From Nonlabens ponticola (GTDB lineage Bacteria; Bacteroidota; Bacteroidia; Flavobacteriales; Flavobacteriaceae), in assembly GCF_003966335.1 (NCBI RefSeq), contig NZ_CP034549.1:1830001-1862000 (forward strand): a stretch of 32,000 bases of DNA. Direction: 5' to 3'. Made by a program: the position numbers and the translations under genes. The notes beneath the pieces were generated by a model. The model worked only from the letters and a program-made list of their open reading frames with translations. It made no database searches and had not been told where the DNA came from. Shown here one piece after another: positions 1-32,000 of the stretch (positions are counted from its first letter, which is position 1; the number at the start of each line of letters is the position of its first letter).

Positions 1-1267
1 ATTATATGACAAATTTAGAGCGGTTACTTCTATACAGGTATTGATTGAGTTGGTCATCCCAATTCTAGCAGTAGTCGGGTTGTATCAATTATTCAATAAG
101 AACAACAAGCTGGAAGAAAAAGGTAAGGCATTGCTGTATGCAGCCATAGGTGTTGGCGGTTTGCTTGCCGTATTTGCAGCATTCGGTAATCAATTATTTG
201 ATTTTGCAGGAGCTTATGATGCAGCTTACTTGCAACAAGAACAATTAGGCAGTGGCTTTGTCGATGCCTTGAGGCAAGATCGATTTGAAGTGATGCGAGC
301 AGATAGTTTACGTGGCTTGTTTTACATAGGCGTGATTAGTCTTGCTTTATGGTTGTATTTTAAATCAAAGTTGCAAGAAAACGCGGTACTCATAATTGTT
401 GGGATTTTTATTCTAGTGGATTTAGTAAGTTTTGATTTGAACTATGTAAACGAGGATGATTATGTGAGCGCTAGCCAATATGACAATGCATTTCAGCGCA
501 CGCCTATAGATGAGCAGGTGTTACAAGATGATGGTTACTTCAGGGTTTATGATCAATTGATGAATCCTTTCAATAGTGCAAGAGCGCCTTATTTTCATAA
601 TGCTTTAGGTGGTTATCATGGTGCCAAGCCACGTCGCATTCAGGAGATAGCAGACTTCTATCTTTTTGATCCACAATTGGGAATGCGCTCAGGCCTCAAC
701 GAGCAAAATCAACAGATCTTGAGCATGTTCAATGTCAAGTATTTGATCGACGTTGATGAGGAAGGTTTACAATTAGTTGAGAATAGAGAAAACTTGGGTG
801 CCGCATGGTTTGTGAAAGAGTTGCAAGTAGTCAATAACGCTGATGAAGAAATGCTAGCACTAGCAAACCTTGATGGTAAGAAACGAGCTATCATGCAGCA
901 ATCAGAACTGGAGAAAATAAGTTTGAGTAATATCTCTGTAGATTCCACAGCACAAATCAGATTGATCAGTCACTCACCAGAACAAATGGTGTATCAAAGC
1001 ACCAATAGCAGCGATGCACTTGCCGTATTTTCTGAGGCCTATTATCCGCATGGTTGGATTGCAACTATTGATGGATTAGAAGTTCCTATCGCCAGGGCAA
1101 ACTATGCCTTGCGTGCGCTCAAGGTTCCTGCTGGTAGCCATAAGATAGAATTCACTTTTGAACCAGACGTAGTTGAGACCGGAACGGCTATCATGTTGAC
1201 AAGCAACGTCTTGCTGATTTTGCTATTGCTAGGAGGTACTTTTTATCTCGTACGTAAAAAGAACTGA
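1..1267 (+). CDS. YfhO-family (GT-C-like) integral membrane protein, C-terminal part; the 5' end lies upstream of the window
   Basis: Frame 2 is open from base 2 (LYDKFRAVTSIQV...) with no stop before the TTG that the ORF track uses as M at 41, so the gene is 5'-truncated. It has hydrophobic segments, the motif NALGGYHGAKPRRIQE, a soluble C-terminal domain and a final TM helix (LTSNVLLILLLLGGTFYLV) followed by RKKN. This pattern is typical of YfhO-like proteins. Confidence 0.7.
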   Translation, partial: LYDKFRAVTSIQVLIELVIPILAVVGLYQLFNKNNKLEEKGKALLYAAIGVGGLLAVFAAFGNQLFDFAGAYDAAYLQQEQLGSGFVDALRQDRFEVMRADSLRGLFYIGVISLALWLYFKSKLQENAVLIIVGIFILVDLVSFDLNYVNEDDYVSASQYDNAFQRTPIDEQVLQDDGYFRVYDQLMNPFNSARAPYFHNALGGYHGAKPRRIQEIADFYLFDPQLGMRSGLNEQNQQILSMFNVKYLIDVDEEGLQLVENRENLGAAWFVKELQVVNNADEEMLALANLDGKKRAIMQQSELEKISLSNISVDSTAQIRLISHSPEQMVYQSTNSSDALAVFSEAYYPHGWIATIDGLEVPIARANYALRALKVPAGSHKIEFTFEPDVVETGTAIMLTSNVLLILLLLGGTFYLVRKKN

Positions 1268-2550
1268 TGCAATCTTCTATATACATCGTTTGCTATTACT
1301 GGCCACCGGCTGGCGGACCTGGCGTGCAGCGATGGTTGACAATGTCTCATTATTTAGTTGAATCTAATTACCACGTCACCGTCGTGATTCCAGAAAATGC
1401 TGATTACCCAGTCACAGATGCAAGCCTGACCAATGACATAAATCCAAAAATCACCATCAAAAAAATTGCCATCAAGGAACCAACCCGATGGATAAAAAAG
1501 ATTCTAGGTGGTAAGACTGCACAGCTACAAAAAGGTATCTTAAATAAAAAACCTGGACTGCTGGAACGCGCATTACTTTGGGTGCGTGGTAATTATTTTA
1601 TTCCAGATGCTCGTAAATCATGGGCTGATAGAGTAGTGCAGGAGCTAGAAAATGATTCTGCTTTCGCGAAAGCAAAAACTCTCATAACGACTGGACCACC
1701 ACATTCTGTACATCTCGTAGGATTGAAATTAAAAAAGAGGTTTACTAAAAACATCGAGTGGATCGCGGACTTTAGGGATCCATGGACTACCATAGGCTAT
1801 CACGACAAATTGCGATTATCGCTAAATGCTCAAGAAAAACACTTAAAACTTGAAAAGCAAGTGCTAGACAGCGCAGATAAATTGCTGGTAACAAGTCCTA
1901 CAACAAGAGCAGAATTTGAAGCCAAAACCAAAACAGCAATAACTGTCATCACCAATGGCTTCAACATAGAACCTAACAATACATCACAACCAGCTGGAAA
2001 GTTCACGTTGAGCCACATAGGTACGCTACTCGCAGATCGCAATCCTATTCATTTATGGATAACGCTTGCAGAACTTATAGAGATCAGAGAAGACTTTGCT
2101 GCAGATTTTAAATTACAATTGGCAGGAAATGTAGGTGACGACATTATTAACAGTCTAAAAGAATGTCAATTACTTAATTACACAAACCTTAAAGGATACT
2201 TATCGCATCAAGAAGCGGTCAATGCGATGTACAACTCACAAGCATTATTGTTAATCGAGATTGATAGTGCAGATACCCAGGCGATCATTCCTGGAAAATT
2301 ATTTGAATATATCGCAAGCCGCAGACCAGTCATAGCAATCGGGCCAGAGCAATCAGATATTATTCAAATATTGTATGAAAGTAATGCAGGAACGTATTTT
2401 AAATACCGCGACCCACATTTATCGCGACACATCCTAGAACTTTATCAAGCTTACAAAAAGAATGAGTTACTAGGAAATCATCAGGAGATCAATAATTACC
2501 ATCGCTCAAACTTAACCGATCAATTGATCAAAATTATCCAGAAGCGCTAA
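1267..2550 (+). CDS. Glycosyltransferase, GT-B fold (family 4-like)
   Basis: 427-aa ORF. The N-terminus (YIVCYYWPPAGGPGVQRW) and the C-terminal half (PGKLFEYIASRRPVIAIGP) fit GT4/GT-B enzymes. Its ATG overlaps the upstream TGA by 1 nt (cTGATGc), which indicates translational coupling. Confidence 0.75.
   Translation: MQSSIYIVCYYWPPAGGPGVQRWLTMSHYLVESNYHVTVVIPENADYPVTDASLTNDINPKITIKKIAIKEPTRWIKKILGGKTAQLQKGILNKKPGLLERALLWVRGNYFIPDARKSWADRVVQELENDSAFAKAKTLITTGPPHSVHLVGLKLKKRFTKNIEWIADFRDPWTTIGYHDKLRLSLNAQEKHLKLEKQVLDSADKLLVTSPTTRAEFEAKTKTAITVITNGFNIEPNNTSQPAGKFTLSHIGTLLADRNPIHLWITLAELIEIREDFAADFKLQLAGNVGDDIINSLKECQLLNYTNLKGYLSHQEAVNAMYNSQALLLIEIDSADTQAIIPGKLFEYIASRRPVIAIGPEQSDIIQILYESNAGTYFKYRDPHLSRHILELYQAYKKNELLGNHQEINNYHRSNLTDQLIKIIQKR
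1659..1674. repeat. Iterated palindrome copy 1: TGCTTTCGCGAAAGCA (perfect 16-mer; 14-nt core 1660-1673)
   Basis: Read directly. It lies inside the GT4 CDS in frame GCT TTC GCG AAA GCA = AFAKA. Confidence 0.95.
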
Positions 2551-4019
2551 TGGGAATGGTCATTAAACATAGCAGTTGGAATCTGGTTATTACCGCAATT
2601 GGTTTTGTGTTGGGTGCCGTGAACGTTCTACTACTTGCGACAACCTATCTAAATGACAATTACTACGGTTTATGGGGTTACGTGCTATCTACCTCATTTT
2701 TAATTTTCCCGTTGATGTCCTTTGGGATTCATAATACGATTGTCAAATTTTATAGTTCGTATAAAACCAAAGAGGAGCGTGATAATTTTCTTTCTCAAAT
2801 GCTATTGTGGCCATTAGTAGCCCTCACGTTTATCATTGGATTGATCTACATCTATCAGACCGATCTAAGGCTATTTATCTCATCACGTAATCAAATCTCT
2901 GGTGACTATTTGTGGGCAATAGTTCTGGTAGCAGTTTTTCAAGCCTATTTTGAAATATGGTACAGCTGGACCAAAGTTCACTACAAAACCATAGGAGGTA
3001 ATTTTCTCAAAGAGGTTTTCTATCGCGCTGCCGCAACTGTAATGCTTTGCCTGGTGGCACTAGACATAATCACTCAAACGCAGTTTATCTATAGCCTGGT
3101 TCTCATCTATTTTTTGCGCATGTTACTAATGGCCATCGTTGCCTTGAGAGTTTATACTCCGGTTTTTGAGATAAAAAAACTTGTTGCCGTGCGAGAGCTG
3201 GTTTACTACTCTGTGTTGATGATTATTGCTGGGTCAGTGGCGACAGCTTTGCTCGATCTGGATAAAACGATGATCAATCAATACATTGACATCGCCAATA
3301 TCGCTTACTACAATGTTCCTGTTTTCATGGCGACCGTGGTGGCGATTCCGTCGCGTGGTATGGCGCAGATAATCCACCCATTGACAGCACGCTTTTTCAA
3401 TGGCAATCAGCTAGATGAAGTTGAGAATTTGTATAAACGCAGTTCTTTGAATCTCACGATTATTGCTGGACTATTGCTGTTACTTGTTTTGTGTAACGCA
3501 TCACAATTCTATCTTTTTCTGCCGCCAGAATTTGCGGTTGCTTTACCGGTATTATTTTTCATTTGCATCGTGAAGTTTACTGAGAATGTGCTGGGCAGCA
3601 ACAACGCGATACTCTACAGCACAAATCTTTATCAGGTCACATTGTGGCTAGGCCTTGCACTTGCTGTGGTGGCATGGCTCCTCAACATGTGGCTGATACC
3701 GTTGTATGGTTTGACGGGTGCTGCGATAGCTACCTGTGTGGCTTATGTGTGTTACGCTTTCGCGAAAGCGGTATACGTAAAAATAAAACTCAACATGCAT
3801 CCATGGACTAGGGAAACGACCGTCGTCTTGCTAGTGGTCGTCGTACTATTAGTTGCGTTTTATTTCTGGGATTTTCCTTTTGACAAATACACCAACATCC
3901 TATTGAAGTCAACGCTTATATCTTTATTGTACATAGCGAGTGTATACAGATTGAAGTTATCTAGCGAGATCAATGATCTAGTTCATAAAGGCATAGAAAA
4001 AATAAAGCGTCGACCATAA
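2550..4019 (+). CDS. Polysaccharide/oligosaccharide flippase (MOP/Wzx-like polysaccharide biosynthesis protein)
   Basis: 489-aa protein that is hydrophobic throughout, with about 12-14 predicted TM helices. Its start overlaps the GT4 stop (TAATG). It sits in a glycan-locus context. Confidence 0.7.
   Translation: MGMVIKHSSWNLVITAIGFVLGAVNVLLLATTYLNDNYYGLWGYVLSTSFLIFPLMSFGIHNTIVKFYSSYKTKEERDNFLSQMLLWPLVALTFIIGLIYIYQTDLRLFISSRNQISGDYLWAIVLVAVFQAYFEIWYSWTKVHYKTIGGNFLKEVFYRAAATVMLCLVALDIITQTQFIYSLVLIYFLRMLLMAIVALRVYTPVFEIKKLVAVRELVYYSVLMIIAGSVATALLDLDKTMINQYIDIANIAYYNVPVFMATVVAIPSRGMAQIIHPLTARFFNGNQLDEVENLYKRSSLNLTIIAGLLLLLVLCNASQFYLFLPPEFAVALPVLFFICIVKFTENVLGSNNAILYSTNLYQVTLWLGLALAVVAWLLNMWLIPLYGLTGAAIATCVAYVCYAFAKAVYVKIKLNMHPWTRETTVVLLVVVVLLVAFYFWDFPFDKYTNILLKSTLISLLYIASVYRLKLSSEINDLVHKGIEKIKRRP
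3754..3771. repeat. Iterated palindrome copy 2: aCGCTTTCGCGAAAGCGg
   Basis: Read directly. It lies inside the flippase CDS and is read as AFAKA. Confidence 0.95.
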
Positions 4020-4030
4020 CTGGCCGACGC
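4007..4030. terminator. Possible bidirectional hairpin between convergent genes
   Basis: gcgtcgacc / ggccgacgc forms a 9-bp stem with one mismatch and the loop ataact. It spans the flippase stop codon (4017-4019) and lies just 3' of the minus-strand gene that ends at 4056. There is no clear U-tract. Confidence 0.3.
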
Positions 4031-4055
4031 TCTACTCACTCACGCAACTTTATAA

Positions 4056-5528
4056 TTATCCTCTTCTGGATGATCTACCAGATGATCTTTTACTGCTTGA
4101 TCCACGGCTGCTTCTAGCTTTGGATTGTGATCTTTTAGGTGCGCTCGTTCTTGCTTTTGAAGAAGAACGACTAGGTGCGCTTGATCTTGCCTTAGACTGT
4201 GATCTTTTAGGCGTGCTAGTTCTTGCACTTGATCTATTAGATCTTTTGGGTGCAGTCGTTCTAGCTCTTGAGCCACGATTGCTTGAGGTGCGTGCACTTG
4301 ATCCTCTATTATCAGATCGTGAAGTTCTCGCACTGCTCTTGCGATCAGATCTTTGAGATCTTTGTGTCGTAGTTCCACGTGAACCTCTTGAAGCAGTTCT
4401 TGAGTCTCTAGTTATTGCTTTTCTATTGCCTGCAGTAGATCGTGAACTGCGTCCAGCGCTACTTCTTGCATTATCTGAAGTTCTAGAATTTCCTCTAGTG
4501 CTTACACCACTACGATTAGAGTTTCCTCTGGCAGTTCTTGTACCCACCTTGTTCTGGGTACTTCTACCTCTAGAACTAGTCGCTCTATTATTAGAACTTC
4601 TACCAGTAGATCGATTGTTGATACTGCGACCATTGCGATCATTACCAGTTATCTTTCTACCATTATTAGAGCGAGAAGCAAGACCACTTGATCTACCATT
4701 GCGAGATTGACTCGCACGTCTGCCTACATTGTCATTACTGCGTCTCAAGGATTTTCTACCACTAGCATACGCGTTGCGAGTATCAATCGCTCTACGACCG
4801 GTCGCGATAGCACGACCTCGATTGTTCCTGCGACCTCTCTCATAATCTCTATAGACTACTCGATCATAAGGTCTGTAAAAAGTTCTATAGGCTCTATTGG
4901 AAACAAAGCATCCATTATAATAGGTAGGAGAATTCCAGTAGGTTCTATGATAGTTCCATGAAAATCTAATAGGGTTATAGAATCTTCTATAAGGCGTGTT
5001 ATATACTATCACACGATCCACTATCGGCGCTGCATAAAACCTGTGCCATGGTCTGAAAGTGTAGAACCTATTAAAGTTATTGATATAACCACGATAGTTC
5101 AATATCACACCAGGACGCGCATAGTTTACATAAAGATTACCAATGTTGTGTACGTATCCATTGCGGTAATTGATTATCACATTACCAGCCTGAATGATAC
5201 GACCATATTCATCATAGTAAATAGGCGTATTCTCGATCTGGATCACGGCACCATAGGTGTCGTACTGTACAAATCTATTGTAATCAAAACCTGTATTGAA
5301 AGATATATTGACGTTACCAAGATTTGCATTGACGCCAAACTGTGGTCCATAGTCTAGGAAATTGAAATCAAATTGTCCATCAGGGAAAACGGCAAACTCA
5401 ATTCCACCTTCATTAAAAATAAAATTGTCTGTGTAACCGCGGTAGCGATCTACATCTTCAGACTTCTCGGCGTGTGCCAGTCCCAATCCTAGGAACAGCA
5501 TCACAAAAACTGCGGAGAGATTTTTCAT
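4056..5528 (-). CDS. Secreted hypothetical protein: Tyr/Asn/Phe/Arg-rich N-domain plus a roughly 250-aa Arg/Ser-rich low-complexity C-terminal tail
   Basis: 490-aa ORF with a clear signal peptide (MKNLSAVFVMLFLGLGLAHA/EK). Residues from about 232 to 490 consist almost only of R, S, N, T, G, K and A. The tail ends in repeated ARTS(A/T)PKRSQSKARSS units. I recognise no family. Confidence 0.7.
   Translation of the reverse strand: MKNLSAVFVMLFLGLGLAHAEKSEDVDRYRGYTDNFIFNEGGIEFAVFPDGQFDFNFLDYGPQFGVNANLGNVNISFNTGFDYNRFVQYDTYGAVIQIENTPIYYDEYGRIIQAGNVIINYRNGYVHNIGNLYVNYARPGVILNYRGYINNFNRFYTFRPWHRFYAAPIVDRVIVYNTPYRRFYNPIRFSWNYHRTYWNSPTYYNGCFVSNRAYRTFYRPYDRVVYRDYERGRRNNRGRAIATGRRAIDTRNAYASGRKSLRRSNDNVGRRASQSRNGRSSGLASRSNNGRKITGNDRNGRSINNRSTGRSSNNRATSSRGRSTQNKVGTRTARGNSNRSGVSTRGNSRTSDNARSSAGRSSRSTAGNRKAITRDSRTASRGSRGTTTQRSQRSDRKSSARTSRSDNRGSSARTSSNRGSRARTTAPKRSNRSSARTSTPKRSQSKARSSAPSRSSSKARTSAPKRSQSKARSSRGSSSKRSSGRSSRRG
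4059..4343 (-). repeat. In-frame coding tandem-like repeats (period about 70 nt) in the RS-rich tail
   Basis: tgtgatcttttaggtgcgctcgttcttgc (about 4127) recurs as tgtgatcttttaggcgtgctagttcttgc (about 4197). At protein level this gives ARTSTPKRSQSKARSS ... ARTSAPKRSQSKARSS. Confidence 0.7.
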
Positions 5529-5799
5529 AGTAGTAGGGTATTAATGATAAGTTTCATTACTCATCTACTTAGGTATTACAACCAGCGTGCCAAACGACGA
5601 ATTACTACCATAAATAATAGTAATACTATTAAATGTGATTATTTCAACTTGTTGAAATTCAGTAAAATACCCACTTTTGAAACTGTGCAGAAAAAGTTTT
5701 GGGCTTACGAGTACGTTGTAGTTTGAGCTTAAATTATAGAACAGTTTTCTTTGAAAAGATCAGTATACGGATACATTTGATCTCAAAACAATTCAGAGC

Positions 5800-6540
5800 C
5801 TAAAACTGAATGTAAAGTATCTCTGTATCATCCTCTAGATCGATAGGCTCATAGATACCATAACTACTATCCATTCTGAATCCTATGGAGCCAATATTTA
5901 CAAAAACTCGTGCCTCGATTTCACTACCATAGGCCACTGGATTTTCATAAGTAGCGCTTAATTCACCAAAAGTATGCCCTGGACTTATCATATCATCTGG
6001 GACGCCAGCACTGTCTATGATCTCAATGGTGGTGATGTTGCCACTCTCGTGGTAGAAATATGCCACATCAATATCTTCATACACCAATTTATATATATTA
6101 AAAGTGCCATCACCTGTTTCCAGAATATCATCTTTTAAGAAATATCCTTTATCAAGATTACTTCCAAGCAAAGCTTCAACAGATCTATTCTCATTTAAGG
6201 CAGCTAGACCTAGATATTGCAACACTCTTGTGGAATCAAAGGGCAAATAAACAAACTCTGGGTAGTCTTCTTCGTCATCTTCCAGATTTTCCAGAAGCTC
6301 AGCAGACTTTTCAACTACTTTTCTAACAGTCTCATTTAAGCTGGTATCTTGATCAGTGACATTTTTATACAGATCTGGTTTTGATCGTTTTTTATAATCT
6401 GGTTCTAAAGTCTCGCCAACCGAGTTCTCGCGACTTTCCTCTTTGTAATCTTTACAGCTTATCAAAAGAACAAATAATAATAGGGCATAGGCCGGAATGC
6501 AAATTCTCGTAATAGTGCCATGTGATTTAAGCCACTGCAT
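5800..6540 (-). CDS. Hypothetical lipoprotein
   Basis: The preferred start is the ATG at 6540 (MQWLKSHGTITRICIPAYALLLFVLLISCKD), which gives an n-region, an h-region and a lipobox Cys. The ORF track's start at 6567 would add 9 aa and lengthen the overlap with the upstream gene. I recognise no domain. It overlaps the photolyase 3' end by 14 nt on the same strand. Confidence 0.65.
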   Translation of the reverse strand: MQWLKSHGTITRICIPAYALLLFVLLISCKDYKEESRENSVGETLEPDYKKRSKPDLYKNVTDQDTSLNETVRKVVEKSAELLENLEDDEEDYPEFVYLPFDSTRVLQYLGLAALNENRSVEALLGSNLDKGYFLKDDILETGDGTFNIYKLVYEDIDVAYFYHESGNITTIEIIDSAGVPDDMISPGHTFGELSATYENPVAYGSEIEARVFVNIGSIGFRMDSSYGIYEPIDLEDDTEILYIQF

Positions 6541-7846
6541 CTTTATAGGTTTTAAGACAACGTTCACGTGCTTCCTTGTGATCCACCATCATATCGGGAT
6601 ATTTGTCCGTATCATGTTCTGGTACAAACTCTTCTATATACTCACGGTTTTTGTCAAACTTATCCTTTTGAGTAATTGGGTTGAATATCCTGAAATAAGG
6701 TGCCGCATCAACACCACTGCCAGCGGCCCATTGCCAATTACCTACATTGCTGGACATTTCATAATCTAGAAGCTTCTCGGCAAAATAGGACTCGCCCCAA
6801 CGCCAGTCGATGAGTAAATGCTTGCATAAAAAACTAGCGACAAGCATGCGCACGCGGTTGTGCATGTAGCCTGTCTGGTTGAGTTGTCGCATGCCTGCAT
6901 CCACTAGTTTGTATCCAGTCTCACCTTTTTTCCACTTTTCAAACTCATCCTCATTATTGCGCCATTCAATACGATCATATTTGGATCTAAACGCATTATC
7001 TCGCGTTTCAGGAAAGTGAAACAATATCTGCATGAAGAATTCACGCCAGATCAATTCTGATAGGAATGTCATGTTTTTTGATTGCAATCCTTTCTTGACC
7101 ATTTTACGCGGACTAGCAACACCAAACCTCAGATAAACTCCTAATCTAGTAGTTCCTTCTTGTGCTGGATAATTTCTGGTATCCTCGTAATTCTCAATCG
7201 TGGTAGGCTTCACGTCATATTCGGGAACCTCAATGCTACTTTTTTTGAAACCCATATCGGATAAGGTCAGATTAGGTAATCTTGAGTGATCAATACAATT
7301 CTCAAGTACAGAGCTGGTGTAGTAAACTCTTAAGCCATCAGCATCGCCGTGTTCTTCTTCAAAACGTTCCAGCCATTTATTTTTATAAGGTGTGTAAACC
7401 ACATAAGGATCGCCATCGTTCTTGACAACCTCACTCTTTTCAAAAATGACTTGGTCTTTAAAGGTTTTGAACTTAATGTTATGATCGTTCAAAAACTTCT
7501 CAATCTCGCCATCGCGATCCTTGGCATAGGGTTCATAATCGCGGTTAGTATAGACACTGGAAACATTGTATTCATCGACCAGATCCTTCCATATTTCGTC
7601 TGGTTTGCCGTAGTACATGGCGATGGAACTGCCAACTTCATCTTGCAGTTTGCTACGCATGCGTTGTAATTCTTCAAAGATAAAAGTCACTCGTGCATCA
7701 TCTTCTGGTAGCTCGTCAAGGATATTCTTGTCAAAAATGAAAATAGGCAGGACAGGCAAATCATCATTGAGAGCCTCATAGAAACCCACATTATCATCCA
7801 GCCTCAAATCCCTGCGGAACCAAAAGATATTTACTTTATCAGCCAT
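6527..7846 (-). CDS. phr: Deoxyribodipyrimidine photolyase (cryptochrome/photolyase family, class I-like)
   Basis: 439 aa. The N-terminus reads IFWFRRDLRLDDNVGF. The FAD-binding region reads WREFF...GYMHNRVRMLVASFLCKHLLIDWRWGESYFAEKLLDYEMSSNVGNWQWAAGSGVDAAPYFRIFNP. The DAAPYFRIFNP signature fits class I CPD/(6-4)-type enzymes rather than Cry-DASH. Confidence 0.85.
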   Translation of the reverse strand: MADKVNIFWFRRDLRLDDNVGFYEALNDDLPVLPIFIFDKNILDELPEDDARVTFIFEELQRMRSKLQDEVGSSIAMYYGKPDEIWKDLVDEYNVSSVYTNRDYEPYAKDRDGEIEKFLNDHNIKFKTFKDQVIFEKSEVVKNDGDPYVVYTPYKNKWLERFEEEHGDADGLRVYYTSSVLENCIDHSRLPNLTLSDMGFKKSSIEVPEYDVKPTTIENYEDTRNYPAQEGTTRLGVYLRFGVASPRKMVKKGLQSKNMTFLSELIWREFFMQILFHFPETRDNAFRSKYDRIEWRNNEDEFEKWKKGETGYKLVDAGMRQLNQTGYMHNRVRMLVASFLCKHLLIDWRWGESYFAEKLLDYEMSSNVGNWQWAAGSGVDAAPYFRIFNPITQKDKFDKNREYIEEFVPEHDTDKYPDMMVDHKEARERCLKTYKDAVA

Positions 7847-7849
7847 AAA

Positions 7850-8542
7850 TTATACGGATAAGGATCCTTTACCACCATTAATTCCTAATACTTGACCAGT
7901 CATCCAGCCTGCATTTTGTTCCAGTAAATAGACAGCAAGTCCAGCAACATCTTCTGGTGTTCCTACACGCTTTAATGGGTGTAGCTCATCCATTTTTTCT
8001 TTTTTGGAATCGTTACTAAGTAATCTACCTGCTAGTGGTGTGTCCACTAGCGATGGTGCGATCACATTGACTCTTACCGTTGGCGCATATTCTGCTGCTA
8101 GTGCTTTTGCAAAACCTTCAATGGCACCTTTAGCCGCTGCTACACTGGTATGAAAAGGCATACCTGTTGCCACCGCAACTGTTGAGAAGAATACCGCGCT
8201 GCTGCTTTCTGCTTTGGTCAAAAGTGGCATGACTGCTCTGGTTACTTTTACCAGTGAGAAAAAGTTGATCTGCATATCTTCTTCAAACACTTCTTGCTTC
8301 AGCATTTTGAAAGGCTTGAGATTGATGCTTCCTGGACAATACACAAAACCATGCAGTGCTTCTGGCAAAGAACTAGTATCTAATTCATCACTCGTTGCAT
8401 CAAACGGAATGTGGGTCACGCCATCGGGCAAGTTTTCATTCTCGCGTGAGGCAACAAAAACATTGTTGCCATCATGCATGTGTTGGACTATGGCATTCCC
8501 TATACCGTGGCTTCCGCCTATGAGTAGAATATTCTTGGACAT
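7850..8542 (-). CDS. Short-chain dehydrogenase/reductase (SDR) fold protein, atypical active site
   Basis: 230 aa. It has a Rossmann motif (LLIGGSHGIGNAI) and an SDR core (RVNVIAPSLVDTP, GRVGTPEDVA-like PLKRVGTPEDVAGL). The expected YxxxK reads VAAAK (V134, K138). It is separated from the photolyase start by 3 nt. Confidence 0.8.
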   Translation of the reverse strand: MSKNILLIGGSHGIGNAIVQHMHDGNNVFVASRENENLPDGVTHIPFDATSDELDTSSLPEALHGFVYCPGSINLKPFKMLKQEVFEEDMQINFFSLVKVTRAVMPLLTKAESSSAVFFSTVAVATGMPFHTSVAAAKGAIEGFAKALAAEYAPTVRVNVIAPSLVDTPLAGRLLSNDSKKEKMDELHPLKRVGTPEDVAGLAVYLLEQNAGWMTGQVLGINGGKGSLSV

Positions 8543-8544
8543 AA

Positions 8545-9093
8545 TTAGTTGAGTATATCTTGTTTAAGAGTTTGATCGTGATTGCTGGGCTCGTTATAAG
8601 CTCCAAAATGTTTGATGAGTGCGCTTTCGCGAAAGCGGAATATTTCTTCTAGCTTGGGTTTTACTAGAAATGGCTGTACCATTTTACCTAGAAATCCCAG
8701 CGGTAATCTGTAATGTACCACATCTTCCATAAGCGTGCCGCCTGGAATCTCGCTCACAAAATGTTTGTGGTGCCAGGTCGCGTATGGTCCATACATCTGC
8801 TCATCGACAAAGAATTTCTTCTCCTCAACCTGTGTGATGTGTGTGACCCAATTAGTCTTGAAAAAGGGTAGTGGCTTGACGCTGTACTCAATGAGCTGGC
8901 CTGGATACATGCCGCGCTCTGTACCGTAGAGTACGGTCATTTCCATTTCTGGTGGCGTGAGCAGTTTGAGGTTGTTGGGATCTGTCAAAAACTCCCAAGC
9001 CTCGTCTAGTGAGATAGGTAGTTTTTGTTTGGTGTGTATTTGGTAGAGTTTCAAGCTGTTTTTGTTTGAACTATAAAGATATAGGCCATACAA
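8545..9093 (-). CDS. SRPBCC-superfamily (START/polyketide cyclase-like) protein
   Basis: 182 aa. The sequence LPISLDEAWEFLTDPNNLKLLTPP... and the overall length fit small ligand-binding SRPBCC proteins. Its stop lies 2 nt upstream of the SDR start. The true start may be downstream of 9093, for example a TTG at LKLYQIH. It contains one copy of the palindrome, read as RFRES. Confidence 0.6.
   Translation of the reverse strand: MYGLYLYSSNKNSLKLYQIHTKQKLPISLDEAWEFLTDPNNLKLLTPPEMEMTVLYGTERGMYPGQLIEYSVKPLPFFKTNWVTHITQVEEKKFFVDEQMYGPYATWHHKHFVSEIPGGTLMEDVVHYRLPLGFLGKMVQPFLVKPKLEEIFRFRESALIKHFGAYNEPSNHDQTLKQDILN
8622..8637. repeat. Iterated palindrome copy 3: CGCTTTCGCGAAAGCG
   Basis: Read directly. 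It lies inside the minus-strand SRPBCC CDS and is read as RFRES. Confidence 0.95.
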
Positions 9094-9119
9094 AAGGCTT
9101 GCTGTAAGATCGTGTTAAA

Positions 9120-9836
9120 TTAGAAATCGTCCTTGCGCAACTCACCGTTTGAGTAACGCTTGCCTAAGGAGAATTTGACACCAAAGGATACTATAAAATT
9201 GCTCAAATTGTACTCAACCAACTCACGAGCGACTTGTGGTTGTGAGCTAACGGCCGGTCCAAGAATATTATACTCTAGTGGCGATCCTATTGTTGTCACG
9301 TATTGTGGTGAGAAAAAAACCTGCACGCTGCGACGGAAGTAATAATTAAACCGGACTCCAGCATCAAAAATTGTAGATACAGACGTTATGCTTTGATTTT
9401 CATTTGTGTAAAAGATTTCATTATTCCCATTGAGAAAGGTTCCTCTTCTGGTATCTAGAAAACCAATACCAGTCCTGCCATAAACATCAATTTGAAATCG
9501 ATTATAAGTCTTACTACCCAAAACTCCAGCGGTAAGAGCATATAAAGTCTCATTTTTTGGGATTCCCGTGCCTGAATTTTCAAAAGCAGTCTCATTATAT
9601 AGGTGTTTTACAGCCGCCGTAAATGCAAATCGCTTGTTGAAGTAATAATCGTAACTACCTGCAATAGAGAGTCCGCTCAAGGCGATGTTGCCATAATCAC
9701 CTATAGGCAACGCGACACCTGTTTCCACCATTAAATTATATCTAGGCACTTCTCGCAAATGCACGGGAATACTGTCATTGGACTGCTGTGCGCATAGCAG
9801 GCACGGTAAAACGAGTAATAGGATCAAGTACCTCAT
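9120..9836 (-). CDS. Outer-membrane beta-barrel protein (porin/OmpA-barrel-like)
   Basis: 238 aa with a signal peptide (MRYLILLLVLPCLLCAQQ). It has alternating aromatic/Gly-rich beta-strand patterning and a terminal Phe (…RKDDF). Confidence 0.65.
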   Translation of the reverse strand: MRYLILLLVLPCLLCAQQSNDSIPVHLREVPRYNLMVETGVALPIGDYGNIALSGLSIAGSYDYYFNKRFAFTAAVKHLYNETAFENSGTGIPKNETLYALTAGVLGSKTYNRFQIDVYGRTGIGFLDTRRGTFLNGNNEIFYTNENQSITSVSTIFDAGVRFNYYFRRSVQVFFSPQYVTTIGSPLEYNILGPAVSSQPQVARELVEYNLSNFIVSFGVKFSLGKRYSNGELRKDDF

Positions 9837-9895
9837 GCGGTAAAGATAGAAAGAGACTTGGGAAAGCTTTAGGTAAGATTATGATTTTGTTTGTC

Positions 9896-9913
9896 ACGCT
9901 TTCGCGAAAGCGG
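9896..9913. repeat. Iterated palindrome copy 4: aCGCTTTCGCGAAAGCGg (the only intergenic copy)
   Basis: Read directly. It lies between the divergent OMP gene (start 9836) and csbD (start 9952). Confidence 0.95.
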
Positions 9914-9951
9914 GCTAATTTTAAACATAATAACAATTAAAAATTACTATC

Positions 9952-10140
9952 ATGAGCGATAAAGAGCTAGAAGGAAAATTTGACCAGGCAAAAGGAAAAG
10001 TGAAAGAGGAGTACGGTAAATTGACCGACAATGAGAAGAAAGAAGCCGAAGGAAAAGCGGAACAAGCCGAAGGAAAGGCCAAAGAGGCATTTGGTGAAGC
10101 AAAAAGAAAAGTGAAGAACGCATTAGGAGGCGATAGCTAG
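9952..10140 (+). CDS. csbD: CsbD-family general stress protein
   Basis: 62 aa. [51 protein letters not shown] shows the canonical CsbD repeat pattern. Confidence 0.85.
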
Positions 10141-10141
10141 A

Positions 10142-10429
10142 ATGGAAAAGTTGACTGAAGACCAGATTGAAAAACATCTGCAAAAAGTTGAAGGTTGGGA
10201 TTATTATGATGATGCCATTCATACAACGTTCGAATTTGACAATTTCATGGACGCTTTCTCTGTAATGACGAGAATTGCGCTAGAGGCTGAAAAGATGGAA
10301 CACCATCCAGACTGGCATAATGTTTACAACACGCTTGAGATCACGCTCAACACACATGATGTAGGCGGCTTGACTGAGAAGGATTTTAAATTAGCAGCAG
10401 CCATTGAACATATAGTAGGAGACGAGTAG
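10142..10429 (+). CDS. phhB: 4a-hydroxytetrahydrobiopterin (pterin-4-alpha-carbinolamine) dehydratase
   Basis: 95 aa. It contains W...F.F.NF..AF.....IA..AE...HHPDW...YN.....L.TH, including the HHPD core. It starts 1 nt after the csbD stop. Confidence 0.85.
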
Positions 10430-10445
10430 TCGTCTCCAGCTATTT

Positions 10446-10481
10446 AAAAATCCCTTAATCGACAGGTTAAGGGATTTTTTG
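10446..10481 (+). terminator. Rho-independent terminator after csbD-phhB
   Basis: aatcccttaa (10449-10458) pairs with ttaagggatt (10467-10476), giving a 10-bp stem and an 8-nt loop. It is flanked by an A-tract and a T-tract. Confidence 0.85.
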
Positions 10482-10565
10482 TTTCACAAAGCTTTATATC
10501 TGTTTTAATGTAGGATTAAGAATACAATGACCTGCATTGAGGTAACTTTAAAATAAAAGAGAAAG

Positions 10566-10940
10566 ATGAAAAAAATACTGATGATTATTGCGTTTATGGG
10601 ATCCTTAAGTCTAGGCGCACAAGAGTACATCGCACCTAGTGCAGATGACGATGTGAGTAAAATGGCTAAGGAAATGGCCTTTGACTTTGATAAAAAACTC
10701 TCACTGACTGAAAAGCAGTTGTTGATGGTAGAAAAACTGAATGAAGAATTTTTACAGCGTCAAGGTTTAATTTTTGATAATGAAGAACTAACGATAGCCG
10801 AGAAGAATTATAGAATGAAAGAAATGTATGAAGAGCAGTCCCGAGAAATGGCAGATATTTTGACTAGACCGCAGTTGGCACGCTACAGGAAAATACGTGG
10901 TGAGATACAACCATTAGTAATAATAGAAGAAGAGGATTGA
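10566..10940 (+). CDS. Small secreted LTXXQ-motif protein (Spy/CpxP-like periplasmic protein), paralog 1
   Basis: 124 aa with a signal peptide (MKKILMIIAFMGSLSLGAQE). It carries two LTXXQ motifs (LSLTEKQLL and ILTRPQLARY) in a helical, charged protein. Confidence 0.6.
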   Translation: MKKILMIIAFMGSLSLGAQEYIAPSADDDVSKMAKEMAFDFDKKLSLTEKQLLMVEKLNEEFLQRQGLIFDNEELTIAEKNYRMKEMYEEQSREMADILTRPQLARYRKIRGEIQPLVIIEEED

Positions 10941-10941
10941 T

Positions 10942-10966
10942 AAAAACCGCCGCAAGGCGGTTTTTT
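10942..10966 (+). terminator. Rho-independent terminator
   Basis: aaaaaCCGCCgcaaGGCGGtttttt: a GC-rich 5-bp stem extended by A/T pairs, with a GNRA-like loop and a T-tract. Confidence 0.85.
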
Positions 10967-11047
10967 ATTTGCATTCTATTGAGAATGATTTAGTTAAGCC
11001 TTAAGATTATGTATGGTGAACTCGTTGTAGATTTAAATAAAAATGTC

Positions 11048-11413
11048 ATGAAAAATCTTACTCTACTCTTATTATTAATGGGATGCTTGCAATTGAGTGC
11101 GCAAGCATACGTTGAACCTTATGCAGATCAAGAGATCAGTCAAGAAGCAAAAAATCTTGCTCTTGAATTTGATCAGGAACTATCTTTAACTGAGAGGCAA
11201 CTCATGCTTACAGAAAGAAAAAATGAAGAATTTATTAAACGCTATCAAGAAGTTATTGACGATGATAGTATTGATGTTTCATTAAAGAACAATCTACTAA
11301 GTGATCTTTATAGAGAGCAAGGTCGAGAAATGGCTGATATTCTCACGAGACCACAATTGCTAGTTTATAGTAGGATAAGGGATGAGTTGCAACCATTGAT
11401 TGTTATCAGATAG
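11048..11413 (+). CDS. Small secreted LTXXQ-motif protein, paralog 2
   Basis: The preferred start is the ATG at 11048 (MKNLTLLLLLMGCLQLSAQA). The track's 11009 start would add 13 non-signal residues. It aligns with paralog 1 along its whole length (LSLTERQLML, REMADILTRPQLLVY, ELQPLIVI). Confidence 0.6.
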   Translation: MKNLTLLLLLMGCLQLSAQAYVEPYADQEISQEAKNLALEFDQELSLTERQLMLTERKNEEFIKRYQEVIDDDSIDVSLKNNLLSDLYREQGREMADILTRPQLLVYSRIRDELQPLIVIR

Positions 11414-11427
11414 ATAGATGAAATTAT

Positions 11428-11450
11428 AACCGCCGCGAGGCGGTTTTTTT
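11428..11450 (+). terminator. Rho-independent terminator, near-identical to the one at 10942
   Basis: aaCCGCCgcgaGGCGGttttttt. Confidence 0.85.
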
Positions 11451-11512
11451 ATGCCTTGTTGCAAACACGATGGCATAGCCTTAATTTTACTTTTTTAAAC
11501 TAGACAGATTAC

Positions 11513-12256
11513 ATGGGAAGAGCATTTGAATTCCGCAAGGCGCGCAAGATGAAACGATGGAGCGCCATGTCCAAGGCATTTACAAGAATAGGTAAGGATA
11601 TCGTTATTGCTGTAAAAGAAGGTGGTCCAGATCCTGATGCCAACGCTCGATTGAGAGCGGTCATACAAAACGCGAAATCTGTGAACATGCCTAAGGCAAA
11701 CGTGGAGCGCGCTATCAAAAAGGCAAGCGATAAGGACACGGCAAACTATGAAACGGTTCTTTTTGAAGGATATGCGCCTCATGGTATTGCAGTTCTAGTT
11801 GAAACCTCTACCGACAATAATAATAGGACTGTAGCAAATGTGCGCAGTTACTTTAATAAGTATGATGGTAGTCTGGGAACCAGTGGATCAGTTGAATTTA
11901 TGTTTGATCACAAGTGCCATTTTAGGATTCCGGCTGCAGATCACGATCTTGAGGAGCTAGAATTAGAACTTATTGATTATGGTGCAGAAGAGCTATTTCT
12001 AGACGAGAAAGATGATGATGATGATAACAGCGTCGATGGTATCATGATCTATGCAGAGTTTCAAAACTATGGTGCGTTGCAAAAAGGGTTGGAAGAAATG
12101 GGAATCGAGATTTTGAGTTCTGATTTTGAGTACATACCTACCGTGCAAAAAGAATTGACTGCCGAACAAAGAGAAGATGTGGATAAGCTGCTAGAAAAGC
12201 TTGATGAGGATGATGATGTAAATAATGTTTACACGACAATCAAAGAGGATGAGTAA
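11513..12256 (+). CDS. yebC: YebC/PmpR-family DNA-binding transcriptional regulator
   Basis: 247 aa. MGRAFEFRKARKMKRWSAMSKAFTRIGKDIVIAVKEGGPDPDANARLRAVIQNAKSVNMPK is the hallmark N-terminus of this family. Confidence 0.9.
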   Translation: MGRAFEFRKARKMKRWSAMSKAFTRIGKDIVIAVKEGGPDPDANARLRAVIQNAKSVNMPKANVERAIKKASDKDTANYETVLFEGYAPHGIAVLVETSTDNNNRTVANVRSYFNKYDGSLGTSGSVEFMFDHKCHFRIPAADHDLEELELELIDYGAEELFLDEKDDDDDNSVDGIMIYAEFQNYGALQKGLEEMGIEILSSDFEYIPTVQKELTAEQREDVDKLLEKLDEDDDVNNVYTTIKEDE

Positions 12257-12330
12257 TACTTTAATAAAACATTGCCATAGCATTGATCATCTTGACTGTA
12301 TATTTAAACTCAACCAATAAATTTTAAATC

Positions 12331-12708
12331 ATGGTAAAACAGAAATATCAAAGTGTCCTAGATCTAGGAGAAAAGCTTAACATCATAGGAGGCGACGTCA
12401 AAGTAAATGGCGATAAACTTGAGATAAGCGGCACGACAGCCAATCAGTACCAGAAGGATCAATTATGGGATGCAATCAAAGCAGCTGGTGGCGAGAATCC
12501 GTCAGATATAAGTGCAGACATTAAGGTCGCTGACAAATCAGTCTATGCGATGCATACGGTTGAAAAAGGCGAATCCTTGAGTTTGATTGCCAAAAAATAT
12601 TATGGAGACCCTATGAAATACAAAAAGATCTTTGAGGCAAATACAGACAAGCTCAAGAATCCAGATGTAATTCATCCAGGTCAAGAATTGATTATTCCCA
12701 ATAAATAG
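12331..12708 (+). CDS. BON-like + LysM peptidoglycan-binding protein (YgaU/Kbp-like)
   Basis: 125 aa. The C-terminal LysM domain reads HTVEKGESLSLIAKKYYGDPMKYKKIFEANTDKLKNPDVIHPGQELIIP. The N-terminal part (V.VNGDKLEISGT) is BON-like. Confidence 0.8.
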   Translation: MVKQKYQSVLDLGEKLNIIGGDVKVNGDKLEISGTTANQYQKDQLWDAIKAAGGENPSDISADIKVADKSVYAMHTVEKGESLSLIAKKYYGDPMKYKKIFEANTDKLKNPDVIHPGQELIIPNK

Positions 12709-12726
12709 GAAGTGTCTAAATAAATT

Positions 12727-12755
12727 AAAAACCCTGCCAATCGGCAGGGTTTTTT
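12727..12755 (+). terminator. Rho-independent terminator
   Basis: aaaaACCCTGCCaatcGGCAGGGTttttt: an 8-bp stem, a 4-nt loop and a T-tract. Confidence 0.9.
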
Positions 12756-12941
12756 GTTGACGAAATGTTGCATTATCCTGATTTTTAAGTCAATAAACTT
12801 ACCAAACTTAGTTTTTGCAAATTTCATCGATTAAAAGCAGGTGTTTAGACATTTATTTCACAAAACAGCCTCTTTAATGCATTTCATTGGGAAAATATTA
12901 CGTTTTATCGCAATTTGATATAGAATTATCATACTACCATC

Positions 12942-15900
12942 ATGATGAAAACTATACTTAAAATCAGTCGATTAGCATCAAGCATGTCATTCTACAGGGG
13001 TTTCAATGATTTCTCATTTCTTAAAAAAATTAAAACAAGTAAGAGGCAAACGATTCTAAGCTTTTCTGCCTTTTTCGCTTTTTTTGCTAGTCATGCTCAA
13101 TGTACTGTCCGCGATACAGGTAGTCAAGATGCTGCTGACGAAATTTATTTCAAAAGAGTTCAAATAGGCAGTATTGACAATGACCAAACTACAGCCACGC
13201 CATTTACAGTTATCGCACCATTTGGTTATCAGGACTACTCAGCACTATCCACTGATATTGCTAGAGGAACAACGTTATCTTTCAATTTTGAAACAGGTAG
13301 TGATTCTAGCAACCTACAGACAGCTAGCCGATTTTCCATCTACATTGACTGGAACAACGATGGGGATTTTGTCGACGCTGGCGAGATTATTTATAGGACA
13401 CAAACTCTTTTTGACACTTTTTTCTCTTTTGATTATGGCATTCCCAGCAACGCGTCCGTCGGATTAAAACGTGTTCGTGTAAAAACGGCATATGACTGGA
13501 ATGCGTCAAATCCATGTCTAGAATCTTGGGAATCTAGAGTTGAGGTTGAGGACTATAGTATCAATGTTGTAAAACCAGCTTTTGACACCACGGTATTGTC
13601 AAATGCGCTCGTGATTGATAACAATGATATAACACCAACAGGTTCAGACAATACAAACTTTGGTTCATTTGATTTGAACTCTGGAGAAGTACAAAATACA
13701 TTTACCATCTTCAACAATGGAGCTAATACAGTGGAATTAGCAAACAGTAAACCTAGCCGTATTCAATTAATAGGCGATGCTCAATTTAGGGTTGTGACTC
13801 AGCCACCGATCAAGACACTTCTTTCAGGACAATCAACCACGTTTGTTATAGGATATGATCCGACGGCAATTGAGACCAACAATGCCGTTGTTTCCATACA
13901 AACTTCTGACCCAATAAAAAATCCTTATACTTTTCATATTACCGGAGAAGGAAAACAAACATTTCCTGATACAGACGGAGATGGAGTTACTGATAACATT
14001 GATATAGATGATGACAATGATGGAATTGTAGATGCAACAGAACAATCCAGTTGTGTTTTTGTACCGAGTTCTACAGTAGTTGAAAGAGAATTTTTAAATG
14101 AAACCTTTGGTACAGGAACCACTACTGTTCGTATTAATGATAACAATCCTAATGTTACTACTACGTATTTCTTTGAAGATAATACAAACTCACAGGCGGC
14201 AGATGAAAATGACACAGACGCCAATCTTAACGATGGCGAGTACACCGTAGGACCATCGGCTCAAATTACAACTTGGGCACCTGCTTATTGGCATATGGGA
14301 AAAGATCACACGTCTGGTGATAGTAACGGTAGAATGGCGATTTTCAATGCAAGTATCGATCCAGGTGAATTCTATAAAACTAAGATTGATGGTGTAATTG
14401 CTAATGTTCCGGTAACTTACTCATTTTGGGTTTTGAATATAGATAGAGTCGATGCCCCAGGAATCGACACTAGATTGAGGCCACGTATTAGAGTCGAATT
14501 TACAGATGAATCAGGCAACGCAATAATTGACCAGGCAGATCCTGGTACATCCACGACACTCTTGACTGGAGATATCGCTCCTACCATTGTAACAACTGAA
14601 GAAGGCAGCTGGCAACAATTTACCAGAACTTTCACGCCTACGGTATCGACGTTTACTGTCACGTTTATCAATGACCAATTAGGTGGATTGGGTAATGATG
14701 TAGCCCTCGATGATATAGTAATTACCCAACAACTTTGTGACCTGGATCGAGATGGTGTTGCAGATGTTATTGATATAGATAGTGATAACGACGGCATCCC
14801 TAATGTGATAGAAATAGGTAGACCAGCAGGTTTGGTGGGCGTAGTTGATGCAGATAGAGATGGAACCACCTATAATTCTAACAATCTGGGTAGTGCAGAA
14901 TGGATTGACCTGAATGGCAATGGCATGCATGACGCGTATGAATCGCACACACCTGCAGATACTGATGGTGATGGTGTTCCTAACCATCTAGATCTCGATA
15001 GTGATAATGATGGATTACTAGATGTCCTTGAAAATGACGGTTTCGGAGATTTAGACGTGGATGCTGACGGTATGGGTGAAGGCACGGATGCCGATGATAA
15101 GGACTCTACCACAGATAGTGATGGCGATGGATTCTTGACTGGAAATAACTTTAGCGACTTTGATACAAATGACGCTGATAATGATATTTATGGATTTCTA
15201 GATCATGGTACAGGAACTTACAATCTTCCTATTGACACTGATGTTGACGGCATCCCTGATTTTCTAGATATTGACAGCAATGATCCACTCAATGACCTAT
15301 CAAATGGTAGCGATATAGATGATTCATACTATAGAAATCAGGATTTAAATAATGATGGTAAGGTTGACGGTACAGAAGATGTGGATAAGGATGGCGTTAT
15401 CGACACTACCAATGATTATGATACCGTACTCTTTGGCGCACCCATTAATTTATCAGACGACTATACCATTGACTTTGATGGACGCAACGATTACGTTCAA
15501 TCTAGCGCTCCATTATCAGCTGGTTTACAGGATTATACTTTAATGGCTTGGGTCATGCTAGATCCTAGTTATTCAGGTACACGCACCGTTTTCAATGATT
15601 CTGGAATAGAATTATCCGTTATGAATGATAGAAAAGTGAATATCGCGAGCAAACTTACGAGCAGTACGGTATTGCTCACCTCTAACACTAGCCTCGATCC
15701 TGGCAAGTGGCATCATATATCTGTCACATTTAGTGCTGGAAATGAGGTCAAAATTTTCTTGAATGGTTTAGAAGATGCTTCGAGAACAGCGACAAGTGGA
15801 TCCTTGAGAATAGACGTATCAGAACCTTTCACGATAGGTGCCAAGGCTTCTTCAGGTACAGTCAGCAAGTTCTTCGACGGTGCCATTGATGAGGTGCGTC

Positions 15901-17975
15901 TCTTTAATAAGGTTCTAGAATTAAAGGAATTGCGCCGTATGATCTATCAAGAAGTGCAAGACGACAGCGGCGTCATATCAGGATCTTTCTTAAGTACGCA
16001 GCTCAATGAATCTTATACGAGTATGATTGGATATTTCCCATTCTCGCAATTTACTAGATCAACCATGTTTGACAAGGCAGCCGTTGCCGTGCCATCGACA
16101 ATGTATAACATAAAAAAGATACAACCACAAACGGCACCATTACCTTATGTGACAGCACAAAATGGCGATTTGAGTCTGGATGCTACCTATACACATCCAG
16201 ATGTATGGGATGCAGATGATATCGCAAATACCGACTTTACCATTGTTCATGTAAAACATAACGTTACACAAATTCTTGACTATAACATGGTAGGCTTGAA
16301 AGTGGACGCTGGCAAGACCGTTACTGTTGCCACAGACAAACTGCTAGCAAACAGCTATCAACTTATACTAGATGGTACCATCGATCTACAGGATGATGCA
16401 CAACTCATTCAAGAAGAGGAAAGTGTATTGATCGCTGGAGCAAGCGGTGGACTTAAAAGAAGACAAGAAGGCACGGCAGATGTTCATTCCTATAACTACT
16501 GGAGCTCTCCTGTCACGACTCATAATTTAGGTGCTTCAAATGCCTCATTTAGATTAAGTCAATTAAAGGATGGCAGTGATTATGTAAACTTTACACCTGC
16601 TGAAACACCATCATTCACCATACCGGCAACCGTAAGCTCAGACTGGTTGTATACTATGTTCAATGGTACAGGTTACGCAGACTGGACCAGAGTTGATCCT
16701 GCTACCACTGATATTCGTCCAGGACTCGGTTGGACACAAAAAGGTCCCAACGCGCCTAGTGCCTTACATCAATTCACTTTTGAAGGTGTACCTAACAACG
16801 GCACGATATTAATACCTGCCATTGATGCAGATGGTGATCCACTTGTTAATGAGACCATTTCTGTTTTGGGTAATCCTTATCCATCTGCTATTGATTTACA
16901 CAAGTTTATCGATGATAATACGGTTCCTGGCAGTGAGGTAATTGATGGAACTATTTTTCTATGGCAGCAATTTAAAGGTACAGATCATATCCTTGCTAAT
17001 TATGAAGGTGGTTATGCCACGGTAACTAAACTAGGCGTTCTCAAAGCCACTCAATACGATGGCTTGGGAGCTCTTGATGCGTTAAATCTGAGTGAGCTTC
17101 TTGCCTTTGCTCCTAAAAGATACCTACCGGTGGCACAAGGATTTCTAGTGAATGTAGTAGCAGACGGTAACATCGAGTTCAACAATTCGCAACGATACTT
17201 TGCCACAGAATCTAGTGGTGGCTCCGTATTCTTTAACGCTCCAGGTAGCGGCTTGCCACAGGAAGATCGCACACCTTATCAAAACACAGAAATACCTCTC
17301 ATTAGGTTAGGTTTTGAATCGGAAAAAGGAGCAAATCGTGAATTCTATATTGGATTCAGCGAGACGTTCACAAATGGTCGTGACTATGGTTATGATGCAG
17401 TTACAAACCTTGCTGGTAGTGGATCAGACATGGTTTTGCAAGGATTTGACGAGCAGTATCTCAACATGGCAGCATTGCCTATGATTACTGGCGCAACAGC
17501 CATAGGAATTACCGTAAGAGGTGAAATAAATACCGATTACAGTATCAACGCCATACAGCTTCAAAATATTGATGAGAGCCAACCTGTTTACCTCCATGAT
17601 GCGACCTTGGGGATTTATCACGACTTGCGCTCTGGAGAGTACCTATATCAAATGGCTACGGCTGGAAAGGATGAGAATAGATTTGCCCTGGTGTTTTCGA
17701 ACTCCACATTGTCCAACGATGATATTTCAAGCCAGCAAACACTTAGTCTATTCTATAGCAACAATCGTCAGGAATTGAAACTCGTTGATCCAACTGGTTC
17801 TGCTAGCGAGGTTGTTGTTTATGACCTGTTGGGTAAGGAACTATTACGCTTTCGCGAAAGCGGAATAACTAATCTCCTCAACGGTTATTCAATGCCAATG
17901 GTAGCATCAGGTATCTACTTAGCCGAAATAATTGCTGATTCTAAGACAATTAGCACTAAATTTATCATTAACTAA
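12942..17975 (+). CDS. Giant T9SS-secreted surface protein: GEVED-like domain, thrombospondin type-3-like Ca-binding repeats, LamG/ConA-like domain, unknown C-module, T9SS C-terminal sorting domain
   Basis: 1677 aa.
- N-terminus: hydrophobic signal-like stretch ILSFSAFFAFFASHAQ. The start may instead be the Met at 12984.
- GEVED-like domain: SIYIDWNNDGDFVDAGE...RVEVEDYSINV.
- At least four D-x-D-x-DG-x-x-D-x-x-D-x-D-x-D-N-DG repeats, for example DTDGDGVTDNIDIDDDNDGI and DTDGDGVPNHLDLDSDNDGL.
- LamG signature: DFDGRNDYV...FDGAIDEVRLFNKVL.
- C-terminus: VVVYDLLGKE...GIYLAEIIADSKTISTKFIIN, typical of type A Por/T9SS sorting domains. Confidence 0.85.
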   Translation: MMKTILKISRLASSMSFYRGFNDFSFLKKIKTSKRQTILSFSAFFAFFASHAQCTVRDTGSQDAADEIYFKRVQIGSIDNDQTTATPFTVIAPFGYQDYSALSTDIARGTTLSFNFETGSDSSNLQTASRFSIYIDWNNDGDFVDAGEIIYRTQTLFDTFFSFDYGIPSNASVGLKRVRVKTAYDWNASNPCLESWESRVEVEDYSINVVKPAFDTTVLSNALVIDNNDITPTGSDNTNFGSFDLNSGEVQNTFTIFNNGANTVELANSKPSRIQLIGDAQFRVVTQPPIKTLLSGQSTTFVIGYDPTAIETNNAVVSIQTSDPIKNPYTFHITGEGKQTFPDTDGDGVTDNIDIDDDNDGIVDATEQSSCVFVPSSTVVEREFLNETFGTGTTTVRINDNNPNVTTTYFFEDNTNSQAADENDTDANLNDGEYTVGPSAQITTWAPAYWHMGKDHTSGDSNGRMAIFNASIDPGEFYKTKIDGVIANVPVTYSFWVLNIDRVDAPGIDTRLRPRIRVEFTDESGNAIIDQADPGTSTTLLTGDIAPTIVTTEEGSWQQFTRTFTPTVSTFTVTFINDQLGGLGNDVALDDIVITQQLCDLDRDGVADVIDIDSDNDGIPNVIEIGRPAGLVGVVDADRDGTTYNSNNLGSAEWIDLNGNGMHDAYESHTPADTDGDGVPNHLDLDSDNDGLLDVLENDGFGDLDVDADGMGEGTDADDKDSTTDSDGDGFLTGNNFSDFDTNDADNDIYGFLDHGTGTYNLPIDTDVDGIPDFLDIDSNDPLNDLSNGSDIDDSYYRNQDLNNDGKVDGTEDVDKDGVIDTTNDYDTVLFGAPINLSDDYTIDFDGRNDYVQSSAPLSAGLQDYTLMAWVMLDPSYSGTRTVFNDSGIELSVMNDRKVNIASKLTSSTVLLTSNTSLDPGKWHHISVTFSAGNEVKIFLNGLEDASRTATSGSLRIDVSEPFTIGAKASSGTVSKFFDGAIDEVRLFNKVLELKELRRMIYQEVQDDSGVISGSFLSTQLNESYTSMIGYFPFSQFTRSTMFDKAAVAVPSTMYNIKKIQPQTAPLPYVTAQNGDLSLDATYTHPDVWDADDIANTDFTIVHVKHNVTQILDYNMVGLKVDAGKTVTVATDKLLANSYQLILDGTIDLQDDAQLIQEEESVLIAGASGGLKRRQEGTADVHSYNYWSSPVTTHNLGASNASFRLSQLKDGSDYVNFTPAETPSFTIPATVSSDWLYTMFNGTGYADWTRVDPATTDIRPGLGWTQKGPNAPSALHQFTFEGVPNNGTILIPAIDADGDPLVNETISVLGNPYPSAIDLHKFIDDNTVPGSEVIDGTIFLWQQFKGTDHILANYEGGYATVTKLGVLKATQYDGLGALDALNLSELLAFAPKRYLPVAQGFLVNVVADGNIEFNNSQRYFATESSGGSVFFNAPGSGLPQEDRTPYQNTEIPLIRLGFESEKGANREFYIGFSETFTNGRDYGYDAVTNLAGSGSDMVLQGFDEQYLNMAALPMITGATAIGITVRGEINTDYSINAIQLQNIDESQPVYLHDATLGIYHDLRSGEYLYQMATAGKDENRFALVFSNSTLSNDDISSQQTLSLFYSNNRQELKLVDPTGSASEVVVYDLLGKELLRFRESGITNLLNGYSMPMVASGIYLAEIIADSKTISTKFIIN
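17846..17863. repeat. Iterated palindrome copy 5: aCGCTTTCGCGAAAGCGg
   Basis: Read directly. It lies inside the T9SS sorting-domain coding region of the 1677-aa gene and is read as RFRES(G). Confidence 0.95.
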
Positions 17976-18001
17976 ACCTTAACAAATCTATCATTTTAAG
18001 G

Positions 18002-21000
18002 ATGAAGAAAACTCTACTCTCAATTGCAGTAGCCATTACTGCAATGCAAGGAATTCAAGCACAGCAGTTTGAAGTTGATGCAGATGAATGGAAAGTCACT
18101 AAGATCACCAACTTACAATCGCCAGACGGTAATCAAATTGTAAATAATGCCAATGAAATTACTGAAGGTCCCGACGGCTGGCTATGGATTACAGAGCGTC
18201 AAGTACTAACGACTGCGCAAGGTGGTACTGACAACGGCGCGAGCGTCGTACGTATCAATCCTGATACAGGTGAGAAGGAAATAATGCTGGATTTGCGATC
18301 AAAGGTGTTTTCAAACGCTGGCCAAGATGGTCTCATGGGTATGGCTATCCATCCAAGTCTGTACACCAACAATCCTACTGATCCTTATGTATATCTAGCA
18401 TACACCTATGAAGCAAATGCAGCAACTGATATCTATACGGTAAGTGGTCTTAGAGAATTGCGTATCGAGCGCTACACATATCGTCCAGGAAGCGATGATC
18501 TAGATCCCGATTCTGGCTTTACCTTGATAGATAAGCTTGCCGGTAGTAATGATCACAGTAGCGCGCGCATGAAGATAGGGCCAGACGGTATGCTGTATTT
18601 TACTAGTGGTGATTTGGGTTACAATCAATTTAAGAATAAGTGCGTGGTCATACAATCACAATCACTGCCTACACAACAAGAAGTCAATAATAAGGAGTGG
18701 AGAGATTATAAGGGAAAAATCCTGCGCATGACACTTACCGGTGGCATTCCAGCAGATAATCCTACTTTCCTACCGCACGATGTACTTAGCGATGATGGAG
18801 TTACAGTAGATAATACGAACTATACATTTTCTGATCAAAGCGCCAGCGGCACTCGAGTGCGTAGTCATATATATAGTTATGGACATAGAAATGCTCAAGG
18901 AATCATTTTTGCTGCTGATGGTACGCTCTATAGCAGTGAGCACGGTGATCGGGTAGATGATGAAGTAAACATTATTACTGCTGGTGGTAATTACGGCTGG
19001 CCGTTCATTGTTGGTGATCGTGATGGTATTGGGTTCACGCATTGTAAAAAACAATCGCTGTGCGCCACGAATTCTACTTATGCGGGAAATGGTAATAATG
19101 ATTGTTCTTTTGACGGTGATAGTGCAGATGTTTACCCTGAATTGGATCAAGCACGGCCTAGTGATCTTGTAGATCCTATAGCAAATTATAATTCTAATAA
19201 TGGCGAGAATCCACCAGGAGGTTTTAGAACTTGGCCTACCATTGCACCATCAAGCATTGATATTTATGAAGGCAATGGTGATATACCATGGAATAAAAGC
19301 ATCTTGATTCCATCACTCAAATCAGGAACAATTTATCGTTATGAGCTTAATGCAGCTGGTGATGGTATCGTTGGTGGTGGTACTACAAATGGTTTGATTT
19401 CATTTCACGCGACGGTAGATAGATATCGGGATATCGCTATGAGCGCTGACGGCAAGACTATCTACGCCATAACGGATAGCAAGGGTCAAACCAGTGGTCC
19501 ATCAGGAACAGATGGTTTGCCAATTGAAAATCCTGGTGCTATTTTCAAATTTGAATATATCAAGAAACCCAGTATTTATATAAGTGAGGTAACTAATCCT
19601 AGTGATGATAGAGAAGGTGTTTTTGTTGAGATCTATAACTACGGTGATCAGGACGTGGACCTCGCTGAAACTGGCGTCGTTCTAGGTCGTCAACGCAGCG
19701 GTGATAATACTAATCAAGAAGAGCTAGCACTTACAGGCACGGTTGCGCCTGGACAGTATTTCGTAGTGGGTCGTGATGGCTTCAATGCCATTTATGGTCA
19801 AGCACCAGATTTGGTAGCTAGTGACGATTTGTTAGGTGGTGATGGCGACGATCCCTATGCGTTAGTGTATCAAAACAGCTTTAATTCTTTAGCCTATGTA
19901 GCCCTTGATTCCTATGGTAATTTAGATCAAGATGGAGCAGGTCAGGATTGGGACTTTAGCAATAATAGAAGGATTAGTCGCAAGCGATCCCAGAATTCTA
20001 GAGCAGCCGTATTTGATCTGGCACAATGGAATAGGAGTGACACTGGTAGTTTGACAACTGATGCTACACCATTTGAACCAGATCCATTGACATTTATATA
20101 TGCCAGCAACGCGATTACACCGCAATCTCCTGTGAACTTAACGACTCGATTTGATAATTTAATTGTTCAGGATGGCTCATATCGTTTGCCGCAAAATCTA
20201 ACATTTAAAAATGTTACGGTAGACAATGGTGCGACTCTAGATCTGGACGATTCAATAATTGACGTGGCTGGTAATCTAACGATCAATGGCGCGATCAATG
20301 ACAGTAACGGCACCATGCGATTGACTGTCGATGGTGCGCACAGCATCAATGGTTCTGCAGCTTCTATTCATAATTTAGAAACGAATGCAGCTGTTACTAT
20401 AAATGCCGATGTGAGTGTTACCAATATTTTGACTGCCGCATCTGGCCAGATTGATATTACCTCGGGCAACAAGATTATTCTTAAAAGTACTGCTGCTGGA
20501 ACGGCCTATGTAGATCAGGTTCCTAGCGGTGTTACTATCAATGGAGATGTTCAGGTAGAACGATTTATACCGGGTAAACGGGCTTTTAGATTTATTAGCT
20601 CTCCAGTGACCACGACATCCAGTATCTATGAGAACTGGCAGGAAAGCGGGTCAGTGGTCTCAGGTCAAGGAACGCATATAACAGGTGACGCAAGCGGTGC
20701 AAATGGCTTTGACGCAACAGCCACTGGTAATCCTAGTTTATATAGTTTTGACAATACAGCCAGTAACTGGACCGCAGTTACAAGTACAAATTCTGCAACT
20801 GATGTGCTTGTCGCGGGAAAACCGTATAGATTGTTTGTACGCGGTGATAGAACTGTAGATCTGAGTAATAATGAGGCAACGGCGACTGCAACGACTTTGA
20901 GAATGACGGGAGAACTTGTCACACAGCAAGTAAACCAAACTAACTTGAGTCAAAATGCTGGCGACTTTAATATGATAGGTAATCCATACCAGGCTCCAGT

Positions 21001-21961
21001 TGATTTATCTCAGGTTATTGCCGCTTCCACCAATGTGAGTCAGACTGATATTTATATGTGGGATCCTACTATCAACGAGCGTGGTGCTTATGTAAATCTA
21101 TTATTGGATACAAATACAAATACCGTTGATGGATCAGCAATTAATAAATTCTTACAGCCTAATACAGCATTCTTTATAACGACCAGCAATGATGGTAGTG
21201 CTAGTATCGCTTTCGCGGAAGCTAACAAAAATACTGCTCAAGAGACACTAGATGTTTACAGCATACCATCGATGGTACGAGTATCGCTATATCCTGAAAA
21301 TGAAATAGATGGAGAAACCGCACTTGACGGAACCATTGCTATTTTCAAGGAAGACTATAGCGCGCTAGCTACAAATGAAGATGCTGCCAAGTTTATGAAT
21401 CTAGACGAGAGTATTTACACTATTGTCAACGATACAAAGCTGAGTGTAAATCGTCTTCCTAGCATAGAGAACAATGACAAGATCGAGATAGGATTAAATC
21501 ATCTGCGCAGTGATCGCTACAGATTATCTATAGATGCCACACGGTATGATAAAGATCTATTCCTATATGATGCTGTGACTGATAATTATACGCCATTATC
21601 CAAATCGGAAAAAAGCTGGTATGCTTTTGACAAAAATGAAGATGATAACGACGCAGTAAATCGCTTTACCATTGTCTCAACTCAAAGCACGCTTTCTAAT
21701 AGTGATTTTGAGTCACTCGACTTAACAGTGTATCCTAACCCAACTTCAGGCAAATTGTTTATTAGCGCTACAAGCCTATCCGGATTGACCACCATAAGTC
21801 TCACTAATTTGTTAGGTCAAGAAGTTTATAGCCATGAGATTACTGCCGTTGCAAACCAATCTATAGAAGTCCATTTACCAGCTAATATCAACACAGGTAA
21901 TTTCATTCTTAAAGTGGTAAATGATGGACAAATAATGACAGAGAAAATCATTATCCAATAA
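18002..21961 (+). CDS. Giant T9SS-secreted protein: PQQ-dependent sugar (glucose/sorbosone) dehydrogenase-like beta-propeller + lamin-tail domain (LTD) + unknown C-module + T9SS sorting domain
   Basis: 1319 aa with signal peptide MKKTLLSIAVAITAMQGIQAQ.
- Propeller motifs: GLMGMAIHP, GHRNAQGIIF, SEHGDRVDDEVNIITAGGNYGWP.
- LTD-like: IYISEVTNPSDDREGVFVEIYNYGDQDVDL.
- C-terminus: TVYPNPTSGKLFISA...NFILKVVNDGQIMTEKIIIQ, a T9SS CTD.
It starts 26 nt after the previous gene. Confidence 0.85.
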   Translation: MKKTLLSIAVAITAMQGIQAQQFEVDADEWKVTKITNLQSPDGNQIVNNANEITEGPDGWLWITERQVLTTAQGGTDNGASVVRINPDTGEKEIMLDLRSKVFSNAGQDGLMGMAIHPSLYTNNPTDPYVYLAYTYEANAATDIYTVSGLRELRIERYTYRPGSDDLDPDSGFTLIDKLAGSNDHSSARMKIGPDGMLYFTSGDLGYNQFKNKCVVIQSQSLPTQQEVNNKEWRDYKGKILRMTLTGGIPADNPTFLPHDVLSDDGVTVDNTNYTFSDQSASGTRVRSHIYSYGHRNAQGIIFAADGTLYSSEHGDRVDDEVNIITAGGNYGWPFIVGDRDGIGFTHCKKQSLCATNSTYAGNGNNDCSFDGDSADVYPELDQARPSDLVDPIANYNSNNGENPPGGFRTWPTIAPSSIDIYEGNGDIPWNKSILIPSLKSGTIYRYELNAAGDGIVGGGTTNGLISFHATVDRYRDIAMSADGKTIYAITDSKGQTSGPSGTDGLPIENPGAIFKFEYIKKPSIYISEVTNPSDDREGVFVEIYNYGDQDVDLAETGVVLGRQRSGDNTNQEELALTGTVAPGQYFVVGRDGFNAIYGQAPDLVASDDLLGGDGDDPYALVYQNSFNSLAYVALDSYGNLDQDGAGQDWDFSNNRRISRKRSQNSRAAVFDLAQWNRSDTGSLTTDATPFEPDPLTFIYASNAITPQSPVNLTTRFDNLIVQDGSYRLPQNLTFKNVTVDNGATLDLDDSIIDVAGNLTINGAINDSNGTMRLTVDGAHSINGSAASIHNLETNAAVTINADVSVTNILTAASGQIDITSGNKIILKSTAAGTAYVDQVPSGVTINGDVQVERFIPGKRAFRFISSPVTTTSSIYENWQESGSVVSGQGTHITGDASGANGFDATATGNPSLYSFDNTASNWTAVTSTNSATDVLVAGKPYRLFVRGDRTVDLSNNEATATATTLRMTGELVTQQVNQTNLSQNAGDFNMIGNPYQAPVDLSQVIAASTNVSQTDIYMWDPTINERGAYVNLLLDTNTNTVDGSAINKFLQPNTAFFITTSNDGSASIAFAEANKNTAQETLDVYSIPSMVRVSLYPENEIDGETALDGTIAIFKEDYSALATNEDAAKFMNLDESIYTIVNDTKLSVNRLPSIENNDKIEIGLNHLRSDRYRLSIDATRYDKDLFLYDAVTDNYTPLSKSEKSWYAFDKNEDDNDAVNRFTIVSTQSTLSNSDFESLDLTVYPNPTSGKLFISATSLSGLTTISLTNLLGQEVYSHEITAVANQSIEVHLPANINTGNFILKVVNDGQIMTEKIIIQ
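21208..21222. repeat. Iterated palindrome copy 6, degenerate: CGCTTTCGCGgAAGC (one A>G change at 21218)
   Basis: Read directly. It lies inside the 1319-aa gene and is read as AFAEA. Confidence 0.8.
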
Positions 21962-21988
21962 TCGCAATCAATGCGACTGATATAATAA

Positions 21989-22591
21989 TCAAAGCCTATC
22001 CATATTGGTTAGGCTTTCTTTTTGATGGCTCACATACTCTTCCAACTCTGCCATGTATTGATCAAAATGCGATTGCAACACATTGTAATGCTTTTCAAGA
22101 TCTATGGCAGCAAATTGCATCTTGCTTTTACCTCTTGTTCTCTTATTCATTTGATGTAGGATACGACTCATTCCTTCAACCGTACGATAGGAGTAGAGCC
22201 AATTATATTCAATCATTATAGGCAGGAATCGTTGAACTTTTGAAGGTAGTACGGCATAGTACTCCTTTAAATCGGCATAAAAATTTTCGGTAAAAGGCAG
22301 TAGTTGCATCTCGTTATATTCAGACCATTGAGCTGCTAGAAAATGATCATAAAATAGATCTATAATCACACTGCTCCACAAACCGTATTTAGGTCTAATG
22401 ATCTCCTTACTTTGGGACACAATAGGATGCGAGTCTGTATAGGTGTCAATCTTGCGGTGTAGAATTATTCCATCTGAAACGCGTCTAGGAAACATCTTGA
22501 AGTTTTTACCACGCACGCTGTCGGCAATGAAATTACCTATGCGCAATTCCTTGTCATCACCTGATAGATAGACGTGAGCTAGATAATTCAT
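21989..22591 (-). CDS. acpH: Acyl carrier protein phosphodiesterase
   Basis: The preferred start is the ATG at 22591, giving MNYLAHVYLSGDDKELRIGNFIADSVRGK, the conserved AcpH N-terminus. The 10 extra residues in the ORF track (start 22621) are probably not translated. Confidence 0.8.
   Translation of the reverse strand: MNYLAHVYLSGDDKELRIGNFIADSVRGKNFKMFPRRVSDGIILHRKIDTYTDSHPIVSQSKEIIRPKYGLWSSVIIDLFYDHFLAAQWSEYNEMQLLPFTENFYADLKEYYAVLPSKVQRFLPIMIEYNWLYSYRTVEGMSRILHQMNKRTRGKSKMQFAAIDLEKHYNVLQSHFDQYMAELEEYVSHQKESLTNMDRL
21991..22017. terminator. Possible bidirectional terminator hairpin between convergent genes
   Basis: aaagccta (21991-21998) pairs with taggcttt (22010-22017) with an 11-nt loop, followed by cttttt. 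It lies 30 nt after the 18002..21961 stop and inside the last codons of acpH. Confidence 0.4.
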
Positions 22592-22653
22592 GAGAGCTTT
22601 TGTGGTTGAGTGTGCATACACCTACATTTGTGGTAAATGTAAGATTCTTAAGC

Positions 22654-24048
22654 ATGACACTCATAAAATCTATTTCAGGAATACGTGGCACCATAGGCGG
22701 CAGGCCATCAGACAATTTAACGCCCTTAGACGCCGTCAAATTTGCCAGCGCGTATGGTAAATGGATTAAAGAAGCTTCAGGTAAAAAATCACCTGTCGTA
22801 GTTATAGGTCGCGATGCGCGTATAAGTGGTGCTATGATACAGTCCTTAGTTCAAAATACTCTCATAGGAATGGGTTGCAATGTCGTAGATCTAGGTTTGA
22901 GCACCACACCAACTGTAGAAATAGCCGTACCAGCAGAGAAAGCCGATGGTGGCATTATCTTGACTGCGAGCCATAATCCTAAACAGTGGAACGCTCTCAA
23001 ATTACTGAATAATAAAGGTGAGTTTCTTGATGGAGTAGAAGGTCAAAAAATTCTGGATGCAGCTGCTGCAGAAGATTTTGAATATGCAGAAGTCGATGAT
23101 CTAGGAACCGTAAGTGAGCGAGATGATTACATTGACATACATATCCAACAAGTTCTTGACCTCAAAGAAGTTGAAGTTGAGGCTATTAAAAGTGCTGGAT
23201 TTAAAGTAGTCGTAGACGGCGTTAATTCCACAGGTGGTATCGCTGTTCCAGCTTTGTGTAAAGCATTGGGCGTTGAGGTCATTGAGTTGTATTGCGATCC
23301 TACCGGACATTTCCCGCATAATCCAGAACCGCTCAAGGAACATTTGGGTGATTTATGTAAAGCGGTTGTTGAGCACGAGGCTGACTTTGGCATCACTGTC
23401 GATCCAGACGTTGACCGACTTGCATTTATTACCGAAGAAGGCGAGATGTTTGGTGAAGAATATACCTTGGTAGCGTGCGCCGATTTTATCTTGTCTCGTG
23501 TAAAAGGAAACACTGTAAGCAACCTATCATCCTCAAGAGCCTTACACGATGTTACCGTCAAACATGGCGGCACCTATACGGCTGCGGCTGTAGGTGAGGT
23601 GAATGTGGTTAAAAAAATGAAAGAAGTAAATGCGGTTATAGGAGGCGAAGGTAACGGTGGTATCATTTATCCAGACTCACACTATGGTCGAGATGCGTTG
23701 GTAGGAATAGCGCTATTCATGTCGTTACTTACTGAGAAGAAAGTTAAAGTAAGTGAATTACGCGCCAGCTACCCAAGCTATTTCATGGGTAAGAAAAAAG
23801 TTCAACTAACACCAGGAATGCCCGTGGATGCCATTCTTGAAGATGTAAAGCAACAGTATTTAAATGAAAATTTGACTACTATTGATGGTGTCAAGATTGA
23901 CTTTGAAAATGAATGGGTGCACTTGCGCAAATCAAACACAGAGCCTATAATCAGGATCTATACTGAAGCAAGATCACAGGAACAAGCTAACCAACTCGCT
24001 GACCGCTTCATTGCGGAACTCGAGGTGATAGCTCAACAGCACGCGTAG
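22654..24048 (+). CDS. glmM: Phosphoglucosamine mutase (Bacteroidota type)
   Basis: The preferred start at 22654 gives MTLIKSISGIRGTIGG. It has the phosphoserine loop ILTASHNPKQWNALK and the metal loop ITVDPDVDR. The ORF-track start at 22600 is a spurious upstream extension. Confidence 0.9.
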   Translation: MTLIKSISGIRGTIGGRPSDNLTPLDAVKFASAYGKWIKEASGKKSPVVVIGRDARISGAMIQSLVQNTLIGMGCNVVDLGLSTTPTVEIAVPAEKADGGIILTASHNPKQWNALKLLNNKGEFLDGVEGQKILDAAAAEDFEYAEVDDLGTVSERDDYIDIHIQQVLDLKEVEVEAIKSAGFKVVVDGVNSTGGIAVPALCKALGVEVIELYCDPTGHFPHNPEPLKEHLGDLCKAVVEHEADFGITVDPDVDRLAFITEEGEMFGEEYTLVACADFILSRVKGNTVSNLSSSRALHDVTVKHGGTYTAAAVGEVNVVKKMKEVNAVIGGEGNGGIIYPDSHYGRDALVGIALFMSLLTEKKVKVSELRASYPSYFMGKKKVQLTPGMPVDAILEDVKQQYLNENLTTIDGVKIDFENEWVHLRKSNTEPIIRIYTEARSQEQANQLADRFIAELEVIAQQHA

Positions 24049-24919
24049 CATCCTTGAGAGAAGTTTTCCAACGCTTGTGCGACCACAAGTAATATTCTGG
24101 CTGGCGTTTGATTTGGTCTTCTAACAATTCAAAGAAACAATCGGTTACCATCCAGTCGACTTCTTTTGAAGCATCATCAGTGATTTTTTCAAAAGTAGCA
24201 TGATAAAAACCACGTTTTAGTTTCTTTACTCTCAAGAAGAAAACTGGCATCCCATATTGTTTTGCCATGCGCTCACCACCCTTAAGTACCGCAGTAGTTC
24301 TTTCAAAAAACTGTGTAAAATACTGTGCTTTATAAGGTTTAGGTGCTTGATCTGCCACCAGCGCGTACAGTCCAGTAACGCTCTTTTGGCTTTGTCTAAT
24401 CAAGTTGTAGGCTTTCTTCATAGGTAAGAGAGTAGTGCCAAATTTTGATCTCACTTCTCTTATTAATTTGTCAAAATAAGGATTCTTGATCGGTTTGTAA
24501 ACCGCATAGGATTGGTGTTCTAGAGCCTCGTCCAGAGCGATGGTCCATTCATAACTAGCCTGGTGCCCTAGCATGATGACTACTGGTTGTTCCGCTTTCG
24601 CGAAAGCGTTAACAACATCAACATTATCACAGGTAAAGCGCTTTTCAACTTGGGTCTTGCTTATACCCAATGATTTAATAATCTCTATAAAATTGTCGCA
24701 AAAGTGCTGCATGCTTTCACGTGCGATCCTTTTTTTCTCCTGATAAGACTTTTCTGGGAAAGCAATATCTAGATTATTCATGATCACCTTCTTACGATAT
24801 CTTGTTAGGTAATAAACAATGACAAAAACCAGATCGCTAATGCGATACAGCAACCAAAAAGGCAAGCGAGCCAGCACCCAAATGAACGGGTAAACAAGAT
24901 AAAATACAAAGGCTTGCAT
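24008..24919 (-). CDS. LpxL/HtrB-family lipid A (lysophospholipid) acyltransferase
   Basis: 303 aa. It has an N-terminal TM anchor, an HX4(D/E)-type motif (MLGHQASYEW), and PEYYLWSHKRWK near the C-terminus, all typical of this family. Its 3' end overlaps the glmM 3' end by 41 nt. Confidence 0.75.
   Translation of the reverse strand: MQAFVFYLVYPFIWVLARLPFWLLYRISDLVFVIVYYLTRYRKKVIMNNLDIAFPEKSYQEKKRIARESMQHFCDNFIEIIKSLGISKTQVEKRFTCDNVDVVNAFAKAEQPVVIMLGHQASYEWTIALDEALEHQSYAVYKPIKNPYFDKLIREVRSKFGTTLLPMKKAYNLIRQSQKSVTGLYALVADQAPKPYKAQYFTQFFERTTAVLKGGERMAKQYGMPVFFLRVKKLKRGFYHATFEKITDDASKEVDWMVTDCFFELLEDQIKRQPEYYLWSHKRWKTSLKDATRAVELSPRVPQ
24592..24609. repeat. Iterated palindrome copy 7: cCGCTTTCGCGAAAGCGt (reverse complement = aCGC...GCGg)
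   Basis: Read directly. It lies inside the minus-strand acyltransferase CDS and is read as AFAKA. Confidence 0.95.
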
Positions 24920-24969
24920 GGGTTGGGTTTTGGCAAATATAGTATCTTGTCTGCTAAGAGAATTATCCT

Positions 24970-25608
24970 ATGTTTTCAAATATTGATCTTGTAACTATTG
25001 TCATCATTGGTGTTACCTGTCTAGTTAGTTTTAAGGGCTTTCAAGATTTTGTGTTTTTTGACAATTATAAATTCAATATAGGTGGTATCCAACGTGGTGA
25101 ACAGTATAGATTTTTTTCTAGTGGATTCTTGCATCTAGATATTCAACATTTGTTATTCAATATGTTGACCCTATACTTTTTTGCTTGGATTGTGATAGAA
25201 AGCTTAGGGACAATACCGTTTTTAATTGTTTATCTGGTGAGTATGTTAGGTGGTAATTTACTGAGTTACCTATTTCATAAAGATGAATACCAGTACAGTG
25301 CGATAGGAGCCAGTGGTGCCGTGTCTGGAATTATATATGCTGGAATCTTGCTTTTTCCCGAAATGATGATTTACGGCATTATTCCGGGCTACATTTTTGG
25401 AATAGGGTATTTAATCTATACGATTTATGGAATTAAGAATAGAATTGGGAATATTGGTCATGATGCGCACTTTGGTGGTGCTGCAACAGGATATGCCATT
25501 ACCTTGATTTATGATCCTCAATTGATTTTTCAAGAAACTTTAATTGTGGTGGCCTTACTCATCCCAATCATCATCTTATTTATCTTGATGAAGCTGGGCA
25601 AGATCTAG
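24970..25608 (+). CDS. Rhomboid-family intramembrane serine protease
   Basis: 212 aa with 6 TM helices. Motifs: FLHLDIQHLLFNM, catalytic GASGAVSG, and HDAHFGGAATG providing the catalytic His. Confidence 0.85.
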   Translation: MFSNIDLVTIVIIGVTCLVSFKGFQDFVFFDNYKFNIGGIQRGEQYRFFSSGFLHLDIQHLLFNMLTLYFFAWIVIESLGTIPFLIVYLVSMLGGNLLSYLFHKDEYQYSAIGASGAVSGIIYAGILLFPEMMIYGIIPGYIFGIGYLIYTIYGIKNRIGNIGHDAHFGGAATGYAITLIYDPQLIFQETLIVVALLIPIIILFILMKLGKI

Positions 25609-26723
25609 TCTAATAGTCTAGATAATTTTTCATGCAGTGCCTGACCTCTCAAATCCTTACCTATGATGATACCATTTTCATCTAATAGGAAGCTTGCCGG
25701 TATGCCTTTTACCTGATACTTTTTGGCAATAGGGTCGCTCCAGTGAGCAAGTCTTGAAATATGATTCCATGCGAGACTATCTTGCTTTATCGCTGCTACC
25801 CATTTCTCTTTTTCGCCAGGTTTATCTAGGCTTACACCTATGATATTAAATCCGCTATCATGATATTTATTGTAAGCGCTGACAATATTCAGATTTTCCT
25901 TGCGACAAGGGCCACACCAGGATGCCCAAAAATCTACCAAGGTGACCTTGCCTAAGACTTCAGGTAATTTTATGATGCTACCATCTGGACTGCGACCTTC
26001 AAAATAAGGAGCTTTGCTGCCTATGGCTACGGTTTCTAAATCCGCTAGATCCCTATCTAGCATTTTGGCATCTGGATGTTGCTTCATCCGATCTGATAGC
26101 ATGTTATATACTTCTCGTGACTCTTTAGGTGTAATGAGTGCGCCGATAGCCATCTCACTTAAATACACAAGGTTTAATGGATCGTCTGGAGATTCCTGGA
26201 TAATTGAAATTAATGAATCGGTAAACACGTTAGTACGATTTTCAAGCTTTTCTAACGCGATAATGCTGCGTGCGGAATCATTCCTAGCCGTACGAGCTGA
26301 TTGCTTTAAGTCTAGGTATACTTTTTTGAACTTTTCTCTGGCTTTTGAATAGCTCTCATACCTTTGATTGATTGGTCCACCTTGAATGGTAGATGCCTCA
26401 ATATTACTTTTATTCAAAGCTATTTGTACTGCATCATTTTCTGATAAGAAGATGGCAAACCCTGAACTTCCGTCTAATGATAAAAATCGCTTACGATTGT
26501 AATCGACTTTATCTAGTTCACCAAAGTCAAACTCGTTGTTCATGACGATCGCAGTATCAATGCGCTTTAATTGACCATTGAGCTCGTTGACCTCAAAAAG
26601 ATAAATACGCATGCCATTTAAAACATCTGGAGCTATTCCTGTTATTCTAGGCTCTGCTGGCTTGTAGTCTTTACATCCATTGAACAATAAAGCTACAGCT
26701 ATGAATAGGAAAATGTGGCGCAT
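25605..26723 (-). CDS. TlpA-family thiol:disulfide oxidoreductase lipoprotein (thioredoxin fold with N-terminal extension)
   Basis: 372 aa. It has a lipobox (LLFNGCKD) and a thioredoxin active site (FWASWCGPCRKE) in the C-terminal domain. Confidence 0.85.
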   Translation of the reverse strand: MRHIFLFIAVALLFNGCKDYKPAEPRITGIAPDVLNGMRIYLFEVNELNGQLKRIDTAIVMNNEFDFGELDKVDYNRKRFLSLDGSSGFAIFLSENDAVQIALNKSNIEASTIQGGPINQRYESYSKAREKFKKVYLDLKQSARTARNDSARSIIALEKLENRTNVFTDSLISIIQESPDDPLNLVYLSEMAIGALITPKESREVYNMLSDRMKQHPDAKMLDRDLADLETVAIGSKAPYFEGRSPDGSIIKLPEVLGKVTLVDFWASWCGPCRKENLNIVSAYNKYHDSGFNIIGVSLDKPGEKEKWVAAIKQDSLAWNHISRLAHWSDPIAKKYQVKGIPASFLLDENGIIIGKDLRGQALHEKLSRLLD

Positions 26724-26837
26724 TATTTTTTATTCAAAAATAGCTTTTAGGTAGTAATCCTCAAAGGTTAAAGAAATACAAAAGAACTGTGTATAAACCG
26801 CTAGGGCTCTAGAATTAGTATCTTTATCTATTAAGAT

Positions 26838-29228
26838 ATGGCAAAGAAAAAGCACGATTATAAAAACTTTGATGCAGTACTGAGTTTTGATAAGCTCATC
26901 AATCAGTACAGAAATCGTGTGGAGAATTCCCAAAACAGATTTAAGAAACTGTATTTCTCTGCATTGTTACAAGCCATTGAAAAAGATGATTTTTTATCTG
27001 TTGAAATTGAGGCTCATAATCTTCATGAATATGCAGACTCAATTCATCTTGTCTTGGCAGAGCTTTTTCCCGAATCACTCACTAATAATGAGATTAAGGC
27101 GGCTACCATACCTTTTTCCACAACGCTTTTTAATTGCACCAGACGATTAGAGAATTTGTTGAAAGATGCTGGTGAAGATTTTGATTTTGATTTCATGGAG
27201 AACTCGCAGTTCAATCAATTTCGTCTAGCATGCGGTATTATTCTCAATAAAATTTATAATCAAAAGCTTGATATAGGTACATTGATCCATTGCGAGATTC
27301 CTGACAAGAACGGTAATATTAGGACTTACAGGATTACTTTCAATGCTGACTTCGTAGAGGTAATTCCTAAGAATAATAAACCATCATTAGACAAAAAAGC
27401 TATTGATGGATTATTGCGTGCACCGGACGATGAGAATTTATGGAGATCTAGTTTCCCACAAGATAGCTATAGGTTTGAAGGATTTGGTATCATCTCATTG
27501 ACTGATGTCACCGTTGATGCCGCAATATCAGACCTTAAGACGATATTGCTCAACAATCCTGAATCTCAAAGCACCCAGCAAGAACAGATCGAGAAGATTT
27601 TTCAAAAGATGTTCAATCTTGACAAGATACATGTAGGATTCACGTCTTTTGATCAATATGACAAAAGTTTTGAGCGTATGCTTTACAGCGACTCTCATAG
27701 CTACATGTTGGGAACCAGTCATGAGAAAAATTGTGAGAATGCCTTATGTTCTGATAGTTACAACGCTATTATAAAAAAGAAAAAGCCACTTATTATTCCT
27801 GATGTGGTTGTGTATGCAGATGAACAAAAAAATAAGTTTCTAACAAACAACTTGCTTGAGGCTAATCTTAAAAGCGTCATTCTATATCCTGTAACTAAAA
27901 ACCGCAAACTTTTAGGTGTGCTTGAGATAGGTAGTGAGATAGCCTATGCACTTAATAGCTTTAACGCTACACGTATAGACAGTGTTATAGAATACATCAA
28001 GTCAGCCCTTGTACGTGCTGAGGATGAATATGAAAATAGAATAAAAGCTATCATTCAAACGGAATGTACGTCGATACACCCTAGCGTACAATGGAAGTTT
28101 GAAAAAGAGGCTAGAAGAATACTTAAGTTGAGATCCGAAGGTCAAGATGAGACCTTTAAAGATATTCGTTTTCAAGATGTATATCCACTGTATGGTCAAA
28201 TAGATGTAGTAGGTAGTAGTGATGCGAGAAACAACGCTATTAAAGAGGATTTAAGTGATCAATTAGTGATTGTATGTGAGATTTTTGAAATGGCTAAGAA
28301 GTTTGAAGATCTACCTATATATGATCAAATTTCTTTTAGGGTTTTTGAATATCGTAAAGAATTGACTGACGGCAAGATTGACGCAAATGCAGAACGTAGC
28401 ATCATAAAACTGCTGACTGAGGAGATCAATCCTATAATGGATCATTTGAAAACCTTATCGCCAGATTTAAAGAACAAGGTCGTTCATTATCAAAAAGAGC
28501 TGGATCCTGGTAGTGGTGTTATTTACAAGAAACGCAATAATTACGACAATACCGTGCAAACCATCAATGAAGCATTGTCAAGATATGTTGATAAGCGTCA
28601 AGTTGCTGCGCAGAAAATTTACACACACTTCTTTGAACGATTCAAGACCGATGGTGTTGAGCATAATATTTATGTAGGTAAGAGCATTCAATCTAATGAA
28701 GAATTCAATCCGGTATATCTATATAACTTGAGGTTGTGGCAATTGCAAACTATGATTGAGATGGAGGATAAATTCTATCGCATTCAAGAAAACCTTCCGT
28801 CACAACTAGACGCAGCGTCTATGATATTGGTATTTGACAATACTTTGAGCATCCGCTATCGCATAGATGAGAAACGATTTGATGTGGATGGAACCTACAA
28901 CGCTCGCTACGAGGTAATAAAAAAGCGTATTGACAAAGCGCACATTAAAGGAACGGAAGAACGCGTTACCCAAAAAGGTACCATATCAATTATATATACC
29001 AACAAAGAAAATGAACGCGAATACATGCGTTATGTAAATTTCTTACAGCACAAGGATTATTTAGGGGACAAAATAGAAAGACTTGAACTTGAAGATGTAC
29101 AAGGAGTTATAGGTCTCAAAGCGCTGAGAATAAATATACTCTACGGATTCAAAGCCAGTGAAGATCGAATGACCTATGCAGATCTTATCCAGGAATTACA
29201 CCTGCAACAGCCTCATAATCATAAGTAG
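26838..29228 (+). CDS. Large cytoplasmic GAF-domain protein of unknown function
   Basis: 796 aa with no signal peptide or TM helix. A central GAF-like block reads KPLIIPDVVVYADEQ...KSVILYPVTKNRKLLGVLEIGSE. I recognise no kinase, cyclase, HTH or other output motif in the roughly 330 aa before it or the roughly 390 aa after it. Confidence 0.6.
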   Translation: MAKKKHDYKNFDAVLSFDKLINQYRNRVENSQNRFKKLYFSALLQAIEKDDFLSVEIEAHNLHEYADSIHLVLAELFPESLTNNEIKAATIPFSTTLFNCTRRLENLLKDAGEDFDFDFMENSQFNQFRLACGIILNKIYNQKLDIGTLIHCEIPDKNGNIRTYRITFNADFVEVIPKNNKPSLDKKAIDGLLRAPDDENLWRSSFPQDSYRFEGFGIISLTDVTVDAAISDLKTILLNNPESQSTQQEQIEKIFQKMFNLDKIHVGFTSFDQYDKSFERMLYSDSHSYMLGTSHEKNCENALCSDSYNAIIKKKKPLIIPDVVVYADEQKNKFLTNNLLEANLKSVILYPVTKNRKLLGVLEIGSEIAYALNSFNATRIDSVIEYIKSALVRAEDEYENRIKAIIQTECTSIHPSVQWKFEKEARRILKLRSEGQDETFKDIRFQDVYPLYGQIDVVGSSDARNNAIKEDLSDQLVIVCEIFEMAKKFEDLPIYDQISFRVFEYRKELTDGKIDANAERSIIKLLTEEINPIMDHLKTLSPDLKNKVVHYQKELDPGSGVIYKKRNNYDNTVQTINEALSRYVDKRQVAAQKIYTHFFERFKTDGVEHNIYVGKSIQSNEEFNPVYLYNLRLWQLQTMIEMEDKFYRIQENLPSQLDAASMILVFDNTLSIRYRIDEKRFDVDGTYNARYEVIKKRIDKAHIKGTEERVTQKGTISIIYTNKENEREYMRYVNFLQHKDYLGDKIERLELEDVQGVIGLKALRINILYGFKASEDRMTYADLIQELHLQQPHNHK

Positions 29229-30387
29229 TAAAGGCAATTACAAAAGCAAGTACTGATGATATGATACCTATCATAAAGATAGTGTATGTCCATCGCAGTA
29301 ACGTGTACTTTCTATTAAGTACCACACCCAGCAACCATAAATCTTTCAACAAGGATTGATAGACTTCTTCCTTATCGTCAAGTAATCCCATCAATGCTTT
29401 TTCATATCTCTTGAAAGGTACCTTGTGAAAATTTCCAAAGAATAATAAATTAACTTCTCGCTTCTCCACTTGCTCATCAGTAAACTCGCCACTCGTTACA
29501 TTAGGTCTTGTACTCAAGATGGAAAGGATAATACTAGCTACGGAAAATAAGATTAATATTAATGTAGGATACAACAAGTGTCTGTTACTTACCGCATCAA
29601 GTTTAGGAATGATGTTGGCTAGTGCCAGCGATATAATAATCGCATTTACTGATAATAGAATATTGGCCTTTGTATCAGCAATATCACTTAATTTGATGTG
29701 ATTACGCAATGTGGTTCTAAAAAGCGTTTGTATGGCTCGCTCTGGACTTTGATTTTTCAAATCAACCTTTAGTTGCTCTTTTTTAATCTTTTGCTTGCTC
29801 TTCTTACGTTTTTTGAACAGTTTCATCAAGTTCTCATTCTTGAGAACATTCCAATTCTTAACCGCATAATCGCAATAGTACCGGTGCTTTTCAGTAAATA
29901 CTTGAATGTTTTCCTTGCGCCATTCTTTACGTGAGTAATCCTTACCCCTTAACTTTAATTCCTGTTTGAGTAGTTCGCTGGTCTCAAAATAGTAGTCCTT
30001 GGCAAAGTGTGACGCATCTGCATCACGCAGCATTTCTTCAAGCTTGCCATCAGGTTGATTATTAAATTTTGTAGCACGTATCAATTGCTGTACTAATTGA
30101 ATAGTATCTGGCTCGACATTTTGAGATTCTAGGAAGGATTTTGCGATCTTGGCGCTTTCTTCTTCATGTCCATCAGCGCCTTTGATATAGCCAGTATCGT
30201 GCAGATATGCTGCCAGCAATAGAGCCTTTTCCTCTTTAACATCTAATTGAGAGTTGTCAATGATTTCCTGTGTACTTTTAACAACTCTTTTAGTATGTGT
30301 GTAATTGTGATAAACGTAGATTTCATCAAGCTCATCCTTAAAAAGATGTAGCACATAATCATCAGTCGCTTTAAATATATCGGCCAT
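29185..30387 (-). CDS. HD-domain phosphohydrolase fused to a C-terminal 3-TM module resembling DUF5706/PycTM (Pycsar effector-type membrane domain)
   Basis: 400 aa. HD motifs: YHNYTHTKRV, LLAAYLHDTGY, LRDADASHF. A basic linker (KKRKKSKQKIKK) follows. Then comes RAIQTLFRTTLRNHIKLSDIADTKANILLSVNAIIISLALANI plus two further TM helices. The match to PycTM/DUF5706 is from memory of that family's pattern, not from a search. Confidence 0.6.
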   Translation of the reverse strand: MADIFKATDDYVLHLFKDELDEIYVYHNYTHTKRVVKSTQEIIDNSQLDVKEEKALLLAAYLHDTGYIKGADGHEEESAKIAKSFLESQNVEPDTIQLVQQLIRATKFNNQPDGKLEEMLRDADASHFAKDYYFETSELLKQELKLRGKDYSRKEWRKENIQVFTEKHRYYCDYAVKNWNVLKNENLMKLFKKRKKSKQKIKKEQLKVDLKNQSPERAIQTLFRTTLRNHIKLSDIADTKANILLSVNAIIISLALANIIPKLDAVSNRHLLYPTLILILFSVASIILSILSTRPNVTSGEFTDEQVEKREVNLLFFGNFHKVPFKRYEKALMGLLDDKEEVYQSLLKDLWLLGVVLNRKYTLLRWTYTIFMIGIISSVLAFVIAFTTYDYEAVAGVIPG

Positions 30388-30415
30388 AGAAATTTATTGA
30401 TCGCATAAACTTACC

Positions 30416-32000
30416 ATGAATTCTTATTACATGAATAAAAATCCTCTTATTTTTTTGATAGCCGTATTTATCATTTCTAGCTGTGCTAGCTACAAAGCTC
30501 AATATAAAGAAGGTGAAGAAAGTTTTAAGCCGTCGATCAATGACGATGATATCGTCAAATCATTTTATCTCATAGGCGATGTAGGCAAATCTCCCATAGG
30601 TGGTAAGAGTGATGGACTGCTCGCACTCGAGGCATACATGAAAGGAAAGGATACTAAAAATGACCACCTAATTTTTTTGGGTGACAATATTTACCCTACG
30701 GGTATGCCCAAAAAGGATACTGAATTTAGACCCATTGCCGAAAATCATCTAGATGCTCAGATAGCAGTTGCTAAACAATTTGAAGGGAAAACCATTTTCA
30801 TTCCAGGTAATCATGATTATTACGACGAGAACCTAGACAATGTAGAGCGAGAAAAAAAATATATAGAAGAAGCTCTAGATAACAAAGACGTCTGGAGTCC
30901 CAAAGTAGGCTGTCCCATTGATAGCCGTGAGATTTCAAAAGACATTCAATTGATTATCGTTGATAGTCAATGGTATCTGGCCAAATGGGATGAAATTCCT
31001 ACTATCAATGACAACTGTGATCAAATTAAAACTAGAGAGCAGTTTTTCCTTGAAATAGAAAGTGAACTCAAGAAAAACCAGGGTAAGACTATACTCATCA
31101 CAACGCACCACCCAATATTTACTAATGGTATCCACGGCGGTCAATATGCTGCCATTAAGCACCTTTATCCTACACAAAACAACATACCTATTCCTGTATT
31201 GGGATCACTTACCAGCCTTATACGTACTAGTGGTGGCGTGAGTGCACAAGACAAGCAAAACAAGCGATACCAGAGCTATGCAGATCGTATGACATCGCTT
31301 ATTGTAGCATCAGGTGCACCACGTGTGATGCTAGCCAGCGGTCATGAACATACCTTGCAGTATATTGTAAATGAAGGAGTTAGACAAATAGTATCTGGAT
31401 CTGGAGCAAAGAAAAGCTATGTAGCTCTTAGTGACGATGGGCTATTTGCATACGGTGGAAAGGGCTTTGCAAAAATGGATGTTCTCAAGGATGGCAGTTC
31501 TACCGTTACCTATTACGGTTTTGAGAACGGTACCTACAAAAGCCTTTATAGTAAAAATGCCATTGATGCGCCACCAGTGTTTGATATGAGTAGCTTGCCT
31601 GATAGTATTCCCGCTTTCGCGAAAGCTAACATATACAACGATGATCGCACCGATAAGTCTAAGTTTTATGAAGGTTTCTGGGGTGAGAAGTATCGTGAAC
31701 TGTACAATACTGATATTAATGCACATGTGGCATTGCTTGATACATTAAAAGGAGGCTTGAGTGTGGTTAGACCAGGTGGTGGACACCAGACACGTAGCTT
31801 GAGACTCGTCGATAAAGATGGTAAAGAATATAATTTAAGGGCTCTCAAAAAAAGTGCCGTACAATTTTTACAAACCACGGTATTCAAAGACAAAAACGTT
31901 GCCGATGGTTTTGATGACACCACTGCCGAGGATTTACTTTTTGATTTTTACACAGCAGCACATCCATATGGAGCACTGGTCATTCCCACATTAGCTGATG
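30416..32000 (+). CDS. Calcineurin-like metallophosphoesterase lipoprotein, N-terminal about 528 aa (continues past the window); absent from the supplied ORF track
   Basis: I translated by hand in the frame starting at 30416 (or at the second ATG, 30431) and checked it line by line from about 30780 to base 32000; no stop was seen anywhere in the frame. It begins MNSYYMNKNPLIFLIAVFIISSCAS (lipobox). Phosphoesterase motifs: YLIGDVG, LIFLGDNIYP, FIPGNHDYY, ITTHHP, ASGHEHTLQY. Confidence 0.85.
   Translation, partial: MNSYYMNKNPLIFLIAVFIISSCASYKAQYKEGEESFKPSINDDDIVKSFYLIGDVGKSPIGGKSDGLLALEAYMKGKDTKNDHLIFLGDNIYPTGMPKKDTEFRPIAENHLDAQIAVAKQFEGKTIFIPGNHDYYDENLDNVEREKKYIEEALDNKDVWSPKVGCPIDSREISKDIQLIIVDSQWYLAKWDEIPTINDNCDQIKTREQFFLEIESELKKNQGKTILITTHHPIFTNGIHGGQYAAIKHLYPTQNNIPIPVLGSLTSLIRTSGGVSAQDKQNKRYQSYADRMTSLIVASGAPRVMLASGHEHTLQYIVNEGVRQIVSGSGAKKSYVALSDDGLFAYGGKGFAKMDVLKDGSSTVTYYGFENGTYKSLYSKNAIDAPPVFDMSSLPDSIPAFAKANIYNDDRTDKSKFYEGFWGEKYRELYNTDINAHVALLDTLKGGLSVVRPGGGHQTRSLRLVDKDGKEYNLRALKKSAVQFLQTTVFKDKNVADGFDDTTAEDLLFDFYTAAHPYGALVIPTLAD
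31612..31626. repeat. Iterated palindrome copy 8: CGCTTTCGCGAAAGC (14-nt core 31613-31626)
   Basis: Read directly. It lies inside the metallophosphoesterase CDS and is read as AFAKA. Confidence 0.95.

Follow-up and report, generated by a model that had tools for sequence, protein, structure and literature searches.

Why does one exact palindrome recur in genes that share no protein domain? The question is posed by the window, the whole 32-kb (32,000-nucleotide) stretch of Nonlabens ponticola DNA analyzed here, in which the 14-mer GCTTTCGCGAAAGC is present seven times exactly and once with a single mismatch (Table 1). The initial annotation had already named all seven exact positions, and a search of the window recovers each of them; its one-mismatch copy, placed at 21208, actually lies one nucleotide further on. 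The five copies of the 16-mer CGCTTTCGCGAAAGCG and four of the 18-mer ACGCTTTCGCGAAAGCGG that it counted are also there. No other site in the window comes within two mismatches of the 14-mer, and the 8-nt half-site GCGAAAGC is confined to these same eight places.

Matches to the 14-mer averaged 0.14, with a maximum of 1, in 100 dinucleotide-preserving shuffles of the window, and base composition alone would give an estimated ~6e-5 exact copies. The excess is thus far beyond chance, as had been claimed. The sequences flanking the eight copies are unrelated to one another. Outside the motif, its central TCGCGA occurs 6 times in the window against ~4.6 expected from composition, so that TCGCGA alone is neither avoided nor enriched.

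Table 1. Copies of the palindrome in the window, with gene context, the peptide read across each copy, and counterparts elsewhere (L161, Nonlabens sp. YIK11; L163, N. ulvanivorans).
Position	Form of copy	Location	Reading	Counterparts
1660..1673	exact 14-mer	inside GT4 glycosyltransferase gene (1267-2550, +)	AFAKA	
3756..3769	exact, 18-mer ACGC..GCGG	flippase-like membrane protein gene (2550-4019, +)	AFAKA	
8623..8636	exact, 16-mer	SRPBCC gene (8545-9093, -)	RFRES	kept at the matching site of Nonlabens sp. YIK11 (L161:16599)
9898..9911	exact, 18-mer	intergenic, upstream of outer-membrane beta-barrel gene (9120-9836, -)		equivalent intergenic position of L161 (15318)
17848..17861	exact, 18-mer	C-terminal T9SS sorting region of cargo gene (12942-17975, +; product 1677 aa)	RFRES	N. 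ulvanivorans (L163:17367), similarly distant from the stop codon
21209..21222	one mismatch, GCTTTCGCGGAAGC (A to G at +3)	T9SS cargo gene (18002-21961, +; product 1319 aa)	AFAEA	same variant found again at unrelated sites of other genomes
24594..24607	exact, 18-mer on - strand	lipid A acyltransferase gene (24008-24919, -)	AFAKA	kept in L161 and L162; CAATTTAGAGATCA in N. ulvanivorans, with no gap; unrelated codons in other genera
31613..31626	exact	Metallophos-domain gene (+), extending past the window end	AFAKA	kept in 4 of 4 Nonlabens species compared (L161:3189, L162:3286, L163:3296)

The Conserved Unit Is a DNA Word

The consensus extends to the 20-bp dyad TACGCTTTCGCGAAAGCGTA, in which position ±9 may be either A or C, with T or G opposite. 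Among 189 pooled copies the ends read ACGC..GCGT in 35, AC..GG in 31 and CC..GG in 17. Given this A/C degeneracy, the asymmetric 18-mer and the strand bias that had been suggested for it are not real. A TAC/GTA tag adjoins the stem. Neither the extended consensus nor the mirror-symmetric flank skew described below featured in the initial annotation.

The word is kept with considerable strictness. Exact, one-off and two-off copies number 204, 19 and 16, a ratio of exact to one-off copies of at least 5:1, and half-sites were never seen alone. None of the 16 double variants keeps pairing through a compensatory change, and no families covarying along the stem were found. At the codon level, 87 of 91 AFAKA peptides use the motif-encoding string out of 256 synonymous possibilities, and 35 of 36 RFRES peptides likewise use the one string that encodes the motif. 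The third frame, LSRK, had been described as never used, which holds for this window (four AFAKA, one AFAEA, two RFRES and one intergenic site) but not for the pooled relatives, where it accounts for ~30 of 134 coding copies; all three frames occur. Approximately 70% of 190 copies lie within long ORFs and ~29-30% are non-coding, many of the latter 0-20 nt past a stop codon, and copies are found in tandem, divergent and convergent gene settings alike.

It is the DNA word that is conserved, and neither a peptide nor a stem as such. A peptide or domain repeat is rejected by the single codon string behind nearly all AFAKA peptides, the use of all three frames and the non-coding share, in agreement with the earlier statement that the host genes have no common domain.

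Strand-Skewed Flanks

Each copy is bordered by flanks of unusual composition. On each strand, the 5' flank is depleted of C and enriched in T and G for ~25-30 nt (C 0.065, T 0.47), with C down and T up, A down and G up, in a smooth decay over ~30 nt that regains background by 30-40 nt. The skew is mirror-symmetric, is found at every codon position, on both sides of the gene and around non-coding copies, and is as strong at non-synonymous as at synonymous positions; it was not seen around chance hits. As it alters some 10 codons on either side of each copy, it is a clear case of local protein composition being set by a signal in the DNA. The near-uniform exclusion of C spans ~18 consecutive nt of one strand, a pattern closer to what single-strand readout or a mutational scar would leave than to the groove contacts of a dimer bound to duplex DNA. 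Beyond ±9, the two flanks of a copy show no more complementarity to each other than left and right flanks taken from different copies do, and a longer palindromic element concealed in the flanks is thereby rejected.

Distribution across Genomes

The motif is not confined to the window. In a 16-mer scan of 185,579 species genomes (one genome per species), ~105-109 of 120 blocks among the matches listed belong to Nonlabens, Dokdonia or other Flavobacteriaceae, and matches outside this group are single ones. Copies are scattered along a complete Dokdonia chromosome, for example at 0.88, 1.38, 2.15 and 2.82 Mb, and one Leeuwenhoekiella contig contains the motif; it was not found in samples of ~21 kb each from Mesonia and Antarcticibacterium. 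The window and its syntenic relatives have one copy every 4-5 kb; once corrected for ascertainment, density is ~1 per 9-13 kb. The total for a genome is estimated at a few hundred copies. On a contig that looks phage-like (terminase, portal, sheath) there are 6 copies in 28 kb, a density like that of the host and one that uptake drive does not obviously predict. No paper describing the palindrome was found in the searchable literature, within which this lineage-wide word of the Flavobacteriaceae is previously undescribed, as had been suspected.

Origin and Conservation of Copies

Whether the copies arose by insertion or by substitution had been raised as a point for ortholog alignment. Alignments with orthologs that lack the motif contain no gaps. 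At the acyltransferase site, NAFAKA stands opposite HQFRDQ, KALEKE and others, while at a site in a GAF protein the states EMAKK, AFAKK (encoded GCTTTTGCAAAAAA), ASAKA and AFAKA are all found, again with no gaps. This last site thus displays intermediate substitution states. The gap-free alignments point to origin by point substitution and not insertion: each copy was born by point substitutions where the protein or spacer tolerated change.

Once formed, copies stay exact at the same orthologous sites in different Nonlabens species, despite only 55-75% DNA identity between them; part of the loci compared were ascertained through the motif itself, and the unbiased syntenic set is small. The motif is common to Nonlabens, Dokdonia and Leeuwenhoekiella.

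A Candidate Recognition Signal

The explanation that we favor, tentatively, is that the copies together make up a DNA signal that is specific to this lineage, spans the genome and belongs to the HIP1 or DNA-uptake-sequence class. The initial annotation had named this comparison class and had taken such over-representation as a mark of active spread or selection; both points are supported, the second in the form of selection or drive acting on the DNA. The signal would comprise the 20-bp dyad and ~25 nt of strand-skewed flank per side. A partner that recognizes this sequence would read the dyad; a DNA-binding homodimer is the simplest candidate, and its footprint, or its tracking along the strand, would reach approximately ±26 bp. 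Weak positive selection or molecular drive on every copy would sustain copy number. It counts against a signal of this class that, to our knowledge, neither Nonlabens nor Dokdonia has a known binding protein, methylase or competence phenotype.

By analogy with DUS/USS, for which such a role is established, and with methylated HIP1, for which it is now reported, the likeliest function is possibly that of a self-DNA tag for DNA uptake and/or homologous recombination, a suggestion we make with low confidence. It is more doubtful still whether the motif is the first sequence-specific self-DNA recognition signal (an uptake and/or recombination tag) in Bacteroidota, a strict 20-bp dyad served by a dimeric receptor or nuclease. 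If it were, the mirror-symmetric, C-depleted 5' flanks would be the physical trace of DNA processing in which the 3' ends of single strands lie at the motif center. The motif would then open a way into the study of natural gene exchange among marine flavobacteria, which are abundant, and would let ideas about HIP1 be tested in another, independent system.

Lineage-wide iterated words are rare, and each earlier one exposed hidden biology: DUS/USS led to uptake specificity and Chi to recombination control. The motif is a ready bait sequence for finding its partner protein, may help to explain why marine Flavobacteriaceae are genetically so poorly tractable, or to improve matters, and offers a marker, based on composition, by which contigs from metagenomes and phages can be assigned to these hosts.

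Alternative Explanations

It is possible, though unlikely, that the palindrome is an architectural or topological site that organizes the chromosome through high-affinity binding of a nucleoid-associated protein, condensin loader, occlusion factor or DNA gyrase. Dyad symmetry and a footprint of ~50 bp would suit such a site, as would conservation regardless of coding frame and a few hundred copies (an estimate) dispersed along chromosomes; E. coli has ~300-600 gyrase-binding REP/BIME elements. The idea also matches the proposal that relates HIP1 periodicity to nucleoid structure (PMC5861425). Against it, exact copies outnumber one-off copies by the margin given above, and the TTTC..GAAA spacing is, in our own comparison, unlike that of parS and NBS. 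Sites such as parS, NBS, SBS and matS number in the tens, not hundreds, and tolerate degeneracy. A parS or Noc-type site in particular is disfavored by its different half-site spacing and by the high copy number.

Alternatively, the word may need no cellular function and be the by-product of a sequence-biased enzyme, a nuclease or methylase-linked repair activity that converts near-cognate sites to the exact word; we regard this as improbable. Recurrent cutting or nicking at the dyad center would expose or resynthesize the strand running 5'-to-3' into the center, and the C-to-T and A-to-G skew would be its mutational scar. The geometry of the skew fits center cleavage that leaves 3' tails, or the filling of gaps in the direction of the center, and both transitions fall on the same strand with a smooth decay, non-synonymous positions being affected as strongly as synonymous ones. 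The host-like density on the phage-like contig is in keeping with such an enzyme, and the center holds CGCG and TCGCGA, typical methylase or endonuclease targets. This account is opposed by the retention of sites at orthologous positions over deep divergence, where free turnover would be expected, and by one-off variants that include CpG transitions, since their existence leaves no obvious very-short-patch correction. We know of no repair system that reads 14-20 bp, and bacterial resection tracts run to kilobases, not 30 nt. The flank comparison with motif-lacking orthologs covers three sites, too small a number to give directionality.

A role as an RNA or single-strand hairpin is a poor prospect. 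The word could fold into an 8-bp stem with a 4-nt loop and act as an mRNA 3' stabilizer, a pause or attenuator, or a bidirectional Rho-entry signal silencing antisense transcripts. Many non-coding copies do lie just past stop codons, and on either transcript the 3' flank is G-poor and C-enriched like rut sites; as the pattern is self-complementary, RNA of either strand looks alike. However, predicted stability is modest (-6 to -7 kcal/mol), and this figure, with the lack of compensatory changes among the double variants, disfavors a structure-only hairpin and leaves the hairpin reading of the initial annotation weak. The flanks are no more complementary than their composition gives, the skew is equal up- and downstream on the sense strand, and copies occur in all three gene settings alike. 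A structured RNA family is not indicated, with no Rfam match and no stem-preserving covariation. An intrinsic (bidirectional) terminator is rejected because the flank polarity is wrong, the downstream flank being A-rich and T-poor, the reverse of such a terminator, and because the hairpin is weak.

A miniature mobile element inserted in frame, after the manner of Rickettsia palindromic elements, REP/REPIN or MITEs, is very improbable: the motif is palindromic, highly repeated and in frame within unrelated genes, and its stem-adjacent tag recalls GTAG-tagged REPs, but the gap-free orthologs already contradict insertion, one site shows intermediate substitution states, the flanks are alike in composition and not in sequence and are non-complementary, most copies are intragenic, and neither split half-sites nor target duplications were found. 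No interrupted copies were found that would mark it as an insertion-sequence target.

Comparison with Known Systems

The Rickettsia palindromic elements (RPEs), to which the initial annotation had likened the motif, are likewise palindromic repeats in frame within unrelated protein genes. The likeness ends there, as RPEs are insertions of 100-150 bp that add a peptide segment, whereas the flavobacterial motif involves zero length change in gap-free alignments and has non-complementary flanks. REP/BIME elements (REPIN, RAYT transposases) resemble it as short palindromes with a stem-adjacent tag, present in hundreds of copies, some just past stop codons. REPs are extragenic, imperfect, insertion-mobile and often paired, whereas the motif is exact, substitution-born and solitary, lies mainly in long ORFs and shows no length change against orthologs. 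The oligonucleotide d(GCGAAAGC) is reportedly, from the work of Hirao and colleagues, an extraordinarily stable DNA mini-hairpin, and on either strand the 14-mer ends, at its 3' side, in precisely these eight nucleotides; it is a resemblance only, and the 8-mer has no predicted stability under standard nearest-neighbor DNA parameters.

The DNA uptake sequences (DUS of Neisseriaceae, USS of Pasteurellaceae) are closer. They too are family-restricted words common to related genera, with exact copies in excess of one-off copies, that build up through point mutations wherever a frame or spacer tolerates them; the flavobacterial motif likewise arose where substitutions were tolerated, without insertion, and is found in three genera and not in the ~21-kb samples of the two others. 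The flanks of USS are compositionally biased (AT-rich), which may be compared with the skewed flanks described here. DUS/USS are 9-12 nt long, non-palindromic and spaced at ~1 per kb, whereas the motif is a strict dyad and 4-13x sparser. Uptake bias has been demonstrated for DUS/USS, with ComP as the Neisseria receptor, whereas for the motif a receptor and a bias are hypothetical. Natural competence is present in some Flavobacteriaceae, and Riemerella columbina prefers its own DNA, the uptake sequence being not yet identified (PMC7965970).

HIP1, GCGATCGC, is of the same comparison class. It is an exact palindrome of cyanobacteria that is hugely over-represented lineage-wide in coding and non-coding DNA, is substitution-born and kept at orthologous sites, and has a CG-containing center of the type read by methylases. 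HIP1 has been debated for 30 years, and its link to transformation is only now emerging. The flavobacterial motif shows the same genome- and lineage-wide excess in coding and non-coding DNA and is conserved beyond its flanks (in a small unbiased sample), but its sequence is unrelated and its phylum is another. It is 14-20 bp long against 8 bp for HIP1, occurs at ~1 per 4-13 kb against up to >1 per gene, and is enriched ~1e5-fold against 15-300-fold. HIP1 has the cognate methylases DmtA/DmtC, its core being read by orphan methylases, whereas none are known for the motif. We know of no report for HIP1 of a strand-skewed flank of 25-30 nt such as surrounds the motif. HIP1 is conserved, and its retention at orthologous sites has been taken to mean that it is under selection (PMC5861425), while methylated HIP1 raises natural transformation (bioRxiv 10.1101/2024.09.10.611283; 10.64898/2026.06.24.733823). 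The flavobacterial palindrome, an independent word that is much longer, stricter and from another phylum, provides a comparative test of ideas about iterated words.

Copies in the window

The window contains seven exact copies of the 14-mer GCTTTCGCGAAAGC and a single one-mismatch copy (see Table), while dinucleotide-preserving shuffles predict 0.14 sites within two mismatches. No further site in the window falls within two mismatches of the 14-mer, and the 8-nt half-site is absent from the window outside these eight places. The repeated palindrome of the initial annotation is thereby upheld, as are its positions for all seven exact copies, although its one-mismatch copy lies at 21209 and not 21208. 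Five of the copies extend to the 16-mer CGCTTTCGCGAAAGCG, and more than about 6 nt out the flanks share no sequence with each other. Seven of the eight sites are inside unrelated genes on both strands, as had been described, and the site at 9898 is intergenic. The coding copies are read as AFAKA (four), AFAEA (one), and RFRES (two), the same counts as reported earlier. The acyltransferase encoded at 24008-24919 shares 100% identity with a Nonlabens ponticola protein. The window also encodes an unusual low-complexity basic protein of 490 residues, made up of a signal-like stretch at the N-terminus, a middle rich in Y, N, and R, and a tail of about 250 residues that are nearly all R, S, N, G, and T (RSS/RGS repeats).

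Features of the motif and its sites. Plain numbers are window positions; L-numbers are pooled loci from other genomes or viral contigs, with the position in the locus after the colon.
Feature	Location	Sequence or composition	Peptide
Exact copies	1660, 3756, 8623, 9898, 17848, 24594, 31613	GCTTTCGCGAAAGC	
One-mismatch copy (A to G at +3)	21209, L161:6631, L054:2862, L092:6360	GCTTTCGCGGAAGC	
490-aa ORF	4056-5528 (-)		
Acyltransferase gene	24008-24919		
Dyad position	+-8	left C (right G), 86%	
Dyad position	+-9	left A or C, 41% and 28%	
Dyad position	+-10	left T, 71%	
5' flank	2-10 nt from 14-mer edge	C 0.065, T 0.47, G 0.245	
5' flank	10-20 nt from 14-mer edge	C 0.092	
5' flank	20-30 nt from 14-mer edge	C 0.127	
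5' flank	30-40 nt from 14-mer edge	C at background	
Second site	window	GAAATGGCTAAGAA	EMAKK
Second site	L162, another Nonlabens	GCTTTTGCAAAAAA	AFAKK
Second site	L161, Nonlabens sp. YIK11	GCTTCCGCGAAAGC	ASAKA
Second site	L163, N. ulvanivorans	GCTTTCGCGAAAGC	AFAKA
Signal-peptide ends	L024:1302, L014:4854, L057:1666, L066:6346, L045:7054		
Copies past terminator-like hairpins	L031:4358, L093:4835, L114:560, L092:2673		
Close non-coding pair, 88 bp apart	L099:5295, L099:5383		
Close non-coding pair, 67 bp apart	L088:7816, L088:7883	GCTTTCGCGAAATT	

Distribution across genomes and phages

A 16-mer scan of 185,579 species, each represented by one genome, returned at least 120 8-kb blocks with matches. 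Among the matches listed (120 blocks), about 105 to 109 were Nonlabens, Dokdonia, or other Flavobacteriaceae assemblies, spread over many contigs and over far-apart coordinates within single chromosomes; the remaining blocks were single matches in unrelated, often GC-rich taxa, as expected by chance. Because blocks were selected for holding one copy, only extra copies were counted toward density. This came to about 1 per 9 kb for Dokdonia blocks and 1 per 13 kb for those of Nonlabens; in the window, the density is 1 per 4.6 kb. Retrieval via a gene, not the motif, gave 4 to 5 copies per 21 kb in three syntenic Nonlabens loci and two exact copies in 20 kb of a Leeuwenhoekiella contig, and Mesonia and Antarcticibacterium loci had zero copies and no other over-represented word. 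The motif is therefore genome-wide and clade-restricted, and each genome is estimated to carry a few hundred copies. Confinement to the window, a possibility raised in the initial annotation, is contradicted by its occurrence in other Nonlabens, Dokdonia, and Leeuwenhoekiella. Two blocks (L045, L070) from assemblies labelled 'uncultured Aquimarina sp.' carry conserved orthologous copies at a G+C of 0.37-0.41, which presumably exceeds that expected for Aquimarina; the genus may be misassigned, or the range of the motif may extend beyond these three genera.

Across 2.9 million viral contigs, the 16-mer turned up in just 40 stretches. The phage-like contig IMGVR_UViG_3300040781_000495 (L140, L157, L160; G+C 0.42-0.48) has six copies in 28 kb and genes for terminase, portal, head protease, major head, tail sheath, and baseplate hub, with some copies inside structural genes, including portal and terminase. 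The motif might serve in phage host prediction.

Anatomy of the dyad

Position frequencies come from a pool of about 190-200 copies, and the non-coding copies have a sharper consensus, the 20-bp perfect palindrome TACGCTTTCGCGAAAGCGTA. The asymmetric 18-mer (AC..GG) singled out earlier is merely one pairing of two alternatives at +-9 (ACGC..GCGT 35, AC..GG 31, CC..GG 17). The motif accounts for 206 of the 12-nt palindromes in the same DNA, compared with 5 for the runner-up, and its mismatch spectrum is 204 exact, 19 one-off, and 16 two-off. The half-site is never alone: of 23 isolated half-sites in about 0.88 Mb, all but one are decayed full sites. None of 16 double variants restores the palindrome, the predicted hairpin is modest (-6.3 kcal/mol as DNA, -7.3 as RNA), and Rfam families have no match in the window. 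These results make the unit a sequence-specific dyad and not a generic stem.

The commonest one-off variant recurs at unrelated sites of different genomes, either as a dialect that is tolerated, perhaps, or because the position may be a mutational hotspot. Close pairs of non-coding copies, one of them two identical two-mismatch variants, could be local duplications or composite sites. On either strand of all copies, the last (3') eight nucleotides of the 14-mer are GCGAAAGC, which we take to be the DNA mini-hairpin that Hirao and colleagues described as 'extraordinarily stable' and resistant to nucleases; standard nearest-neighbour DNA parameters predict no stability for it.

Coding context, origin, and conservation

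Nearly all AFAKA (87/91) and RFRES (35/36) peptides in long ORFs are encoded by the motif, and therefore the thing kept is the DNA word and not the peptide. All three reading frames are used (76, 28, and 30 copies), and about 29% of copies are non-coding, roughly 3 times the expectation if non-coding DNA is estimated at about 10%. The motif-encoded peptides, the three frames, and the non-coding copies bear out the earlier view that this is not a protein-domain repeat. Non-coding copies lie between tandem, divergent, and convergent genes alike, many of them 0-20 nt past a stop codon. Some intergenic copies are found 10-20 nt past a terminator-like hairpin and T-run, adjoining terminators yet differing from them.

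An alignment of 24 acyltransferase proteins is gap-free at the motif site, where ten Nonlabens sequences read NAFAKA or NAFAEA, others NDYAAV, NQFADK, HQFRDQ, or NDLRAQ, and other genera KALEKE, VNFEKQ, and the like. Codon alignments agree in being gap-free, and a second site shows intermediates. These gap-free alignments and intermediate states show that copies arise via point substitution. The ortholog comparison proposed in the initial annotation thus came out as substitution with no change in length, and its analogy to in-frame insertion of Rickettsia palindromic elements (RPE) does not hold.

Exact copies are retained in the Metallophos gene of 4/4 Nonlabens species and in the acyltransferase of three; the SRPBCC and intergenic copies are common to the window and strain YIK11, and the T9SS C-terminal copy to the window and N. 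ulvanivorans. The genes holding them are merely 50-75% identical in DNA. Other orthologous pairs among the scanned blocks, an ascertainment-biased set, keep exact motifs within 64-80% identical, indel-rich flanks. Gains, losses, and decayed copies are also seen.

Strand-skewed flanks

In pooled copies, the 5' flank of each strand is depleted in C and enriched in T and G against a background of about C 0.19, T 0.31, and G 0.19; by symmetry, the 3' flank is G-depleted and A- and C-enriched. The skew is visible in the window alone, in syntenic loci, and in non-coding copies, affects the three codon positions similarly, is equally strong upstream and downstream of the sense strand, and is absent from chance matches in other phyla. 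These observations support a skew that is real and DNA-bound. About 10 codons on each side of every copy are consequently reshaped by a property of the DNA itself. A hidden longer stem is ruled out, as complementarity between the two flanks of a copy does not exceed that between flanks taken from different copies. The 5' flank excludes C except at positions -9, -15, and -21 (6-nt spacing, counted from the dyad centre), where it is relatively tolerated in pooled copies and weakly so in non-coding ones.

When translated, upstream codons rich in T and G yield hydrophobic residues, and downstream codons rich in A and C polar ones. As a consequence, many copies in the AFAKA frame coincide exactly with the end of a signal peptide (...LLLFMTAFAKAQS...), with a hydrophobic run, AFA-KA, and then polar residues.

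On both sides, the strand that enters the centre in the 5'-to-3' direction has less C and more T, and less A and more G. Such a pattern would result if strands with their 3' end at the dyad centre were repeatedly exposed or resynthesized. Across about 18 consecutive nucleotides the exclusion of C is near-uniform, which resembles groove contacts on a duplex less than it does single-strand readout or a mutational scar.

Possible function and known systems

The data show a clade-specific DNA word, made by substitution and kept as an exact dyad independent of frame, gene, and strand. We infer that a sequence-specific partner would read it as a dyad, that weak selection or drive would keep each copy, and that the flanks may record either an extended footprint or DNA processing. 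The favored function, put forward tentatively by analogy with the cyanobacterial palindrome HIP1, DNA uptake sequences (DUS/USS), and Riemerella, is a self-DNA tag for uptake and/or recombination. HIP1 is conserved and under selection (PMC5861425), and Riemerella, of the same family, is naturally competent and prefers its own DNA, although its uptake sequence has yet to be identified (PMC7965970). Two live alternatives are somewhat less probable: a site of architectural or topological function and, slightly behind it, a by-product that a nuclease or repair process with sequence bias leaves without any function. A hairpin acting in RNA is improbable given its modest stability, the Rfam result, and the lack of palindromic double variants, and a mobile mini-element is scarcely credible with gap-free orthologs and substitution intermediates.

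We rate the motif of considerable interest, because it offers a second, independent way into a question 30 years old and because it can be used at once as a bait for finding the partner protein. The literature search found no paper with its sequence or with any iterated palindrome in Flavobacteria, in line with the earlier remark that no described element with this sequence was known to its author. The motif failed the defining tests of REP/REPIN, RPE, intrinsic terminators, and structured RNAs. Its behavior is closest to HIP1 and DUS/USS, two of the analogies first proposed for it, but it is not a strict member, differing in sequence and phylum and being without a known cognate methylase or uptake bias. 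Compared with all of these systems, the motif is longer and stricter (14-20 bp exact, about 1e5-fold enrichment), is an obligate dyad, and carries a mirror-symmetric strand skew of 25-30 nt.

Follow-up and report, generated by a model that had tools for sequence, protein, structure and literature searches.

The window analyzed here, a 32,000-nucleotide stretch of Nonlabens ponticola DNA, contains two convergent genes that meet at their 3' ends: an ORF with an ATG start on the forward strand (26838..29228), encoding a 796-aa protein referred to here as GAF796, and an ORF on the reverse strand (29185..30387), encoding a 400-aa protein with Pfam and PADLOC matches, referred to as HD-PycTM. The ORF coordinates confirm the 44-nt overlap (29185..29228) that the initial annotation had described between GAF796 and a convergent gene for an HD and PycTM protein. 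The tight convergent abutment is conserved: in 78 convergent loci, the median distance between the aligned ends of the two genes was 14.5 nt (range -34 to 457). No intrinsic terminator was found in the overlap, and the promoter and terminator scan was not above chance. Since the two genes are convergent in the Nonlabens window, they are not co-transcribed there.

In Pfam searches, HD-PycTM carried an HD domain (PF01966, E 5.5e-8) and a PycTM module (PF18967, E 1.4e-32, residues 268-374); PADLOC models of PycTM matched as well (E 6e-18), and so did the PADLOC models of 2TM effectors of CBASS. These matches bear out the earlier description of the neighbor as a phosphohydrolase combined with a Pycsar-effector-like membrane module. 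The HD phosphohydrolase domain (residues ~8-190; 29818..30366, reverse strand) has an intact metal-site signature made up of H27, H31, H63-D64, H74, D122/D124 and H127, and these ligands are invariant across the HD-PycTM homologues and a fused HD domain from Flavobacterium difficile (described below); as far as sequence can tell, the H...HD...D signature of the HD phosphohydrolase superfamily is met. The closest solved relative of the domain is an uncharacterized HD hydrolase (2pq7, E 0.016). The PycTM membrane module (residues ~216-392; 29212..29742, reverse strand), recognized by PF18967 and hydropathy, contains three hydrophobic helices (~241-263, ~269-295 and ~366-390 by hydropathy). Pfam revealed no cNMP-binding domain in HD-PycTM, the N-terminal domain being HD, and thus the way in which the protein would sense a signal is unproven. 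Homologues of HD-PycTM number >7700; the names that NCBI gives them are "Pycsar system effector family protein", DUF5706 and HD-domain protein.

Divergent from HD-PycTM, with 28 nt between the start codons, lies the 5' part of a gene encoding a metallophosphoesterase and Omp85-like lipoprotein (30416..32000, forward strand; PF00149), a full-length homologue of which has an Omp85 C-terminal domain. It adjoins HD-PycTM in 70 of 83 loci, as does its orthologue in Fulvitalea, and is a candidate third component of the unit. At one distant locus a metallophosphoesterase weakly matched an anti-phage phosphoesterase model. Upstream, TlpA-like, rhomboid, LpxL-like, GlmM and AcpH genes are syntenic in many genera; the F. 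difficile locus has PPK1 and PAP2 on its downstream side. GAF796 and HD-PycTM are set among housekeeping genes, and their identities track taxonomy; no integrase, transposase or other defense gene was found in the window, nor any Rfam family. The pair consists of vertically inherited core genes and does not belong to a defense island.

The sensor half of GAF796

Proteins of the GAF796 family are ~790 aa at full length and form 1780 clusters (50% identity) at E<=1e-3, or 820 at E<=1e-30. Family members bear PF27174 ("YeeD") as a precomputed label. Hydropathy windows revealed no TM-like segment in GAF796, which is a candidate cytosolic sensor-cyclase. In the AF2 model, a PAS-like alpha/beta domain resembling a sensor occupies residues ~10-240 (26865..27557, forward strand) and is followed by a GAF domain at residues ~244-400 (27567..28037, forward strand). 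The single-sequence Pfam match for GAF was below threshold (PF01590, E 0.017, 16.1 bits versus a cut-off of 22.4, residues 305-366), but the homologues P0129, P0160 and P0182 scored above the cut-off, and the complete GAF fold of the model matched the fRMsr GAF structure 3ksf (TM 0.72) in Foldseek. Membership in the GAF family is therefore met, by fold and by the Pfam matches of homologues. The GAF-like block which the initial annotation had placed at residues ~320-400 is real; because the complete fold spans ~244-400, the block represents the C-terminal half of the domain. When read from the sequence, the GAF domain is without the NKFDE motif of cNMP binding, and it is poorly conserved relative to the C-terminal half of the protein (162 members). 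Together, the N-terminal domain and the GAF domain of the AF2 model align to the PAS-GAF modules of bacteriophytochromes in Foldseek, and the best match of the full-length model was 6fht, a phytochrome-linked cyclase.

A cyclase-like fold in the C-terminal half

Sequence methods found no output domain in GAF796: searches of Pfam, NCBIfam, PADLOC and PDB sequences, the last of these with the single sequence and with a family profile, returned none. Apart from the GAF core, the PDB search yielded only a calcium-channel beta subunit, which was dismissed as a chance match. The full-length Foldseek search returned mostly PAS-GAF matches that hid the C-terminal domain, and residues 385-796 were therefore modeled separately, using 120 sequences (AF2; pLDDT 95.1, pTM 0.90). 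The top 50 PDB matches of this model were all class III cyclases, including Cya2 (E 9e-5), CyaB, CyaC, Rv1900c (TM 0.55), sGC, AC9 and sAC, with probability up to 1.00 over about 205 aligned columns; a Pycsar-type uridylate cyclase (8jsz, E 0.015) was also among the matches. No GGDEF or polymerase palm domain appeared among the top structural matches. The TM-scores were moderate (0.45-0.57, target-normalized) and the rmsd was 5-7 A. Thus the earlier statement that GAF796 has no recognizable output domain holds for sequence methods and fails at the level of fold, the structure prediction proposed for its flanks having recovered a fold like that of class III cyclases in the C-terminal one.

Between the GAF domain and this fold lies a signaling helix followed by a helix-break-Pro-helix segment (28038..28136, forward strand), which was delimited from the model (helices 386-409 and 415-433) and from conservation over 162 members (invariant T411, H414, W419 and F421). 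In alignment it resembles the "LLxxxLPxxIAxxL" stretch that precedes real cyclase domains, from which we infer a segment like the cyclase transducer element. The cyclase-homology-like domain itself is in two parts. Part 1 (residues 443-489; 28164..28304, forward strand; AF2 pLDDT 95, Foldseek) comprises strand beta1, ending in "QID456VVGSS", and helix alpha1. According to the secondary structure of the model, a helical bundle of ~105 aa (residues 490-594; 28305..28619, forward strand) is then inserted between alpha1 and beta2, where canonical cyclase domains have ~35 residues; the insertion holds the invariant R566 and Q592. Part 2 (residues 595-770; 28620..29147, forward strand), supported by conservation, AF2 and Foldseek, contains the hairpin "FK603-T-D605-G", the strand "SIR673YR675" and the motif "F681-D682-V-D-G-T-Y-N688-A-R690-Y-E", which leads into a helix carrying K695-K696-R697.

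Conservation was computed over 162 GAF796 members, down to 28% identity. Nearly all of the residues conserved at >=97% fall within the C-terminal half: D456, S460, R464 and D471 in part 1, and R566, D605, G606, E678, D682, G685, K695, K696, R697, K700, R709 and R764 in the remainder. They are located at the beta1 end, in the beta2/beta3 hairpin and at the N-terminal end of the helix that follows "FDVDG", and keep to the order of the metal, substrate and transition-state motifs of cyclases. The order observed is that of class III enzymes: an Asp at the beta1 end with G-S/T-S/T after it, then a hairpin with K-T-x-G, and lastly a helix cap with F/Y-D-V-x-G...N...R. Alignment by hhalign placed IDVVGSS on ADIVGFT, with the invariant D456 as the first Asp, and put part 2 in colinear register with Rv1625c "IKVSGDSYMVVSG"; this alignment was not significant. 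The third motif ("FD682VDG...N688AR690") was mapped by inference, on the basis of the order of the motifs and of secondary structure: "FD682VDGTYN688AR690YE" resembles "YDVWGDAVNVASRME", with N688 capping the modeled helix, but the spacing differs, being N-x-R in GAF796 versus N-x-x-x-R. The second acidic residue is shifted as well: without ligand superposition, the canonical second-Asp position corresponds to V607, flanked by the invariant D605 and by E608, and D605, as the candidate for the second metal Asp, lies two positions off the canonical "GD". K603, at the position of the specificity Lys, varies across the wider family.

The same architecture, with PAS-like and GAF sensors, a signaling helix and a C-terminal cyclase fold, is found in GAF/PAS-regulated class III cyclases (cyanobacterial CyaB1/CyaB2, 6fht and the Rv1625c type). 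In contrast to these, GAF796 has the ~105-aa bundle and no detected sequence homology: neither PF00211 nor any PDB cyclase was matched by sequences or profiles, native or with the insertion spliced out, and hhalign against a 15-sequence cyclase profile was not significant in local, global and low-MAC modes (E 0.13-0.16, probability <1%), though the register was as predicted. Homology to class III cyclases thus rests on the predicted fold and on motif order, not on sequence statistics. Most likely, as judged from the models, a nucleotide-cyclase domain of high divergence is hidden in GAF796; no enzyme activity has been shown. There is precedent in DUF2652, a family of cryptic cyclase-like proteins known from Bacteroidetes, Actinobacteria and Proteobacteria (Ramakrishnan et al. 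2016, PMC4886424), where Bacteroidetes relatives of class III cyclases missed by standard annotation were found by remote-homology or fold methods. GAF796 itself is not a DUF2652 protein: DUF2652 is single-domain, ~250 aa and without GAF, the word GAF is absent from the text of that paper, and Pfam scans of GAF796 gave no match. No canonical cyclase is encoded among the other genes of the window, in agreement with the initial annotation.

Conservation of the gene pair

The initial annotation would have failed if the two genes were not syntenic beyond close relatives, or if the GAF796 family had a known, unrelated housekeeping role. Neither proved to be the case. Of the 78 evaluable loci, which come from about 20 genera of Flavobacteriaceae, 77 have HD-PycTM next to GAF796, with synteny reaching down to 41% identity, and no known unrelated role for the family was found in the annotations or literature searched. 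In about 10 loci the adjacency is kept while both flanks differ. The literature on DUF5706, on PycTM with HD and on Bacteroidota Pycsar contained no description of the pair.

Three arrangements were observed: convergent, co-directional (locus L102) and, in F. difficile, fused. There GAF796 and HD form one protein, the HD part being 39% identical (E 3e-37), and a separate 204-aa PycTM gene follows 2 nt downstream. An assembly artifact is unlikely, because five contigs encode the identical fused protein (the four shown each come from a different sample) and a member of its cluster is the F. difficile genome protein. In Zunongwangia pacifica, a phosphate-selective porin takes the place of HD-PycTM, and outside Flavobacteriaceae the members of the family with 28-36% identity have no HD-PycTM neighbor. 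Two distant homologues (L103 and L105) are followed by small co-directional ORFs, which were considered and rejected, being mutually unrelated and not PycTM. One distant homologue adjoins a patatin phospholipase.

In Fulvitalea and Persicobacter, the orthologous block of metallophosphoesterase and HD-PycTM adjoins a canonical PF00211 cyclase which is unrelated in sequence to GAF796. This observed Persicobacteraceae arrangement independently confirms cyclases as partners of HD-PycTM. Together with the fusion, it provides a stronger link than synteny does.

A putative nucleotide-signaling unit

The tie between GAF796 and HD-PycTM suggests an undescribed core-genome unit of cyclic-nucleotide signaling. 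The earlier proposal of a nucleotide-signal pair made up of these two genes gains support from the cyclase-like fold, the synteny and the GAF796-HD fusion, without biochemistry. With moderate confidence, we favor a sensor-regulated cyclase coupled to a membrane HD hydrolase and effector, that is, a housekeeping signaling module resembling Pycsar. The PAS-like and GAF domains would sense an unknown ligand or state, and the signaling helix would relay it to the divergent class III cyclase domain interrupted by the ~105-aa bundle; catalysis and the identity of the product are inferred. HD-PycTM would be the working partner in the inner membrane, its cytosolic HD domain binding and probably hydrolyzing the nucleotide of the cyclase (this role as receptor and degrader is likewise inferred), while the three-helix PycTM would turn nucleotide occupancy into a membrane change, e.g., in ion or solute permeability, an output that remains inference. 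HD-PycTM and the outer-membrane metallophosphoesterase next to it may work together. The unit would be built like a generator-effector pair of Pycsar or CBASS; since it is, however, a core module that Flavobacteriaceae inherit vertically, its most likely role is in housekeeping signaling, not strain-specific phage defense, and the signal could be envelope or nutrient state.

Like Pycsar (PycC with PycTM or PycTIR), the locus encodes a cyclase-fold generator beside a PycTM-bearing protein; both follow a two-gene scheme in which a generator is paired with a membrane effector, and in some lineages the genes of the present pair are co-directional or fused. It differs in that i) an HD phosphohydrolase takes the place of the cNMP-binding domain of Pycsar effectors; ii) PADLOC PycC models do not recognize GAF796 (0 families); and iii) the pair is core, vertically inherited, in housekeeping context and mostly convergent. 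Of the features expected for Pycsar, the PycTM effector is thus present, while an effector that senses through a cNMP-binding domain, a PycC-model match and a patchy, mobile, defense-island distribution with a co-directional operon are lacking. Coupling of a synthase to an HD-family hydrolase is known elsewhere, examples being PgpH (a membrane HD phosphodiesterase of c-di-AMP), HD-GYP proteins (c-di-GMP) and the RelA/SpoT synthetase-HD hydrolase. As in such pairs, a putative generator is here coupled to a membrane-anchored HD-family hydrolase, and one lineage fuses both; unlike PgpH and HD-GYP, the HD domain is generic (PF01966), neither HD-GYP nor 7TMR-HD, and in the TM part a PycTM effector module stands where a sensor 7TM would be expected.

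It is improbable that the locus represents a Pycsar-type anti-phage abortive-infection system fixed in the Flavobacteriaceae chromosome, in which PAS and GAF would sense infection, the cyclase would make a cyclic (pyrimidine) nucleotide, PycTM would kill or arrest the cell and HD would be an off-switch against accidental firing. The PycTM module is indeed that of Pycsar effectors and also matches CBASS 2TM effectors, the NCBI name refers to Pycsar, the fold matches the uridylate cyclase 8jsz, patatin is a known CBASS effector type, and the distant-locus metallophosphoesterase has its weak anti-phage match. However, essentially every sampled genus has the pair at one and the same place in the chromosome and its identities follow taxonomy, the surroundings are housekeeping genes without mobile elements (integrase, transposase) or other defense genes in the window, the effector has no cNMP-binding domain, the PycC models give no match, and the convergent genes of the Nonlabens window are no operon. 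Its setting in the core genome, among housekeeping genes, speaks against a mobile defense system of the typical Pycsar type.

Another reading, unlikely but not negligible, accepts a cyclase-like C-terminal domain that is no cyclase: a pseudo-enzyme, a nucleotide-binding regulator or a catalyst of other phosphoryl or nucleotidyl chemistry, so that the block with HD-PycTM and the metallophosphoesterase would handle phosphate, polyphosphate or envelope nucleotide metabolism and involve no second messenger. Against it stand the invariant acidic and basic residues at the beta1 end, hairpin and helix N-terminus, as in active cyclases, the exclusively cyclase top structural matches, and the bona fide PF00211 cyclase at the equivalent position beside orthologous HD-PycTM in Persicobacteraceae. 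It draws strength from the absence of detectable sequence relationship to cyclases, from the non-canonical motif spacing, and from phosphate-related neighbors (the metallophosphoesterase in 70/83 loci, PPK1 and PAP2 in F. difficile, the porin in Zunongwangia pacifica). That the genes are functionally unrelated, their adjacency being inherited order in a slowly rearranging region, was already disfavored and has very little chance of being correct. Convergence without co-transcription, the equally syntenic upstream genes of many genera and the distant members lacking an HD-PycTM neighbor would fit such an account, but the pair survives changes of both flanks, adjacency is retained while orientation varies, one lineage has HD and GAF796 in a single fused protein and PycTM as a separate gene directly after it, and an analogous canonical cyclase adjoins HD-PycTM in another taxonomic order.

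Beyond the favored housekeeping module, a broader proposal is possible but remains tentative: that an unrecognized, deeply divergent class III cyclase clade (~800 clusters at 50% identity), marked by the helical insertion, is the nucleotide second-messenger generator of Flavobacteriaceae and other Bacteroidota, and with HD-PycTM constitutes the housekeeping counterpart or the source of Pycsar and CBASS. If true, a biochemical role would be assigned to an orphan family of ~1800 clusters (50% identity) annotated as GAF-domain or hypothetical proteins, and the missing generator would be supplied for thousands of proteins of the "Pycsar system effector family" without a recognized cyclase nearby. 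A membrane effector module of Pycsar/CBASS type would work as a core, vertically inherited component, such that immune-type TM effectors would serve normal physiology with the HD domain as built-in receptor and timer, and the outer-membrane metallophosphoesterase would possibly be part of that housekeeping unit. This would bear on whether abortive-infection systems arose from housekeeping signaling or the reverse, and would offer a testable entry to cyclic-nucleotide signaling in Flavobacteriia, a group relevant to marine carbon cycling and fish disease.

The convergent GAF796 and HD-PycTM genes

The GAF796 gene (26838-29228, + strand, 796 aa) and the convergent HD-PycTM gene (29185-30387, - strand, 400 aa) overlap by 44 nt at their 3' ends. 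The HD-PycTM protein joins an HD phosphohydrolase domain (PF01966, E 5.5e-8) to a Pycsar-type membrane module (PycTM; PF18967, E 1.4e-32), with three TM helices predicted and HD on the cytosolic side; the PADLOC PycTM and CBASS '2TM effector' models also match it. For GAF796, which is without a TM segment, the sole match in the sequence libraries was a sub-threshold GAF (PF01590, E 0.017, residues 305-366), no PADLOC model matched at all, and PDB sequence searches recovered the GAF core and nothing further. Thus at the sequence level the description in the initial annotation was accurate.

Homologues place the window in a Nonlabens species (Flavobacteriaceae). GAF796 belongs to a family of fixed length (~790 aa) present in Nonlabens, Salegentibacter, Christiangramia, Zunongwangia, Gillisia, Tenacibaculum and many other genera, under the source labels 'GAF domain-containing protein' or 'hypothetical protein'. 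An exhaustive profile search yielded 1780 clusters (50% identity) at E<=1e-3 and 820 at E<=1e-30; the best 150 were nearly all of ~760-830 aa, with a few shorter or longer. The family extends to Cytophagales (Chondrinema, 36% identity), and a member at 32% identity on plasmid pHIC of Haliovirga abyssi (Fusobacteriota; locus L109) suggests horizontal transfer out of Bacteroidota. This plasmid copy adjoins two Rpn-family transposase-like genes, with a DHFR gene directly downstream. Many members carry the precomputed label PF27174 'YeeD', a recent Pfam entry, often weakly or faintly, and in one metagenome-assembled genome two paralogues stand side by side in tandem (L087:2446-4920, 824 aa, and 5001-7496, 831 aa).

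The C-terminal domain of GAF796

The AF2 model of full-length GAF796 (pLDDT 78) has four parts: i) an N-terminal alpha/beta domain; ii) a GAF fold (about residues 244-400); iii) a long helix; and iv) a helical plus alpha/beta C-terminal half. In Foldseek searches the N-terminal ~400 residues aligned to PAS-GAF modules of bacteriophytochromes, the GAF domain matched fRMsr (3ksf, TM 0.72), and the single best match of the full-length model was a phytochrome-linked cyclase (6fht). The initial annotation had advised a structural check for a hidden fold, and one of class III cyclase-like type was found in the C-terminal region: when residues 385-796 were re-modelled separately with a 120-sequence alignment (pLDDT 95.1, pTM 0.90), the best 50 Foldseek matches in PDB were all class III nucleotidyl cyclases, among them Cya2 (E 9e-5), CyaB, CyaC, Rv1900c (TM 0.55), Rv1625c, soluble guanylyl cyclase, AC9, soluble AC and Anabaena uridylate cyclase, with no GGDEF or polymerase palm domain in these 50. 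The ~205 aligned columns span essentially the whole cyclase domain.

Conservation across 162 family members (down to 28% identity) is poor in the GAF region, and nearly all residues shared by at least 97% of them fall in the C-terminal half: T411, H414, W419, F421, D456, S460, R464, D471, R566, Q592, D605, G606, G614, W634, Q635, E678, F681, D682, G685, K695, K696, R697, K700, R709, Y729, G759 and R764. Judged from this alignment, the pattern is that of a putative catalytic site coupled to a sensor that evolves rapidly.

Elements of the re-modelled domain were then set, by order, against reference cyclases (Rv1625c, its sequence verified against PDB 4p2m, and 14 plasmid-borne cyclases): i) the beta1 strand ending 'QID456VVGSS', followed by helix alpha1, corresponds to 'F-A-D-I-V-G-F-T' (first metal Asp); ii) the beta-hairpin 'FK603-T-D605-G-VEHNIYVG' to 'E-K-I-K-T-I-G-D' (specificity Lys, second metal Asp); iii) the strand 'SIR673YR675' to 'R-V-G-I' (phosphate Arg); and iv) 'F681-D682-VDG-TY-N688-A-R690-YE', running into a helix, to 'Y-D-V-W-G-D-x-V-N-x-A-S-R-M-E' (specificity Asp; transition-state Asn and Arg). 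Between the first two lies a helical bundle of ~105 residues (490-594), where canonical cyclases have ~35. This insertion (28305-28619) contains R566 and Q592, both invariant across the family, and therefore may contribute to the active site or dimer interface rather than being passive. Ahead of the domain, a conserved helix-break-helix, 'T-x-I-H-P-S-V-x-W', resembles by inference the transducer element 'L-L-x-x-x-L-P-x-x-I-A' in front of the cyclase domains of the reference alignment.

Sequence statistics did not support homology: GAF796 profiles with the insertion spliced out had no match in PDB or Pfam, and hhalign against the reference cyclase profile gave E 0.13-0.16 with probability <1%. 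The best hhalign alignment (76 columns), though not significant, was colinear and reproduced the predicted register exactly, placing IDVVGSS on ADIVGFT, FKTDGVEHNIYVG on IKVSGDSYMVVSG, and the canonical second Asp opposite V607, which is flanked by invariant D605 and E608. The Asn-Arg spacing is shorter than in canonical cyclases, and K603 varies in the wider family. Therefore the cyclase fold is well supported; that the domain is catalytically competent is likely but not proven, and no prediction of its product is possible. A comparison with the DUF2652 cryptic cyclases of Bacteroidetes showed these to be a different family.

Association of GAF796 with HD-PycTM and other partners

In 80 loci from species-representative genomes (~20 Flavobacteriaceae genera, 41-72% identity to the query), tblastn placed HD-PycTM immediately downstream of and convergent to GAF796 in 77; two of the three exceptions were contig ends and the third was Zunongwangia pacifica. 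The initial annotation had proposed a nucleotide-signal sensing and response pair, to be abandoned if synteny failed beyond close relatives or the 796-aa family had a known, unrelated housekeeping role; the proposal survived both tests, as the pairing holds across these genera and the literature searched describes no such GAF family.

Many genera have lost the upstream genes (TlpA-like, rhomboid, LpxL-like, GlmM, AcpH), and 13 loci have lost the downstream metallophosphoesterase gene; in ~10 loci both flanks differ with the pair still together. In the L102 lineage HD-PycTM is upstream of GAF796 on the same strand. In Flavobacterium difficile and relatives, the GAF796 body continues at its C-terminus into HD, as a fusion protein of 968 aa (a cluster of 11 members, one from the F. 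difficile genome), encoded on five contigs, the four shown being from four different samples. The fused HD is 39% identical to the window's (E 3e-37), its metal ligands still invariant; PycTM has a gene of its own (204 aa, 2 nt downstream), and the two modules part exactly at the HD|PycTM linker. Together these loci demonstrate an evolutionarily obligate association in Flavobacteriaceae. Phosphate-related genes recur at the GAF796 locus: in Z. pacifica the place of HD-PycTM is taken by a phosphate-selective porin O/P (L042:8419-9567), and PPK1 polyphosphate kinase and PAP2 phosphatase follow the cluster in F. difficile-type contigs (L081:16080-18862).

Persicobacteraceae (Cytophagales) have an orthologous block of metallophosphoesterase (33% identity, E 6e-75) and HD-PycTM (38.5% identity). 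A canonical class III cyclase (26.5 bits to PF00211, cut-off 21.9) follows the block on the same strand in Fulvitalea axinellae, and its homologue in Persicobacter sp. JZB09 is convergent to HD-PycTM; GAF796 and this cyclase share no sequence similarity. Thus a nucleotide cyclase is a recurring partner of HD-PycTM: one family has the canonical form, another the cryptic GAF796 form. Beyond these groups the association is not maintained: GAF796 family members at 28-36% identity stand next to other genes, and Chondrinema has the two genes on different replicons. One distant homologue without an HD-PycTM neighbour has a co-directional patatin-like phospholipase gene 69 nt upstream (L103:58-945; PF01734, E 1e-24). 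Patatins are a known effector type in cyclic-nucleotide defence systems, so by analogy this one could be an alternative partner.

Divergent from HD-PycTM, with 28 nt between start codons, is a metallophosphoesterase lipoprotein gene (30416-32000, + strand; homologue L106:886-4566), ~1220 aa with an Omp85-like C-terminal domain in full-length homologues. It adjoins HD-PycTM in 70 of 83 HD-PycTM loci, likewise in Fulvitalea (33% identity), and is accompanied by a beta-propeller-like gene of ~300 aa (24% identity, E 4e-6).

Proposed signalling and its alternatives

The pair is real, and the evidence throughout is computational only. We regard as reasonably probable a mechanism in which the PAS-like/GAF sensor domains would control when a cyclic (or otherwise modified) nucleotide is made, HD would bind and hydrolyse this nucleotide as receptor and timer, and the PycTM helices would respond to its occupancy by altering permeability or conformation at the inner membrane; the metallophosphoesterase of the outer membrane may take part as a third component that spans the envelope. 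The structure models and the family alignment establish that a PAS-like/GAF sensor is linked to a domain of cyclase fold, conserved in the manner of an active site. A cyclase-like fold in a non-cyclase role, in phosphate or envelope metabolism, is unlikely in our judgement. That the adjacency is mere synteny appears highly improbable: a gene fusion unites generator and HD, and a canonical cyclase occupies the equivalent position elsewhere.

An abortive-infection system fixed in the chromosome is also conceivable, but we give it little credence. The pair is surrounded by genes for photolyase, YebC, LysM and T9SS-cargo proteins, AcpH, GlmM, a lipid-A acyltransferase, a rhomboid protease and a TlpA-like oxidoreductase. 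Around it the window has neither mobile-element nor defence genes, and the identities of both proteins track taxonomy; this is the signature of a core module passed on vertically rather than of a defence island. No Rfam RNA family was found in the window, which also encodes two very large, putatively secreted proteins, of 1677 aa (12942-17975, +; GEVED and Laminin_G_3 domains) and 1319 aa (18002-21961, +; glucose/sorbosone dehydrogenase-like domain and T9SS C-terminal sorting domain).

The preferred signalling module thus differs from known class III cyclases in its large insertion and lack of a sequence signature, from Pycsar effectors in having HD in place of the cNMP-binding domain (no description of DUF5706/PycTM fused to HD was found in the literature searched), and from defence-type systems in its core-genome setting. 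Its parts are of known kinds; what is new is a sequence-cryptic cyclase-like domain together with an HD-bearing Pycsar-type membrane module in the core genome.
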